64,000 bases of DNA from a virus (IMGVR_UViG_3300046777_002658:32001-96000), one strand, 5' to 3'. Positions 1 through 64,000 are shown, numbered from the stretch's first letter. Notes: generated by a model from the letters alone, not told the origin. Made by a program: numbers and translations.

Positions 1-1400
1 ATTTCTAATATATCTATTACTACATAAGTATTAAACCTAGATAAAGTCCAAGCCAAAAGCTCTACACCAGCTATAGGTAGTTGAGAACTTAGAGGGTCAT
101 TTCTGACTATTGCTCCGGTTAAACCACTACTATTTCTTGTCACCGTCAGAGCAGCAAGAAGAGCGATCGCAATCTGAGAAAACCTTAGATTATCCGCTTC
201 TGTTTGTTCTGCTGGGTCAGTTTTTATAACTCTTGGAATATTAATATCTGTAAAATCCTCTGTGGGGTTACTCTCTCCAGCAGCCCAAAACTGGACTCTG
301 ATTTTTAGGTTAGAGGTGGTAGGAGCAGATAGCTCTTCTGTATACCGAAGTTTGTTCCTTAAATAAAGGACAGTTGGTTGGTGAGTCTTTTGATTAACAG
401 TTGATGAAGCTTTGTTATCCTTCAGTAAAATAATCATACCGTTGAGAACTCTGTTACTTAAGGAGTTCCAGCGCAAACCCCAGTCAAAAGGAGCTTCACC
501 AGTTTTGACACCCGCTACAGACTTTTCTACTTTTATACTAAGCGAGTAAGCAACTACTCCTCTTGTAGGGGTTCTAGGATAAAAGTTTAAGTAGTGAAGA
601 TCATTTAACTCAAATGTACCCCCTGCTAACTCTGCTACAGCAATTAATGAATGTTCATTAAACATAAGACTGACTGAGTTTATAGACTCAGCTAGTTCAG
701 CTACTATCTGCCACGCTGTTGTACTAGAGGTGTATAGCCTGGATTCCACCCAAGTAGAAGTTAAACCAGGAGAGTACCAGCTAACTTTCACTGTACTACC
801 AGACTCTAGAACAATATCTTTAGCACTAAATATAAAATTAGGGTCAGCTCTGTCATCATTAGAAGTAGAATTAGAACCAGAGTTAGAGAACTCATAGGTT
901 AGGCAAACTCTATCTAAGTCAGCTAATGCTTGTTGTTCTATCTTATGAGACTGCTCTGCTTGCTCTGGTACTTGCGAAAGCTGACCTATCAGCAGAGCAG
1001 CTGTTAAGGCTGCACTAACTCTTCTTATACCATCAGAAAATATAGTTCTGTTAACTAAACCAGAAGCATCAATGTTAGGGTCAGCGTACATAACTTCTTT
1101 TACTTGGTCTAAGTCTGTAAAAAGAAAAGTGTTATCCAGCTTTCTTCTAGCAGAAGCCAGCACTAACGCTATTCTGGGGTCTGCTTCTGTTGTAGCTACA
1201 TTAAAAATTTCTAAGGTAGTTCTTCTTTTTAAAAGAACGGAGTAGCGCCTTACCATCTCTGAGTAAGCAACTAATTCTGGAGAGGCAGCTACAATCTGTG
1301 CCTCAGTTAAACTAGCTGCCTCTTGAGCTGAAATTGTTGGGGAAATACCATTAGGCTGAGGAAAGCTAAAGCGGTCAGCAAAGTTTAACGTGGTGGGCAT
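1..1400 (-). CDS. Partial virion protein (>466 aa, runs off the left edge); N-terminus resembles a Mu gp36/DUF1320-like head-tail adaptor
   Basis: Not in the ORF track. I translated it by hand from the ATG at 1400 (MPTTLNFADRF...) and found no stop to base 1. The segment IRRVSAALTAALLIGQL...EQQALADLDRV resembles the adaptor helical pattern; it follows the capsid genes. ORF is solid, function is tentative. Confidence 0.5.
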   Translation of the reverse strand, partial: MPTTLNFADRFSFPQPNGISPTISAQEAASLTEAQIVAASPELVAYSEMVRRYSVLLKRRTTLEIFNVATTEADPRIALVLASARRKLDNTFLFTDLDQVKEVMYADPNIDASGLVNRTIFSDGIRRVSAALTAALLIGQLSQVPEQAEQSHKIEQQALADLDRVCLTYEFSNSGSNSTSNDDRADPNFIFSAKDIVLESGSTVKVSWYSPGLTSTWVESRLYTSSTTAWQIVAELAESINSVSLMFNEHSLIAVAELAGGTFELNDLHYLNFYPRTPTRGVVAYSLSIKVEKSVAGVKTGEAPFDWGLRWNSLSNRVLNGMIILLKDNKASSTVNQKTHQPTVLYLRNKLRYTEELSAPTTSNLKIRVQFWAAGESNPTEDFTDINIPRVIKTDPAEQTEADNLRFSQIAIALLAALTVTRNSSGLTGAIVRNDPLSSQLPIAGVELLAWTLSRFNTYVVIDILE

Positions 1401-1402
1401 TA

Positions 1403-1987
1403 TTACTCTTCAACTCCAAGAATAAGATTACATTCTTTTACGACACTTGCCAGTCCTTTAAACTTCTCCTTGATATAAGCAACAAGTTCAACTTGTAAAG
1501 GCTCTTCTTCTTTAAGCTTTCCTAAATAAGCAACAATTGACCTCCAGTTATAGTTATCTGGCAGAGCTTCTTTTATAACCTTGTCAAAGTTGTTTAAGCT
1601 TGAGTCTAAAACTACCTTGACCTCATCTACAGGGTCAACAAGACCATTCAAGAGATTATTACCTTCAGCAGCATACTCAGAGTAAATCTCATGTAAAGGG
1701 TTTGCAGCAGCATCTTTAATAGGAGTAGCAAACACATCTTTGTTATCTGGAAAAGCCGGTCTAACAGGAGAAAGTTCTGGCACTACCTCTTGGAAGCTTA
1801 GTTTTGCATAGCTAGGTTCTACAGGCTCAGAGTTGGATATAACAGTAAAATCACTAGCTACAGGGGAATTGATAATCTTTAGACCATCTTGCTCAGAAAG
1901 GTGAAGACGATCTCCCGCCTCCACCTTTCTGGTTGTTCCCCCTATCTGTACTAAACCAGGTCGGTTAGCAATAAGACGATAGGACAT
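1403..1987 (-). CDS. Hypothetical virion-module protein
   Basis: 194-aa ORF tightly packed and co-oriented with capsid genes. Confidence 0.6.
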   Translation of the reverse strand: MSYRLIANRPGLVQIGGTTRKVEAGDRLHLSEQDGLKIINSPVASDFTVISNSEPVEPSYAKLSFQEVVPELSPVRPAFPDNKDVFATPIKDAAANPLHEIYSEYAAEGNNLLNGLVDPVDEVKVVLDSSLNNFDKVIKEALPDNYNWRSIVAYLGKLKEEEPLQVELVAYIKEKFKGLASVVKECNLILGVEE

Positions 1988-1993
1988 ATTTGT

Positions 1994-2782
1994 TTAAGGG
2001 TTGGCAAAGTTATTGTTAACAATCAAAGAGCTAGTTGCAGTTAGAAGGCTTCCAGCGCCAGAGCTTGCACCATCAGTATCATAAGATAAAACTAAAGTTG
2101 CAAGATGCAAAGAAGCACAGTCTCTTAACTCAGCCATAGAGTTAGAGCTAGTGTAAGGAGGATAGTTTGTCCCTACGTAGATTTTCTTCTCTACTGCGTT
2201 GATAGACAGATTTGACAGTGTAATAACTGGGCTTGACTCACCACCCCATGTTCTATTCTTACCTGTTTGAGCAGGAACTGGAGGAGCTTCAAAAATAGGA
2301 TTGTAAGCAACCCACTGACCAGCAACTCTTTTATAAAAGGTATCGGTGGTTAAATACTCACCAATATCATTACACAAAGCATACTTGTCACCGTTAGAAA
2401 CCGCAACTCCGTTTAGCAAGGTTGTTGGAGCAGAAGAACCTCTAACAATAGGTACTAGTTTGCGAGTTGGGTTCAGAAAGATGTGGTAGTAGTTTAAACC
2501 TGGTGAAACACCTAACGTATTAGGATTAATCACTAAAGAAACATCTGAGGCTAATGTAGATAACTCGCTATCTAAGTAAGCTTTACCAGAGCTGATATTC
2601 ACAGTTTGTGCAGCAGGAACTTTAGGGGTTGTTCCTGTACTAGCTGTAGGAGTCCAAGTAGGGTTTAAACCAGTAAAAACAGAACTATAAGGGTAGTAGG
2701 ATAAACCCATGCCACGAGCATCAGGGTAAATATCCTTAAGAGTGCGAAAGCCTGGTGCGGCTAAAGATTCAACTGGTGTCAT
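1994..2782 (-). CDS. Putative virion structural protein (capsid decoration or head-associated)
   Basis: 262 aa, Ser/Thr/Gly-rich, directly downstream of the major capsid gene; function inferred from position only. Confidence 0.45.
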   Translation of the reverse strand: MTPVESLAAPGFRTLKDIYPDARGMGLSYYPYSSVFTGLNPTWTPTASTGTTPKVPAAQTVNISSGKAYLDSELSTLASDVSLVINPNTLGVSPGLNYYHIFLNPTRKLVPIVRGSSAPTTLLNGVAVSNGDKYALCNDIGEYLTTDTFYKRVAGQWVAYNPIFEAPPVPAQTGKNRTWGGESSPVITLSNLSINAVEKKIYVGTNYPPYTSSNSMAELRDCASLHLATLVLSYDTDGASSGAGSLLTATSSLIVNNNFANP

Positions 2783-2856
2783 TTAAAGCCTCTTTTAAAT
2801 AATTTGTTTTGGTTTCTAGCTTATGCGCTAGAAACCAGATTAAGAAAAAACAGATA

Positions 2857-4170
2857 CTAGAACGTACCGTAGTTTAGGTTTGACTGCAAGATTTGTTTAG
2901 CAAACACATCTTCAGGTTCGCACACATCTAAAATGCAAATCCAGTGGGGGTATGTAACAACTGGGAGAAAAGCATCACCCAACTGCATAGTCATACCTGT
3001 AGTGGCGGGAGGAGGAGCAATATCAGAAGAGCGCATAAATAAACCAGGAGCCCCATCAATAGCTTCTCCACTACAGTGGTAGGTATAGCCTAAGGAGGCG
3101 CTGGAGTCGTTCATAGCAGTTCTAGCAACTACAGCCACCTTGTTAACTGGCCAGAAAGTCTGAATAGTACCTGTAACAGGGTCACGGTATAGACCATCCA
3201 TGATGCGGATTCTTAAACCAGCAATAGAAGAGATGTCACCACCTGGTCCCATAGTAATAAAGGAAGCAGGAGCCGCACCAGTTCCTAAAGCAGCGTTACC
3301 AGCCACAGTAGTTGTAGGTTGGTTTAACACTAACAAGCTTGGTATACCCATCAATGACTTGATGTAGTCGTTCTGCATAATGATGGTCATCAAGTCAGAA
3401 GAAATAACCAGCTCAGTAAAGCGGTTTTTGTTGGTATTATATAACCATTGTTTAATTAACTGTAAGCAGCTTATTAAATCAGCTTTTGGGTCAGTCCATT
3501 TTACTCCTGCACGACCGTCAGTAGACTTAAATAGTAAGGCTTCTGGACGACCTTTATCATTGACCAAATTACTGGCAGCCACAAGACCAGTACCAGTAAT
3601 AGAAGCATTAGCAGCTACAGTGGCATTAAAGCCATTGTAAGAAAAGAAGTTGTGAGTGGGGATGTTTGTACTAGCATTGATACTAACGTTAGTGCGAGGG
3701 TCTTTGTAGACAATACCACCCAATAAAGCCTTAGCTCGGAAAAGATCTTTAACACGAGCATGACGATTTAACAACTGTTGAACACGTTGTTTAACAATGT
3801 CTGCTGGGTTCCAAGCCTGATTAACAGTACCAACCTTTCTTAACTGGTTGATTAAATGTTGGTCAATAAAGTCATTTTCACGAACTACCGCTGGGTGAGC
3901 CATAAAAGACTGAACCCGGTTTGGCTCCATGTATCCACCGCTGGGAACACCAAACTTAACAATAGGAGTGATACCTAAACCTTCAATGACCTGTTCTGTA
4001 ACGATTGTTCGTTCGGGGATGTTTCTGTCAGGGAAGAAATCAGTTAAAGGAGTAATCTCTAACTGTTCAAAGGATTTAGCTAACTCAGTTAGCTGTAAAC
4101 TGCCAAGTGCAGGGATATCGCCTATATACTTATACTCACTAGCACCAGCATCAAACTCTTGAAGACCCAT
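2857..4170 (-). CDS. Major capsid protein (lambda gpE / Phage_cap_E-like, HK97 fold)
   Basis: 437 aa, follows the protease. LTDFFPDR, GITPIVKFG, P..VRENDFI, QRVQQLLNRHARVKDLFRAKALLGG and C-terminal AFLPVV match gpE-family patterns. Confidence 0.75.
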   Translation of the reverse strand: MGLQEFDAGASEYKYIGDIPALGSLQLTELAKSFEQLEITPLTDFFPDRNIPERTIVTEQVIEGLGITPIVKFGVPSGGYMEPNRVQSFMAHPAVVRENDFIDQHLINQLRKVGTVNQAWNPADIVKQRVQQLLNRHARVKDLFRAKALLGGIVYKDPRTNVSINASTNIPTHNFFSYNGFNATVAANASITGTGLVAASNLVNDKGRPEALLFKSTDGRAGVKWTDPKADLISCLQLIKQWLYNTNKNRFTELVISSDLMTIIMQNDYIKSLMGIPSLLVLNQPTTTVAGNAALGTGAAPASFITMGPGGDISSIAGLRIRIMDGLYRDPVTGTIQTFWPVNKVAVVARTAMNDSSASLGYTYHCSGEAIDGAPGLFMRSSDIAPPPATTGMTMQLGDAFLPVVTYPHWICILDVCEPEDVFAKQILQSNLNYGTF

Positions 4171-4210
4171 TAGGTTGTTTCCTATTAATTAATAAAAATT
4201 CGATTTAGTA

Positions 4211-5281
4211 TCAAACGTATTGACGATTTTGAGCCTGGCGTTCTGCTAACATTTGGTTGTTGGCAGCAATTACAGAGGCGTAAGGATTAGGAGCTGGAGC
4301 GTCTGGCTTAACAGCTTCGCTATCAACAGCACCCTTTGGTTCAGTAAACAATTGAACATTGTTAGCAGATTGTGCTTCATACATCTTCCAAAATTTCTCG
4401 CGCTGTTCCAAACTCAAGCCACCAGTTTTAATCATCTCAGAGAAGGTTTCTTTGCTTTCTGCGGAGATATTTAAAAGAGAGACTTTAGCAAGTAGATTTT
4501 CTTCGTCCTGCTTTTCCAGGCGTAGGTTAGCTTCACTAAGCTTTTGCTCAGTTGTAGCCAACTTAGTGTTTAAACCTTCAACAGTCAAAGTTAACGCAAT
4601 AACCTTTTCAGAAAGAGCTTGGTATTGATCTTCTAAAGCTTTAGAAGAATCAAGCGTAGTAGTTTCCAATTGAGTTGTCATTTCTTTTTCAGTAGTTAAG
4701 GGAAATAAGATAGTTAAGTTATTTTCAACGCTCTCAGAAAATTGTTGGGTTACAGCCTCTACTCTGGGCATACCAGTCAAAAAAGGACGATTAGTTAAGG
4801 CTGCTCCTCTGAGAACAGTACCTATAGGCTGTCCAGTCTTTTTGCTAATAGCATTTCTAGATACTTCTGCACTGGAGTAGCGGTATGAGCCTTTAGCAGC
4901 GTCTTCATAGGCTTTTTCATCCACAGGATCATACAAAGCATAAAGAGTGTCTGACTGCTGGTAAAGCTTCTCTAAAAAAGCTACAGAAGGAGCTCCTTCG
5001 ACTGTAGAATTATCAGTAGGATGCCCAAGAAATAATGGGGGTTCGTACCCAAGAACATTTCCATCCCAGTTTTGGAGCATAGAGTCAAAGTCTGTCTGGT
5101 CAAACTTTACTTCTCCATAATCAGGATGAAACCATTTCCCTAGAACAGCAATGGGAACCTTCAGGTAATTCTTCTGTTTAGAAAATACCTGCTTGATACT
5201 CCACAGACCATAAGTTATTTCAATAGAATTACCCATAGACTTTCTAGTGTTATAAAACAAACGTAGCTTGTAAATATACAA
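4211..5281 (-). CDS. Capsid maturation protease/scaffold (Mu gpI-like); probable start ATG 5236
   Basis: PPLFLGH, YRYSSAEV and GAALTNRPFLTGM are Mu-like protease motifs; C-terminal coiled coil fits a scaffold. Confidence 0.8.
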   Translation of the reverse strand: MYIYKLRLFYNTRKSMGNSIEITYGLWSIKQVFSKQKNYLKVPIAVLGKWFHPDYGEVKFDQTDFDSMLQNWDGNVLGYEPPLFLGHPTDNSTVEGAPSVAFLEKLYQQSDTLYALYDPVDEKAYEDAAKGSYRYSSAEVSRNAISKKTGQPIGTVLRGAALTNRPFLTGMPRVEAVTQQFSESVENNLTILFPLTTEKEMTTQLETTTLDSSKALEDQYQALSEKVIALTLTVEGLNTKLATTEQKLSEANLRLEKQDEENLLAKVSLLNISAESKETFSEMIKTGGLSLEQREKFWKMYEAQSANNVQLFTEPKGAVDSEAVKPDAPAPNPYASVIAANNQMLAERQAQNRQYV

Positions 5282-5311
5282 GAACCAAGAAAAAAGAATA
5301 GAAAATAAGAA

Positions 5312-6001
5312 TTAAATAACTTGTGAGCTTTTTTGCTTAACAAGTTGTTCGTACTTTCTCTTTATGTAAAGGTTAGTGAGAGTTTCATCCTTTACCCCGT
5401 CTTGAGTCATAAAAGAGGGAGCTGCTAACAAAGCTTCAACATATAGCTCTTGATCAGAAAACTCAGAGTTAACAGGAACAATAGCGTCTTGTGACTGAAC
5501 TACAGTTGCTAAAGCAGGTTGGGCAGTCTCTGAAAACATCTCTTTGGAGTCAGAAGAACCAAGAAGAGTAGCAGGGTCAACATGACTATCACAGTAGTAA
5601 AAAGGAATAACTCTTTGGTTCCACTTCTTACAAATAGCGTGTTCCTCAACAGGCTCATACGTCGAGAAAGCACAGTTAGAGCAACTAGCAGGTAAACGAT
5701 AGTTAGGTATCTTGGAGCAGCACTCTTCCTTAACCCAAGTATTCAAATAACCGTAGGAAGAGTAGTCACTAAACTTCTGCTCTTGCTGAGGCAACAAACG
5801 GTTCGTTGAAATTGCTGCTGCAGAAGCAGCAGGTTCAGTTGGCACAGGTTGGGTAACTGCAGCAACTGGTTCTTGTGCAATAGGAACTCTTGCTACTAAA
5901 GCAGGCTTTGGTGCTTCTTGACCGCTTGCTAAAATAGGTTCGATAGTAGGGGTAAAGTTGGGACTAACGTTAAGAGATTGTAGAAGATCAAGTTCTTGCA
6001 T
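5312..6001 (-). CDS. Hypothetical head-module protein with a Cys cluster
   Basis: 229 aa; CSNCAFS...ICKKW...YCDSH embedded in low-complexity Pro/Ala/Gln sequence. Confidence 0.6.
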   Translation of the reverse strand: MQELDLLQSLNVSPNFTPTIEPILASGQEAPKPALVARVPIAQEPVAAVTQPVPTEPAASAAAISTNRLLPQQEQKFSDYSSYGYLNTWVKEECCSKIPNYRLPASCSNCAFSTYEPVEEHAICKKWNQRVIPFYYCDSHVDPATLLGSSDSKEMFSETAQPALATVVQSQDAIVPVNSEFSDQELYVEALLAAPSFMTQDGVKDETLTNLYIKRKYEQLVKQKSSQVI

Positions 6002-6053
6002 AGGAATTAAGTAAGTCTAGATTCAAAGTACAGTAGGTTTTGGAATAAACAAA

Positions 6054-6680
6054 ATGGAAAGTTACGCTTTTTTAGTAGCACAAAGAGATTATTTAAAAAA
6101 GTTTAAGCTACTCTCTTTCCCAATAGAAAAGGAAGATGACAGTAAAAAAGGAATAACAACTATTAGCATGAGCGTAGTTTTTGGTGATGAAAGCCACTTA
6201 ATTTCTAGATCGTCAAGAACTATTCCTGACTTTTGGGCTAATGCTGTAAAAATAGAATCTGCTAGGCAGACTATTTTGTACAATCACAAGAATAATGAGA
6301 TTAGCTTTCTGGAAGCTGTGGGAAACATGGTGCTAGAGGAGTTTTCTAATAGTCTGGTTAAGTCTGCTTCTATAAAAAACTACTTAGTAACTTATTGGGT
6401 TGGCTTGAATAGGTATATAGTACCCCTACAGCCCAACAAGTCTCACTTGATTCAAGACTACGAAAACTTAGTAGCTTCTAGAGCCTTGTTAAAAGGCTAC
6501 ACAATCAAAGAGATAAAAGGCAGTCACTTCGAGGTTACTTCTGCTTCTGGTAGAGTTCAAGCTACGTCTCTTAACAACTGCACTTGTAGGGAATTTACAG
6601 ACTTTAACGACTGCTTACACAACAAGTTTGCCAGAGCAGTAGCAAGAAATAGACCGCATCTAAGTTACTTACTGAGGTGA
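6054..6680 (+). CDS. SWIM zinc-finger protein
   Basis: C-terminal CTCREFTDFNDCLH matches CxC-x(n)-CxH SWIM. Confidence 0.7.
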   Translation: MESYAFLVAQRDYLKKFKLLSFPIEKEDDSKKGITTISMSVVFGDESHLISRSSRTIPDFWANAVKIESARQTILYNHKNNEISFLEAVGNMVLEEFSNSLVKSASIKNYLVTYWVGLNRYIVPLQPNKSHLIQDYENLVASRALLKGYTIKEIKGSHFEVTSASGRVQATSLNNCTCREFTDFNDCLHNKFARAVARNRPHLSYLLR

Positions 6681-8096
6681 GCGGCTATTAACTTGTTTGG
6701 TGGTGGAGCCTGTTGCTCTACCTGCTTTACCGGCTCCGTTTGGTCCCACGTCAGAGTTATTAGTTTTCTGGCGGGGATTAATAAGCATTTCCTTAATGAA
6801 CTTAGAGTCATCTGCACTCATATGTCTGTCAGCAAGTTTAACCATCTGCCTAACCATGTTCCAGTCAGCCTGGTTTCTGGGGTTAAGGTAGCCATTCTCT
6901 GTGAGACCCTTAACCATTTGCATGGTAGCTACTCTATCCTCAGAGCGATCGCTGTAGACTCTAGCAAAAGTAGGTGGTATTTTGGCAGAAGCTCTATTAA
7001 AGTTCCACTTAACAAGTAGAGTTAGAATCTGTTTGATAACTGCAGTGGTTAACTCTTCACGCTTTTTATCCTTGATAGCACTAAAAACCTCCATTCTTCT
7101 TTCTACTACTTCAGGTGTCAGCCCACTAGCTCTATCACTAATCAAAAAGTAGGGGCAGATATGTTTGATACTCTCCTCATCAGCAAAACCAATAGCATCT
7201 AAAAATACGTTTCCTACCAAGTCTGACTGAGGAACAGAACCAACTTCCGGTTTAGCTCCATCAACAGTAAAAGGTAGCAAGAGAGTTTCTTGGATACCTT
7301 CATCACTTTCTAGCTGTTCTCTCAAAACATCTAAAGTAGTAACAGGTTCTTCTTCTCCCGTAGAAGGATTAACCCTCAGCTGAGAAGTAGAGTGAGAGGG
7401 ACTGACAATAAAGGTAGTTCTGTGACCTGCTTTCTGAAGGTAAATCATCATAAGGTCAATCAAAGCCTCTTTTAGCCTTTGCCACTTATAGCCTGGAGAA
7501 ACTATTGACTGACCATAGTAGTTACCATACTGGTTATCATTAGCTAAAAATAGGACTTTCCAAAGGTCTAGCTTAGTCTCTGCTGCATTAAAACCTATAG
7601 AGCTTTGGTAGATGCCAGCTTTGTGATACCCATCGTAACTGGTTGAACCTTCTTTAAGTCTTCCTTTTTTATCTGTGTAGATAGTAATTCCAGACGGGTG
7701 GTAAGTGATTAGATCTTCCAAAGTTAGAGTACCAAACTCTAACTTAAACATAATTTCTGAAACACTAGCTCCCGCCCAATCAGAAGTAAACTGAGCAGTC
7801 TCTAAACAAGACTTCCAGCTTACTCCAAGACTGTCTTCCATAGTCTTGAGGTTATTGTTTAGAAACTCAGCTATTTCGGCATCTGGATGGCATATCTCTC
7901 CAATAGTAGAGATTATGTAGTTGTCGTAAGTGTTGACTGCTGACTTAATAGTTAAGTCTTGTCTTACTAACCTTTCATTAAGCTTAAGGCGAACTTGGGG
8001 TAGTTTTCTGCTAAATTGATTTTGGTTAAAACCCCCTTGTTGGGTAAACTTACCTTTAGCTGCTCTTTTATCTTCATATACAATATCTGTTGCCAT
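6669..8096 (-). CDS. Portal protein (Mu gp29/DUF935-like)
   Basis: 475 aa, upstream of protease and capsid; AGASVSEIMF and NQYGNYYGQSIVSPGY resemble DUF935 portal segments. Confidence 0.7.
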   Translation of the reverse strand: MATDIVYEDKRAAKGKFTQQGGFNQNQFSRKLPQVRLKLNERLVRQDLTIKSAVNTYDNYIISTIGEICHPDAEIAEFLNNNLKTMEDSLGVSWKSCLETAQFTSDWAGASVSEIMFKLEFGTLTLEDLITYHPSGITIYTDKKGRLKEGSTSYDGYHKAGIYQSSIGFNAAETKLDLWKVLFLANDNQYGNYYGQSIVSPGYKWQRLKEALIDLMMIYLQKAGHRTTFIVSPSHSTSQLRVNPSTGEEEPVTTLDVLREQLESDEGIQETLLLPFTVDGAKPEVGSVPQSDLVGNVFLDAIGFADEESIKHICPYFLISDRASGLTPEVVERRMEVFSAIKDKKREELTTAVIKQILTLLVKWNFNRASAKIPPTFARVYSDRSEDRVATMQMVKGLTENGYLNPRNQADWNMVRQMVKLADRHMSADDSKFIKEMLINPRQKTNNSDVGPNGAGKAGRATGSTTKQVNSRSPQ

Positions 8097-8107
8097 TACT
8101 TACTTAC

Positions 8108-8518
8108 TTATTTAAATAGTTTTTGGATTGTATTGTTAGAAGAACCAAAGTTTAGTTGTCCATTAAATTTTTCTCTAGCCATCTTAGCCTCTTGCTCCTG
8201 CTTTCTTAGATCTCTGCTGCGTTCTTCTCCTATCCTTGTAACTTCAAAAGCTATAGCTTTCTTGATCGCATCAGGCAAACCGTAATGCTTGTAAAAAGTA
8301 TCTTCGTTAAGACCAAACCAGTCTGCAACTGAGACTGGCATTAGTTGGTTTATAGCTACTAAACTAGCAATGTCATACTTTTTAGCAAGCCTCTCAGCAT
8401 CGTTTTGAGAACGAAAATAGTGCTGTGCAGAAAATATCTCTGCTTCCTTACTAGTGTTAAAGAAATGTTTGGGATTTAGAGGATACCAATCAGGAAAACA
8501 AGAAAGCTTCCCTCCCAA
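8108..8518 (-). CDS. Downstream (gpT-like) frame of the tail assembly chaperone, probably expressed by -1 frameshift
   Basis: Its frame is open back to the GGGAAAG at 8644-8650; in-frame stops lie just upstream of that site; the track start is only a TTG. Confidence 0.65.
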   Translation of the reverse strand: MGGKLSCFPDWYPLNPKHFFNTSKEAEIFSAQHYFRSQNDAERLAKKYDIASLVAINQLMPVSVADWFGLNEDTFYKHYGLPDAIKKAIAFEVTRIGEERSRDLRKQEQEAKMAREKFNGQLNFGSSNNTIQKLFK

Positions 8519-8568
8519 CCTAGCACTAGATGTTATGGGTATAGGAGGTATGTACTTGCAGAATGGTA

Positions 8569-9345
8569 CTAAGCTGAGGTAACAGTTGTAGTGCTTGCTT
8601 TTTTGGATGGAGATTTCTTCTTCCCAAGCGCGGCTTTCTTCAGCTTTCCCCGCGCTTTAGCTGCTTCAGCACCATCATTGTCTAATAAAAATAAGTTAAC
8701 AAAAACTGTAGAAATAAACTGTACATCATCAATACGCTCTTCATCTAACAAGCACATTACATCTTTAGGCAGTTCTATAATAGGTGCTTGGTCAATAGAC
8801 TCTAGACACATCGCCACCAGCATTTCATCAAGAGTACAACCATTTTCTTGAGGACTCTTGTAAGAATTGTCAGCTTTCCATTGGGTAGAGGTGTTAGGAC
8901 GATTCAGAACATAACTCTTGCCAGAAGGAGTAATAGAACCAGGAATTAAAGTAGTCTGAGTTAAAGGCTTAACACGCTCTTCAACAGCAAAGTTTTTTGC
9001 AGAGCGAGAGTAGTCTTTGTCCAAAAAGCAAGTTTCAATAAACTCAATCATCATTGCCTGACGATCATCAATAGGAAAGGAAGCCAAACGTGATGGTAGG
9101 TCTTGTGCCTCCATAGGAATCTCTTTCTTACCTGTTTCGGTTTTAGCTTCTATTTTGGTCAACATAGAAGCAAACAGTAACTCCTCAACGCTGTAGTTGG
9201 GTCCTACTTCGCCCTCTCTGGTGGGATAAGGATAAATACGTTTAGCTTTTCTGTAATCTCCATAGTTAGGAGCTTGGTAGGTAATAGTTAGCTTCCGGTT
9301 TGGTAAGTCTGCTGCGTCAATAACTAATAGCTGTTTATCAAGCAT
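8569..9345 (-). CDS. Tail assembly chaperone (gpG-like)
   Basis: 258 aa with a slippery G GGA AAG near the 3-prime end, adjacent to the giant tape-measure-like gene. Confidence 0.65.
   Translation of the reverse strand: MLDKQLLVIDAADLPNRKLTITYQAPNYGDYRKAKRIYPYPTREGEVGPNYSVEELLFASMLTKIEAKTETGKKEIPMEAQDLPSRLASFPIDDRQAMMIEFIETCFLDKDYSRSAKNFAVEERVKPLTQTTLIPGSITPSGKSYVLNRPNTSTQWKADNSYKSPQENGCTLDEMLVAMCLESIDQAPIIELPKDVMCLLDEERIDDVQFISTVFVNLFLLDNDGAEAAKARGKLKKAALGKKKSPSKKASTTTVTSA
8644..8650 (-). other. -1 programmed ribosomal frameshift heptamer GGGAAAG
   Basis: Minus strand reads GCG CGG GGA AAG CTG; the heptamer is the same as the lambda G/GT site; the -1 frame continues without a stop into 8108-8518. 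Confidence 0.75.
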
Positions 9346-9424
9346 AGTAATAAGCTAGTAAGTTGGATACAAACTCAATGTAGCTTGATAAACAGAATGG
9401 AAGAAGAAGTTATAGGCTTGAAGA

Positions 9425-12400
9425 ATGGAAGAAAATAGTAATTTACTAGACAACAACAATGATTATGATGATTACTCTGAGGAGCTCTACAATAATAACA
9501 CCTTAACAGAAGCTCCAACAGAGCAAGAGATAAGAGAGAACCCCTTCAGAAGTCTTATTGAATACAATATTAATCATGGCGGGGGAATTAATAAATTCTT
9601 TGACAGCTCAGACTATAACCAGTCTGACCCCTTTAAAGCCGCCGCAAACTTGAGTATTAGTTTTAACCAAAAGATGCTGGGGGTTGAAGCTAGAACTCAA
9701 AGAGAGTATTTAGAGTTTGCTGTGCAGGTACAAGCGGATAGACTGTCTTCTGCGATAGGTAGCTATGAAGCTGATATGCAGAGAGCAACAGGACATAACC
9801 TAGCTGGCGAGAGAGTAGAAACCTATAAATCTCCAAACGGCTTCCTGACTAGACCTACTCAATATGATACCTACTCCTTGTTCTCTAATCAAGAGGCTAG
9901 AGAAATGGGGCTAAGGTTGTCTATGTACCAACTACCAGAGACAAACACAGTAGTTGGTATCTCACAGCGCAGCAGAAGCAGCACAGAAATAGTAACCCAA
10001 AGCTTTTTAAACTCTGATCAATCAAGAAGAGACTTGTCCTCCACAAACTCACAAAGGTCTATGAGAGTCTTAGTGGGTAACGAGGTAGCTAGTAATATTC
10101 TTAATAGAAATGAGAATATAAATGTTTATGGTGTAGGAATGCCTCAAGGAGCTAACTTACACGCTAAGGTTGGGTATTTATATACTAATAATAGTCTTGA
10201 GACTGACTACAAAGATACTTTAAGAAACCAGAAAGCGCAAACAGCTTTTATATCTACACAAAATATTACCTCTGCCCTTCCAAAAGCTAATACCTCCGAG
10301 GAGATGTTAGTTCTTTCTAGAGGAGACATATACAGAAGCAATAACCAAAATCCGCTTACTTATAGAGACTCTATTCTTGACGAAAGAGAAGAAATTAGAA
10401 ATCGCTTAATAGATCAGTTAAAAGGTGTCACAGATGCTATAGCTAGTCTAGCTAAGTCTCAACAAAGACAGGTAGAAAAAAGCTTTAGAGAAAGTGTTAA
10501 ACAAGTTACAAAAGATAATATAACAAGCTTAGAAAGCATGAGAGCGGGTGCTAACTCCTCTGTGTTTGTAAATGAAGATATTTTAATAGAGATTAAAAAT
10601 AAAGTTAAAGATGCTGCTGAAAAAAGCAGCACTAAAAAGGTAGTTTTATCAATCCAGTATTTAGAGAATATATTTCTTGACAATAGCTCAAACTCTTCTA
10701 GCAGGTATGATAACGATGTAAGAATACCCATGCTAAACGCTCTGGAATTGTTATCAAAACAAGGTAGGTTAAGTCTTGCTACATCCAGCGTTAGTTTTGC
10801 TCCTGACCAAGGGTTGTTTAACATTTTAGATAAATTTCACTCCAATGAGATAACCGGTTATAGCAAAACAGTTTTAAAAACCCTTTTAGACAATAACTCC
10901 TTTTCAATTCTGCCTACTAGTTTTGCTCACAGTAAGACGTTTGCCATCTTTGATATGCCAGAATCTAGACCAGACTTAAATAAGCTTAAACTAGATAGTT
11001 TTGGTATAAGTTCTGCTAACTTCACCCGCAACGCTTTCGAGAATAATATTGAGACTGGTTTAATTCTTGATAGGGACAGCCTAAGAGGATTAACAGACCG
11101 AGAACAGCAAGATATAACAAACTACTATTATTATGGTGTCAGTAATTTTAATAGGCTAAGAGCTCAAGGTTCATTTGTAGAAAGTAGAGGCAATGCAGAG
11201 CAAACAGAAAAATTAATAGGTATTCTGACATCTATGGGAGGTCAGGAGTCCAGAGAAAGAGTATCCGGCTCTCCCTTTGTTTTTAGTAGACGTTATGACA
11301 TTAACAGAGGTGTTGAGCTATCTGGGTTAGATATACAAATAAGGGGTTTAGGACAGGGTGCTAAGGGTTACTCGTTCTCTGTCACTGTAGGACAGGAGTA
11401 TGGTCAGAATGGCTATGAACCGATTGTTTATCTTTCTAAAAACAATCGTGTGATCAACGGGATGATCTATAAAAATGATTCATCTCAAGCTTTACAACTT
11501 TACAACGGTGAGTACCTGGCTCCAGGAGAAACTAGACAGTTTAGTGCTTTGGAAGTAGTGGCTGGTTTAGTTGACACACTGCGCCACACAACGCTTTTTG
11601 AGGCTTCTAGAGGATCTTTACAGACAGCTATAAAATCAATGACGACTGCTACCAGACTGCAAGGTTTGAGTAGAGTTTTGGGTAACCTACTGTTTGAGCA
11701 AGCTCAGTTGAAGAACTATATGAGCTGGTTAGACAGTCAGGGTTCAGGTTTTACTGATGTAATGACAAACCTGCACCAAAGAGATGCTGGAGCCAGAGGT
11801 TGGTTAAACAATATTCTTAACGATGGGAAAGATCAGAACATAGCTACAAAAACACTAGCTTCTTTAGCAGAAAGACTTAGTATTCCTTTGAGTCAATCTA
11901 GTTTAGGAACTGAAGTAGCAAGTAGACTACCTGAACGTACAGCACAAATTCTGGATATTCTGAATAAGGAAATTGGAGGCGATCGCAGAGATGTCGCTAC
12001 AACTACTGCTGGAATGGTAAAAGCTTTAGACAGACTATTAATGAATAGTTTAGATAATAGCCAAACAGCAACTCTCTACACTGACCTCTTAAGAATGATA
12101 GTTCAGCAAGATGCTGTGGCTAATGATATATACGAAAGAAGTCAGCAGAGAGCTAAACAAGAGTTGTTTTCACAAATGACTAGTGCTTTCATGCAGCCTC
12201 ATGAGTTGAGATACTCATTTGGGCAAGCATTGTATAAAAGACCAGTTTTTAGCATTAATAATGATTTATCTAAACTAGCAAGGTCACAAAATACTCTAGG
12301 GCTGCTTCTTTCCCCTCATGGCTTGAGGCATGGTGAATCTTTGGGTGACACTTACATTAGAGCGATAGCTGATAGTGTGAGATTCACTGAAAGAGATTTA

Positions 12401-15400
12401 TACAGCAATCAAGGTGGTATTTATAAAGCAGAAGGTGGAGCAGCGACTATTCGTCATGCTGAATCAATGCTGGGAACTATGAGAGGTATAGGTATTCTCA
12501 GAAGGAGTGAGTATAGAGACAGATCTTTAGCTGCTTATATTGCTGTTGGTCTGTCTGATGAACAAGCAAGAAGGAGAACAGAAGAGCAAGAAAAAGAAGT
12601 ATTCAAATTACAAGAGTTGTCTGGTAATAGTTCAAGCAACCTGTTCTTCTTTCCTTATAGAGTCACAGAGCAAATCTCTGGACGATTAAAGAACCTACAG
12701 AGCGGTAGACCTCTAGAAGCTGCTTCTGCTAGATTTGCTACCTATGCCCATACTTTAGGAGTTGTTGGTAACGACAGTTATAGTGATTTATCTAATATGT
12801 TGTCTGGTAACATCTTTACAAGCCTACCAGAACATCAATATAAGTATCTGCAACAGTTAATTATAGACCACGGCAGTTATGAAAATGTTTTAAATTATAT
12901 TCGTACTAATATTCATGGTGATTCTTTAAGTCTAGTCAGAGGTTTACTTGGAGGATCAGCGCCTAAAAGAGTTTTACAGAGCATGGGTATCTCAACAATG
13001 TCTGACTTTGCTTATGTAAACTCAGAGTATAAGGACGCAGATAAAAACTCTTTAGAGTATGCTTACTTGCACAAAACCTCTATGAGTTTTGATACTACCC
13101 AAATTCTTAGTAACGTCGAGTTTGCTGGTAAAGTAGCCAGAACTTTAACTAAAGGTGTAACCTTCCTTGCTAAAGATACTCTTATAGATAATGTTAGTTT
13201 AAACAAACATCTGCAAGATAAGGTTCTAGAAGATATTGCAGCCATTGACTCAACTATCACTGGTAGTTTTAAAGAGCAGTTGCAAAAGTTGGATAAGGGG
13301 CAACTAAAAGATCTAGAAAAACTAGTTGCGCTGAAGTATAACACTGTCCAGTTTAAAGCCTCCAAAGGTCTGTTCTTCTTTAAGAAAGGTGTTCACTCAG
13401 CAGCAGAAGGCAGCAGCATAGAGGAAAGGCTGCATAGCAAAAGGCTGATAGGTGAGTTTCAAGAGACTAAAGGAACTTTTACTATTAATGGTTTTTACCA
13501 GTATGAAAGTATGGGCGGTCAAGAAAAGGCTGCTAAACTAATATCCTTTAAACTACCAGCTACCAGTCAAAGAATATATGGTGGTGTGACTGTTTTGCAC
13601 GAACAACCGAGAGTTTATTTTAGTGGTTCCTCTACTCTAAACCTAGAAATGGAGACCTCAACCATCGGTAGAGATAGTTCTGGTAGGAGACCAGGTAGCG
13701 ATACTAATAAAGGACCAAACTTATATCTTGCTGGAGACTTGTTTGACTTCTTAGACAAGTACAGTGGAACAAATAAAAACCTACTGCCTGACAGAGTTAA
13801 AGATCAAAAGATTTATTCAGTTATCTCCCCATCCCAGATTAAAGGTTTTAATTTTGAGCAAGGGTTGATGCTAATAGAGCAGAGACATGGTAATAGGTTT
13901 TTAGACCTAATAGAAAGTGATAGAGGTGGCAGAGCTGTCGCAGAAGGTCTAGCCTTGATGATGCTACAGTCTAAGGATAGCAATGAAGTGACCATCTCTG
14001 AGCTGCTTGGTCAAAGTTTAATTGATGAGGGTGGGGACAGAAAATCAGTAGGCTACTCTTTTCTTATGAAGCCTGGTGGAAAAGCTGTTGGTAAGAAACT
14101 ACCAGAGAAGGATAACAACCCAACAATCTCTTCTGCTTTACAAGGCAGCTTTCTTCTGTATGACCAGTTTGGATCTTTGGCTTTACCAGAGTTTTTGAAT
14201 AGTAACATGACTATAAGCCAAGCTCTCACTAAAACTGTAGCCCTAGCTCTTGGTACTGGTAATGATTCAGAGAAAGCAAGGCTGCACTTGAAGAATAGAA
14301 GTGCTGAAATCTTTAGGCAAGTTCAAAGAAAAAGTGATAAGGAATTAGGTGTTTTAGACCCTTCTAGATATATCTTCAGTGATGGGTTTGATAGTAGGTC
14401 AGCGAGCGTTCTGGCTTATCTAGTAAAAGCTGGGCAAGATTTGTTAGGTAAAGTTGATACAAATGCTAGGTTATCAGGCAACTCTATCAGTGAGGTAAAC
14501 CCTGCTTACTTTATGGGTACTGAAAATAGAAGAAGGTATCTAGGTGAAGTAGCAGGAGAAGACTCTAAAACCAGAAGAGCAATGTTAGCTTCTGTTAGAA
14601 GAGTGGCTGCTGGCTTAGGAGTACATCTACCAGCGCCAGAAGAAATTAATAATGCCAACGATGCTGAAAGAGGCATACTTGAAAGAAGACTAGAATACGG
14701 TCTTTCTCAAGTTAATGCTATGCTGCGCTTGAATAGATTCTTGGAGTTTGGTATGGAACAACTACCAAGCAAAGTATCTGTGGCAGTTGGTATGCAGAAC
14801 ATGACTAAACTAGAAGGTCAGTATGCCTTAGAACTATCTCAGCGGGAGTTAGGTTTGTTTACCAACACTTTGCAAGAGAAGCAAGATGTTTTGACCATTC
14901 AAAAGGCTGTTCTTTTACTAGGTAGTTTAATGGAAGGACATCTGCCAGACCCCTATAAAGCTTCTAAACTGTACAGTTTAAAAGTTACTAATCTTGCTTC
15001 TGCTAATGAAGAGGCAGGGTTTAGTAAAAGTTTACACTTCTCAACTAAATTCCTGAGTAACTTTAGTAGAGTAGCAGAGAAGACCTTGCCAACAGTTGTA
15101 AAAGGAAAAAGAGGATTTAGCACTCCCTTAGCGGAAGATGCTGTTCTAGCTTATATGTTTGGTGCAGATGCCACTAATGCTAACAACTTAGTAGATAAGA
15201 TGGGTTTAGTAAGAAGTCAAGTTAGCGGGATGGTGTTACCTTCAGCTCAAGATGCCGAGTTTGGTGTAGACCACAGAAGAAGATTGTTAGAGCAGACTAT
15301 CCTCAGCGAACTAAAGATTGATCCAGAGCAAAGAAAAGCAATCCAAAACGAAGTTATAGGAATTATAAAAGACTTTGAGCCTACAACTCGACTAAAGGCT

Positions 15401-18400
15401 ATTAGAGGTAGCAACCCTGGTAGACAAGACTTTATTAATAGAAACCTTAGAAACGTTATTATAGAGCGTGCAGAAAGAACTTTGCAAAAAGGTGAGAAGC
15501 TCATAGCTCCAGTCTCTTACTACGAAGACTTTTTCTACAATTTAACAAGAGGATTAGTTGATAAAGAGCCAGCAGTTTTAAAAGAGTTTTCTGACCCAGA
15601 CACACAAAAAGTTGCTACTTACCTAACAGACGACTTGCTTAGAGCAAGTGGTGTATATAAGCATTACCAAGGAGAACTAAATGAGAGAATCAGAGCTTCT
15701 CAAACAACTGGTACTGGGCTAGAGTATATCAGCTACGGTCTAGAAGTTTTGAGAAGTGTAAGCAGTAAGTTCTTGAGCGGAACTGAACCAGAGAAAAAGA
15801 AAGCTCAAAGCTTGTATGACTCTATAACCAAAACCCAAAGGTTGGTTCTGCCAGTGCTGACTGGTTATGGAATGAAAGAAGGTCGCTACGAAGTCAGCTA
15901 TGCTTCTACAAGAACTGAAAGCCCCAACCAGGGTTTGCTGTTAGGGTTAGACCTAATGCAGAAACTTTCTTTGGTATTCCAAGGTGAAAGCCACGCTGCG
16001 CTGGATACACAAGTTGCTTTGGTAAGACAACTAGACGCTACAAAAGGCATCTTACAGAAGCTTAGGTCTGGAGGAAAAGTAGAGTTAGATGACTATGAAC
16101 TAACTCAGTACCGCAGACTAGAGTTTTTAATGAGAGAATCTGTTGAAACCACTGCTCAACTGTTAAATAATCAAGAGACTATCAGACAAGCCGGGAATGA
16201 CAGACTGAAGTTATCAGGTATTAGTGCGATCGCTATGTCAAGCTTGTTATTAGCTGATGATGAAGTTGGCTTTGGCTCAAGATTTGATGAAGTGACTTCT
16301 ACAGGTGATAGATCTAAGTTTGGGTTAAGAGGGCAGATTGGTAGAATGCACAGAGAGCTTGTTAGTCGAGCTAATCAGGTGTCAAATGCTCAAAGAGAGC
16401 TTGACAATATGTCAATCCAATTAGCAAAAGAAACTGGGACTGGGATAAGTGGTAGAGAAGTAGAGCTTTTAGTAGGTACAGAGCACAGGAAGATGAGCTC
16501 TTTAATCAATGAATGGAAAGACAACCAAAGAAAACTAAAAACCGTTGAGAGGCTTGCTGCTTCAGCCAGACAAAACAGAAGTTTAACACAACGTGAAGCT
16601 CAAGAGATAGAACAACTTGGGGCTACAGATAAACAAGCGGGAAACCGTCTTGTAAAAATCAACTCCTATGTAACTAAAAAGCTTTTAAAGGCATTTGGTT
16701 TAGTCTACAGAAAAATAAGAGAAGCACCAGAAGTAGAAGGTGAAAGATATAATTTAGTCGAAGTAACCAAAACTAGACCTCTTATTATAGGAGGAGAGGT
16801 AGAGTCTTACGCTAAAGACGGCAGTAGAATTAAACGCTATAAAGAGTATGGAGACTTAGAAGTTGGCTTAAAGGATTCTAATCATATTATAGCCTTCAGT
16901 GATATTGATGAATTTGAGAAAATAGCCACAGGTAAATTAAGAAAAGAAGGTATTGCTATTGGAAAAAGAATAAAAGCTCAAGAATCTTATATACAAAAAC
17001 TAGAGACTAAACTTAGAGAAGCTCCTTTTATACTAGCTAATAAGCAAAGTGAACTTGAGTTATATTTACAAGACACAGCAACCAAACTAAACAACCTTAA
17101 GTCAGCCTTTTTAAAAGAAGAGTTAAAACCTAATCAATTAATAGCTGTTACAGACTTAAGACCATTAATATCCTCAGACAACAGAGTTGATTTCTTAGAG
17201 TTTGCTAACGAGTATATCTTGAAGCTCTTAATGTCTGATAATACTAAGGCTACCTCCAAAGAATATGAGAAAGACAGAATATTAAGAGAGAAGCTAAAAA
17301 CTATTCCTTTGTTTGAGAGGCTTTTAGCTGCAAAAAGAAGAGATGCAAAAGCCTCAGCCAGAGCAAATTTTAATCTTATTGAAGGTGTTTACTATAATGA
17401 TGCTACTAACGTTAGACAAGGTAGCCCTTCTGGGGCTTCTGTACCAGCTGATAGTGGGACAAGATTTGTTAGTATAGTTCCTGTAGAGACAGAACTGGCT
17501 GGTAGAGCCGAGGCAACAAAAACTTTTATAACTCCTGCCCAGCAGCAATCTAGTACAGTAATGCTGGTAGCTGCTTTAGGGCAACATTATACGCAATTAG
17601 GGGATAATGACGGTGACAGTTTCCAAGGTGCTGTTACTCAGTTAGCAAGCATAACAAGACTAATCCAGCAGCAGCAAGAGAAGATTCAAAAGTTAGCTGC
17701 TTCTAAGAAAGACTATTCACATGATGTTTCTTTATCTGATGAGCAGATAGAACACTTTAACAATCTTAATGAAAAAGCTGTCAGAGCAGAGTTAGCAGAG
17801 TTAGAGGTCCACAGAGATGTGTTGCTAAAAGCTTATCAAGAGAAGAAGTCTAATGCTAGTGCTAAAGCTGCTGAAGGAATGAGAAGGTTTACTGCTACCT
17901 ATACAGCAGTGCCAGAAGAAATGATGGGACCCAGCGGAGTTCTAAGAGATGAGCAACATCAACCACTAGTTAAGCAATATAGAGACACCTTAGATGGTGT
18001 TTATGGAAATACTAAACACGCTGTAGATGCTATTGGAAATTTAAATGCTGACGTGTTATCTAAATTAGAGTTAACACAATCTGGTACTGGCTTTAGGGTT
18101 GATAATCTTACTGATTTAAATTTAACACAAGAACAGCAAGATGGGGTTAGAGCCGAAATTGATTGGTATAACCAACAGTTTGGTAGAGACCATCAAGACC
18201 AACAATCCTTTAAAGAAGCTATCATCATCCAGCAAGCTACTAAAGCTAACGTTAACGCTGCTGTGAGCAACGTTAGTAACAAACAAATTCCAGCTGCTTT
18301 AGGGTCAATAGTTGATGACCAAAGACTAACAGAACTACAGTCAATTCTTGGTGCTTCTGGTTCAGGTTTGTTGGGTACTACATATAATACTGTAGTTCCT

Positions 18401-21187
18401 TTAGTAGCCCTAAAGATGGGTGAGTTGACAGCTCAACAAACTTTAAAAGGTGAGCAAGGTAGGTTCTACAGAATGTCACTGGCTGCCGGTCTTACAAAGG
18501 AAATAGCCAAGGTTGAGAAAGAATTAGTTCTTGACCGCCAAAATAAAACACTACTAGCTATAAAAAACGAACTAGAAGCAAAAAGAAATACCTACTTTTT
18601 CTCTACTGAGTCTATGGCTACCAAGCTAAGACTACAAGAAGGTAAAAAACAGGTTGAAGTGGCTATGAGATTTGTTATCACCACTCAACAGTTCTTAAGA
18701 GACGCTGGTATCAAACCCAAAGAAGATAAAAGTAGTGCTGTTAAAACTACAATCCTAGAAGAAGCTGATAACTTTACTCTGTCAGGTAGTGACTTAGAAA
18801 AGTATGGCATCAGAGTAGATGAAGGAGAAACTAGCGTCCGAGGTTTGACAAACATTTTTAATAGACTTACTGGTGAAGACGTAGCGGTAAGAAATAACAG
18901 AGAAAATATTCTAACCAGATTCTTAGGAGACAAGGTTGGTAATAATCTAGATATTTACCTTGATGGGGAAGACAGACCGGACGGAGATATATCTAATAAG
19001 CAAATTAGAGCCTTCACAGCCTTAAAACTGATGACAGAATATGTCTCTGGTAGGTTTGAAGATACCTCTTCAATGATTGCTGGAAGCGTATTTTCAGGCG
19101 TTTTAAGCTCTCTAAGAACTAATAAGAAGTATAGTAGTTTGTCGGATGACGAGTTTATACCTAAACTGATTGCTAACCTGACTAGTAGTTTTCAATCTGA
19201 GTATATTCTCAAGAACACAATAGAAATAGAAAACCAATTATCTTTTGCCAGCACAGGTAAAGAGATACTAAACTTTTATGGAATAGAAGCTGACGGAAGT
19301 TTAAACAGAACTGCCATAGATAGTATTGTTGATAAAAAGAGAGCTTCTCTTTCTGGTGAGGATAAGTACACAGGAGAAGAGTTAGACAAGTTAGAGAAGT
19401 ATTTAAAGGGCTATAGAGATGAACAACTAGACCGACAGCAGGCTATTGCAGAAGCAACAGTTAGAAAAGGGCTGACAGATGACTTCAAAATATTTGAGGC
19501 TGCTTTAGCAACCAGTATCAACAAAACACTAGAGTATGACCAGCAAAGACTAGAGAATCAAATAGTAGAACTAAAAAGTCTGCATTCTACGCTAGGTCAA
19601 ATAAGAGAAGGTGGAGTTCCAAATGACCTAGAACAAAACTTAAATCTTTATACAACTGCTTTTGCTAACCAACTAGGAGCTGGCAAGATTGACTCTACTA
19701 TGTGGTCTGGCTTCTTTGCTGAGTCGTTACCAGAAGTCGCTAGGTTAGCCAAAGAGCATGGTGACGGTTCTGAGTCATCATATAAAGCCTTCTTTTCTTT
19801 ACTGGGTCTTGAAGGCACATCTATACAGGGAGATTTAACAGATAGTAATAGTAAGGAAGTCAACAATAAAGTTTTGGCAGCAGCAGTCAGTCAAGGTATG
19901 ACACCAGCAGACAAGCTAGAGCTGGCCAAAGAGTACACAAGGTTTATGGGTGGCAATGTTGACTCTACAGCTTTACAAGTCGAGCTTGATAGCCTGGATA
20001 AAGAAGGTAGATACTTATCAAAGGATGCTGAAAGAGTATTGCTACAGCAGTCAGGTCTGTCTGTCAAAGCAGCTGAGACCTTTGCTGCTGGTATAGACAC
20101 AATTAGAAACCTCTCAGAAACAGCTTCCGCTGCTGAGTATGCTGCCAGCCAGAGTGCTTTTAACTATACTAAAGCTGACTTAAACTTACAATACACAAAT
20201 TTGATAGCTCAACAAGTAGAAACTGCTAATAATACAGACATATCACTAGAAGAGAGGGAAAGGCTAAACGTTGAGTACGAAGCTACTAAAAATCATATAG
20301 AAACTCAGATGTTACAAGCTCAACAGGCTGTCAGAACAGGTGAAGTGGTTAATAGTCTTAAAGAAAGAAGAGCAGTTTTAAATGACACCGTTAACCAACT
20401 GCAGGCATCTCTTAACCAAACTGTTGAGGCTACTATCAAAAAGTCTCAGGAGGATTATGTCACCAAAACTACTAAAGAACTGACAAGAGTTAACGCTGCT
20501 TCTGAAGCAGTTAGCATATTTACTATTCCTATTCTGTTTGCTCTAATGCAAGGTAAGTCATCAGCTTCAGAGCAGGTTATACAAGGGGTAACAGATACTG
20601 CTCAAGCTTACCTTGGCTCTAGTTTTGCTCCTGGGCACAACTTAGAAAAAACAGCTGAGAAAATGAGAGAAGCCAGAATAAGAAGTAGCTTAAATATGAG
20701 CGGTAGCAGCACAGCATCCTTACTAGGAGCTACAGCTTTTGAAGCTATTTTTAACGCTAGTTCTGTTATCTCTAATAAAGCAGTACAAGCTATATCTGAT
20801 AAGATCGGTGGTTTTGCTGCTACACCAGGAGGTAGATTTGCTGGAGAGTTGATTGGTGGTGTCTTGGGCATAAGTTTAGCTGGTCTTGTTACTAACAGAA
20901 AAGCTGGTCTACCAGGAGAAAAAACAACAGAGCAAGATGTTGCTGACAGAATTATTGAAGGTATTAAGCAGTCAGCTCAAGCTGCTTCTGCTAGATACAG
21001 TGAAATGATTATTGCTAAAGCAAGTGTTGAAGTGGAGGGAGAGGATAATGCTAGTGTTGAAAGTCATTTAATAACGTCAGATTATCGAGAGGATGGTCAC
21101 TTATCTATTATGGAGAAAGACGAGCTTACTGGAGTAACTGCTAGAACTTATGAAGGTGACCAAATACAAACTTGGATGGAGGGCTAA
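9425..21187 (+). CDS. Giant 3920-aa virion protein: putative tape measure protein fused to a PLD-family domain and a single-chain two-barrel RNA polymerase
   Basis: HAK (10160) and HSK...SSANFT..N.E (10928-11060) PLD half-sites; RRPGSDTNKG (13685-13714); SGISAIAMSSLLLADDEVGF (16214-16273); DNDGD (17603-17617); helical C-terminus with hydrophobic segments; flanked by chaperones and baseplate-like genes. Confidence 0.65.
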   Translation: MEENSNLLDNNNDYDDYSEELYNNNTLTEAPTEQEIRENPFRSLIEYNINHGGGINKFFDSSDYNQSDPFKAAANLSISFNQKMLGVEARTQREYLEFAVQVQADRLSSAIGSYEADMQRATGHNLAGERVETYKSPNGFLTRPTQYDTYSLFSNQEAREMGLRLSMYQLPETNTVVGISQRSRSSTEIVTQSFLNSDQSRRDLSSTNSQRSMRVLVGNEVASNILNRNENINVYGVGMPQGANLHAKVGYLYTNNSLETDYKDTLRNQKAQTAFISTQNITSALPKANTSEEMLVLSRGDIYRSNNQNPLTYRDSILDEREEIRNRLIDQLKGVTDAIASLAKSQQRQVEKSFRESVKQVTKDNITSLESMRAGANSSVFVNEDILIEIKNKVKDAAEKSSTKKVVLSIQYLENIFLDNSSNSSSRYDNDVRIPMLNALELLSKQGRLSLATSSVSFAPDQGLFNILDKFHSNEITGYSKTVLKTLLDNNSFSILPTSFAHSKTFAIFDMPESRPDLNKLKLDSFGISSANFTRNAFENNIETGLILDRDSLRGLTDREQQDITNYYYYGVSNFNRLRAQGSFVESRGNAEQTEKLIGILTSMGGQESRERVSGSPFVFSRRYDINRGVELSGLDIQIRGLGQGAKGYSFSVTVGQEYGQNGYEPIVYLSKNNRVINGMIYKNDSSQALQLYNGEYLAPGETRQFSALEVVAGLVDTLRHTTLFEASRGSLQTAIKSMTTATRLQGLSRVLGNLLFEQAQLKNYMSWLDSQGSGFTDVMTNLHQRDAGARGWLNNILNDGKDQNIATKTLASLAERLSIPLSQSSLGTEVASRLPERTAQILDILNKEIGGDRRDVATTTAGMVKALDRLLMNSLDNSQTATLYTDLLRMIVQQDAVANDIYERSQQRAKQELFSQMTSAFMQPHELRYSFGQALYKRPVFSINNDLSKLARSQNTLGLLLSPHGLRHGESLGDTYIRAIADSVRFTERDLYSNQGGIYKAEGGAATIRHAESMLGTMRGIGILRRSEYRDRSLAAYIAVGLSDEQARRRTEEQEKEVFKLQELSGNSSSNLFFFPYRVTEQISGRLKNLQSGRPLEAASARFATYAHTLGVVGNDSYSDLSNMLSGNIFTSLPEHQYKYLQQLIIDHGSYENVLNYIRTNIHGDSLSLVRGLLGGSAPKRVLQSMGISTMSDFAYVNSEYKDADKNSLEYAYLHKTSMSFDTTQILSNVEFAGKVARTLTKGVTFLAKDTLIDNVSLNKHLQDKVLEDIAAIDSTITGSFKEQLQKLDKGQLKDLEKLVALKYNTVQFKASKGLFFFKKGVHSAAEGSSIEERLHSKRLIGEFQETKGTFTINGFYQYESMGGQEKAAKLISFKLPATSQRIYGGVTVLHEQPRVYFSGSSTLNLEMETSTIGRDSSGRRPGSDTNKGPNLYLAGDLFDFLDKYSGTNKNLLPDRVKDQKIYSVISPSQIKGFNFEQGLMLIEQRHGNRFLDLIESDRGGRAVAEGLALMMLQSKDSNEVTISELLGQSLIDEGGDRKSVGYSFLMKPGGKAVGKKLPEKDNNPTISSALQGSFLLYDQFGSLALPEFLNSNMTISQALTKTVALALGTGNDSEKARLHLKNRSAEIFRQVQRKSDKELGVLDPSRYIFSDGFDSRSASVLAYLVKAGQDLLGKVDTNARLSGNSISEVNPAYFMGTENRRRYLGEVAGEDSKTRRAMLASVRRVAAGLGVHLPAPEEINNANDAERGILERRLEYGLSQVNAMLRLNRFLEFGMEQLPSKVSVAVGMQNMTKLEGQYALELSQRELGLFTNTLQEKQDVLTIQKAVLLLGSLMEGHLPDPYKASKLYSLKVTNLASANEEAGFSKSLHFSTKFLSNFSRVAEKTLPTVVKGKRGFSTPLAEDAVLAYMFGADATNANNLVDKMGLVRSQVSGMVLPSAQDAEFGVDHRRRLLEQTILSELKIDPEQRKAIQNEVIGIIKDFEPTTRLKAIRGSNPGRQDFINRNLRNVIIERAERTLQKGEKLIAPVSYYEDFFYNLTRGLVDKEPAVLKEFSDPDTQKVATYLTDDLLRASGVYKHYQGELNERIRASQTTGTGLEYISYGLEVLRSVSSKFLSGTEPEKKKAQSLYDSITKTQRLVLPVLTGYGMKEGRYEVSYASTRTESPNQGLLLGLDLMQKLSLVFQGESHAALDTQVALVRQLDATKGILQKLRSGGKVELDDYELTQYRRLEFLMRESVETTAQLLNNQETIRQAGNDRLKLSGISAIAMSSLLLADDEVGFGSRFDEVTSTGDRSKFGLRGQIGRMHRELVSRANQVSNAQRELDNMSIQLAKETGTGISGREVELLVGTEHRKMSSLINEWKDNQRKLKTVERLAASARQNRSLTQREAQEIEQLGATDKQAGNRLVKINSYVTKKLLKAFGLVYRKIREAPEVEGERYNLVEVTKTRPLIIGGEVESYAKDGSRIKRYKEYGDLEVGLKDSNHIIAFSDIDEFEKIATGKLRKEGIAIGKRIKAQESYIQKLETKLREAPFILANKQSELELYLQDTATKLNNLKSAFLKEELKPNQLIAVTDLRPLISSDNRVDFLEFANEYILKLLMSDNTKATSKEYEKDRILREKLKTIPLFERLLAAKRRDAKASARANFNLIEGVYYNDATNVRQGSPSGASVPADSGTRFVSIVPVETELAGRAEATKTFITPAQQQSSTVMLVAALGQHYTQLGDNDGDSFQGAVTQLASITRLIQQQQEKIQKLAASKKDYSHDVSLSDEQIEHFNNLNEKAVRAELAELEVHRDVLLKAYQEKKSNASAKAAEGMRRFTATYTAVPEEMMGPSGVLRDEQHQPLVKQYRDTLDGVYGNTKHAVDAIGNLNADVLSKLELTQSGTGFRVDNLTDLNLTQEQQDGVRAEIDWYNQQFGRDHQDQQSFKEAIIIQQATKANVNAAVSNVSNKQIPAALGSIVDDQRLTELQSILGASGSGLLGTTYNTVVPLVALKMGELTAQQTLKGEQGRFYRMSLAAGLTKEIAKVEKELVLDRQNKTLLAIKNELEAKRNTYFFSTESMATKLRLQEGKKQVEVAMRFVITTQQFLRDAGIKPKEDKSSAVKTTILEEADNFTLSGSDLEKYGIRVDEGETSVRGLTNIFNRLTGEDVAVRNNRENILTRFLGDKVGNNLDIYLDGEDRPDGDISNKQIRAFTALKLMTEYVSGRFEDTSSMIAGSVFSGVLSSLRTNKKYSSLSDDEFIPKLIANLTSSFQSEYILKNTIEIENQLSFASTGKEILNFYGIEADGSLNRTAIDSIVDKKRASLSGEDKYTGEELDKLEKYLKGYRDEQLDRQQAIAEATVRKGLTDDFKIFEAALATSINKTLEYDQQRLENQIVELKSLHSTLGQIREGGVPNDLEQNLNLYTTAFANQLGAGKIDSTMWSGFFAESLPEVARLAKEHGDGSESSYKAFFSLLGLEGTSIQGDLTDSNSKEVNNKVLAAAVSQGMTPADKLELAKEYTRFMGGNVDSTALQVELDSLDKEGRYLSKDAERVLLQQSGLSVKAAETFAAGIDTIRNLSETASAAEYAASQSAFNYTKADLNLQYTNLIAQQVETANNTDISLEERERLNVEYEATKNHIETQMLQAQQAVRTGEVVNSLKERRAVLNDTVNQLQASLNQTVEATIKKSQEDYVTKTTKELTRVNAASEAVSIFTIPILFALMQGKSSASEQVIQGVTDTAQAYLGSSFAPGHNLEKTAEKMREARIRSSLNMSGSSTASLLGATAFEAIFNASSVISNKAVQAISDKIGGFAATPGGRFAGELIGGVLGISLAGLVTNRKAGLPGEKTTEQDVADRIIEGIKQSAQAASARYSEMIIAKASVEVEGEDNASVESHLITSDYREDGHLSIMEKDELTGVTARTYEGDQIQTWMEG

Positions 21188-21711
21188 AGATGACTAGCGG
21201 GTCATTTGTGGAAAGTAACAGGTATAAAAAGATTTTAGCTCTAACAAGCAAGGCTAATTACTATGTTCTAGGATTTGGAAGATATACACCTTGGACTTTA
21301 GACTTAACGCCTCCTGTTGTATCAGGAGTAGAAACTAGCGTAGACGAATTATTTGGTTTTATTAGAGTTATACAAATTACTGGTGTTGCTAAAACAACTC
21401 AACAGCTATCTGATTTTAGTGTGAATGGTGATTATTATAAAAAATTACCAAATACTGTACAAGATTTATCTACTGCTAAGTGTAAAGAACTATGCTTTGA
21501 AGGAACTCTGACTCATTCTGAAATAACTCAACCTAGCTGGAGGTCATTGAGCTTACATGAGTCACCTACAGCTCTCACACTTACAGGATTTATTACTGCT
21601 ACTTTAGCAGGCTTATCTTTAACTTACCTAGCACACTTTAGACCTAGAACTAAAGAGAGTGGTGCAATAGAGACTATCCGATTGATACTTCCTATTGATG
21701 GAGGGCTGTAA
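21172..21711 (+). CDS. Putative baseplate wedge-like protein; probable start ATG 21190
   Basis: YYVLGFGRYTPW...PP resembles the N-terminal motif of T4 gp8-like wedge proteins; follows the giant tail gene. Confidence 0.45.
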   Translation: MDGGLKMTSGSFVESNRYKKILALTSKANYYVLGFGRYTPWTLDLTPPVVSGVETSVDELFGFIRVIQITGVAKTTQQLSDFSVNGDYYKKLPNTVQDLSTAKCKELCFEGTLTHSEITQPSWRSLSLHESPTALTLTGFITATLAGLSLTYLAHFRPRTKESGAIETIRLILPIDGGL

Positions 21712-22850
21712 TGGCACAACTATTTGGTTCTAATAACCCCTTAACAGCCCAACTAATAGCTCTAGCACTCCCAAAAAGTGATAGTAAAAAACCTAACAAA
21801 TCTACAGGTGCAGCATCCAGAGTCATAACGCCAGCTATTGTTGGTAATGACTTGGTTAATGCAAACGCTCGAAGAAATAAAAAAGACTCTTTTACAGTTG
21901 ATTATTACGTTGGGGAAAAAGAAGGTCAAGCAAATTATTTAAAGTTTACGTTTGCTTTGCTACCAGCTATAGATAATATTGTTAACTACTCAGCTTCTAG
22001 TCCATTCAGGGGTAATGAGAGCGTACCTGAAGTGAAGCCAGGTATTCCTATCAGAACTGCTATGAAGCATAGAAATACTGTTATTCCTGGTGGTACCAAC
22101 GTTATTCAGACAATTGGAATAGATAGTAAGTACATTGTTTTGGTAGGGGCTTTTGTTGGCACTGAAAAGTCAACTAGTGGAGATTCAGTTGGGGCTACTT
22201 TCTACGACACTATATACCAAAGAGCTGGAAACCCTAAAGGGCCGCTACCTGAGTATAGCTCTTACAAACAAGCAAAGTTTTTTAACGATGAAGTTGTAGA
22301 AAAAGGAGCTCCTGTTACTATAACTATTCAGACAGAGGGACAAAAACCTGATGATTCTATTAAGGTAACTGGTGTAATAGTAGACTTTAAGATTCAGGCT
22401 GTTAGGGAAGCTAAGACCTACTATGCTATGACTATTCTTTATACCAACAGTCTCAGAAATAAAACTAAAGATGCAGCTGCTACCACCACTGAGCCTACCA
22501 CCACTGCGCCTACCACCACTGCGCCTGCTCCCTCGTCAAACATTCCTACTAGTAATAACTCCACCAAAACCACAAAACTGAAAACACTACCGGCAGGCGA
22601 GGTTGGAAAGCAGCTAATTGGTAGAGAGTGGAACCAATACTTAGCTAGAACCGTAGGAGAGGTATATGATTTTTGGGGCGAAGCAGATGGTTCTCATCGT
22701 GAAAAACTAAGTAATGATATGTATACCTTCAGATACAAAAGAAAAGACAAGAGCGGGAACGTACTACGTCCTAACAAGGATAATATTATTGTTATTACTG
22801 TCGAGTTTAGCTCGGATAAAAATAGTTGGTTTGTGACTGATGCGTATTAA
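21711..22850 (+). CDS. Hypothetical tail/baseplate-module protein with a Thr/Pro linker
   Basis: 379 aa, translationally coupled to the upstream gene; TTTEP-TTTAP-TTTAP repeats. Confidence 0.55.
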   Translation: MAQLFGSNNPLTAQLIALALPKSDSKKPNKSTGAASRVITPAIVGNDLVNANARRNKKDSFTVDYYVGEKEGQANYLKFTFALLPAIDNIVNYSASSPFRGNESVPEVKPGIPIRTAMKHRNTVIPGGTNVIQTIGIDSKYIVLVGAFVGTEKSTSGDSVGATFYDTIYQRAGNPKGPLPEYSSYKQAKFFNDEVVEKGAPVTITIQTEGQKPDDSIKVTGVIVDFKIQAVREAKTYYAMTILYTNSLRNKTKDAAATTTEPTTTAPTTTAPAPSSNIPTSNNSTKTTKLKTLPAGEVGKQLIGREWNQYLARTVGEVYDFWGEADGSHREKLSNDMYTFRYKRKDKSGNVLRPNKDNIIVITVEFSSDKNSWFVTDAY

Positions 22851-22884
22851 TTGGTTTGTGGCTGATGCGAAAAAGTTAGACTAG

Positions 22885-23916
22885 GTGGTAATAATTAAAA
22901 AAATGACTTTAACAATAAACACTCAACAGGAAGTAGATAATAAGTTTTTAGGTGTAGGAGGCTATCAACTGGTTCAAGAGTACCTTTCTGAACAAGAGTT
23001 AATAGACTCTGTACTATTTGGTGGTCAAACTATATTTCTATCACTTTTTTCAACAGCTGAAGGTAAGCCGACAATAGTAGAGAATTTAGTAGAGCATGGA
23101 TACCAGCCTGATTCTTTGCTGGCAGTCTTAAACTCTAAGTTTGAACTTCTAGCCCAGAAAGTTCTTGAACCCACTGTTATTGCTGGAGAGACCATCTATC
23201 AATATGGCTTAACAGAAGATGAACGCCTTTTACTTTTTAGAAAACATCTAGGAAGGTTTTTCTTCTCATTTGAAACTAGACAAGGTGTAAAGGTTATCCA
23301 AGTCTTTAGCCTGACAGAAATACCTCCTAGTGAGCAGAACGCTTTGCTAAGTCTATGGAGAACCCAAGCGGAGTCCTTGTCTAACCAACAATCAAATATT
23401 GATGAACTTTTTATTAAACCAGTTACACAAAACCAGGTAAATTTATTTATATCTGAAACACAAAGTATATCTCTTCTATCGCCTGTAAATGAGCAAGTGT
23501 TTCTCAAGGGAGATTCTATTTACATCTCTACTAGTAATAGTGTAGTAATAGCTTTTAAAGCTGTGCATCAGGAACTTGATGAGGAATATCTGCAACTAAC
23601 AGAAAACTCCTTAACAGCTGTACTGTCATCTTTAAACTACACACTAATTCATAGAGACTTAGTTGACAACTCACAGTATTGGCTTTTAAGTGGAGGGGAT
23701 ACAAGACTAGACGTTCATTTCAACGCTGGGTTAGTTGATAAAGTCTATAAGTTGCAGTTTACCACTCTACGTTTAAGCAACACTGAAGGAAGTGGCTTAA
23801 GCAGATTAAAATACAGAGACGGGCTTTATATTTTAAAAGCTGCGAGTAAGTTTGACCCACTGCAGCCTTCAAAAACTATTAAGTTGTCAGCTACAGCTAG
23901 TCTACTAGAAGGATAA
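22885..23916 (+). CDS. Hypothetical protein (tail module)
   Basis: 343-aa ORF continuing the plus-strand structural block. Confidence 0.55.
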   Translation: MVIIKKMTLTINTQQEVDNKFLGVGGYQLVQEYLSEQELIDSVLFGGQTIFLSLFSTAEGKPTIVENLVEHGYQPDSLLAVLNSKFELLAQKVLEPTVIAGETIYQYGLTEDERLLLFRKHLGRFFFSFETRQGVKVIQVFSLTEIPPSEQNALLSLWRTQAESLSNQQSNIDELFIKPVTQNQVNLFISETQSISLLSPVNEQVFLKGDSIYISTSNSVVIAFKAVHQELDEEYLQLTENSLTAVLSSLNYTLIHRDLVDNSQYWLLSGGDTRLDVHFNAGLVDKVYKLQFTTLRLSNTEGSGLSRLKYRDGLYILKAASKFDPLQPSKTIKLSATASLLEG

Positions 23917-24177
23917 TCTATCGTTTACTGCAGAGAGGTAACTATAAAGAACAGATAGATTAGCTTTATGCAAGGGAGTTAGACCTGTGTTTAGTAAAAC
24001 CCTGATGTTTGCTATTAAAAGGTCTAATTTTTTTAGTTCGTAAAAGTCTAGCAAAAACTCAACTAACTCGCTCTGCGTCAAACCTTTCTCTGCTGCCAGA
24101 CTTTTCAATGATTGAGTTGTATCTGGGGTTAGAGCAATCACAAATTTGCTGGTACGCTTTGTCTCTTTCCTGCCCAT
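23905..24177 (-). CDS. Ribbon-helix-helix (CopG-like) DNA-binding protein
   Basis: FVIALTPDTTQSLKSLAAEKGLTQSELVEFLL matches the RHH strand-helix-helix pattern. Confidence 0.6.
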   Translation of the reverse strand: MGRKETKRTSKFVIALTPDTTQSLKSLAAEKGLTQSELVEFLLDFYELKKLDLLIANIRVLLNTGLTPLHKANLSVLYSYLSAVNDRLSF

Positions 24178-24439
24178 CTAAGTTTACTATTTCTCTATAT
24201 AATTCAACTATTTTTCTAGTGTCTTCCCGGAGGATACTATTGCTAACAGAATCTTCTGCACAGAGAGAGTAAAACATAGGGTCTAGCAGCAAAAAGCCTT
24301 TAAACCTTAACTGTACCTCTGTGTCTTGTAGAAGAACCTGAAGGTTGTTATACTCTAAAATTGTGAGCCCACCTTTCTGTTCTACTTTTAGTTTACTAAT
24401 AAACTTAACAAACAAGAATATCTTCTTTAAAAAATTCAT
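24059..24439 (-). CDS. Hypothetical protein
   Basis: 126 aa, starts 4 nt after the PAAR stop; overlaps the RHH gene. Confidence 0.5.
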   Translation of the reverse strand: MNFLKKIFLFVKFISKLKVEQKGGLTILEYNNLQVLLQDTEVQLRFKGFLLLDPMFYSLCAEDSVSNSILREDTRKIVELYREIVNLDGQERDKAYQQICDCSNPRYNSIIEKSGSRERFDAERVS

Positions 24440-24443
24440 GGTC

Positions 24444-24746
24444 TTAACCTACTAAAACGTTAGCTGCACCTGGTCCTCTTGTAGCTCCAGTACAATGATT
24501 GCGATCGCCTACTCTATGAGCAGGTGAACCCTGGATTAAAACTTTAGAAGAGCCTGTAGTTAAAAAGCAAGGTCCACCGCAGAAAGCTAGGTCTCCAACT
24601 GTAGCAGGAGGTCTCCCAGCGACTAAAACCAGAGAAGCCTTACAGGAAGATATAAAACCACCAGGTACGTATGGTCCTCTTTTAGGATGAGGACAAACAG
24701 TAGTGTTAGGACAGCCAATTCCGTCAAACAGCAAAGCTTGAAACAT
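24444..24746 (-). CDS. PAAR-domain tail spike tip protein
   Basis: 100 aa; VLVAGRPPATVGD and VLIQGSPAHRVGD PAAR repeats plus Cys/His ligands. Confidence 0.85.
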   Translation of the reverse strand: MFQALLFDGIGCPNTTVCPHPKRGPYVPGGFISSCKASLVLVAGRPPATVGDLAFCGGPCFLTTGSSKVLIQGSPAHRVGDRNHCTGATRGPGAANVLVG

Positions 24747-25573
24747 TAGCTTCCTCCCTCTGTATCAGTGGATAAATAAGCAACCCATTTAACAAAGTAA
24801 TCTCCATCTAACAGAGCGGCTATCTGTGAGTTAAGAAGGCTGGTCTCTAGAACATCACCTTCTGGCTCCAAAGTTAAGGGCAAAAATGTAGTAGGTAAAT
24901 CTGGTATTTCGATAGCATTATAGTTCTCATTTAAAAACCTCTGAAGAGTTATCTGATATTGATTTTGGTTTAAAGTTGGTGGGTAATCCCCTGGCTTTTT
25001 AGTCTGGCTAAAGTTGGCTAGAGGAATAGTAAACTTTGGCATCCCAGGATTAGAAATAGCACTCCGGGCTTCCCCTTGTACTTTTGGTATTCTGTCAGAG
25101 CTATCAATTATTTCCCTAGCCTCGTTTACACATATATTATGTCTACCATCCCACACCTTGCTACTCTTTTGAGGAACAGGTACACCAGGAAATACATACA
25201 TAGAGCTGGTTCTTGAAAAATAACTGTCAGCCCCCCAATCGTAGTTAAAAGGGTTAGCAGGCGGGTACAACAACTCTTCTGCTTTAGGAGCCGGCGCTGG
25301 CTGTACAAAAGAGTAGCAATCAGAGTATAACTCAAGGTCAACAGCAAACCCAAGATGTCTTAGTTTAATGGGATTACTAGAAAGCCTGTAAAACACATGG
25401 CTTCTTTGATAAGTAATCAGGGTTCCATCCGGAGCTGCTAGATTTGAAGCTGTAACAGTCTCTACTTCCTCTAAGAAAGAAAGTTGGGGTGCTGGACTAG
25501 AAAAAGTTCTAGAACCTAAATATACGTCCTGCAAGGTTGGAGTAACAATCGGAGATATTGGTTTGTATTCCAT
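24746..25573 (-). CDS. Hypothetical virion protein upstream of PAAR
   Basis: 275 aa, coupled to the PAAR gene. Confidence 0.55.
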   Translation of the reverse strand: MEYKPISPIVTPTLQDVYLGSRTFSSPAPQLSFLEEVETVTASNLAAPDGTLITYQRSHVFYRLSSNPIKLRHLGFAVDLELYSDCYSFVQPAPAPKAEELLYPPANPFNYDWGADSYFSRTSSMYVFPGVPVPQKSSKVWDGRHNICVNEAREIIDSSDRIPKVQGEARSAISNPGMPKFTIPLANFSQTKKPGDYPPTLNQNQYQITLQRFLNENYNAIEIPDLPTTFLPLTLEPEGDVLETSLLNSQIAALLDGDYFVKWVAYLSTDTEGGS

Positions 25574-25717
25574 ATGTAAAAAAGATATTACCTACAAGTA
25601 TAGCTTATACAAGCTTTGCGATCACTCAAAGAAAAATATACGCAGATTTTTTGGGATTAAAAATAAGAAAAAAGAAAGCCGGGGTGTGTCTGGAAAAACA
25701 AATGAAGAGGTAAACAG

Positions 25718-25872
25718 AAAAGCAAAGGCGGAGCTGGGAGAAAAGCAAAGGCGGAGCTGGGAGAAAAGTAAGGTCGGAGCTGGGAGAAAAGTAAGGTCGG
25801 AGCTGGTAGAAGAATCAAAGGCGGAGCTGGGAGAAAAATTGATAGCTGGTAGAAAAATTGATAGCTGGTAGA
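25718..25872. repeat. Tandem array of about 7 degenerate 16-23 bp units (core GGAGCTGGGAGAAAA / TAGCTGGTAGA)
   Basis: Read directly: GCAAAGGCGGAGCTGGGAGAAAA x2, GTAAGGTCGGAGCTGG x2, then shorter variants; no unique spacers. Confidence 0.85.
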
Positions 25873-25939
25873 GGTTGATGAATAGTGCTTCCAGAAGGTA
25901 AGCCGGGGTTCTGAAAACGAACAATTCCTGGCTTGTTTT

Positions 25940-26743
25940 ATGGGAGCTACCAAGCCCCTGACGAACTGTTCGTCAGGGGTATTTTTTGTTCTTTATAGGC
26001 GCTTAGAGCGGTTTTGCATCATGTCTATTATCACTACTTCTTTCCTCTCTCTCTCTACCGACTCTTCCTACAGCATTTGGGTGTCAGCACCCAAAGCTGT
26101 GGGCATACACGCCCTCCACAACGGTCTAGCCCCAGCAGGGGGGTATGACCGTAAAAGCAAAGCTAGAGTAAAATCTAGCGGTACTTTAGAGTACCGCTGG
26201 AGTTTGGAGGACAGAGTTCTCCGCCCGGCTCATGCTCGCACTCTCTCGCCCCTTTACGGAGCCTTCACTAACCGACCAGAGCAGTCTTCCCTCGACCGTA
26301 GTAGTCGAGGGAACGGTAGAGTATGCCTAAAGATTAATCTTCAGGCAGTCCTCCCTTGGACAACCTGCACGAAGGGAGACTCGTACTCCCAAGGTAGAAA
26401 GGCAGTGGTTCTGCCTCTCTCTAAGGTTAAATTAGAACTTAAAAGGGCTGGCAACCCTTGGTTCTATTCTGACCGTTGCGATAACGGCAGGCAGCCTGGC
26501 GAAGAGACGCTCACTAGGGAACTGTGGAGGCTAAACGAAAGCCTGCGCCAGTCTTGGAAAGAAGGCTCTATTACCAAGGAGCAGTACGAACTGCTCCTGG
26601 AAGAGGGGGAGAGAAAGCTTATTGAACAATGGGAGGAGGAGAGAAAAAGGAAATGGTGGGAGTATACGCTCCCGTATGTAGAAGTACAAATATGGAGGGA
26701 GGTCACTCCTTCCATGATTGAGGACTGGATAATATTCGACTAG
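25940..26743 (+). CDS. Hypothetical protein; probable start ATG 26021
   Basis: First plus-strand gene after the repeat array; no family recognised. Confidence 0.6.
   Translation: MGATKPLTNCSSGVFFVLYRRLERFCIMSIITTSFLSLSTDSSYSIWVSAPKAVGIHALHNGLAPAGGYDRKSKARVKSSGTLEYRWSLEDRVLRPAHARTLSPLYGAFTNRPEQSSLDRSSRGNGRVCLKINLQAVLPWTTCTKGDSYSQGRKAVVLPLSKVKLELKRAGNPWFYSDRCDNGRQPGEETLTRELWRLNESLRQSWKEGSITKEQYELLLEEGERKLIEQWEEERKRKWWEYTLPYVEVQIWREVTPSMIEDWIIFD
25955..25979. promoter_or_regulatory. Palindrome CCCCTGACGAAC-T-GTTCGTCAGGGG followed by a T tract
   Basis: 12-bp perfect arms; core GACGAAC-N-GTTCGTC recurs at 30007 and 50993. Confidence 0.55.
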
Positions 26744-26747
26744 TCCT

Positions 26748-26778
26748 AACCCCTACTCGTGTGAGTAGGGGTTTTTTC
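26748..26778 (+). terminator. Intrinsic terminator-like hairpin
   Basis: AACCCCTACTC-GTGT-GAGTAGGGGTT followed by Ts, right after a stop codon. Confidence 0.7.
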
Positions 26779-26812
26779 TTACAGAATTTTAAGCCTGTAA
26801 GGAGGCTTTAAA

Positions 26813-27325
26813 ATGTCAGTAAACGGTTTCGGATGCGAAAAAATGATAAAAGGACTTTTAGCAGAGGCTGGTTATAGCCTCAGCACCAAAATGGAAATTA
26901 AGAACCTGCTGGAGGCAGCAGGTTCTTACGTTGGTAGGTTTGAGAAATCCTACCAGCAGCGAACAGGTAAGTGTGTTCGTTGGCAGTCTAAAACTGCAGA
27001 GTTTGTTTTAGACCACATCTACAAAATCGACATTTTAGTAGATGTTTGTGGTAAGAGCTACGGCGTGCAACTTACCACAAATCCCTACGCCGTAGAAGAA
27101 AAGGTAGAGGTCATAGAAAACCGATGGAAGGCTGGCCTTTACCATAGAGGTGGTATAGCCTCTATAAGCGTAGTGCTTGTGAAAGAGGGACAGCTCGACT
27201 CGTTGTTGAGCTGGACTGACCAACAGCGCGACTCTGTTAAAGAGCAGATCTATGACTTAATAGACTTGCTGATTGACTGTGAAGATACTGGTCAAGTCGG
27301 TCAGTTTACTATAAGACTTCCTTAA
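26813..27325 (+). CDS. PD-(D/E)XK-fold nuclease-like protein
   Basis: LDHIYKIDILV...YGVQLT matches a D...D-x(n)-QxT variant of the PD-(D/E)XK core. Confidence 0.5.
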   Translation: MSVNGFGCEKMIKGLLAEAGYSLSTKMEIKNLLEAAGSYVGRFEKSYQQRTGKCVRWQSKTAEFVLDHIYKIDILVDVCGKSYGVQLTTNPYAVEEKVEVIENRWKAGLYHRGGIASISVVLVKEGQLDSLLSWTDQQRDSVKEQIYDLIDLLIDCEDTGQVGQFTIRLP

Positions 27326-27327
27326 AT

Positions 27328-27358
27328 AAAAACCCACTCAATCTTGAGTGGGTTTTTC
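27328..27358 (+). terminator. Intrinsic terminator-like hairpin
   Basis: AAAACCCACTCAA-TC-TTGAGTGGGTTTT followed by Ts. Confidence 0.7.
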
Positions 27359-27418
27359 TTGAAAACTACAGCCGCGTAGGAAGATTAACCCCCCCTCCCC
27401 TCATATTGAGGGGTTTTT

Positions 27419-27742
27419 ATGTTTTTTTACAGCCGCTTAGGAGGCTTTATGTCCCACAAGAATATAGAAAAGAACCCAGCGGGGTTTCTCAAGACTTTCC
27501 GCTGTAAGGCGGAAGCTATCCTGAACCAAGCTTCAAAGCTTGGCTACTCCTACTCTCAGCCTGAGAAGAGGGAGTTAACTCTTGAGGAGTTATTCAAAGA
27601 CTCAAGAAGGTTACTACACCTGCTCACTCTCTGCAGAGAGTGGTGTACAAGAAAGTACGACTTAGAAACTGATGATGCTTTTATAGACATCATCAACAAG
27701 ATAGACTACCTCGCTAAGAGGTATGGAAACGGCGTGTTCTAG
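27419..27742 (+). CDS. Hypothetical protein; probable start ATG 27449
   Basis: AGGAGG ribosome-binding site precedes ATG 27449. Confidence 0.65.
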   Translation: MFFYSRLGGFMSHKNIEKNPAGFLKTFRCKAEAILNQASKLGYSYSQPEKRELTLEELFKDSRRLLHLLTLCREWCTRKYDLETDDAFIDIINKIDYLAKRYGNGVF

Positions 27743-27810
27743 CAATTTACCCCAACTAATCAGTTGGGGTATTTTCTGTCATTTACAGCCGCTTAGAGCG
27801 GCGTGAACCC

Positions 27811-28464
27811 GTGTCTTTTATCAAGAAATTGTTTGGCTTCTTTTCTTCTAACTCTTCAGCCCCTAAAGAGGTTGACTTGCTGGAAATTGCCCAGCAGAAC
27901 CTGGATAAGGTTAAGGCAGAAGCCGCTACCTTGAAAGATGTTGAAGCTAAAAAGAAAGCTGAAGAGCTAAGGCTGATTGAAAGAGCGGCTAAACTAGCCT
28001 CGATTGACAGAGAGCTAGAGTCCACCTTTGACTATATGTCTAAAGGTCATAAGAGGCTGAAGAAGATTGAGAAGCGGATTGCTACTCAAAAGCAGGAGGA
28101 GCAAGAGCAGCTCCAAGCTCACTTCTCCAAAGCTAGGGAGCTGAGAATGAAGTTTGAAGCCTCCCTCTGGGAGGAGGATGAGGACGAGTCTCAAACTCCT
28201 CCACCCGCAAAACCAGCACCAGCACCCGCACCAGCACCAGCACCAGCACCAGCACCCGCACCCGCACCCGCTCCAGCACCCGCACCCGCAAAACCAGCAT
28301 CTGTACCCGCACCCGCACCCGCTCCCGTTGCTCCACCCGCAGCTGCAGTTTCTTCTCAGGCTCCCGAAGAGCCTGAAGAAAGGCCAAAAGCGGAAAAGAG
28401 CGTAATAAAGGAGAGAGGAAAGAACCCCAATGTTGGGGAAATTCCTCCAGTGAATCTTAGATAG
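27811..28464 (+). CDS. Coiled-coil protein with a Pro-Ala repeat linker
   Basis: N-terminal coiled coil, then (PA)n encoded by GCACCA/GCACCC repeats at about 28210-28325. Confidence 0.7.
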   Translation: MSFIKKLFGFFSSNSSAPKEVDLLEIAQQNLDKVKAEAATLKDVEAKKKAEELRLIERAAKLASIDRELESTFDYMSKGHKRLKKIEKRIATQKQEEQEQLQAHFSKARELRMKFEASLWEEDEDESQTPPPAKPAPAPAPAPAPAPAPAPAPAPAPAPAKPASVPAPAPAPVAPPAAAVSSQAPEEPEERPKAEKSVIKERGKNPNVGEIPPVNLR

Positions 28465-28795
28465 ATAACTTAACCCCTATAAGGCGCATGACCCCTTATA
28501 GGGGTTATTTTTTTATGTCCAACAGGACAGTGCGCTGACTCAGCACCCTAGCCCCCAGTGGCAGGAATCCGGGATTTAATTGACCGGGAAGTTAGCGACA
28601 AATGGGATGTAAGTCCAAGAAACTGAACCCCGGTAAGGTACAGCCGCGCTAGTACAGCCGCACCCCAAAATCATTTCTGCAACGAAGAGTTCGTCGTGGG
28701 TTATTTTTACTATTTATAAGACTACTTTAAACATAAAGATAGCGCGAAGCCGTAAGCCCTGCGCTATAATCAGTATAGTAATTGAGTTTCTTACT

Positions 28796-29902
28796 ATGAT
28801 TGATTATAGCATTGTTTCCCGGCATCCGGTGTTTGGTTTTCCTGATAACCAAGATATTTGGAAACAGACAGATAAGCTGCACACACGTCGTCCTAAATCC
28901 TGGTTACGCTATAAGTGGGTGAAGGATAAAGTTGCTCTAGTTTGTCAAAGGTTAGGGTTGCCAGCGGAAGACGTAATGATTTCTAGACCTCCTAACTACT
29001 TCTTTAGTCCTCACATTGCTTACCTCTACGTGGGTTGGCTTCTTGGAGAAGATGAAGCAGTAAGATTCTACAAACATTATCTGATCACACCAGCAGAGCC
29101 AGAGTACAGAGAGTTTAACAAAGATAGGTCTTTAGCAGCAAGCTCCAGCAATCTAAAAAGATATGCGACACCCGAGATATTAAGCTTAGTACCCAATAGT
29201 TTTGAGGGGATTAGTTTCCAGACTTATGGTACTGCTGAAAAACCTTTTTGGTATGCAGATGATGTAGCAAGAGCTTTAGGTCTTACACATCAAAGAGATA
29301 TGTTGAGGTATTTAGAGGAGGATGAAAAGGGGACGGTTTTAACCCACACCCCTGGGGGACCTCAGCAAAAGACCATCGTGTATGAGCCTGGTCTTTACAC
29401 TTGTATATTAAGAGCTAGAGCAGCTACTACTAAAGGAACTCTAGCCTACAAGTTTAGAAGATGGGTGACTCACGAAGTGTTACCTTCTATAAGGATGTAT
29501 GGTTCTTACAGAAATAACATAAGAAAGAATTACATAGACGTAAACAATTTGTTTGCTAACTCACCTTCTCACCCAAATGCTCTTTTATTACATGATTTAG
29601 CTAGTAAGATACAAGCAGATGACAAGGAGGGGCTGCAGGCTTTGTTTGAACTGGCTAAGAGGTTAATGCCCGGTAATGATGAGTTGTTTGATAGTATGCT
29701 ACCTAAAGTAAGACAAGCAAAAAACCCTACAAGAGTAGGAGAAGCAATAACTTGGGAAGGAAGAACACAGACTATACCAGAATGGGCTAGAGAAATGGGT
29801 ATGACAGACTGTAACCTCAGAATACGAATTAGAAACTGGGGTTTGGAGAGAGCTATGTCAACACCTAAAGAAGAGAGGTTTGACAGAACAAAAGCAAGTT
29901 AA
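28796..29902 (+). CDS. BRO-N (antirepressor-like) DNA-binding protein with KilA-N-like N-terminus
   Basis: PFWYADDVARALGL...EPGLYTCILRAR...FRRWVTHEVLPSIR is BRO-N; FSPHIAYLYVGWL resembles KilA-N; C-terminal WEGRTQTIPEWAREMG is a small helical DNA-binding motif. Confidence 0.75.
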   Translation: MIDYSIVSRHPVFGFPDNQDIWKQTDKLHTRRPKSWLRYKWVKDKVALVCQRLGLPAEDVMISRPPNYFFSPHIAYLYVGWLLGEDEAVRFYKHYLITPAEPEYREFNKDRSLAASSSNLKRYATPEILSLVPNSFEGISFQTYGTAEKPFWYADDVARALGLTHQRDMLRYLEEDEKGTVLTHTPGGPQQKTIVYEPGLYTCILRARAATTKGTLAYKFRRWVTHEVLPSIRMYGSYRNNIRKNYIDVNNLFANSPSHPNALLLHDLASKIQADDKEGLQALFELAKRLMPGNDELFDSMLPKVRQAKNPTRVGEAITWEGRTQTIPEWAREMGMTDCNLRIRIRNWGLERAMSTPKEERFDRTKAS

Positions 29903-29926
29903 TAACCGTAACTAACTAATTAAATA

Positions 29927-29958
29927 ACCCCTTGAGTTTTTACTCAAGGGGATTTTTT
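29927..29958 (+). terminator. Intrinsic terminator-like hairpin
   Basis: CCCCTTGAGT-TTTT-ACTCAAGGGG followed by ATTTTTT after the BRO gene. Confidence 0.65.
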
Positions 29959-30069
29959 GTTGTTTACAAACGATAGGTACTACAAGCTATAAAGCACCAT
30001 ACTCACGACGAACGGTTCGTCGTGGGTATTTTTTATAGTCCGACAGCCGCTTAGACCAAGGAGGTTCGC

Positions 30070-33000
30070 ATGGCTTATCGACAACAACAAACCCTAGTTT
30101 GTTCAGCTAAGGCAGAGGTTCGCCAGAATCAACCCAGCCATAGCGCCGTTGATACAGCCGCGCCTTCTGGTCAAACTAACTGTTCGGGTAACGAAAACAA
30201 TTCTTCAAAGGTTTTAACCATGTCTTATTCCATGTCCGCTTTGTTACTTTCGTTGTCTATTGTCGTTAAAAGCGTAAAGAAGGTCGCTCCTTCTATGTCT
30301 ATGAGAAATAAAGTAGCAAGAGCCTCCAGGAAGGCTCAACAACGTTTGGCACGAGCCAAGCGCCAAGCCAGACAAGTCAAGAATGGCTGGCTGCGCTCCT
30401 CAGCGTATCAGAAGCTGTGTAGAGAGGCTGATCACGCCTCTCGTATCAGCTGCATCACTCCACCCGCCAGTAGTGCTGGTAAAGCTGGTTCATCCAGCAG
30501 ACCTATTGTTAAATACTCCCGCCTATCAGATGGCGAAGGGGTATATGCCTTGACCCCAGCAATCCGAGTGCACAGAACCTTTGTGGCGCCGGTCACACGC
30601 AGGGAACGACACCTTGCAGCTAGAGAGCAGCTTAAGGCTGCGGGACTGCTGCCTAACCAAGCCCCTGCTCTAGGCAAAGCTCTCAAGGAGCAACGTAAGG
30701 CTAAAGCCAAAGTTAAGTCCTTAACCTTTAGTCCCGTCGCACGTCCACGGGATATAGAAAAAGCTGCCCAGCAGCTAGAGAAAGCTGCTGCCAAAGCAGC
30801 AAGGCTTTCTGAAGTGGTTAAGGTTGCTGGGCACGCAGTAAGCAAGAAAAAAGAACAGAGAGAGGAAATCTTTGTTCAGAAAGTTGAGGCAGTAACCGCC
30901 CCTCCAACTCTCTTAAAACTGGCCGCAAGATGCCAACGGCTAAGACAGAGATATTACAAAAGTCAAGACGAGCAAGACTACAAAGTCTGGCAAGAAGCAG
31001 AGGAAGATTATGCCTTTCTCTGCAAGAAAAAAGAACAGAGAGAGGAAATCTTTGTTCAAGAGGTTGTCACTCCAGATGACTTCCTAGCGCAGTTGGAGTT
31101 CTTAAGAACTCAGCTAGACCAAAATATGGCGCCTCCTGTTGTGCCACAAGAGTTTGCTACTGCAGCAGCAGAGATTGTGGATGACTACAAAGCCCAGGCA
31201 GAAGCCACAGGCACAAAGGATATGACCATGCTTATGTCCCTTTCATCCCCCATCAAAAACTCTGCTGGAGAGGATGTACAGGTTATAACCATTACAGGTA
31301 ACTGGAGTGGCAACGAGATTGACCCACAACTAAAAGCAGCCAGTAAAGATGTGATGGTGAACTTAGTGGGCAAGAACAAACTGCAAAAAGCAGAGTTCAC
31401 AAAACGAGGCTTTGTTCTTGTTACACAAGAGTGGTATTGTTTACCACTAGAGCAAAATAAACAACTAATTAAGGAAACACCAGTGAGACCACCAATTGTT
31501 TCCAGAACCAGCTCAAACCCACCAAAGCTGGTTAAAACAGACAGGGCTGATGGTGTTAAGTACCTGCACCTTTACCCTAACAGTGTTACACCCAAAAACA
31601 TTAAGGAACTTCTAGCCGAGCCCAAAGAGCTAGAAGTGCTTGTTAACATTAGCTCTGAACGGCTAATAGTTGAGAACCGGGATAAGTTTGTAGAGTTTCT
31701 CAGAGCTAATGGCTTTGAGAATTACTCTACTCACGCTGACTGGTTAGTCCTGCCAGCAGGTAGAAAGTTTGCAGAAAGAGTAGTTAAAGCTGGGGTTGTT
31801 TTCTCTGAAGAAGAGGAGTCATTTAACAAACTGTGGGTAACAGTTGATGGGGTTGACTTAGTAGAAGCTACCTTAGCTCCTCGCAAACCAACAGAAAATA
31901 TGGATGATATAGAAAATGAAGAGTTGTGGAACCGATTGGGTATAGCAGAAGCTGTACGCCAAGCAGTTGCTACAGCTCTTTCTGATTATCTGTATGCTGA
32001 TGTTTGGTTTAGCTATGACACAAGCATATCTCTGGAAGTAACTGAGCTTTTAGCAGAGTTTGGCTTTGCTTCTAAGTATGACTGCTTCTTGTTAAAACCA
32101 GCATTAAGAGAGCCAGTTAACAAGGATGTCAAATCTATGTACATCACAGTACATACAAAAACCAAAGCTGGTGTAGCTTCAGGTTCTTTCACTGTGGGTG
32201 ACACCACTATCCCAGTGGAAGTAGACCAAAAAGCTACAGAGCCAGCTAACAGACTGCTCTGTGTTAAGCAAGCAATCGCTTACGCTATTAACGCTGGGGC
32301 AAAGGCTGTTTCGGTAGAAGTCAGCCACGCTAACTATGACCTGAACAAGTTAGCTGCATGGAAAGCTGCTGGCTTTAAAGGCAAGTCTAATGTTGAGTTG
32401 CTAAAAGATATTGAGTCTCTGACTCACTACCTTTCTGTTACCTGGGTAAACCCTAAGAACAAAGCCAAAGAAGTGGCTAATACTGTAGTAAGAGAAACTG
32501 TGGCACAAGTAACAAAGGTGCAGGCTTCCGTAACCACATCCCATAAAGTAATTGGTGGAGAGGCTTATGCAGAAGAAGGCTTACTGTATTACCCTAAAAT
32601 CCTGTTTAAAGAAACCAGAGACTTACTGCTTGAAGATCTTCAAGCAGTTCTTGACAGTGGTGCTGTTGAGAAAACCAGCTTTGGTCCCTACCAGTACACC
32701 TGTTTAGGTGACTACTACTGGACATGGGAAAACAAGAAGGGTGTCTACTCTACCACTCAACCAAATGGCTCTCCTGTCGCAGCTGTACCAAAGCGGCTGA
32801 GAGAAATTGTTGAAGTCTGGTTAAATGGAGAGTTAAAAGTTTGGGAGGGTCAGTACGTAGTAGAATCTTGCCTTGTAAACTTCTACGAAGGCAAGCAGAA
32901 GCTAAACTGCCATCAAGACATCTCTGAAGAGATTGATGCTCCTATTGTCTCTTTCTCCTTTGGTGCTACTGGTCGTTTCCTCATTCGTGAGGGAGCTCGC

Positions 33001-36000
33001 ACTGGTCGTATCTCTCATGAGTTCACTTTAAGTGACTCTGACTTACTTGTTATGTATGGCAAGCACAGATACTGCTGGCATGAGTATGCTGGCAACATTG
33101 AATCTGGTACAAGGATAAACTTAACCTTCCGCATGGTTAAGAAGCCTGTAGTAACCCAACCAGAGGTAAGAACTGTGGAGCAAAGGACTGTAAAAACAGA
33201 ACGTCTTGTTGATACTACTGCAGTGAAGCAGAATCAACAGCCTGCAGCAAGAACTGTTCAGGATAGAGTAAGGGTTAACCCAGACTTCAAGCCTCAACCC
33301 AGAGCAAAAACCTTGCCGGAGCCTGGTTTGCTACCTCAGTCAGAGGTTGGCAGAATCAGTGGCACTCCTCAAGGTTGCTCTCACATCTTTGACTTTAAAA
33401 ACAATGAGTCTAAGAAAGGTCTTGATGAGGTTATTGTAGCAGCTTTCGCTGTAAGGTTAGACCCCGTTAAAGGGCAGCCTGTAGAGTGTAACATTAACAC
33501 TCCCTCATATGCTTATAACGATGAGTTTACTCACTACGGGTATGAAGATACTCTTACCACTAAAAAGGGTGAGAATATGAATGTTATAAGCTTGGGTGCA
33601 GCCGCTACAAAGGCTCTACCAGCTCATCTGACACCAATTATACTTTCTGTTTGCAACCACTGTTTAAATGGTGTGCGAGAAGAGTTTATACCCACAGCTC
33701 TATCATCAGTGAACAGAGTTAACAAGAAGGCTAATCTGCAGATTATTCTTGGGCAACCAGGTGGTGAATCCTGCTTGACCAAAGAGAAAGCCATCCAGGC
33801 ACCAGAATCTAGCTCTAGACAAAAGATGGGAGCAGCTATACTAGAAGGTGAGTCTAAAGAAATCCCTTCCGTAATATTCCACGATGACGGACAGGGACAT
33901 ACTCCCACGTTTGTTAAGTTAGAATTTTCTGGAGATGGTCTAGAAACTATTCTTGCAGACGGTAAGAGACACATCTTTATCGTAGTTGCTTGGTACGACA
34001 AGAGCAAGCAAACTTACTTTGAGAAGGGGGGTAAGCAGTACAGAATCTACCCCCACACTGCTAGTGTCTTCCATGTTGATGACTTAGAAGCTGTCTTTGG
34101 TGGTCAGAAAGTATTTAAGTTTGATGAAAGAGCTCTTCTAGGGTTATCAGCAGAGCCTGTAGTTGAGGCTAAAGCTGTTAAACCAGAGGTTAAAGCTCTT
34201 AACAGACCTCTTATCAAACCAGAACCAACAAAAGCAACCTCTGAAGAGGTTACAGAAGTTCAACAGTCTGTTGATAAGGCAAATCTAGCCAAAGAGCTGG
34301 CAGATCTTCACAAAGCCACCAGATTAAAAGGTCTTCCACTGACCAAAGGTCTAACAGAAGAAGACTTAGAGAGCATATTTGTTTGCATGAGTCCTGATGG
34401 TCAGATAGCTCACAGAACTCTAAGCTACATCAAGTCCAGAACCGATGGCAAACCTGTGCAGCTGTTTGATTGGACTAAAGCTGATGTTCTTAAGGTAGCA
34501 AAAGTTTTTGTAGACCTTTTATCGCCTACAAAAGCAACAGCAGATCAACAGGTGTTCCGCTACCGCAATACTGAAGAGGGCTTGTTGCTTTCCTTTGACG
34601 CTGGAACTATTGAGTTCTTGATAGGCAATGATGGTCGTGCTTATAATGCTGCTGATGGTCGTGCCTTTGAGCAAGGCATGGAGCTGATAGGGTACAACGC
34701 TTTAGATATGTCTTGGTGGGACTCTCCAGAGTATGCTAAAGCTAAAGCAGCACTAGCCGCTGCGGGTAAGAAAGAACCTGAAAAAGATGTTTCTTACTTC
34801 CAAATAGTTAATGGAGAGGTTCAGACCAGAGAGGAGTACAAACCTGAAATCACAGATGTTTGTTTCTCCTCCTCCATCGGTAAGTTCATGCAGGCTTTCT
34901 GTGCTTACTTATTGATGTTTGCTCAAAGCAAGAACAACACTCGGGGGGGCTTGGGTGACAACTTTAAGATTCTTTTGAACAAGTGCGAGAGTGTTATCTC
35001 TATGACCGAAGGAGATATCCTTGGTCAAAATGGAGGTTTCTTGTACTCTGTGCAAAACAGTCCTAAACTGTACGTTCACAGAGAGCAGTGTGACATATTT
35101 GCACTAGAAGAAGACAAGCTGAAAGACTTGGCTAATTCAGTGGCAACAGTAGTCAAGGGTTATGATAAAAAGCCACCAGAAGAGATGCTCAAAGTGTCTT
35201 CCACTGACACTCAGTCTCTAGCTATGAAAGAAGCTTTCAAGAAGTATCCTGCTTTGGGCTTCCACTTTGCTAAGGGTACTTTTATCAATGGTCTGACCCA
35301 TCTCAGACTAGCTACTCTTCAAAAGTATGCTCCAAACTTGTTTAATAAGACTCTGCAACTAACAGGGTTATCAGTTGAGGCTGCTGTTGAAAGTGTTGTC
35401 TCTTTAACTCTAAAAGCTTCTAAGGGTGCTAAACGAGCAACTTTAGCCTTAGCCAGAGCTGTTGAAGTGTTAGGAGAAGTGAAAGCTGGCTGGGCTTTCT
35501 ATGGTCAAGAGAAGGTGCTGACAGGCTGGCTTGTGCAAGAGTGTATGGCTCCTACATTTGTCATGGCTCCTGGTATGTCCTTCTTCTTAGGCAATGAGGA
35601 GGAGAAACCAGTTGCTTTAGTCAAGAAGACTCAGACACAAAACTACCCCAAGTTCTTGGCTAGTAACCTTGCTGAGGCTGTGAGCATGACAGGCGTTACT
35701 GAGTATCAAAGATGCCTGGCAGATCACAGACCCACTCAAACCTATGATGAGGTTTCAGCAACCTACCGCATCACCTTTGATAAAGAGGTAAAGCTAATCA
35801 AAGGCACAGAAATTGCTTTTGTTAAAAAGGAAGAGGGTCAGGGAGCCGATGCCGTCATTATTTTCAATGACAACGAGAGAGCCACTCTCAATGAGATAAC
35901 CTGGAGAGTCCATAAGGATCTTGTAGGTGAGTCAGTCTTGGTAGTCAACTACTCTTACACCCTACACCACCGCAACCCTAAACTGCGTGGTGTCATCAAA

Positions 36001-39000
36001 ACCATGATGGCTTCCTGCAGTAAAGAGTTGTTGTACAACTTCTTTAATGAGCCAAAGTTAACAGCTTTGGGATTAAAGGACATCAAGCTAGTATGCCCGC
36101 AGGATACTATCAAGTCTGATATGCTGTACTCTTGGCTAATGGTGATAGGTAACACTATCAGACACAACGACCCAACTAACCCTCACATTGCTAAGTTGAT
36201 TAGCTTAAGAGATCAACTCAATGAAGAGATGATGGGTGGTGCTGATTACGACCCTGACACCATTGTCATTAACCCAGCAGCAGTAGTAGCTGGTCTCTAC
36301 TCTGACTTGATTGCTTATTTTGTTAAGCACTTTGGTCATTCCTTATGGATGCACGTTCAACAACCAGAAGACCAAGGAGAGATCATGAATCGCCTGTATG
36401 TTGACCGCGTTGCCCAAAAAGCTGGCTGGGTAGAAGTACCTAAGATAGCTTGGGGTGAGTATGAGGAGGCTCTAGCTACAGCTAGACGTATGGAAGGCTA
36501 TACAGTCAAGCTATACGCAGAGTCAGTTGATTATCTAAAGAATGACAAGCAGAATGCTTTGTTGTTTACTTTAGACGCTGATGGAGTGGTAGTTGAATAC
36601 TTCCATCGTTCGTTCTGTTTTGTGGGTGCTGAAGGAGCACCTGTCTATGGTGTAGAGCTATTCGAGTCTAGCACTGTGGCTGAGGCTATCTCTGACTCCA
36701 GACATATGCCACCATCTGTGCGTTCACTCTCTCGCATGGAAGGAGTTGCTTTTGATGATGCTTGGGCGCTTCTAAACGCTGGTAAAGAGAAGATGTTTAT
36801 GTCTTTGGTGATTGCTGGAATGTCATCCTGTGACAAGTTCAACTGCTCTAAGACAATAACAATCCTAGAGCGTGGTGCTGAGAAGGACAAGAACCTGATT
36901 CTCTCTCCAGAAGACAAGGATTATTTCAATAGCATTTTAGTTGAGAACAAAATCAGCTTGGATTTCCATGAAGAGGAGCAGTTTAAAGCTGTAGCTTATG
37001 CGTTCAGAGATATTGTGTTTGTAGCTAAAGGCAAGACCTACTGGCTACCTGCTTTGTTTGCTATCAACAGCTTGAAGTCTGAAAACTCTACAAACAACCT
37101 TGCTCAACAGTTCTTTAGAGATATTCTTGTTGAGTGTCTAGCTGGCAGAACTGTGCCCGCAATAGAAGGTTCAAGAGCTGCTGGTATCTTGGATAGTCTA
37201 TGTGACTCTGCTTCTACCAAGAAGTTAATCACTGCTGCTGATAATATGGCAGCCAAGCGGATTGCTCTGGCTCACATTCCTGCTGGAGAGATTCATATTC
37301 TCAAGAGTACACATCCTGCCAGTAACTACCAAAACCTGCTCAGACACAAGTTTGACTTGAAGAGCGTAGAGGCTGGTAAGTCTACTATCTTTGTTCACAA
37401 CTCTCGCGCTCCTCTAACAGATGGTTGTCTGTTAAAGCTTGTAATAGTAACAGAAGAGCAAAACAGTAAGAACTTCTGGAAGTTAGACTCTGACAGCTTT
37501 GCTCTTGGGAGTATGGGTAACGGCATGGACTTTGGTGACTTTGACGGTGACGGTCACTATTTTGTTCAGCTTGTGGGCACTGACTATACAGTATCTACCT
37601 TTGACAGCATTGCTGACTTTATCACTGATGCTGTTGGGTACAACATTTTCAACACCTATGCCAACCCAGAGAATAAGAAAGGAGAGCCAAACGAAGCTTA
37701 CCTAGCTGACCACTACAACATCAAGAAGTGGTCTAAGGTTGATGAAACCTTATGCAATATGGGAGTCAAGAAGGCTACAAAGTCTAGTGCTACCTACTTG
37801 ATGTATAACCAGAATGCGCGTGAGATGCAAGCCAAAGCAACTGGCATTGCATACTCTGTGTATATGTGGTCTGAACACCTTGTAGACATCCTTCTAGCGT
37901 ACAAGAAGCTAGGCGGTGTTTTACCATTTGGTTTTGAAGCTGCTGCTGATGGTAGTTTAGTAGCCCCTATCTCTCAAGTGTACGAAGTTATTCTTGGTGG
38001 ATTTTCAGACCCTGCTTGGGCAGTCTACACCAAATACTTCCTCAAAATGAAGGAAGGTGAGCGCACAGTGTTTGACCATAACTTAGCCGAGTTTAACAAA
38101 GACTTGATGGCTATGGGCATCACTGGTCAAAAGCAAGCAGGGTTTAGTGCTCTGATGTTTGCTTCTTACCACTTATTCTTTTTAGAGAAGTGGGGTGAGT
38201 TCAATGACTATGAAGTAGACATGGTTACTAAGAACCCACTACCTTTAGAACTAAAAGGTATGTTAGCCTGCGCGTTGGTTTCCTTTGAGCTGATGCGAGG
38301 TAAGTTCCAAGGGTTTGTTGGTGCTCTGGAAGTCGAGAAAGGTGGTAAGGTGACAGGTCACAAGACTGCTATGAACTTTGCTAGAACCTTCCTATTAAAC
38401 AATCCAGGCATGGTGAGTGAGTCATTAGTTTGTAAACAACTAGCTCAAACTATTGAGGTTTGTAATCACCTGCTAGAAGGTAAGCCTCGCCCAGAAAGAA
38501 CTCTTGCAACACCAGGAGTTATTCAAGAGCGCACTGTAGCTGTTCCTACTTCTAACTTGTCTGATGAGGCTTTACAGTATTTCTTAACTAAAGTAGGTGC
38601 ATCTGCTGTGGTTAAGGAGACTAATGACTCTGATGATGAAGGTGGCAGCAAGGTTAGTGCAGAACCTAATACTCCTGACAATGGAGATGGTGGTGCAGCT
38701 GTAGAAGCTATAGACTATGCTGCTTATCTAGAAACTGAAGAAGTTGCTGCTCCTACAATTGAAGAGCTTGTGTCTGTTAGTTCTGCGGTAGTTGAAGAAT
38801 ACTACTCTGAGTCAGAGCTAGAAGAGCCAGAGTTTGCTGCTACCCCAGCTGTTCTTACAACATCTGAACCAAGCAGCTCACAGTATGAGTTTGATGCAGA
38901 TGGTTTTCTTGTAAATTGGCTAGACCACGCGCTTGCCACTATAAACTGGCAAGAAGAAACTCTTGTGATTGACTACACAGGTTCTAAACCTTGTTACTTA

Positions 39001-41826
39001 CTCAAGGGTGAAGGTCTCAAGTTGCACTCTTTAGTATCAAAAGGTTGGGGAGGAGCCTACTACTTTGAGGGCTTAGGAGAAGATAAAAAGGCTCCAGTCA
39101 TCTTTATGGATCAAAGTGTTGAAAGAACCGTGAAGGCAGACCAAGAGTTTAATGAGTTAGTGAGTTCTTGGGCTGAGTGGGCTGGAGAAACTATCGAGGC
39201 GCCAGAAGAGTTCTCAAAAGTCCTGATGGTCAGAGGTGAGGTAATAATCATTGAAGATGAAGATGAAGAAGAGCCAGTACAATCAGAGGTAATAGAGAAT
39301 GGAACAAAACAGAAGATGGCGACGTTAATGCAAGTGGTAGAACAACTACCAGAGTCTGCTTTAGATAAGCTACTAGCTGAGGGTGAAAGGCTACTAGCAG
39401 AATTAACCAAAACTAAAGAGCCAGTAAGAGAGGCTCTTAAAACAATAGAACCTACTGTTACCTGTACTTCCTGCTTAACAGTAGCAGAACCAGTTACTGA
39501 TGAAGCACCCTCTATAGACATACCTAGTGAAGGGACACAAAAGCAGTCAATAGTTAGTTTTACCTCCAGAACTAAGAGGGCTGACAAACCAGAAGTAACG
39601 AACAGTTCGTCAAGAGAGATTCTTCAAGCTGAGTCTGTTGTAGAAAATGTTGAAGTTGTAAAAGCTCATCCTTTAGATGGTCTTGCACCTTTGAGGTCTT
39701 CCACAGCAAAACACATGATTAAAGACATAGCTATGGCTGCTGTGGCTACTCAGTTCATTGGTACAAGTGCTGTATCTAAACCTTCTAGCACAGAGCTTTA
39801 CAGACAAGCCTGGGCTGATTGGAAAAGTGGTTGTGCCAACACAGGTGTCTACACTGCTGCTGACGTAGTAATGGTATCTGGTAACGGCTTGGGGAGGGCT
39901 ACAGAGGCTCAAATAGTAGAAACCTTTGCAAAGAGCTATATCCCCTACCTGTTGTTGGTAATCAATGCCAAAGCCACAGTAGTAGTTGGTGACTGTCCTG
40001 GTATGGACTGTTGTGTCAGAGATTACTTAGTGGGGCATGGCTATCAAAATACATGGGTTGCTGCCAAGATTGGTGGTTATAACAGACTCACACCTCCCAC
40101 CCAGCGAGAAAGAAAACTTGAGAGAGCTGTAGTTAAACAGTCTGTAGAAGCTGTAAAGATTCAACCAGAAGGAGACTGGGTTGAGGCTCTTGTTAGTAAG
40201 TTAGAGCCTTGGACTGGTAACCAGATAAAGAAAGCTCTAGCAACTCTTAGCTCTGAGCAGTTAGAGGCTGCTAGAATCATCATCCAACACGCTCTAAGCA
40301 ACACTACCGCTAAAGTTGCAGAGTTAGACCCTAAAGACGTGGTGGGTGGTCACATCCTCACTGGTAAAGCTGGTACTGGTAAAACCTACGCTACTCTTGT
40401 AATCATCATAGTCCTAGACTTGCTAGGCTTTCGTGTGGTAGCTTGCGGAACCACGGGTCTGGCTAGTCAAAATCTCAAAAACTCTTCTGGTACAATAAAC
40501 AGGGTTTTAAGCTTGGGTACAGGCTTTGAAGAGAGAAAAGATACTGAGGGAAACCTGCTGCCAAGAACTGAGGCAGACATTAGCCAGATAATACTCAAAA
40601 TGAGTAAGGATGGTAAAGTAGCCAAAAGACTATCTGAGCAAAGCAACAACAAGAACTATATAGGAGTAGTTCTGCTAGTTGATGAAGCCTTTATGCTTGG
40701 AGGAGATTTAGGTATCGCCGCTGCTGAGGGCTTAAAGACCATTGTTGGGCTAGAAGCTCAAAATGGTAAAGTCCGTCAGAGACCTATTCAGTTATTAATG
40801 GTTGGAGATCCTAAGCAGCTAGAACCAGTAAAAGACAGAATGATATTCGAGGAAGGTGAGTTCCTAGAATATTCTGACAGCACAGAAGTTCAGAAATACC
40901 ACGCTTTTACAGACCGTCTGAATCTAAAGGTTATTAAGCTAGAGAAGAACGAAAGGCAGTCTGGTGATACTGCTTTTGGCTTAGAGTTGGACTTGCTGGG
41001 AGAGGGTAAAGCTAAAACAGACCTGAGTAACTGTCCTGTTTTGTTGAGTAGATTTAAGGCTTCTCTCTCATGCCAACCCGCAGATGCTTTGCATATCATC
41101 TACAATAATGATGAAGTTGCCAAGTTTAATAAGTCTAAGCTAGACGAGCTTGTCAAAAAAGGTGCTTTCAAAAGAAAGTTTGAGGCAATTATTGACTCTA
41201 GTAGATGTGGCGAGAGTGAATTGCTATCTTACGTTGCTCCTACTCCTAGAACTTTAGAGTTAGTAGTGGGTGCTCCTGTCAGAGTAACCCAAAACATCCC
41301 TAAGAACGATGGCACAGACAATCTGTTAGTAGCTAATGGCGAGCGCGGAGTTGTGGCAAGCATGACCAAAGACAAAGTGACCGTCAAGTTCAAGGATGGT
41401 CGCTTTGAGGAGCTAGAAGCTGTAGAATCCAGAAAAATTCCGGTAGACGAAAATGGTGCACCAATAGGATCTTTCAGACAGCTTCCCTTATGCTTGTGTT
41501 GGGCTACTACTTTTCATGGTAGCCAAGGTCAAACCTACCCTAAAGGTGAACCTGTCATAGTGCATATGTACTCTCGTAAGGGAGGTAAGCATGATGGAGA
41601 GCTTCAAAGAGTATGGTCTAACAACGCGTTCTACGTTGCTTGTAGCCGCGTAACCCGCTCTAAAGACTTATTCTTTTACACCGGGTTGGGTGTTGATGAA
41701 AAAGCTGAAGGAGTGACTGATGAGGAGTTCACCAAGCAAAGGATGAACACTTACTTCAATCACTTCAAGCAAAGCTACAGATTCAATGAGAAGGCTATTG
41801 CTTGGTTAAACAAGCAGTCCTGCTAG
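30070..41826 (+). CDS. Giant 3918-aa multidomain protein: AlkB-like dioxygenase + single-chain two-barrel RNA polymerase + possible SLOG domain + Pif1/RecD-like SF1B helicase
   Basis: AAGGAGG RBS. HQD (32911), H (33079), RINLTFR (33112-33132) = AlkB. SRAP (37402-37413) 44 aa before DFDGD (37537-37551) = RNAP active centre. GKAGTGKT (40363-40386), DEAFM (40681), GDPKQLEPV, HGSQGQT, YVACSRV = helicase motifs. Confidence 0.8.
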   Translation: MAYRQQQTLVCSAKAEVRQNQPSHSAVDTAAPSGQTNCSGNENNSSKVLTMSYSMSALLLSLSIVVKSVKKVAPSMSMRNKVARASRKAQQRLARAKRQARQVKNGWLRSSAYQKLCREADHASRISCITPPASSAGKAGSSSRPIVKYSRLSDGEGVYALTPAIRVHRTFVAPVTRRERHLAAREQLKAAGLLPNQAPALGKALKEQRKAKAKVKSLTFSPVARPRDIEKAAQQLEKAAAKAARLSEVVKVAGHAVSKKKEQREEIFVQKVEAVTAPPTLLKLAARCQRLRQRYYKSQDEQDYKVWQEAEEDYAFLCKKKEQREEIFVQEVVTPDDFLAQLEFLRTQLDQNMAPPVVPQEFATAAAEIVDDYKAQAEATGTKDMTMLMSLSSPIKNSAGEDVQVITITGNWSGNEIDPQLKAASKDVMVNLVGKNKLQKAEFTKRGFVLVTQEWYCLPLEQNKQLIKETPVRPPIVSRTSSNPPKLVKTDRADGVKYLHLYPNSVTPKNIKELLAEPKELEVLVNISSERLIVENRDKFVEFLRANGFENYSTHADWLVLPAGRKFAERVVKAGVVFSEEEESFNKLWVTVDGVDLVEATLAPRKPTENMDDIENEELWNRLGIAEAVRQAVATALSDYLYADVWFSYDTSISLEVTELLAEFGFASKYDCFLLKPALREPVNKDVKSMYITVHTKTKAGVASGSFTVGDTTIPVEVDQKATEPANRLLCVKQAIAYAINAGAKAVSVEVSHANYDLNKLAAWKAAGFKGKSNVELLKDIESLTHYLSVTWVNPKNKAKEVANTVVRETVAQVTKVQASVTTSHKVIGGEAYAEEGLLYYPKILFKETRDLLLEDLQAVLDSGAVEKTSFGPYQYTCLGDYYWTWENKKGVYSTTQPNGSPVAAVPKRLREIVEVWLNGELKVWEGQYVVESCLVNFYEGKQKLNCHQDISEEIDAPIVSFSFGATGRFLIREGARTGRISHEFTLSDSDLLVMYGKHRYCWHEYAGNIESGTRINLTFRMVKKPVVTQPEVRTVEQRTVKTERLVDTTAVKQNQQPAARTVQDRVRVNPDFKPQPRAKTLPEPGLLPQSEVGRISGTPQGCSHIFDFKNNESKKGLDEVIVAAFAVRLDPVKGQPVECNINTPSYAYNDEFTHYGYEDTLTTKKGENMNVISLGAAATKALPAHLTPIILSVCNHCLNGVREEFIPTALSSVNRVNKKANLQIILGQPGGESCLTKEKAIQAPESSSRQKMGAAILEGESKEIPSVIFHDDGQGHTPTFVKLEFSGDGLETILADGKRHIFIVVAWYDKSKQTYFEKGGKQYRIYPHTASVFHVDDLEAVFGGQKVFKFDERALLGLSAEPVVEAKAVKPEVKALNRPLIKPEPTKATSEEVTEVQQSVDKANLAKELADLHKATRLKGLPLTKGLTEEDLESIFVCMSPDGQIAHRTLSYIKSRTDGKPVQLFDWTKADVLKVAKVFVDLLSPTKATADQQVFRYRNTEEGLLLSFDAGTIEFLIGNDGRAYNAADGRAFEQGMELIGYNALDMSWWDSPEYAKAKAALAAAGKKEPEKDVSYFQIVNGEVQTREEYKPEITDVCFSSSIGKFMQAFCAYLLMFAQSKNNTRGGLGDNFKILLNKCESVISMTEGDILGQNGGFLYSVQNSPKLYVHREQCDIFALEEDKLKDLANSVATVVKGYDKKPPEEMLKVSSTDTQSLAMKEAFKKYPALGFHFAKGTFINGLTHLRLATLQKYAPNLFNKTLQLTGLSVEAAVESVVSLTLKASKGAKRATLALARAVEVLGEVKAGWAFYGQEKVLTGWLVQECMAPTFVMAPGMSFFLGNEEEKPVALVKKTQTQNYPKFLASNLAEAVSMTGVTEYQRCLADHRPTQTYDEVSATYRITFDKEVKLIKGTEIAFVKKEEGQGADAVIIFNDNERATLNEITWRVHKDLVGESVLVVNYSYTLHHRNPKLRGVIKTMMASCSKELLYNFFNEPKLTALGLKDIKLVCPQDTIKSDMLYSWLMVIGNTIRHNDPTNPHIAKLISLRDQLNEEMMGGADYDPDTIVINPAAVVAGLYSDLIAYFVKHFGHSLWMHVQQPEDQGEIMNRLYVDRVAQKAGWVEVPKIAWGEYEEALATARRMEGYTVKLYAESVDYLKNDKQNALLFTLDADGVVVEYFHRSFCFVGAEGAPVYGVELFESSTVAEAISDSRHMPPSVRSLSRMEGVAFDDAWALLNAGKEKMFMSLVIAGMSSCDKFNCSKTITILERGAEKDKNLILSPEDKDYFNSILVENKISLDFHEEEQFKAVAYAFRDIVFVAKGKTYWLPALFAINSLKSENSTNNLAQQFFRDILVECLAGRTVPAIEGSRAAGILDSLCDSASTKKLITAADNMAAKRIALAHIPAGEIHILKSTHPASNYQNLLRHKFDLKSVEAGKSTIFVHNSRAPLTDGCLLKLVIVTEEQNSKNFWKLDSDSFALGSMGNGMDFGDFDGDGHYFVQLVGTDYTVSTFDSIADFITDAVGYNIFNTYANPENKKGEPNEAYLADHYNIKKWSKVDETLCNMGVKKATKSSATYLMYNQNAREMQAKATGIAYSVYMWSEHLVDILLAYKKLGGVLPFGFEAAADGSLVAPISQVYEVILGGFSDPAWAVYTKYFLKMKEGERTVFDHNLAEFNKDLMAMGITGQKQAGFSALMFASYHLFFLEKWGEFNDYEVDMVTKNPLPLELKGMLACALVSFELMRGKFQGFVGALEVEKGGKVTGHKTAMNFARTFLLNNPGMVSESLVCKQLAQTIEVCNHLLEGKPRPERTLATPGVIQERTVAVPTSNLSDEALQYFLTKVGASAVVKETNDSDDEGGSKVSAEPNTPDNGDGGAAVEAIDYAAYLETEEVAAPTIEELVSVSSAVVEEYYSESELEEPEFAATPAVLTTSEPSSSQYEFDADGFLVNWLDHALATINWQEETLVIDYTGSKPCYLLKGEGLKLHSLVSKGWGGAYYFEGLGEDKKAPVIFMDQSVERTVKADQEFNELVSSWAEWAGETIEAPEEFSKVLMVRGEVIIIEDEDEEEPVQSEVIENGTKQKMATLMQVVEQLPESALDKLLAEGERLLAELTKTKEPVREALKTIEPTVTCTSCLTVAEPVTDEAPSIDIPSEGTQKQSIVSFTSRTKRADKPEVTNSSSREILQAESVVENVEVVKAHPLDGLAPLRSSTAKHMIKDIAMAAVATQFIGTSAVSKPSSTELYRQAWADWKSGCANTGVYTAADVVMVSGNGLGRATEAQIVETFAKSYIPYLLLVINAKATVVVGDCPGMDCCVRDYLVGHGYQNTWVAAKIGGYNRLTPPTQRERKLERAVVKQSVEAVKIQPEGDWVEALVSKLEPWTGNQIKKALATLSSEQLEAARIIIQHALSNTTAKVAELDPKDVVGGHILTGKAGTGKTYATLVIIIVLDLLGFRVVACGTTGLASQNLKNSSGTINRVLSLGTGFEERKDTEGNLLPRTEADISQIILKMSKDGKVAKRLSEQSNNKNYIGVVLLVDEAFMLGGDLGIAAAEGLKTIVGLEAQNGKVRQRPIQLLMVGDPKQLEPVKDRMIFEEGEFLEYSDSTEVQKYHAFTDRLNLKVIKLEKNERQSGDTAFGLELDLLGEGKAKTDLSNCPVLLSRFKASLSCQPADALHIIYNNDEVAKFNKSKLDELVKKGAFKRKFEAIIDSSRCGESELLSYVAPTPRTLELVVGAPVRVTQNIPKNDGTDNLLVANGERGVVASMTKDKVTVKFKDGRFEELEAVESRKIPVDENGAPIGSFRQLPLCLCWATTFHGSQGQTYPKGEPVIVHMYSRKGGKHDGELQRVWSNNAFYVACSRVTRSKDLFFYTGLGVDEKAEGVTDEEFTKQRMNTYFNHFKQSYRFNEKAIAWLNKQSC

Positions 41827-42054
41827 TAAACTGAGGGGTTCCTCAACCCCTCCTGTCCAGCTTTATTAAACACCATTGACAGAAAGTCCCAATGTCCTGT
41901 ACCCTTAATATAGAAAAAAAGAATAAAGAGTGTAAACACCACTTTGAGAAGCTAGTTTGATATCTTTCACCCCTCAGATATCTGGTGATAACTAGCTTCT
42001 CTTTCTTTAGAAAAAAAGAAGAGTGTTTGCAATATTCTTTAAAGGTTTCAAATC

Positions 42055-42684
42055 ATGTCTTTATTACAATTGTCTCTAGAAGCTGGTGTTCCAAAATTCT
42101 GTGTTGACCAAATTGCTCAAGGTGATGGTCGCATTACTTTTGAGGCATCTGATTTGGAAATGTTGACCTTTAAGGTCTGGAACGTCTATGAGGACACACC
42201 AGGTCAATTCCAGATGATGGTGACCTTCCAAGGTCATTGTCTTGGTGAGTATGAGTTGCAAAGTCTACCTGAAGACCTTCACACCTTAGAGCAGCAGCCT
42301 GGGTATTTTAAACTATCTGGGTATATCCTGGAAGTTGCGGAAGACGTGCCTGCTGAGGTAGCTGCAGCAATGTCTGCTTTTGCTCAATGGAGCAAAGAAA
42401 ACAAGGGTGTCAAAAACCCTGCTAATCGTCCTCACTTATTTTATAAAGTGGCTAGTGCAGAAGCGTTAATTCAGTTAGTTGTGTGTTCTAGCTATAACAA
42501 GTCTACCAAAGTTAACGAGCTCAGCTTTAACGGCTGGGCTTACCAAGGCCTGGAATGGGCTGGAAACGGAATAGGTAGCATCAAAGCTACCAAGACTGGT
42601 ATAAGTGGTTATACCAGAAAGGTGCTGCCTCCAGCACCTGTAGCTCCCCCAGCTCCCCCAGCTCTTACTCTTAAGTCACGATAG
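42055..42684 (+). CDS. Hypothetical protein
   Basis: 209 aa, ATG 44 bp after the class II motif at 42011. Confidence 0.7.
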   Translation: MSLLQLSLEAGVPKFCVDQIAQGDGRITFEASDLEMLTFKVWNVYEDTPGQFQMMVTFQGHCLGEYELQSLPEDLHTLEQQPGYFKLSGYILEVAEDVPAEVAAAMSAFAQWSKENKGVKNPANRPHLFYKVASAEALIQLVVCSSYNKSTKVNELSFNGWAYQGLEWAGNGIGSIKATKTGISGYTRKVLPPAPVAPPAPPALTLKSR

Positions 42685-42880
42685 GGGGTAATAAACCAAT
42701 TGATCTACTAAAGACCAATTGGTTTATTATTATTTTGTTGTACACAGCCCGGCGGGGACTACAGAGCCTCCAGCGATCGCTCTTTGGACAGGTGACAGAG
42801 AGAAAGGGGTGTACATCTAAATCTTCCTTTCTTAGAAAAAAAGAAGAGGGAATGGAATTATTAGTATTAAAGGAACAATC

Positions 42881-43294
42881 ATGACTAACGTATACTTCTT
42901 CTCCCGCCACGAAGCTCAAGAAGCAATGGTATCTGACTTGGGTGGAACTATCACTCAACAGTTCCGAGGCACAATCTCTAATGTTAAGCGTGTTGGTGAC
43001 GGCATTGAGTTCCAAGAGATTCCATTAGGTGAAACAGCTCCTGTGGTACACACAATTCCTGCCGATTCTATAGTCGTTGCTGTAGCTCCTCTGCCTTTAC
43101 AAGAGGCTTGGCTGAGAGCTGGTGTTTCTGTGTTCCTTGCGCCACAGAACAAGCGCGAGACCACAGAGTCTGGTGAAGTAGTTTTTAACTACGCAGGGCT
43201 GTTACAAGTCCTGAAGATTGAAGTAGTAACCCAACAGTGGGTTGGTACTGCTGTTAGTCTAGAGGACAAGCACGCCGAGCGTAGTGCTTTATAA
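42881..43294 (+). CDS. Hypothetical protein
   Basis: 137 aa, AAGGA RBS, 45 bp after a class II motif. Confidence 0.7.
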   Translation: MTNVYFFSRHEAQEAMVSDLGGTITQQFRGTISNVKRVGDGIEFQEIPLGETAPVVHTIPADSIVVAVAPLPLQEAWLRAGVSVFLAPQNKRETTESGEVVFNYAGLLQVLKIEVVTQQWVGTAVSLEDKHAERSAL

Positions 43295-43375
43295 AGAATG
43301 TTGGGAGCGATCGCGCTCTCACTTTCTTTTAAAGAAAAAAAGAATAGTGAGTGGAACTTATTTTTTTAAAAGTAT

Positions 43376-43585
43376 ATGTGGTCAACAACTATATCCAACC
43401 CACCTCTACCAGGATGGGTGCTACCAGATGGTAGCAAAATACTTGAAGTATTTGATGGAGATGTAAACGCCCTCCACCAGGTGTACATGGGTATAGCAAA
43501 GGTTGAATCCCCAACGGGGGAAGTAAGAATTGTGAGGGCTGACTGGTGGGTATCACCGGATGGCTCTCTGTTTATTGAGCTTTGA
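43376..43585 (+). CDS. Hypothetical small protein
   Basis: 69 aa, 41 bp after a class II motif. Confidence 0.55.
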   Translation: MWSTTISNPPLPGWVLPDGSKILEVFDGDVNALHQVYMGIAKVESPTGEVRIVRADWWVSPDGSLFIEL

Positions 43586-43651
43586 ATTTAGTTAACTCAT
43601 TAGAGTATTAACCTAATGAGTTAACTCTTTTTTTTGATATAAAAAAGAATA

Positions 43652-43861
43652 GTGAATGAAATTATTAGTATTAAAGGAACAATCATGACAGAGCAAGAAA
43701 TTTTACAATTGGCTTCTCTTTTAGAAAGAGCCAAACAAGCATTAACCTCTCCCTCAGGCTGTTTGCCTGAGTTCATTTATGTAGAGAAAGGTAAGGGGGA
43801 AATAAAGGGTTACACACCCTATATTGCAAATGGGGGGGCAAACTTTCTTTTCCCTCTCTGA
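43652..43861 (+). CDS. Hypothetical small protein; probable start ATG 43685
   Basis: Leader identical to that of 42881. Confidence 0.55.
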   Translation: MNEIISIKGTIMTEQEILQLASLLERAKQALTSPSGCLPEFIYVEKGKGEIKGYTPYIANGGANFLFPL

Positions 43862-43991
43862 GGAGGGAGAGGTAATTAAAGTAGAATCCGCAATCTACTA
43901 ATATTAATGGTTAAAGAAGAAGAAAAGAATTAACTCCTTCTTTAACCATTAATATTTTTTTTGTAAAAAAAAGAATAGTGGGTGCAATATT

Positions 43992-44192
43992 ATGGAGTTT
44001 TCTATGACTCGCGAAGAAGCTTTAAACACTAACTTAGTGCAAACCGGCGACTACTTCGTCTACAAAGTGGTCCAGGTTAAAGAAACAACAGTAGTTGTAA
44101 CTCCCTACAAGGGGGAGCAGTGGGGTGAGCAGTGGGGTGAGCACAATGAGTACAGGCTAGACAGCCTGTACCCCTACGATGGGGCTTTATAG
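43992..44192 (+). CDS. Hypothetical small protein
   Basis: 66 aa after a class II motif; EQWG repeated. Confidence 0.55.
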   Translation: MEFSMTREEALNTNLVQTGDYFVYKVVQVKETTVVVTPYKGEQWGEQWGEHNEYRLDSLYPYDGAL

Positions 44193-44316
44193 TAACTGGG
44201 GGAAGCAATCCCCTTTTAAGAAAAAAAAGATAAATGAATGAAGTTTGTAACTCTAGGAGTTATCATGACCGCATTTATTTATATTCTCTTAGTTTACTTT
44301 TATCTGTGGGCTATGG

Positions 44317-44559
44317 ATGCCCACACTCGAGATTAAAGGGAAAAAGAAAGTAATGAGAAAAGTAAGTAATTTAGAGTTTAACCTAGCAACCAGCGGACAC
44401 GCCTGGCTGCTGGAATTAGAAGTAAACAACCAGGTAGTAGCCTCCCAGCTACTACTACTTGAGGAGCCGCCGCTCCTCAAACAGCAGAGGGAGTTTCGTG
44501 CGGAACACCCCCTTCAACATGGGGGTGTTGTGAAGTTTCATCCTGTAGTAAGGGAGTAA
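44317..44559 (+). CDS. Hypothetical small protein
   Basis: 80 aa, followed by a hairpin. Confidence 0.45.
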   Translation: MPTLEIKGKKKVMRKVSNLEFNLATSGHAWLLELEVNNQVVASQLLLLEEPPLLKQQREFRAEHPLQHGGVVKFHPVVRE

Positions 44560-44623
44560 CTTTGATTGCCTATCTAATCTCTGGATAGGCAATCGCGCTC
44601 TCTTTCAAAGAAAAAAAAGAATA

Positions 44624-44977
44624 GTGGATGGAATTGTCACACCAAAACTTACAATGAGAAAAACATCAGAAGAGTTGAAAGAAATAAGAAAACAGAAGAG
44701 AATAGCAGCCTGTCAAGCTGCTATAGAAAAATATAACAGGTTGGACAAACCTGTTTATGCTTACACCACAAGTTGTGGTGACCCGTGGGTTCCAGAAAAG
44801 GAAGTTGCCCTTCCCCTATATTGGGAGGAGGAACACAAGGAACTAAAGTTTTACACAGATTTTCTGTGGGGGATACTCAATGCTATTAACTATGAAATCC
44901 CTGACTGTGATTCTTCAACAGTAGTATTTAGGGAAAGAGGGGAGGGGGGAAAGATTGAAGAAATTATAACGGAGTGA
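44624..44977 (+). CDS. Hypothetical protein; probable start ATG 44654
   Basis: ATG 43 bp after a class II motif. Confidence 0.6.
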   Translation: MDGIVTPKLTMRKTSEELKEIRKQKRIAACQAAIEKYNRLDKPVYAYTTSCGDPWVPEKEVALPLYWEEEHKELKFYTDFLWGILNAINYEIPDCDSSTVVFRERGEGGKIEEIITE

Positions 44978-45058
44978 AGGAGGGGCTGGCGCGGGCTGGC
45001 TCTTTTTCTTCAAAAAAAGATAAGTGAATGAAATAATATTTTCTAAGGAGAAGCAATC

Positions 45059-45592
45059 ATGGCTATTTTAAACTTTAGAGGTCACACACAAGAAGTAGAG
45101 ACTCTTAACAACCAAGAGTTCACTGCTCCCGTTGTTAGAGTAGTAAACTCCAACAGTTACTGGTATAGAGCTTACTTAGAAGATGGCAGTATAGTTCAGT
45201 TCATACTTCCCCAAGTAGAAGACAGTTTTAAGTTTATAAACTGTCTTTTAAAATATAAAGGACATGAACTTCATGTCCTTCTCAAAGAGGAAGAGTTTCC
45301 TGACTCTTCGATAGTCTCCATCTCCTTTACTAAAAGATACTGCAAAGCAGTATATAAAAATGGAGAGGCAGTGGAGTTTAGGTTTTTCAAGTACGAAGAT
45401 TCTATCCCGTTTAGGGATAACTTTCCGCTTGAAAAATACAAAGCAGCCCTAGCTGCAAAAACAATGGTTGAGCAGGCTATCTTTGAATACCAAAAGGAGA
45501 TGGAAAAACTAGGAGCCGTGAACTGCTATGACTCGACAGAGTCGTGGTTAGAGATAGAAGATATTCCAGACTATGAGTGGAATCTCTTTTAA
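45059..45592 (+). CDS. Hypothetical protein
   Basis: 177 aa, AGGAG RBS, after a class II motif. Confidence 0.7.
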   Translation: MAILNFRGHTQEVETLNNQEFTAPVVRVVNSNSYWYRAYLEDGSIVQFILPQVEDSFKFINCLLKYKGHELHVLLKEEEFPDSSIVSISFTKRYCKAVYKNGEAVEFRFFKYEDSIPFRDNFPLEKYKAALAAKTMVEQAIFEYQKEMEKLGAVNCYDSTESWLEIEDIPDYEWNLF

Positions 45593-45702
45593 TCTGCGGA
45601 GTGCTGCAAGAACACCTTTTCTACCTATCTTCCATCACCAAGATAGGTAGAAGGCTTCCAGCCCTTTAAAGAAAAAAGATAAGTGAATGATAAGAAGAAG
45701 CA

Positions 45703-45963
45703 ATGATGTATAAACCTACAGCTTTTGAGAATGTAACTTATACATATACAGGTTATGACCTTGATGGTCAGCCTGTATATCAAAACGAACAGGGGGAGAG
45801 AACAACCCCCGAAGCTTTAATAGAGCAAGGGGCAACTGTGCCTCTTGGCAACACTGTTGTTCTAAAAGAACAACATGATGTCTGTGTCTACTGCGGCACA
45901 GACAACGGGCTCCACGGGGTTAGGAGGAGAGGCTACGAATGCTGCTCCTGCGGCAGTGCTTAA
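45703..45963 (+). CDS. Small zinc-ribbon protein
   Basis: CVYCG...CCSCGS C-terminal Cys pairs. Confidence 0.6.
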   Translation: MMYKPTAFENVTYTYTGYDLDGQPVYQNEQGERTTPEALIEQGATVPLGNTVVLKEQHDVCVYCGTDNGLHGVRRRGYECCSCGSA

Positions 45964-46005
45964 CCTCCCCTCCCTCTAACTCAACGTAAGGTAAAGGAAG
46001 AAATA

Positions 46006-46257
46006 ATGAACACTATCCGCGTGAAAGAAGAAAATTTATCATCTATTGTTCAAGGTTTACAAGAAGCTGGCTTTTCAGCCAAGGCTTCTAAATGCACCCC
46101 TCTGAGTCAGTGGGAGCATGATCAAAACTCTGATTATGACTTCGAGCATTGGACGTTCAATTCCCTCATTGGTATGAGGGGTATTGAAACCAATGCAAGT
46201 GGGAAGCAAGCCCACAAAGTCATTAAAGCCCTCAAAAAGGAGGGCAAAGCAAAATAA
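46006..46257 (+). CDS. Hypothetical small protein
   Basis: 83 aa, AAGGA RBS. Confidence 0.6.
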   Translation: MNTIRVKEENLSSIVQGLQEAGFSAKASKCTPLSQWEHDQNSDYDFEHWTFNSLIGMRGIETNASGKQAHKVIKALKKEGKAK

Positions 46258-46368
46258 TAAACATTGATTAGGGTTTAGGTAGTAGTTAGACCTCTTTAAC
46301 TACTACCTAAACCTTATTCTTTAGAAAAAAAAAGAATAGTGAGTGGAACTTATTAGTAAATTACAGCC

Positions 46369-47196
46369 ATGTCCATCAAGATAAAATTTCCCCAATTCTC
46401 ACACCACTCAGATGGCACTGTTTGGGTGCACCTTGATGGTGTGTATTGGCTAGACAAAAGTAACGAAAGATGGTTTGTATCGGGGGTTCACCCCCAAGGT
46501 ACCAACAGCCTTAGTTCTTGCAAAGGAGAGGTTGCCTCTCCGTTTTTCTTCAACCAGGAAACTGAAGAAGCTTTCCCTCTTTTCTTAGCTGCTATTGCGG
46601 CTAAGAAAGCAGAATTAAAAGCTTTCTCCCTCCAGACAGAGGGGATGGATAAGTTAGAAGCCATTAAGTTGGCAAGGGAACAGTTTGACATGAGTCTCAA
46701 AGAAGCCAAGGAATTGGTAGAAGGGTGCCCCAGAACTCGCTACTCTGTCACACCTCTCCCCGTAGAAGTTTTTCGGGTTGAGGAAAGCAACCACCCTACC
46801 GCAGAGGAGGATCAACTCTGCAGCGTGAAGGGTCTCTGGAGTGGGAAGATGACCCTTCCAGCTTCTCTACTGGCACAAGTAGAGGAACTGATTGATTGGC
46901 AAGAGCCGTTGCTTTCTGCAGACTTCGAGCCCTCCTTAGTCCAACTGTTGGACACAGGAGAATGCGTTGGAGAGACTGAAAAACTACTCCTGCGCTTCAA
47001 AGTTGATACAGAGGAGGAAACCACAAGCCTCTGTAGTTGGAAAATACGTGAAGAAGGAAAAGATTTGGCTCCTGACTTTTCCTGCCTGCGGGTAACCACG
47101 CTCGATGCAGCACCAGCCTTGTACTCTATGTACTTGGCAGGGAAAGCAGATGAAGCTGAACGTTGGAAACAGCGTTTAGCCCTATTAATCAAATAG
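46369..47196 (+). CDS. Protein containing a ribosomal bL12 C-terminal-like motif
   Basis: DKLEAIKLAREQFDMSLKEAKELVEGCP resembles the bL12 segment [27 protein letters not shown]. Confidence 0.55.
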   Translation: MSIKIKFPQFSHHSDGTVWVHLDGVYWLDKSNERWFVSGVHPQGTNSLSSCKGEVASPFFFNQETEEAFPLFLAAIAAKKAELKAFSLQTEGMDKLEAIKLAREQFDMSLKEAKELVEGCPRTRYSVTPLPVEVFRVEESNHPTAEEDQLCSVKGLWSGKMTLPASLLAQVEELIDWQEPLLSADFEPSLVQLLDTGECVGETEKLLLRFKVDTEEETTSLCSWKIREEGKDLAPDFSCLRVTTLDAAPALYSMYLAGKADEAERWKQRLALLIK

Positions 47197-47262
47197 ATAT
47201 TAAGGGGAGGGGGGGGCTATCCCCCTTTTTCTTATAAAAAAGATAAGTCAGGGAGAAAGTCA

Positions 47263-47484
47263 ATGAGGCTGAACAAGAATAAACAACCTTCCCATATTGA
47301 GAAAGTGTTATCAGCTTTAGAAAGTCAGACTCATGGTGCTACAAGAGAGCACTTGAGAGTAATAACTGACCTTCCTAATGATGTTGTTGAAAGAAGATTA
47401 AAAGAGCTCGTTGAGCAAGGAGAGGTTGAGTTAATCAAACGCCCGGGCAGGAAAGGCTACCTTTATCTTAAAAAAGAAGAGTGA
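47263..47484 (+). CDS. Small winged-helix DNA-binding protein
   Basis: GATREHLRVITDLPNDVVERRLKELVEQGEVELIKRPGRKGYLY fits a wHTH. Confidence 0.6.
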   Translation: MRLNKNKQPSHIEKVLSALESQTHGATREHLRVITDLPNDVVERRLKELVEQGEVELIKRPGRKGYLYLKKEE

Positions 47485-47511
47485 AGGGAATTTTGTTAAA
47501 GAGAGGGAAGC

Positions 47512-47763
47512 ATGGAAATAGTAGTAATTCTAAAGAAAATTGGCAAGCACAGCGAAGTGCAGCCAATAGTATTCTTTGACCCAGCAGAGGGTCATAAATA
47601 CTGGGAAGAGATTAAAGCAGACTTCTTACGGGACGAAGACAGTCGTTATTACGACTGTGAGCTCTGGCAAGGAAAGCCAGACTCTCTGAGAAGGATAGAA
47701 TACTTACAGGGGGCTTATAACATTAAAAGACTGGTCAACCTATCAAGGCAACCAGTCTTTTAA
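47512..47763 (+). CDS. Hypothetical small protein
   Basis: 83 aa, 42 bp after a class II motif. Confidence 0.6.
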   Translation: MEIVVILKKIGKHSEVQPIVFFDPAEGHKYWEEIKADFLRDEDSRYYDCELWQGKPDSLRRIEYLQGAYNIKRLVNLSRQPVF

Positions 47764-47784
47764 TTTAAAAAAGTATAGAGTAGC

Positions 47785-48597
47785 TTACAGGGCAAAGCTC
47801 TCTTCTAAGGAAAGCAGCCGGCGCAGTCTTATGATTTCTTGATTAGATTCTTGAAGCATTACTCTTTCACTCTTAAAATGCTTGCATCTAAGGCGCAGTC
47901 TTATGATTTCTTGATTAGATTCTTGAAGCTTATCACTAAGTTCTTCTAGTTTATATGTTAGCTCATCAACCTTCTTTTCCAACTGAGCATAGGTTGGCTT
48001 GCTAGTCCTTTCTTGTTGAGCAGCTAGTTCTTCTCTCTCTTTAAAGTAGAGATGATGATCTAGTTCTTTAAGGTTATAGCCTGCTTCCCTCTTTTTAATG
48101 CCCCAAGTGATAATCTTGAGAGTAATCTGCAGTCTATAGCAAGCTTCGCTTTCTTGTAGCTTTAAGTCTTCTACTATATCCCAATTTTCTGCCAGCCTCA
48201 TGTAGTTCCAAGCCTGCGATCGCTTCAGACTAGCATTAGAGTTCTTACCATAAAAGGTTTGAAGATAGTGCTCAAAAGAGTTAAACACCCCTATGTCTGA
48301 GACAATAGGTTTCTCTTTTGAAGCACCCCGCAGAGCTTCTCTTATCTTTATCAGAAACTCACCAGAGTTCTTATAGTGAGTAAGGCTTTTAAAGCGATAG
48401 CTCTGGGATGTCTCATAAGCTTCCTTAGCAACTAGAAGTTCATTCATGCTGGCATTGTGATAAGATAGTAGGTATACGGAAGGCACCGGCTCATCCATAA
48501 ATTCTAACTCTTCGATGAAAAAGTCGTTCGTATCAATCATAATAAACCTTTGGTACTTTTGATAGGTAGTCCATTTCGCTGGACTACCTATTTCCAT
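47785..48597 (-). CDS. DUF3102-like putative DNA-binding coiled-coil protein (paralog of 54488-55123); probable start ATG 48540
   Basis: SQAWNYMRLAENWDIVEDLKL...ELDHHLYF shared with the paralog; 38-bp direct repeat at 47820-47857 and 47892-47929. Confidence 0.55.
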   Translation of the reverse strand: MEIGSPAKWTTYQKYQRFIMIDTNDFFIEELEFMDEPVPSVYLLSYHNASMNELLVAKEAYETSQSYRFKSLTHYKNSGEFLIKIREALRGASKEKPIVSDIGVFNSFEHYLQTFYGKNSNASLKRSQAWNYMRLAENWDIVEDLKLQESEACYRLQITLKIITWGIKKREAGYNLKELDHHLYFKEREELAAQQERTSKPTYAQLEKKVDELTYKLEELSDKLQESNQEIIRLRLRCKHFKSERVMLQESNQEIIRLRRLLSLEESFAL

Positions 48598-49563
48598 ATT
48601 AACAGCTTATTAGCAGAAGTGTGTGCGATCGCTCTTTCAAAGAAAAAAAGAAGAGTGAGTGAAGTTATTTGTTGTTTAAGGGGGATTACCGTGGAATTAC
48701 TTAAAAGAAAATTTGAGAGCTTTGAAGATGCTAACTACTGGGTAGCTGGCTTGTCTAAAGCCATCAACACTACCTATATTCCTAGTGGTAATAGCATAGA
48801 GGAAGTGTATGCTTCCTTCCTGAAGATACAACTGGGTCGGAGCTTCAACCATAACTGTGGGTTTGGCTCTGCTAACCTTGAGATGGTATTCAACGAGGGT
48901 GCCATGACCTTTCACTACTCCAGCACGTCTGGTACGTATGTCTTCTTGCAGTATTGCTTCTCCGACAAGATGGAGTTTAAGGGTGGAAGCGTCGAGTGTT
49001 CCATACCAGACCACAGAGTAGGCGGACAGCACTATGAGTTAATCACTCAACTCATCTATGACTACAAGTGGTCTAAAGATGGTGAGGTAGTTGTTCCCTT
49101 AGAGCTAATAAGCTTGAACCCTGAAGGTACAGAGTTTCCAACTCCTACTTGGGTTCTGGATGACTTAGCTAACCGAAGAGCTCAGAACAACCCAGAAGAG
49201 CGGGATGCTCAACTGCTGGAGTTTGGTTACACTCCTGTAGCTAAACCTATAGGCTTTGAGAGAGCCTGGGAGAATCCTAACCCTGAAGTCTATTATCCTT
49301 ATATAGTTCTCTCTGAGCAGTACAGTCATAACAGCAAGAACTACTTCATTCTGAGGGAGGGTAGTTGTGTGGAGCGTGACTACTCTGTCTCCTATAGGAG
49401 ACTACTGGAGATTCTGGCTGAACCTCCTAAAGAGAGCCGCCGAGCTCGCAGGACTAGAAGGTCAAAGTCAGAGGAAGTGGTAGAAGTAGAAGTAGAAGAC
49501 TACGACTACGACTACGACTACAACTATGAAGAGTCTGAATACACTGACGAGGATGAGAGTTAA
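48550..49563 (+). CDS. Hypothetical protein with acidic tail; probable start GTG 48691
   Basis: GTG 48 bp after a class II motif; (DY)n acidic C-terminus. Confidence 0.65.
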   Translation: MVLLIGSPFRWTTYFHINSLLAEVCAIALSKKKRRVSEVICCLRGITVELLKRKFESFEDANYWVAGLSKAINTTYIPSGNSIEEVYASFLKIQLGRSFNHNCGFGSANLEMVFNEGAMTFHYSSTSGTYVFLQYCFSDKMEFKGGSVECSIPDHRVGGQHYELITQLIYDYKWSKDGEVVVPLELISLNPEGTEFPTPTWVLDDLANRRAQNNPEERDAQLLEFGYTPVAKPIGFERAWENPNPEVYYPYIVLSEQYSHNSKNYFILREGSCVERDYSVSYRRLLEILAEPPKESRRARRTRRSKSEEVVEVEVEDYDYDYDYNYEESEYTDEDES

Positions 49564-49626
49564 GGTAAGGAGGGGGCATCAAGCCCCCCTTTTCTTAAGG
49601 AAAAAAGAATAGAGTGTGTATAAACT

Positions 49627-50148
49627 ATGCTTGTGAAAAGAGAAATGATTGAACAATTAAAGCTAACTCTTCCTGTACATCTGTATGGTGTAGGTAAAGC
49701 TAAGTCTTTTGAAGGGCTCCTGAAAGAAATAGAAGACGGGGAGACCCAGATGGTCTTTGAAAACGACCTGCCAGTCAGACTAATCCAGGTTGCTAGAGTA
49801 TATGTCTTCCACAAAGACCAACAGCTTGTAGAAAGCAAGCAGACCATCAAGGGTCAGGGAGATAGACTCAGAAACCTTGAATGTGTTTCTGAGAAGTTTA
49901 AGTTATCAGAGTCTGCTCTAGATGCAGCGTGTCGTGGCATTCAGGAGGAGTTGGGAGTGAGCGTGTCATATTCTGAATTACAGTTTTTAGGTAAAAAGAC
50001 AGGGGAGCGGGTGAGTCCCAGCTATCCAGGATTGATGACCCGGTATGATTTCTTTGACTTCAAGTGGGATATGCCAGAACGGCTTTACAAGTCTGAAGGG
50101 TATATAGCTGACGAAGGGGATTGTATAACCTTTTTTAACTGGAAGTAG
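49627..50148 (+). CDS. Nudix-fold hydrolase-like protein
   Basis: ESALDAACRGIQEELGV is a degenerate Nudix box. Confidence 0.6.
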   Translation: MLVKREMIEQLKLTLPVHLYGVGKAKSFEGLLKEIEDGETQMVFENDLPVRLIQVARVYVFHKDQQLVESKQTIKGQGDRLRNLECVSEKFKLSESALDAACRGIQEELGVSVSYSELQFLGKKTGERVSPSYPGLMTRYDFFDFKWDMPERLYKSEGYIADEGDCITFFNWK

Positions 50149-50196
50149 GCGGAAGGGGCTTGATGCCCCTTTTCTTAAAGAAAAAAAGAATAGCGT

Positions 50197-50661
50197 ATGA
50201 AAGTGTTTACCACTATTAATCCTATGAACGTTACCTACGAACTCACCCTCCTAAACTCAATAGTAACCAACCAAGCTAAGGAGCTAGAGCTCCTTAGACA
50301 ACAGATAGAAGAAATGTCTACACCAAAGTCTCATGACTACAGTAAGTGTTGGAAGACAAAGGATGGCAAATTGCTCTCCTACTGTGAGATGACCGACTAC
50401 CACTTGTTCTGTGCTATCCAGAAAGTGTGGTCTACAAGTCCATCAGTAGCTCCTCTGTTAAAAGAGGCACAAGCTAGATGGCACAGCATCCTTATTGACG
50501 AGACAGACAAAAACAGAAGTTGTTTAGAGTTTAGTGGAGACTTTAGAATCTCAGACCTTTTGTCAACAGAATACGTTTTCTCTCCTTTAAGAAGGAAAGC
50601 TATCTTGCTGGCTTATAAAAGCCTAAGGCAAGCCGGGGTGGATGTGGCTTTGACTATCTAG
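50197..50661 (+). CDS. Hypothetical protein
   Basis: 154 aa after a class II motif; WKTKDGKLLSYCEMTDYHL segment. Confidence 0.65.
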   Translation: MKVFTTINPMNVTYELTLLNSIVTNQAKELELLRQQIEEMSTPKSHDYSKCWKTKDGKLLSYCEMTDYHLFCAIQKVWSTSPSVAPLLKEAQARWHSILIDETDKNRSCLEFSGDFRISDLLSTEYVFSPLRRKAILLAYKSLRQAGVDVALTI

Positions 50662-50727
50662 AAGCGGTGTAGGTAGAGGGTTTACGCTCACCTACTCTTA
50701 ACCTTTTCCTTTCTAGTAAATTGTAAA

Positions 50728-50991
50728 ATGACAACAACTTATAAGCTATGCCAAGCAGTTGGCACTTACAGCATTGACTCTTACTTGCATGAGTCAATCA
50801 AGCTCAATCCTGGTAAACCTCATTACCTGAGGGTGAGCCTGACATCCACTGCCTATAGAAATGTAGTGACAGTGATTAGAGTTAAAGTAGATTCTATGAA
50901 GAGTCTACATGGGAAAATCATTAACTTGAGAGCACTATACCAAAAGAAATGGGGTGTCCCCCCGGATGAGGTGGTAGTAAGCCGGGGTTAG
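50728..50991 (+). CDS. Hypothetical small protein
   Basis: 87-aa co-oriented ORF. Confidence 0.55.
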   Translation: MTTTYKLCQAVGTYSIDSYLHESIKLNPGKPHYLRVSLTSTAYRNVVTVIRVKVDSMKSLHGKIINLRALYQKKWGVPPDEVVVSRG

Positions 50992-51049
50992 TGACGAACA
51001 GTTCGTCAAGAGAGCATTAAGCCTCTCTTCATGGAAAAAAGAATAGTGG

Positions 51050-51610
51050 GTGAGTTTCAAGTACACAACTGCTGCAGCAGTTTTAACCATGCCTTATATT
51101 CATATCAAGATATCAGACAACGTGGCAGCTCTCCTAGAGGAAGCTAGATCCACTGGTAGTGGATTTGAGTTCAAGTCCAACTTACATGGGTTAGACATAC
51201 AGGTCAGCCCAGGAGTAAAACCTACCCTCACAGGTTCTTTCAGCAACTTTAAGGTTGTTGCCGAACCACAAATAGTAGTAGAGGACAGAGTGCTCATAGA
51301 ACAACCTCCAGAACAACCACAACCCTCTAACGTTGTTTCTATCAAGCTACCTCACAGCAAAGAAGCAGAAATAGAGAATCGCAGGAATCTGTTAGTAGCT
51401 TTACTACAGAGGGGTTACCGACCAGGTATGACTCAAGCAGAAATAAGGGAGCTAATGCTCCAAGACTGCGGGGTTGAGTGTTCAGTTACTACTGTAAACA
51501 ATGATCTTAATGAACTCAAGAAAAGAGGCACAATCACCTCTTATACCGAGCGGGGCGTGGGCATAGTTTATAAAGTAGTGGAGCCCCCAACTAAAGCTTT
51601 ACCTTTTTAG
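51050..51610 (+). CDS. Protein with C-terminal winged HTH; probable start ATG 51089
   Basis: MTQAEIRELM...CSVTTVNNDLNELKKRGTI resembles DeoR/ArgR-type wHTH. Confidence 0.6.
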   Translation: MSFKYTTAAAVLTMPYIHIKISDNVAALLEEARSTGSGFEFKSNLHGLDIQVSPGVKPTLTGSFSNFKVVAEPQIVVEDRVLIEQPPEQPQPSNVVSIKLPHSKEAEIENRRNLLVALLQRGYRPGMTQAEIRELMLQDCGVECSVTTVNNDLNELKKRGTITSYTERGVGIVYKVVEPPTKALPF

Positions 51611-51808
51611 GGTAATCAAGGGAGTGTAACAGCTCCCTATCTCTTTAAAAGAAAAAAAGAATAGGGAATGAGTATAAAACTCTCTCTGTGTACTGGGTAG
51701 TTATTTCAGAAATAACTACCCATTTTTTATATCATCTGCTGATCGTTTTTATAAGAAAAAAGAATAGTGGATGAATTAGTAAACACTCAACAATCTTTAA
51801 GGTAAAAA

Positions 51809-52558
51809 ATGACTACTAACACAAGCACCGCTTCCTCTTCCTCTTTAGACCAAGCTGAATACTCTCCGCTAGAATTTGTAGCTATGCTACAGAACGATCC
51901 TCAAAGGGCACACTTGGTACATCAAATTCCAGAGATATTCTTTCAGCAGGCAAAGGCAAACTGCTCAACGTTCATAATCACCCCCGATATGATTGCTGAC
52001 CGTCTGCTGAACATTCAAGTAGCAGAACCCTTAGTGGAAGGAGACTCAGCAGTCAACATCAAACTGCGCCTTGTAGCTAGAGTAGATGAGCACTTCAACT
52101 TTATTCCTTTAGCCAAACAGGGTGAAGCTGATGAAAACGAGGACATTCCTTCAGCTTGGCTAAAAGGATTCAACTCTACTTTTATATCTTTAAACAACTC
52201 TTCTGTTAAAGCAGGACTTTTAACAGACAGAGAGTTGAAGTCTCTTGTAAACCACGCTGAGTTTTACGAGACCATTCCATTGGATGAAACAGGTCTCAGG
52301 TCTGCTTACTACAAAGACCCAAAGTACAAAAAAAACAAAATGAACCTCTCTGGAGTAGAAGGAGCAGAGGGTCAGTTCCAGTTCTTAATGGAAGTAAGAC
52401 AAAAAGGTAATAATGCCGGGGAGGAAACTCTTGGCATTGTTGTTAAGTTCTGGACTCCGGGAGCGTTTAAGTTCCTCGGTGGTGGTAATGCACGGGTAGT
52501 CTCCCTTAATGCTGTAACACCTGCCACTGGTTGGACATATAAATCTGCTAAGAAATAA
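51809..52558 (+). CDS. Hypothetical protein
   Basis: 249 aa, AAGGT RBS, after a class II motif; no family recognised. Confidence 0.7.
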   Translation: MTTNTSTASSSSLDQAEYSPLEFVAMLQNDPQRAHLVHQIPEIFFQQAKANCSTFIITPDMIADRLLNIQVAEPLVEGDSAVNIKLRLVARVDEHFNFIPLAKQGEADENEDIPSAWLKGFNSTFISLNNSSVKAGLLTDRELKSLVNHAEFYETIPLDETGLRSAYYKDPKYKKNKMNLSGVEGAEGQFQFLMEVRQKGNNAGEETLGIVVKFWTPGAFKFLGGGNARVVSLNAVTPATGWTYKSAKK

Positions 52559-52678
52559 TCCTGTTAGACCTGGTTCACTAAACCAGGTCTGACTTTCTTT
52601 CTTCTCTCTCAACTAACTCTTTTAAATAAGAAAAAAGAACAGAGAAGGATTACCTTATAAGTACCAAAGGCAAATCCC

Positions 52679-53302
52679 ATGTCTGATCGAATCTTGCATC
52701 GTGGTTGGGTTAAGTCTATACGTGAGCTCAAGTCCCATAAAGTAGAGCTTGCTATCAAGTCTAAGTACCCAGCCATCCCTATTATAGGTCTGTTAGCAGT
52801 CCACCTAGCAGTAGAGTGGTTCAGACCAACTGACTGTGTTGAATACAGAAGAGCATCGGAGTTAAAAGACGAAAAGCTAGGTCAGAGCTTTGATGACTTA
52901 ACTGTAGAGTTAGTCATTCCGGTGCTAGAGAGACTGGCTGGTGATCGCTGGTTGGTATGGTTTCCTAATGTAGAAGTAGAGCTTTCAACAGCTCCTACAG
53001 AGATAACTATAGAGCATGACAACCTGGAGTTAAAGTACAAGTGGAGTAAGTACAAACAAGACTATCTTCGCACTGCTAAACCAGAGCTGGGGGGGCGCAT
53101 CCTGTTCTTCCCACCTAGTGAGGTTTCCTTACACTCTATCTTAGAGCAGCCAGCTCAACTGGGAGCTAACGTGGCTGACATTCCTTTTGTGTACCCAAGT
53201 GATGATGAAGAGGACATAGCTAGGAATGCTGAGAGAGAGGAAAAAGACTACTTCTCCAGAGAGATTAGTGCGACAGAGGCTTGGGAGTTAGTGCGCTCTT
53301 AG
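52679..53302 (+). CDS. Hypothetical protein
   Basis: 207 aa, 48 bp after a class II variant. Confidence 0.65.
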   Translation: MSDRILHRGWVKSIRELKSHKVELAIKSKYPAIPIIGLLAVHLAVEWFRPTDCVEYRRASELKDEKLGQSFDDLTVELVIPVLERLAGDRWLVWFPNVEVELSTAPTEITIEHDNLELKYKWSKYKQDYLRTAKPELGGRILFFPPSEVSLHSILEQPAQLGANVADIPFVYPSDDEEDIARNAEREEKDYFSREISATEAWELVRS

Positions 53303-53336
53303 TGGGGTACACTAAATCTAGTAAATCTAGAGAGCT

Positions 53337-53696
53337 ATGCACCCCATAAAGATAATAGGGTTGTTATTTGCAGCCCTAACCACTCCAGCCCTTGCTTGGG
53401 TGAGTGTCGGTCTAGGCAGTGGTGTTTACCCATTAGTGAAGCATTCTGCCTACCCCGCTCCAGGAACTTATACTCTCAAAACCAAAGTATTAGGGTTCTG
53501 CGGGGGTAAAGATTATATAACGTTCTCCTACAAATTCTCGAAGGAGAACTGTGTGGTTGTCTTCTTGTCAGATGATGAAAGGTTGAGAGTAGAAGACCCT
53601 CGCAACTTGTTAACCCACCAAGACCAGAAAGGTCAAGCCACCCTAGCAGTTGATGGGTTTAACAGACCCACATTGGTGGGGTGGAGTAATGAGTGA
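53337..53696 (+). CDS. Putative exported protein
   Basis: MHPIKIIGLLFAALTTPALA-W resembles a Sec signal peptide with an AxA cleavage site. Confidence 0.55.
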   Translation: MHPIKIIGLLFAALTTPALAWVSVGLGSGVYPLVKHSAYPAPGTYTLKTKVLGFCGGKDYITFSYKFSKENCVVVFLSDDERLRVEDPRNLLTHQDQKGQATLAVDGFNRPTLVGWSNE

Positions 53697-54174
53697 GGAG
53701 CAACCGCCATCCACTAGAGAAAGTATAGTAAGGTGCTGCTTTGGTATGTTCTTACTTACTGTCAGTCTGCATGGTGTAGCAGGTGAGTTTCCCAACCCAC
53801 TACCAACTCTAGCAAGTGACTGGATGCCAAAGCCCATAGAACAACCTAGAATAGGGTTCTACAAGTACATCAAAGTCCTCGGCTCAGGTGATCGCTATTA
53901 CCTTCTCAACCTAAATACAGATAGGGGAGTTGTCAAGAACGTTAGAGCAACTTTAATGCCGGGTAGCTACTGGAAGAATGTTACTATTAACTCAGAAGGT
54001 AGAGTAACCCGTAAGGAGCTATCAAAGTCTAGAGACACAGGCTGCCTTGAGAGGGCTGTTATTATGCGAAGGTCTGGCATAGTAAGCGTAGGTGGTATAC
54101 AAGTGACTGACGCGCAAGGGAACTTCTACGGGAATGTTGATTTAGTTAATTGTGAGAAGAAGGAAGTGGAGTAA
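53650..54174 (+). CDS. Putative exported or membrane-anchored protein
   Basis: Hydrophobic N-terminal segment CCFGMFLLTVSLHGVAG. Confidence 0.5.
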   Translation: MMGLTDPHWWGGVMSEEQPPSTRESIVRCCFGMFLLTVSLHGVAGEFPNPLPTLASDWMPKPIEQPRIGFYKYIKVLGSGDRYYLLNLNTDRGVVKNVRATLMPGSYWKNVTINSEGRVTRKELSKSRDTGCLERAVIMRRSGIVSVGGIQVTDAQGNFYGNVDLVNCEKKEVE

Positions 54175-54412
54175 CACTATGAAAATAACAGTCAGCATAG
54201 AGATTGATGCAGAAGACGCTGGACACCTTATTGCTTTTGCTCACTTGTTATCAGATTGGGAGGAAGCAATAGACAATCAGATGGATGATGTTCTGAAAGC
54301 TTTCTGTTATGCCTCAGACCATCTAGTAGGTATAGAGAATAAAGAGATAGAAATGAAATGTAGTGAGCAGCAAGCTAACAGGTACAAGAAGCTTTTAGAG
54401 AAGTTAAGGTAA
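54152..54412 (+). CDS. Hypothetical small protein; probable start ATG 54179
   Basis: Coupled to the upstream gene; followed by a hairpin at about 54420-54452. Confidence 0.55.
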   Translation: MRRRKWSNTMKITVSIEIDAEDAGHLIAFAHLLSDWEEAIDNQMDDVLKAFCYASDHLVGIENKEIEMKCSEQQANRYKKLLEKLR

Positions 54413-54487
54413 AGGGAAGGGGGCTGGTTATTTCATTAATAACCAGCCCCCTTCAGCCCCGCCTTGCTTGCCCTAAAAGAAAAAAGA

Positions 54488-55123
54488 TTATGAGTTTTTC
54501 AAACAGAGTTCAGCCTTGAGTCTGTCATTCTCCAACATTAGATGTTGGTTCTTCTCTGTTACGTCCTGTAAGAGAGCTCTCAATGCACTAACCTCTATTT
54601 GTAACTCTTTCTTTGAAGGTACTTTAGGGTCGGGCTCTCCCTTACCTCTTTTCTCATCAAAATAAAGATGGTGGTCTAACTCTTTGAGATCGTAACCTTG
54701 CGACCGCTTCTCAAGTCCCCATCTAATGATATCCATAGTGATCTCAAGCCGATAAGCTGCATTTTCCTCCATGAGCTTTAGCTCTTCAACTACGTCCCAG
54801 TTCTCAGCCAGCTTGATATACTTGTATATCTGAGTTTTCTTCAAGCCAGACTCATAAGACTGATGTTCGCGCAGGAAGTGGTCAAAGGAAGTAAACTCTC
54901 CCATATCCGAAGAGACTGGGTGTAGCTTACTTGCTCCAGCAAGACTGTTTTTAATGTGAAGAAATTCAACCCCACAGTCTTTGTACATCACTAAGCTTTT
55001 CTTACGATGCTTTTGAGAAGTGCTATACTCCTTCTGTCCTTCTAGCCAGTTATTCATACCTTGTTTGTAGTATACTGAAAGAAGGACTTGCTCTCCTGGA
55101 AAAGAAAACTGATTAGCTGTCAT
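54488..55123 (-). CDS. DUF3102-like putative DNA-binding protein (paralog of 47785-48597)
   Basis: TQIYKYIKLAENWDVVEELKL...ELDHHLYF. Confidence 0.6.
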   Translation of the reverse strand: MTANQFSFPGEQVLLSVYYKQGMNNWLEGQKEYSTSQKHRKKSLVMYKDCGVEFLHIKNSLAGASKLHPVSSDMGEFTSFDHFLREHQSYESGLKKTQIYKYIKLAENWDVVEELKLMEENAAYRLEITMDIIRWGLEKRSQGYDLKELDHHLYFDEKRGKGEPDPKVPSKKELQIEVSALRALLQDVTEKNQHLMLENDRLKAELCLKNS

Positions 55124-55257
55124 AGCTCTAAGTTAATAAGGTTTACTATTAGTCGTTTAGTTGTTTAGTAAAAAAAAATAACTGAACGACTATTTCAATA
55201 GTAACTCTTTTCCACAAGAAAAAAGAATAGTGAGAGTAATCAAGTGAGAGACCAGCC

Positions 55258-56013
55258 ATGTCAGAACCCAACCCAGTAGACAAAGATATTAAAAAGACTA
55301 TTGATAGTTGGCTTCTCTCTTTACCTTATAAAGAGGGAGACGTAGTGAAGTGTTACTATCCCGATGGGTTACTGCAACCAAAAGAATTAGAAATAGAAGA
55401 GTTAGAAATCTCCTCTAACTGTGCAAGTGGAGTAAGAGTACAGCTCAAAGGAATTAGAACGCGAACAGGCACAGAGTTATGGTTAGACTCTGATTGGATA
55501 GAACCTACCCGAGTAGAAGTAAAAGCAGCAGAGGCAGAGGAGTCAAAAGCAATAACAGATACCAAATGGATTGCTGTAGACCCAGATAACTTACCAGAGG
55601 GTGAGGTGTTGGCTATCAGTAAAGATAGACTGAGACCAGTAATAGGTGAGATTAAAATCCACAAGAACGGGGGTTTATACTGCCAGGATGATGAGGGACA
55701 TTCCATTACTCCTGAGGCTTACCAGCCTTTAGAAGCTGTTCACCAACTATGGGAAGGTCATAATCCATCTGCTGGATATTCTAAAGATAGTGATGCCTTC
55801 AAGTTACTAGAGTGGATTATTGAGTCTGATAGTAGTTTAGGTAAAGCATTAGAAGAAATACCTATCAAAGCTGGACACACAATAAAGATACTAGCTCAAC
55901 AGATAATTAAACTGTCGAGGCTTGTAGAAGATGCCCCTCAGAGTCCTGAGAGAAACTCAAGTGACTTCTTTCAAGAATTAATTTACTGGATTAAAGATTA
56001 CATAGCTGATTAG
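55258..56013 (+). CDS. Hypothetical protein (paralog of 57314-57812)
   Basis: 251 aa; KWIAVDPDNLPEGEVLAI...QDDEG...ELIYWIKDYIA. Confidence 0.7.
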   Translation: MSEPNPVDKDIKKTIDSWLLSLPYKEGDVVKCYYPDGLLQPKELEIEELEISSNCASGVRVQLKGIRTRTGTELWLDSDWIEPTRVEVKAAEAEESKAITDTKWIAVDPDNLPEGEVLAISKDRLRPVIGEIKIHKNGGLYCQDDEGHSITPEAYQPLEAVHQLWEGHNPSAGYSKDSDAFKLLEWIIESDSSLGKALEEIPIKAGHTIKILAQQIIKLSRLVEDAPQSPERNSSDFFQELIYWIKDYIAD

Positions 56014-56063
56014 AGTTAAGAGGGAGGCAACTCTCTACCCTAGTAACCAACTCATGAGATAGT

Positions 56064-57239
56064 TTGTGTAACTCTGCTGGTAAGAAAAAAAGCCAAAAGA
56101 GAGGATTCCTCACACAAATTACTATGAGCATTCACTTTCTAGTTACCTTTAGCTTATTCTGCTGGGTAGTCTTACACCTAGCTAGGCATTCTTTGATAAC
56201 TCCTTATATAGCCGGGGGAGCAGCCATGACTCTGTGTTCCTACTTTCAAACCAAAGCAGTAGTCTTTCTGGTTGCCGTAGTCCTTGCCTACTTCACTGTT
56301 TATCTCCTGAATGAGGATGTAGACCCCAACCAACTGTTAGTAAGAGATAGAGAGAGTGCGGCTGCCCTGACAGAGGAGATAGGTGGCAACATTAAAGTAG
56401 TGAAAGTAGTGACTTTGCTACTGTTCTGCTTCCTACCAATCCCCAGCCCTCCTGGTTTTATTACAGGAATACTCCCAGTAGTGATTATCTCTTTGCTGAT
56501 ATTCCTCAACAAGGATGCAGGGAAAGGCAACCTGGTAGGTTATCTGGTTTTGGTTATGGGAGCAGTAGGAGGAGCCAGTTTTACTCTATGGTTAGTCAAA
56601 ACCTTCCTACCAATCCAAGTGAGTGTAATACCAATATTAACCGGGCTGGCTATCCCTTCCTTGCTGGGCTGTGACCCACCACCTACCAAGAGCTTGAGAG
56701 AAAGAGGGTTGAACTCCCCACCAGGGATAAACAACATTCTGTGGACATTCCTGCTCACTTGGGTAACACCAGGTTTATCTCTGAGTGCTACCACGTCTGC
56801 GCTCATAGCTCCTGGTGCTTACAGGTTAGTAATTGCTAACCTAACTTCTGTAGCTATAGAAGGCTGGAATCTAGGTCTGTTGTTTAGGGATGGGAGTTCT
56901 ACTAAAACTCCTCTAGGAGACTTATTACTCAGACCAGACCGCTGGTATCAAACCCCAACCTTGCAAGTTTCAGGAGCGGGGCTGGACCACCTGTTCTTTG
57001 TAGTCCTGCTGGGAGTAATGCCAGCGGTCGCAATGTACCTCTGGTGTAACTCAAAGTTTGAGCCAGACCCTTCCATAATCATTGTGGTGATGCTATTGCA
57101 GTCTGCCGTGATAGCAGGTTGGTCATCCTTAGTTTTAGTACCTCTGGGATTTGGGTTTGCTATATTGCAGATGGCGTTGATGCCAAACTATTCAGAGATT
57201 AGAAGCTTGACTATCATGGCTCCAATGCTTGTACCTTAA
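56064..57239 (+). CDS. Polytopic membrane protein, possibly TctA/DUF112-like; probable start ATG 56124
   Basis: About 10 hydrophobic segments; ILTGLAIPSLL and TPGLSLSA recall TctA-type proteins. Membrane protein is clear, family is tentative. Confidence 0.5.
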   Translation: MCNSAGKKKSQKRGFLTQITMSIHFLVTFSLFCWVVLHLARHSLITPYIAGGAAMTLCSYFQTKAVVFLVAVVLAYFTVYLLNEDVDPNQLLVRDRESAAALTEEIGGNIKVVKVVTLLLFCFLPIPSPPGFITGILPVVIISLLIFLNKDAGKGNLVGYLVLVMGAVGGASFTLWLVKTFLPIQVSVIPILTGLAIPSLLGCDPPPTKSLRERGLNSPPGINNILWTFLLTWVTPGLSLSATTSALIAPGAYRLVIANLTSVAIEGWNLGLLFRDGSSTKTPLGDLLLRPDRWYQTPTLQVSGAGLDHLFFVVLLGVMPAVAMYLWCNSKFEPDPSIIIVVMLLQSAVIAGWSSLVLVPLGFGFAILQMALMPNYSEIRSLTIMAPMLVP

Positions 57240-57313
57240 AGGAGATTGTATGACTGAAGTAACAAGAGTTAATAAATCACTGATGATTTTAGAAAACAAA
57301 GGAGCGCAGCAGT

Positions 57314-57812
57314 ATGAGTATTAAATGGATTCTAGTTGATGCTAACAATCTACCAGAGGATGAGGTAATAGCTATTGATAAAGAAGGGCACATAGTGGTA
57401 GGATTCTTTATGCCCTCTTCACGCTCTTATTCCCCCCCCTCATCAACTTGTTGTTGCAGTACAAGATGATGAAGGGAGAGTGGTGAAAGATGTACACTCC
57501 TTCATACCTATGAAACATCTAACAAAGCTATGGAGAGAACAAAACCAGGTAGTACCAAATTACTACTCCAAAAAGAGTAAAGCTTACGAGATTCTCTCGT
57601 GGCATATGGAAGAGGGTGTGCTGAAAGAACCTTGGAACTCTGGACTACTAGAGTGTCCTTTAAAGGCTACTAAGCTTATAAGGTGTTTAGCCAATTCTAT
57701 GGTTCTTAACTACTTCATTTACCCATCCAAAGCAAAGCTAATAGCTGGCGATACGCAAATAATGGATGAGCTTGTCTACTGGCTAAAAGAATACATTGCT
57801 GCTAATAAGTAA
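57314..57812 (+). pseudogene. Frameshifted paralog of 55258-56013, split at a C8 tract (57432-57439)
   Basis: ATG 57314 gives MSIKWILVDANNLPEDEVIAI and stops at 57475; removing one C joins it to the 57480-57812 frame (QDDEG...ELVYWLKEYIA). Confidence 0.65.
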
Positions 57813-57930
57813 AATAAAGAGGGCTGCCCCTCTTTATTTCTATAAGCTATAACCTCCCAATCACATTACAATAACTCTCCACCACAGAACTAGCAGTAAA
57901 CGCTTCCAGAGAGTTGTTAAAGAAAAAACA

Positions 57931-58188
57931 GTGACCTTTACAGCAGAAAATTTTGTAGAAATGGAAAAAGCAAAACTAAAAAGCGGGACTGGCTATTCTT
58001 CTAAAAAGACTTTCTATTACCATGTCTGTAAAGGAGAAGACCAAGAGATTACTTTTAACCAAGAGGATTTAGGAGAGGCAGTAGAGTTAAGCAACATCTA
58101 TTCCAATCTTGGAGACTTTGAAGAAGAGCCTTCTCTTAAAGATGTAATAGAAAGACTATTAGAGCTAGAAAGAGGCTATGAAAGTTAG
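57931..58188 (+). CDS. Hypothetical small acidic protein
   Basis: 85-aa co-oriented ORF. Confidence 0.5.
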   Translation: MTFTAENFVEMEKAKLKSGTGYSSKKTFYYHVCKGEDQEITFNQEDLGEAVELSNIYSNLGDFEEEPSLKDVIERLLELERGYES

Positions 58189-58375
58189 AGGAGTCTAACA
58201 TTTAAAGAATGGATGGAGCAAGAAAAAAGAACAAAGAAAGTATATCAACAGAGAGCTCAAACAAGCTCTCCTTTTCATTTTTAAAAAAGATAAGGTGCAC
58301 TACTACAATGATCTAATTAAAAGCTACACAGTCAATCACTAACAAAGCAAATGATAAAGAAAATAACAAACAAAG

Positions 58376-58798
58376 ATGGCACGCGCAACACTATATACAG
58401 ATGGTTCAGGATTAGGTGGTTATGGAATCTATGGAGTCAGTGACCACGGCAGGATAGAATGTGGGGGCAGGTGCGAATACAGAGATTCTGTAGCTTGCGA
58501 ACTGTATGCTATTCTGGAAGGCATCAGAACCTGCCTAAACCAGTGGGGGGAGAACATTGACAGAATTTTAGTCCACTCAGACTCCCAACAAGCCCTCAAA
58601 TTAACTAAAAATTCTTTCAGAAACAAGCTGTCCCCCAGAGAAGACTTAAGAGAACTCCAAAAACACTTTCAAGCCCTGTCTAAACAAGTGAGAGTAGACA
58701 TTCGCTGGGTGCCTGGACATCAGACAGGAAACTCTACAGAAGCTTACCTCAACAGGAAAGTTGACCAGATAGCATCCAGACACAACAGAGCAGCATGA
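58376..58798 (+). CDS. Ribonuclease HI-like protein
   Basis: LYTDGS, ELYAILEG, VHSDS, WVPGH and N..VD..A give the D-E-D-D catalytic set. Confidence 0.85.
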   Translation: MARATLYTDGSGLGGYGIYGVSDHGRIECGGRCEYRDSVACELYAILEGIRTCLNQWGENIDRILVHSDSQQALKLTKNSFRNKLSPREDLRELQKHFQALSKQVRVDIRWVPGHQTGNSTEAYLNRKVDQIASRHNRAA

Positions 58799-59293
58799 CA
58801 AAAGTTTTTCTCTGGCTTTAGACAGCCGAAACAAACAACCAATGCACAACATCCCTTCCTTCCTTGCATAACTTTAGTCTTACCTGCAAAGCCAACAAGC
58901 TTTAGACATGACAAATCACCCTCAAGTTCAAGTGACTTTAAGAGTGTCTAAACCAAGCTAGTTGGCTGCTCTGCTATTGATGGTAATTTACTGAATCATG
59001 TCTTCAGCGGGAGACTAAAAGTGGCCTTGGCTCTCACCCAGCGTCACTCGACTGTTAGATAAGTTGACCCTTGAACTGTCATGCACTTGGTCTCCGCCTG
59101 CAATGTTAAGGTGGTCTGTCTATCTACTCTTATTGTACCCTGATTAACAAAAAGAAAGAAATAATTTCTAAAAAAGTTTGACAGCCGACCTCAAAACACA
59201 ACTTTATTATTTCTTAACAATCTCTGTAAAGCCTGCTGCGTAAGAGTTTGAGAGGTTAGATAAAAAATATTTAGAAATTCTTTGGAAAAACAC

Positions 59294-59322
59294 TTGTCAT
59301 TATTGTTTTATTACTGTATGAT
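59294..59322 (+). promoter_or_regulatory. Host sigma70-type promoter TTGTCA-N17-TATGAT
   Basis: One mismatch per box, 17-bp spacer, AT-rich upstream sequence, intergenic. Confidence 0.55.
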
Positions 59323-59614
59323 GATAGTAGAAGAACTAAATATAGATTAAACCTCTAAGTACAGAGCTGGTATAGAAAATGACTAAACATACCCTATATC
59401 CCATCTTCATTATTTGAATTTTTTATTTGTACTTCTTAATAAGCTATTTAATACCCCTTGTTGTAAAACAAGGGGTATTTTAGTATTTAACCTCTTTCTA
59501 CTCTATCCTACCCTTTCCAAGAGGCGCTACCAAAGTTTATTTTGGGGACTAGTGTTATTATGCAAGAAAAGAGAATAGAGAGAGAGTAGTGAAACAAAAA
59601 GTATACTAGCGAGT

Positions 59615-60049
59615 ATGGTAAATAAGAAAGAAGCTGAGAGAAGTTTAGATTTAAAGAAAGCAGCTTTGATTGCTTTCAGGGCATGGAGATACAAAGGGTC
59701 TTTATACCTTAGAGTCGTGGAGCAGACAAATGGGTTAGCAGTCATTCTTTCGGATGTGTGTAGAGAAGATCACAAGATTAAAGAAGGGGAGGAGGGCTGG
59801 GCTTACAAGATGTGCGTCGGTTGGGGGAATTATTTGTTACCTCCTGGTCTTTTGCATTATGGAGGAGAGAGCTGGTTTAGTGATAAAGAGGATAGTTTAA
59901 TAAAATTGCTGACAGTGATCGCTCGTGAATGGTATGAACCCACAGTTGTTATACACTGTGAGGAGAATAGTTCTTCTAGAGAGGATGTATTAGAAGGAGA
60001 AGGGAGGGTGGCTTTAATGAGATACCTTGCTGCTTTTCGTCAGCGTTAA
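59615..60049 (+). CDS. Hypothetical protein
   Basis: 144-aa ORF. Confidence 0.6.
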   Translation: MVNKKEAERSLDLKKAALIAFRAWRYKGSLYLRVVEQTNGLAVILSDVCREDHKIKEGEEGWAYKMCVGWGNYLLPPGLLHYGGESWFSDKEDSLIKLLTVIAREWYEPTVVIHCEENSSSREDVLEGEGRVALMRYLAAFRQR

Positions 60050-60398
60050 GAAGAGGAGTTGCTATGACTACAAGTTTTAGGAAACAAGAAAAAAGAATAA
60101 AGAAAGAGTCTAAGATTACTAAAATGAACTACAGCAACTAGCCCTGACACAGAGCTAGTTGGCTAATTGTCCATTAAAAGAGATAAAAGCTTCTAGGGAG
60201 CCGGCAGTCACTTTATGCCTGCTTGCTAGTTAATAGCCTTTAAAAAAAAGTTAAAACATGGAGGAGCCGGCTTCCTAAAGGAGGAGCCGGCTTCCTAAAA
60301 GAACTGAAGTCTGGCTTTGCAGAGAGTGGAAAAACTTTGAGATAGAAGGAGTAATCAGATAATGACTAGTACAAAGCAATTTAAACAACAGGAGATTT

Positions 60399-60773
60399 AT
60401 GAAAAGAGATTTAAGACGCCTGACTGAGTTAGTTAATGTAGTGCTGCCACAAGTAAAAGATGAAGAGTTTAATTTATTTTCATGGAAAAGCGAAAGCAAC
60501 TGCGGGACAGTAGCTTGTGCTGTTGGTCATGCTTGCTTACACCCACCTTTTCAAAAAGCTGGACTGTCCCTCTCTTTTTATGAGATTCCTTATCCAATAT
60601 ATAATGGTGTCACAGGTACATCTGCCGTAGCTCAGTTCTTTAACTTGTCAGCAGTTGAGGTAGAAGACTTGTTCTTTGTACAGTCATACCCAAACAGAAA
60701 GGACACCACTAAGCAAGAGGTGATGCAAAGGATTAAAGAGTTGCTGGCAACAAACAGTTCGTCAGAAAGCTAG
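60399..60773 (+). CDS. Conserved-looking phage protein with a CGTVAC motif
   Basis: AGGAG RBS; FNLFSW...CGTVACAVGH pattern seen in small phage proteins of unknown function. Confidence 0.65.
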   Translation: MKRDLRRLTELVNVVLPQVKDEEFNLFSWKSESNCGTVACAVGHACLHPPFQKAGLSLSFYEIPYPIYNGVTGTSAVAQFFNLSAVEVEDLFFVQSYPNRKDTTKQEVMQRIKELLATNSSSES

Positions 60774-60946
60774 AATAGTAACAAAAGGAGCTGTGTTGTG
60801 TTAGGACTAATTAAGGTAGTTAGAGATTGAAACAAAACAAGGATTAAAACAAAAAGGAGATTTTGTGATGATTTACTTAAACAGTGGAGACGAGAAAGAC
60901 CACAACCAGCCAATTAAAAGACCACCAGGTGGTAGATAGTAAAAAA

Positions 60947-60974
60947 GTGAGGGAGGTCGAGACCTCCCTTTTTG
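60947..60974 (+). terminator. Intrinsic terminator-like hairpin
   Basis: AGGGAGGTC-GA-GACCTCCCT followed by Ts. Confidence 0.65.
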
Positions 60975-61026
60975 TTTCAATAAACTTAGTAATGACTTAA
61001 ACCTAGAGTTAAGAAAATAAGAGAAG

Positions 61027-61794
61027 ATGAATAACTTGATAATTCTTGGTGGCAGAAAGGGTAGTGGTAAGTCAACTTGTGGAGCTATTCTTGAGAAGAA
61101 ACTGGGCTACAAGCAGGTTAGTTTTGCCAGTAAGCTAAAAGAAGTAGTTGCTAAAGTGTATAACCTAGATAGGACTAAGCTAGAAGGCTTGACAGAGGAG
61201 GATAGAAAGTGGCGTGAGACTCCTTTGGTCAATTTGAGAGGAGAGAAAGCTATAAACCACCAAACCTTTTGGGAAGAAAAGTACAAAAACGCTATCCAAG
61301 ATGTTTATGGAATTGAGCTGACAGATTACTACCAAGACTGCCAAACTCTACAAAACAGAACTGCTTTAGATGTTTTTAGTGAGTTAAAATGTGCAGTTGA
61401 TAAGCTAAACAGGTATAGAGACCTCACTCCCAGACAGTTGATGCAGTATGTAGGAACAGAAGTATTTAGAACAATAAGCAAAAACACTTGGTGTGAAGCT
61501 TTAGGTAGAGAGATTGAACCAGACTTAGATGCTGGGCAGAAATTTGTAGTCACAGATGGCAGATTTGAGAATGAGGCGCTGTGGGGTAAATCTAAAGGTG
61601 CATTGATTGTTTTCATAAGTAGAGGACTAGAGCCTGAATACAATGATGAGCACTCTAGTGAGAACTTAAAGGAGTTTGAGCAGCTTGCGGATGTAGTTAT
61701 AACTAATAACTCAAGTGTAGAAGAGCTAGAAGGGTTTTGGGTGTCCTTCTTTTCATTAGGTAAGCAGAATTTAAGACAGCCTTTGATAGTATAG
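61027..61794 (+). CDS. Deoxynucleoside monophosphate kinase (T4 gp1-like)
   Basis: GRKGSGKST P-loop, SFASKLKE, TPRQLMQYVGTEVFR, VVTDGRFENE. Confidence 0.85.
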   Translation: MNNLIILGGRKGSGKSTCGAILEKKLGYKQVSFASKLKEVVAKVYNLDRTKLEGLTEEDRKWRETPLVNLRGEKAINHQTFWEEKYKNAIQDVYGIELTDYYQDCQTLQNRTALDVFSELKCAVDKLNRYRDLTPRQLMQYVGTEVFRTISKNTWCEALGREIEPDLDAGQKFVVTDGRFENEALWGKSKGALIVFISRGLEPEYNDEHSSENLKEFEQLADVVITNNSSVEELEGFWVSFFSLGKQNLRQPLIV

Positions 61795-61879
61795 CAAGAA
61801 GGAAAGTTTAACTCTTTGAAAGGTGATGTTAACTAGCTTCTAATCTACTATCCTGTAAGAATTTAAGAAGAAATAAACT

Positions 61880-62677
61880 ATGGACATCCAAAAACTGAAC
61901 AGCGCGACAAAGTACCCTTCCATTTTGTCCTATCACCAGCATGGGCAGAAAGGGCTTCTAACAGAGAAGCTAAACTGTACTCCTCCCACTTGCTTTCACG
62001 CGCTTCCTCTGGGCTGCACAGAGAAGATAAACGGTAGTAATGCTAGAATCATCCTCTTTTTAGATAAAGACCAATGGAGGTTTGTTATAGGCAGCCGTGA
62101 GACTTTACTTTATACTAATGGCGACTTTTTACTAAGAGAAGAGTATAGTATTGTAGAAACCTTACAAGCTACAGCAGCACGACTGCAGAGACAAAAGGTT
62201 TATGCGTTCAATGAGAACGCCATCACAACCTTCTATTTTGAGGTGTTCGGTGACGCTTCTCAGCCAGAAAGTAAAAACTACAGCAGCTTTCATAATCCTA
62301 CTTTTAGATTATTTGATGTGTCTAGAGTAGATATAGACTTCTTTGAGAAACAGTCTATTGAGGAAATAGCTGCTTGGAGAGAACGCGGTGGTCAGCATTT
62401 CTTGGATGAGTTAGAGTTGCAACATATAAAGGATAAACTCTTTCTAAACCTAGTGCCTCGTAGATGGAATGTACAGCTACCCACAAGTATTGAAGATACA
62501 TATAGTTGGCTTCAAGAAATTATGCCTGAAACTCGTTGCTTGTTAGACAACACAGGTAAAGGTAAAGCAGAAGGAGTGGTGGTGAGGAATAGCGATCGCT
62601 CTTTTATCGCAAAGATTAGGTTTGAAGATTACGAGAGACACTTCAGAAAAATAGAACTACAGGGAAAGGGAAAATGA
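61880..62677 (+). CDS. RNA ligase (Rnl2-like nucleotidyltransferase)
   Basis: TEKINGSN (motif I), FEVFG, FRLFDV, AEGVVVR, AKI. Confidence 0.75.
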   Translation: MDIQKLNSATKYPSILSYHQHGQKGLLTEKLNCTPPTCFHALPLGCTEKINGSNARIILFLDKDQWRFVIGSRETLLYTNGDFLLREEYSIVETLQATAARLQRQKVYAFNENAITTFYFEVFGDASQPESKNYSSFHNPTFRLFDVSRVDIDFFEKQSIEEIAAWRERGGQHFLDELELQHIKDKLFLNLVPRRWNVQLPTSIEDTYSWLQEIMPETRCLLDNTGKGKAEGVVVRNSDRSFIAKIRFEDYERHFRKIELQGKGK

Positions 62678-63639
62678 GTAACACAAAAATCATCTACCAT
62701 AAAATAAACCAAAATACCAACTGTCCAGACGGCTATTCGGCAGCGTGGATTGCTCTTAAGAAATATCCTGATGCTGAAATAATAGGGTGGGAGTATCAGA
62801 CTGAACCACCCTTAACATCTGACAAACTAACAAATCTGTTCAAGTTATTAGTTAGAAGTTTTTCTAAGAATGTAAAACATCCTCAGAAAACTCTTATAAC
62901 CCCTGGAGACAGAATTGTGATAGTTGACTTCTCCTTCCCTAAAGAAGTTCTTGACTCTTGGGTGGCTATAGGTGTTGAGGTAATAGTAATAGACCACCAC
63001 AAGACAGCACAAAAGATGCTTGAAGGGTTTGCTGGTGGTATCCTGCGTTTTGACATGGAGAAATGTGGGGCTATGCTAACTTGGGAATACTTTTTCCCAG
63101 ACAAGCCAGTTCCAGAGTTTATCAAGTATGTCCAAGACCAAGACTTATGGCAGTGGTCTTTACGCTACTCAAAAGAGGTAAGAGAGGCTTTTGGTAGTCT
63201 GGGTAGAAACTTTAAGACCTTTAACTTTCTAGAAACTCTTTCAGGCGATGAGTTTGTAGAGTATATGCTTTCAATAGGAGAGCCACTTGTTAAGGCTAGA
63301 GAAGAAAAGGTCAAGGCGATCGCTAGTAGGCACAAGGATACATTTCTTGATGAGTATATTATCAAGGCTGTAGAGCTGACTGAAGATGAGCTGCCTTTAA
63401 CTTCAGATGTTTGTGCCTTCTTGTATAATCAGTTTCCAGACGTTCCTTTTACTGCTTGCTACAACTATGAGCCTCAGAACTTGCTGCAAAAGCTTCTGAG
63501 AAAAACTAAAACTGTAAAGTGGAGTCTGAGGTCTAGCAACAAGAATCCTAACGCTGTAGATGTCTCAGCCGTTGCAAAAAAACGGGGTGGAGGGGGACAT
63601 CACTCGGCAGCAGGTTTCAGTACAAAAGAAGAAAAGTGA
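62674..63639 (+). CDS. DHH/DHHA1 phosphoesterase
   Basis: CPDG, IVDF, IDHHKT and GGGGHHSAAGF. Confidence 0.85.
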   Translation: MSNTKIIYHKINQNTNCPDGYSAAWIALKKYPDAEIIGWEYQTEPPLTSDKLTNLFKLLVRSFSKNVKHPQKTLITPGDRIVIVDFSFPKEVLDSWVAIGVEVIVIDHHKTAQKMLEGFAGGILRFDMEKCGAMLTWEYFFPDKPVPEFIKYVQDQDLWQWSLRYSKEVREAFGSLGRNFKTFNFLETLSGDEFVEYMLSIGEPLVKAREEKVKAIASRHKDTFLDEYIIKAVELTEDELPLTSDVCAFLYNQFPDVPFTACYNYEPQNLLQKLLRKTKTVKWSLRSSNKNPNAVDVSAVAKKRGGGGHHSAAGFSTKEEK

Positions 63640-63752
63640 GTAAAGATTGTGTGCAGCAAGAGATAAAATTATCCTTGCCAGCACAGCAAAGAGCAAAGCT
63701 GAGTAAGCTATAATAAACTAAGAATTAAAAACTTTTAGTCTATACGCTATCT

Positions 63753-64000
63753 ATGAATTACCAAGAATACTCTCCACTAGCTCTACGCACCCTGTCCCCC
63801 TCTTTTGATGGTGATAGAGTGAGCGCAGAAGAGTTTTACAAGCTTGTTAAAGGTCTTAGTGTAAGCGGAGAGCTTATTACTCTATTTAAAAAAGCTTTGT
63901 TCTACGGTAAACCTCAAGAAGCTTTAAAAACTCCAGAGAGAGAAAAAAGCTTAACTTTTCACTTCCCACAGTTAAACAACTCAGACAAGTTTAACACCCT
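63753..64000 (+). CDS. Partial MazG-like NTP pyrophosphohydrolase (runs off the right edge)
   Basis: Not in the track; MNYQEYSPLALRT...GELITLFKKALFYGK, open to the window end. Confidence 0.5.
   Translation, partial: MNYQEYSPLALRTLSPSFDGDRVSAEEFYKLVKGLSVSGELITLFKKALFYGKPQEALKTPEREKSLTFHFPQLNNSDKFNT

Follow-up and report, generated by a model that had tools for sequence, protein, structure and literature searches.

Phage N4 (Schitoviridae) carries a virion RNA polymerase of the T7-like single-subunit type, which recognises promoters in the form of DNA hairpins with a conserved stem-loop. The jumbo phages phiKZ and AR9 possess non-virion RNA polymerases whose two-barrel core is split in 4-5 subunits and whose promoters are short, phage-specific and not of the sigma-70 type. 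In crAss-like phage phi14:2, early genes are transcribed by the virion polymerase gp66, a large single-chain two-barrel enzyme, and no motif shared by the regions preceding gp66-dependent early transcripts could be detected (bioRxiv 10.1101/2020.03.07.982082). Thermus phage P23-45 combines a tape-measure-fused virion polymerase (gp96), which uses AT-rich promoters, with a non-virion polymerase (gp64), which uses GC-rich promoters (Chaban et al. 2024, PMC10770324). Each enzyme has its own motif, the virion polymerase transcribes the gene of the non-virion one, and the strongly conserved AT-rich motif found in many copies in the short early region is that of the virion enzyme (PMC10770324).

We wondered how a repeated A-tract motif in the genome of an uncultured cyanophage-like virus (196,877 bp, ~197 kb) compares with these systems. 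The virus belongs to a myovirus clade with a tail sheath and carries a cyanobacterial host signature. The window analysed is a stretch of 64,000 nucleotides (IMGVR_UViG_3300046777_002658:32001-96000), in which an A-rich motif of 22 bases precedes about 21 small early genes. A preliminary description had counted about 23 copies, all on the plus strand, and had proposed that a position weight matrix (PWM) be built and the genome scanned with it. The PWM was made from 20 motif copies (leave-one-out scores 17-31 bits). The scan returned 21 copies of at least 20.9 bits at 41915-55219 (13.3 kb), here called class E, and also a variant subclass; together with two weak copies (58223 and 58283), the strong ones agree with the earlier count.

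The 21 strong copies share the pattern AAAAAAGA[AT][TAG]AGTGRRTGRAAT, and every one of them lies on the plus strand. The strand bias was borne out in the whole genome, where the exact pattern AAAAAAGANNAGTG occurs 13 times in forward and 0 times in reverse orientation, always within positions 42012-55219 of the window. With up to 2 mismatches, AAAAAAGANNAGTG has 47 matches in the window compared with 19.9 +/- 5.3 in shuffled sequences, and 0 of 100 shuffles reach 47. In the 196,877-bp genome a looser core, AAAAAAGA[AT]NA[AG][ATG]G, has 37 forward and 0 reverse matches, while first-order Markov simulations averaged 0.63 and never exceeded 3. The conserved block spans about -8 to +20, with flanks devoid of information, and positions A1-A6, G7, A8, A11, G12, G14 and G18 are near-invariant.

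The series had been reported to begin right after the RNAP-helicase gene, and indeed its first copy (41915-41936, AAAAAAGAATAAAGAGTGTAAA, 23.9 bits) lies 89 nt past the stop of the 3918-aa gene (41826). This copy has no ORF and is followed by a long hairpin with T-run and then by the next copy, so it may head a short non-coding unit. The second copy (42012-42033, 43 nt to ATG at 42055) has an orthologous copy in the related contigs L010, L012 and L013. Further copies were detected by the PWM on the same strand at 42837-42858 (44 nt to ATG at 42881), 43336-43357 (40 nt to ATG at 43376), 43641-43662 (44 nt to ATG at 43685), 43967-43988 (25 or 37 nt to ATG), 44223-44244 (after terminator GGGGAAGCAATCCCC-TTTT), 44613-44634 (41 nt to ATG at 44654), 45013-45034 (46 nt to ATG at 45059, with AGGAG ribosome-binding site), 45672-45693 (31 nt to ATG at 45703) and 46328-46349 (41 nt to ATG at 46369). 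A HIP1-containing hairpin with T-run stands upstream of the 43336 copy and a 20-bp hairpin upstream of the 46328 copy. A weaker copy (47236-47257, 20.9 bits, 27 nt to ATG at 47263) is followed by those at 47470-47491 (42 nt to ATG at 47512), 48644-48665 (47 nt to GTG at 48691), 49601-49622 (after terminator GGGGGCATCAAGCCCCC-CTTTT), 50182-50203 (candidate ATG at +42) and 51035-51056 (candidate ATG at +54). The copy at 51653-51674 has no ORF and precedes a 13-bp hairpin with T6 (51694-51728), which makes it a candidate small-RNA unit of ~70 nt. The last three class E copies occupy 51756-51777 (53 nt to ATG at 51809), 52631-52652 (21.8 bits, 48 nt to ATG at 52679) and, in a divergent intergenic region, 55219-55240 (39 nt to ATG at 55258).

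Motif copies are intergenic and co-oriented with genes, at a median distance of ~43 nt from the start codon. The tight spacing claimed earlier holds for about 14 of the 21 copies, which are 37-48 nt away from the most plausible start, but not for the remaining ones, which are 26-34 or 53-54 nt away or lack an ORF. Class E consists of a T-run followed by AAAGAAAAAAAGAATAGTGRRTGRAAT, immediately behind the terminator that ends the preceding gene; its genes are small orphans, each with one candidate promoter and one terminator. A hairpin with T-run is found upstream of most copies: the preceding 55 nt fold to -11 kcal/mol or lower in 14/21 cases compared with 26% of random sites, and the region has an excess of terminator-like sites (42 vs 15.5 +/- 4.1 expected). 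Since these hairpins lie just upstream of the motif, transcripts arriving from upstream should stop right before it. At 51756, 52631 and 55219 the T-run is kept though no hairpin adjoins; terminator and promoter parts of class E sites therefore cannot be cleanly separated.

None of the copies is a -35/-10 pair, as already stated in the preliminary description: at no fixed offset is TAnnnT or TTG shared by more than 3 of the 21 copies, and the region shows no excess of sigma-70-like pairs (34 found vs 27.4 +/- 4.6 expected). A sigma-70-type promoter, with hexamers 16-18 nt apart, was rejected on these grounds. An N4-type hairpin promoter was rejected as well, since the conserved block has no internal complementarity; the hairpins upstream of it vary in sequence and length, are followed by T-runs and are terminator-like. 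T7-like RNA polymerase (PF00940) gave no match in the genome, and none in control genomes either, and Pfam scans of large ORFs revealed no such domain.

The variant subclass, class M (GCAAGAAAAAAGAAYAAAGAA.G), had been missed in the preliminary description. Its 17 copies, on the plus strand only, are found elsewhere in the genome, spread over more than 100 kb, and precede genes of rIIA, clamp loader, helicase, thymidylate synthase and primase. Class M shares a common core with class E and shows neither a T-run nor hairpin enrichment of class E size. Copies of this type lie at 58223-58244 (GCAAGAAAAAAGAACAAAGAAAG, upstream of the RNase H gene at 58376), 59567-59588 (48 nt to ATG at 59615) and 60089-60110, all detected by the PWM on the plus strand, and a weak plus-strand copy at 58283-58304 (AAAAAAGATAAGGTGCAC) follows a hairpin with T-run. 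The motif had been said to stop before a sigma70-like promoter at 59294. A TTGTCA-17-TATGAT match is present there, but the variant subclass continues past 58.3 kb across the genome on the plus strand. A separate motif, ACAGCCGC (class I), is located at 30043-30050 (+), 27 nt before the ATG of the 3918-aa gene, with more copies at 27368, 27429, 27785 and 28640/28654.

The 3918-aa protein (30070-41826, +), hereafter giant 2, is the candidate reader of the A-tract motif. In it, an AlkB-like dioxygenase (aa 837-1021) is followed by an RNA polymerase core of the single-chain two-barrel type (about aa 1965-2750, with KLRGVIK, NSRAP and GDFDGD) and then by a Pif1/Dda-like helicase (aa 3428-3901), so its earlier label of RNAP-helicase is well chosen. 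The model of the core has a pLDDT of 85.4 and a pTM of 0.82. Its top structural match is QDE-1 (Z 9.2, 324 residues aligned, both barrels); largest subunits of Pol I/II/III and of archaeal, ASFV and vaccinia enzymes align at Z 8.4-9.0, beta-prime-like subunits of the AR9 and phiKZ non-virion polymerases at 7.3-7.9, P74-26 gp62 at 7.7 and P23-45 gp96 at 7.0. These structural Z values of 7-9 are moderate, and Foldseek alone returned nothing at E <= 0.001, with phi14:2 gp66 among its weak matches. Across 32 homologues of giant 2, residues K122, R124, K128, R597, P599 and G640-D-x-D-G are near-invariant, giving the conserved patterns K..R...K, R.P and DFDGD. By its confidently predicted fold, giant 2 is a phage RNA polymerase distinct from that of the host.

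Motif and polymerase gene have been inherited jointly in five related contigs. The class E information profile recurs downstream of the giant-2 orthologue in L010 (14 copies), L012 (17) and L013 (9), always on the plus strand. The giant proteins of L012 are only ~50% identical to those studied here, yet the motif block is still the same; in the relatives this block is conserved, and flanks and genes diverge. Six copies of a variant motif, ACAACAAAGRATARDGAATGAC, occur in L050 (~30% identity) and four copies of a related one in L014, likewise downstream of the giant-2 orthologue and on the plus strand. Other IMG/VR contigs contained only single chance matches to the motif.

Giant 2, if it is a non-virion enzyme reading the A-tract motif, would mirror the situation in P23-45. 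Both phages encode a single-chain two-barrel polymerase, and the giant-2 model aligns to the P74-26 and P23-45 proteins; in both, two distinct non-sigma-70 motifs divide adjacent early regions between them, the non-virion polymerase gene is preceded by the other of the two motifs, and a giant protein with DxDGD is encoded among tail genes. Here the latter is a 3920-aa protein (giant 1; 9425-21187, +), encoded between head genes and baseplate genes, a candidate for the virion polymerase role. On the other hand, no sequence similarity to P23-45 is detectable, the motif sequences are unrelated, the non-virion enzyme is fused to AlkB and a Pif1-type helicase in one 3918-aa chain, the A-tract family comprises two subclasses over most of the plus strand, and host signature and tail sheath set our phage apart. 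With N4 it shares a giant protein of ~3500-3900 aa, proposed to be injected and to act at private promoters of clustered small early genes; unlike in N4, the block is not self-complementary and the verified polymerase (giant 2) is of the two-barrel kind. Giant 2 resembles phi14:2 gp66 in being a large single chain with both barrels, whereas the motif here is very strong. Finally, the phiKZ and AR9 non-virion enzymes are similar in core, in promoters and in independence from the host enzyme (proposed here), and differ in that both barrels of giant 2 reside in one chain fused to other enzymes.

We propose that the A-tract motif is the promoter of a phage-encoded RNA polymerase, to which we assign a probability of roughly 0.65 overall. 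The same suggestion in the preliminary description thus gains in silico support from motif placement, terminators, lack of sigma-70 layout, conservation and the adjacent polymerase fold. Non-virion giant 2 is the likeliest reader, with, in our opinion, slightly less than an even chance. The motif might instead be read by giant 1, delivered from the virion in the manner of P23-45 gp96 or the N4 virion polymerase, with class E genes as immediate-early genes. Class E could belong to giant 1 by pattern likeness, since the strongly conserved AT-rich motif clustered in many copies in the short early region of P23-45 is that of the virion enzyme. Giant 1 and 13/13 homologues examined keep R.G.P and, ~60 residues on, GD.DGD (R.G.P...GDNDGD in giant 1), its gene is found amid structural genes, with a candidate late motif, TAAGCTAG, upstream, and a single promoter and terminator per small orphan gene, as in class E, is typical of immediate-early genes. 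We nevertheless regard this reading as unlikely. The giant 1 model has a pLDDT of 56, falling below 50 around DNDGD, and the protein has no profile similarity to the giant-2 family (hhalign) and no match in PDB, Pfam, PHROG or Atlas. Moreover, another enzyme would still be needed at ACAGCCGC to make giant 2, and class M copies, up to ~100 kb away, are poorly compatible with an enzyme that works on the part of the genome injected first.

Use of the motif by host RNA polymerase, either with an alternative or phage sigma factor or with the A-tract as an UP-like or activator-binding element of a weak core promoter, seems improbable. It is possible in principle, because the phage has a gene for a complete sigma-70-family factor (regions 2, 3 and 4; G000:C1:117453-118535); A-tracts can serve as UP elements, which counts in its favour, and terminators made of hairpin and T-run are of the type used by bacterial polymerase. 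However, the conserved block runs without a break over ~28 nt and is not built of two hexamers separated by 16-18 nt, TAnnnT and TTG are out of register, and a -10 element downstream of the block would leave no space for a ribosome-binding site in the 40-48 nt interval. The sigma gene is situated far downstream, adjoining the minus-strand structural block, so that its product would come too late for early genes, and structural genes carry the separate motif TAAGCTAG, which is the one compatible with TAnnnT. A little less credible still, in our estimate, is that the motif is not a promoter at all and instead is bound by a phage regulator of DNA or RNA, functions in the 5' leader or in RNA processing, or belongs to a termination signal (T-run with A-run). 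The T-run can pair with the following A-run, as CTCACTTTCTTTT with AAAAGAATAGTGAG at 43336, and a fixed distance to the start codon is also compatible with a leader element. With terminators directly upstream, though, the motif would rarely be transcribed from there, and class M lacks the T-run and an equal hairpin enrichment. The copies at 41915 and 51653 head short ORF-less units ending in a terminator, which fits initiation and not translation control, and strict co-orientation with genes over 165 kb (37 vs 0) is what is expected of promoters.

If giant 2 is the reader, host sigma-70 polymerase would not recognise the A-tract promoter and the phage polymerase would. Since the giant 2 gene is preceded by ACAGCCGC and not by an A-tract, its first transcription must come from another enzyme. 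The ACAGCCGC promoters would drive 4-5 genes, giant 2 among them, by means of a reader present at injection, either giant 1, if that is a virion polymerase, or the host enzyme. Newly made giant 2 would then initiate at A-tract promoters, and class E would divide the orphan early genes into about 21 transcription units, monocistronic or short. Transcription would probably start at or just after the conserved block, leaving a leader of ~20-25 nt with a ribosome-binding site. Class M, which shares the core and precedes replication genes, fits a soluble enzyme made after infection.

The A-tract promoters are most likely a further example of a strategy known from few other phages. A more far-reaching possibility is a three-tier, early-host-independent programme in this uncultured clade, although it is doubtful that all its steps hold jointly. 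A polymerase occupying the tape-measure position in a virion with a contractile tail would fire the ACAGCCGC promoters, yielding the 3918-aa AlkB-polymerase-helicase fusion. The fusion would read one promoter family whose two flavours, T-run plus AGTG (positions 12-14) or GCAAG plus AAAG, set early versus middle timing, and the phage sigma factor would eventually pass late genes to the host enzyme. Should this be true, a helicase and a repair domain would move along with the transcribing polymerase.

The A-tract motif, an A-rich element of the early region, was modelled as a position weight matrix built from 20 copies, with leave-one-out scores of 17-31 bits. A genome scan with this matrix returned 21 sites of at least 20.9 bits at 41915-55219, all on the plus strand, and two weak sites at 58223 and 58283. 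The conserved block reads (T-run)..AAAGA-AAAAAAGA[AT][TAG]AG[TG]G[AG][AG]TG[AG]AAT, information being absent past +22 and upstream of about -12. Exact matches of AAAAAAGANNAGTG number 13 forward and none reverse genome-wide, all within 42012-55219; with at most two mismatches allowed, 47 matches are found vs 19.9 +/- 5.3 in shuffles. In about two thirds of copies, the best start codon lies 37-48 nt downstream of the first A of AAAAAAGA. The genes behind these copies, referred to as class E, encode small proteins without a family in Pfam or PHROGs. A 275-aa early protein (46369-47196) contains a stretch resembling the C-terminal domain of ribosomal protein L7/L12, with a Pfam E value of 3e-6, just above the cut-off.

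The 55 nt upstream of class E copies fold to -11 kcal/mol or below in 14 of 21 cases vs 26% of random sites, and these hairpins terminate in the T-run. Terminator-like sites are enriched in the class E region (42 vs 15.5 +/- 4.1), and sigma-70-like pairs are not (34 vs 27.4 +/- 4.6). TAnnnT or TTG occurs at any fixed offset in at most three of 21 copies. The preliminary description had counted about 23 copies, confined to the plus strand, tightly spaced from the start codon and devoid of a -35/-10 pair; all of these points are borne out by the analysis. At 41915-42011 and 51653-51728, A-tract copies head short units without ORF, in which a strong hairpin and T-run lie right before the next copy. 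Each unit may encode a small RNA of about 70-95 nt; the units have no match in Rfam, and Rfam and tRNA scans of the window as a whole were likewise negative.

A variant subclass sharing the class E core, class M (GCAAGAAAAAAGAAYAAAGAA.G), is present elsewhere in the genome in 17 copies, all on the plus strand. The early cluster was thus described correctly at first, and its supposed end before 59294 was not. Taken together, classes E and M match a loose core pattern 37 times forward and never in reverse, vs a mean of 0.63 and a maximum of 3 in Markov simulations. Class M copies precede genes for rIIA, clamp loader, replicative helicase, thymidylate synthase, primase and RNase H, and neither class belongs to the structural blocks on the minus strand. 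A class M-like copy at 5290 (plus strand) lies between two minus-strand structural genes, with no plus-strand gene for 764 nt, and must be an antisense promoter or have arisen by chance. We left the copies at 30847 and 31027 out of the promoter count, since they belong to a 180-bp coding repeat (GCAAGAAAAAAGAACAGAGAGAGGAAATCTTTGTTCA; KKKEQREE) that mimics class M within the gene of giant 2, a 3918-aa protein described below. Similar intragenic matches are found in the related loci L012 and L013.

The virus record comprises 196,877 bp, with a CheckV completeness of 94%, and the window spans its bases 32001-96000. The phage encodes a tail sheath together with a T4-like replication set, and its relatives carry Mu-like portal and protease genes; no similar isolate phage was found at DNA or protein level. 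The HIP1 palindrome GCGATCGC, a signature of cyanobacterial hosts, occurs 34 times in the whole genome vs 1.1 expected. GCATGC, GCTAGC, GGATCC and GCGCGC are entirely missing (12-28 copies expected each); GATC and GGCC are underrepresented. From sequence composition, this palindrome pattern appears to be a cyanobacterial signature combined with restriction-site avoidance. Because of the HIP1 excess, the initial guess of a cyanobacterial host is reasonable, although the meaning of the signature is background knowledge. Intein-containing genes (one with DNA polymerase A exonuclease domain and HNH, one with LAGLIDADG) are located in the replication region outside the window (L051:360-2768, L017:2628-4472, L018:3795-4961), together with an IS-type transposase.

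Giant 2 is encoded just upstream of the class E copies (30070-41826) and contains an AlkB-like domain (aa 837-1021) and a Dda/Pif1-type helicase (aa 3428-3901). Sequence searches of PDB chains with giant 2 and with giant 1, a 3920-aa protein encoded between head and baseplate genes, gave matches confined to the AlkB and Pif1 parts. Residues 1850-2750 of giant 2 were examined as a structural model, folded with 32 homologues (pLDDT 85.4, pTM 0.82). Foldseek returned no match at E <= 0.001, with RNAP beta-prime chains at the top of the list. In a wider, all-against-representatives structural search, the best match was QDE-1 (Z 9.2, rmsd 5.3, 324 residues, model residues 116-901), followed by largest subunits of Pol I, II, III, archaeal, ASFV and vaccinia polymerases (Z 8.4-9.0). 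Other matches were AR9 and phiKZ non-virion polymerases, P74-26 gp62 (Z 7.7) and P23-45 gp96 (Z 7.0). Near-invariant in the family are K122, R124, K128, D163, K166, R597, P599 and G640-D-x-D-G (model numbering). By its fold, we accept giant 2 as a single-chain two-barrel RNA polymerase. Model residues 1-117 (~35617-35967), preceding the first barrel, align weakly to bacterial RNAP beta-flap (3tbi_B, Z 5.4; 3woe_A, Z 5.3), at the place where a beta-like module is expected.

Homologues of giant 2 fall at 79-86%, about 50% and 28-30% identity; the family counts at least 66 cluster representatives, none of them in the isolate phage collection. The search of IMG/VR for loci related to its C-terminal part gave only an unrelated helicase locus (L009). 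Gene order is the same in L010, L013 and L012, where 14, 9 and 17 matrix matches of at least 18 bits were found, respectively, all on the plus strand. They lie within 10 kb downstream of the giant-2 orthologue, except for one each in the 5' part of that gene in L012 and L013, and their information profile is that of the window. In L050 (about 30% identity), six plus-strand sites have the form (T)AGACAACAAAGRATARDGAATGAC, all of them downstream of the orthologue, and ACAAAGGGTAAAGGA occurs four times in L014. From these variants it follows that the 3' half of the motif (GAATAGTGAATGA) is old, the A6 tract being characteristic of the clade to which the window belongs. Across 2.9 million IMG/VR contigs, leaving aside the window's record and near relatives, the strict pattern is encountered only as 24 singletons.

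A distinct motif, a T-run followed by ACAGCCGC, is located 20-27 nt 5' of start codons, ahead of the giant-2 gene and of three to four genes preceding it. These non-sigma-70 sites, T-run + ACAGCCGC(TTAG), are at 27368, 27429, 27785, 28640/28654 and 30043, and also at 58822 and 59181. The motif is conserved to the same degree as the A-tract motif and is present in L010, L012, L013, L050 and L014; the tandem pair 28640/28654 keeps its position in L010, L012 and L013 and has a similar counterpart in L014. We regard it as a candidate pre-early promoter. The ACAGCCGC gene block begins just past an array of tandem repeats (25716-25872; 5.3 x 23 bp and 2.5 x 19 bp), which separates it from divergent baseplate/PAAR genes. 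A larger array occupies the equivalent place in L024, and since the contigs of L024 and L025 stop at or just beyond this region, their early regions are unreadable. A genome end or entry point may lie at the repeats, or the assembly may break there. About 600 nt after the RNase H gene (58800-59414) are devoid of ORFs and contain two ACAGCCGA sites and TTGTCA-17-TATGAT at 59294; an origin or a non-coding RNA are both possibilities.

The layout is thus repeats, ACAGCCGC genes including giant 2, class E genes and class M genes, all on the plus strand. The same arrangement is seen in P23-45: there a virion polymerase fused to the tape measure makes the pre-early transcripts, among them that of the non-virion polymerase, which in turn uses its own motif to transcribe early genes and some middle ones (PMC10770324). 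Owing to this likeness, we tentatively assign the A-tract family to giant 2, with a probability of roughly 0.45; its gene would first be transcribed from the ACAGCCGC motif. P23-45 also provides the argument for giant 1 as the reader, because there it is the virion enzyme that uses the AT-rich motif with many copies and strong conservation (PMC10770324). Giant 1 (9425-21187) keeps R.G.P and GD.DGD in all homologues, those of L024 and L025 being 38-40% identical. No sequence or profile link to any polymerase was found for it, BLASTP and hhalign did not match it to giant 2, ESM Atlas had no usable match, and its AlphaFold model (pLDDT 56) is too poor to use; we consider this reader unlikely. DxD[GT]D is also found once in a 308-aa ORF (genome 109540-110466), and none of the other large ORFs is polymerase-like.

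Reading by host polymerase with a phage factor appears improbable. The phage encodes a sigma-70-family factor with regions 2, 3 and 4 (G000:C1:117453-118535, plus strand, outside the window), its gene lying directly before the minus-strand tail-fibre block. A sigma-70 promoter is rejected, as neither -10 nor -35 element is in register, and so is an N4-type hairpin promoter, as the conserved block lacks self-complementarity. That the motif is a non-promoter element is slightly more improbable still. Another element, TAAGCTAG, is found at 9351, 2823 (minus strand) and 14 other places in the genome, upstream of structural genes (74 nt from the giant-1 ATG, 41 and 55 nt from two minus-strand structural-block genes). 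Its fit to a TAnnnT -10 hexamer makes this element a candidate late promoter, possibly one used with the phage sigma factor.

Private phage-polymerase promoters with terminator-promoter cassettes at early genes are already known from T7, N4, phiKZ, AR9 and P23-45. What this case adds is the motif, with two subclasses and a divergence that can be followed through relatives, and the association of that motif with an AlkB-polymerase-helicase fusion, hitherto unstudied, from phages of a clade bearing a cyanobacterial signature. For the other well-studied enzyme of the single-chain virion type, that of crAss-like phi14:2, early genes yielded no motif (bioRxiv 10.1101/2020.03.07.982082), so it is practically useful to have a clear one for a related class of enzymes. 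If giant 2 does read the A-tract motif, this would define a promoter-polymerase pair for a single-chain two-barrel family without cultured or biochemically studied member, and would let annotators divide the genome into temporal classes. Together with its variants (class E, class M and ACAACAAAG of distant relatives), the 22-nt promoter would provide a specificity series for in-vitro work, possibly usable for orthogonal expression tools in cyanobacteria. The two-polymerase cascade of P23-45 type would then reach beyond a thermophile siphovirus and include large phages with cyanobacterial signature.
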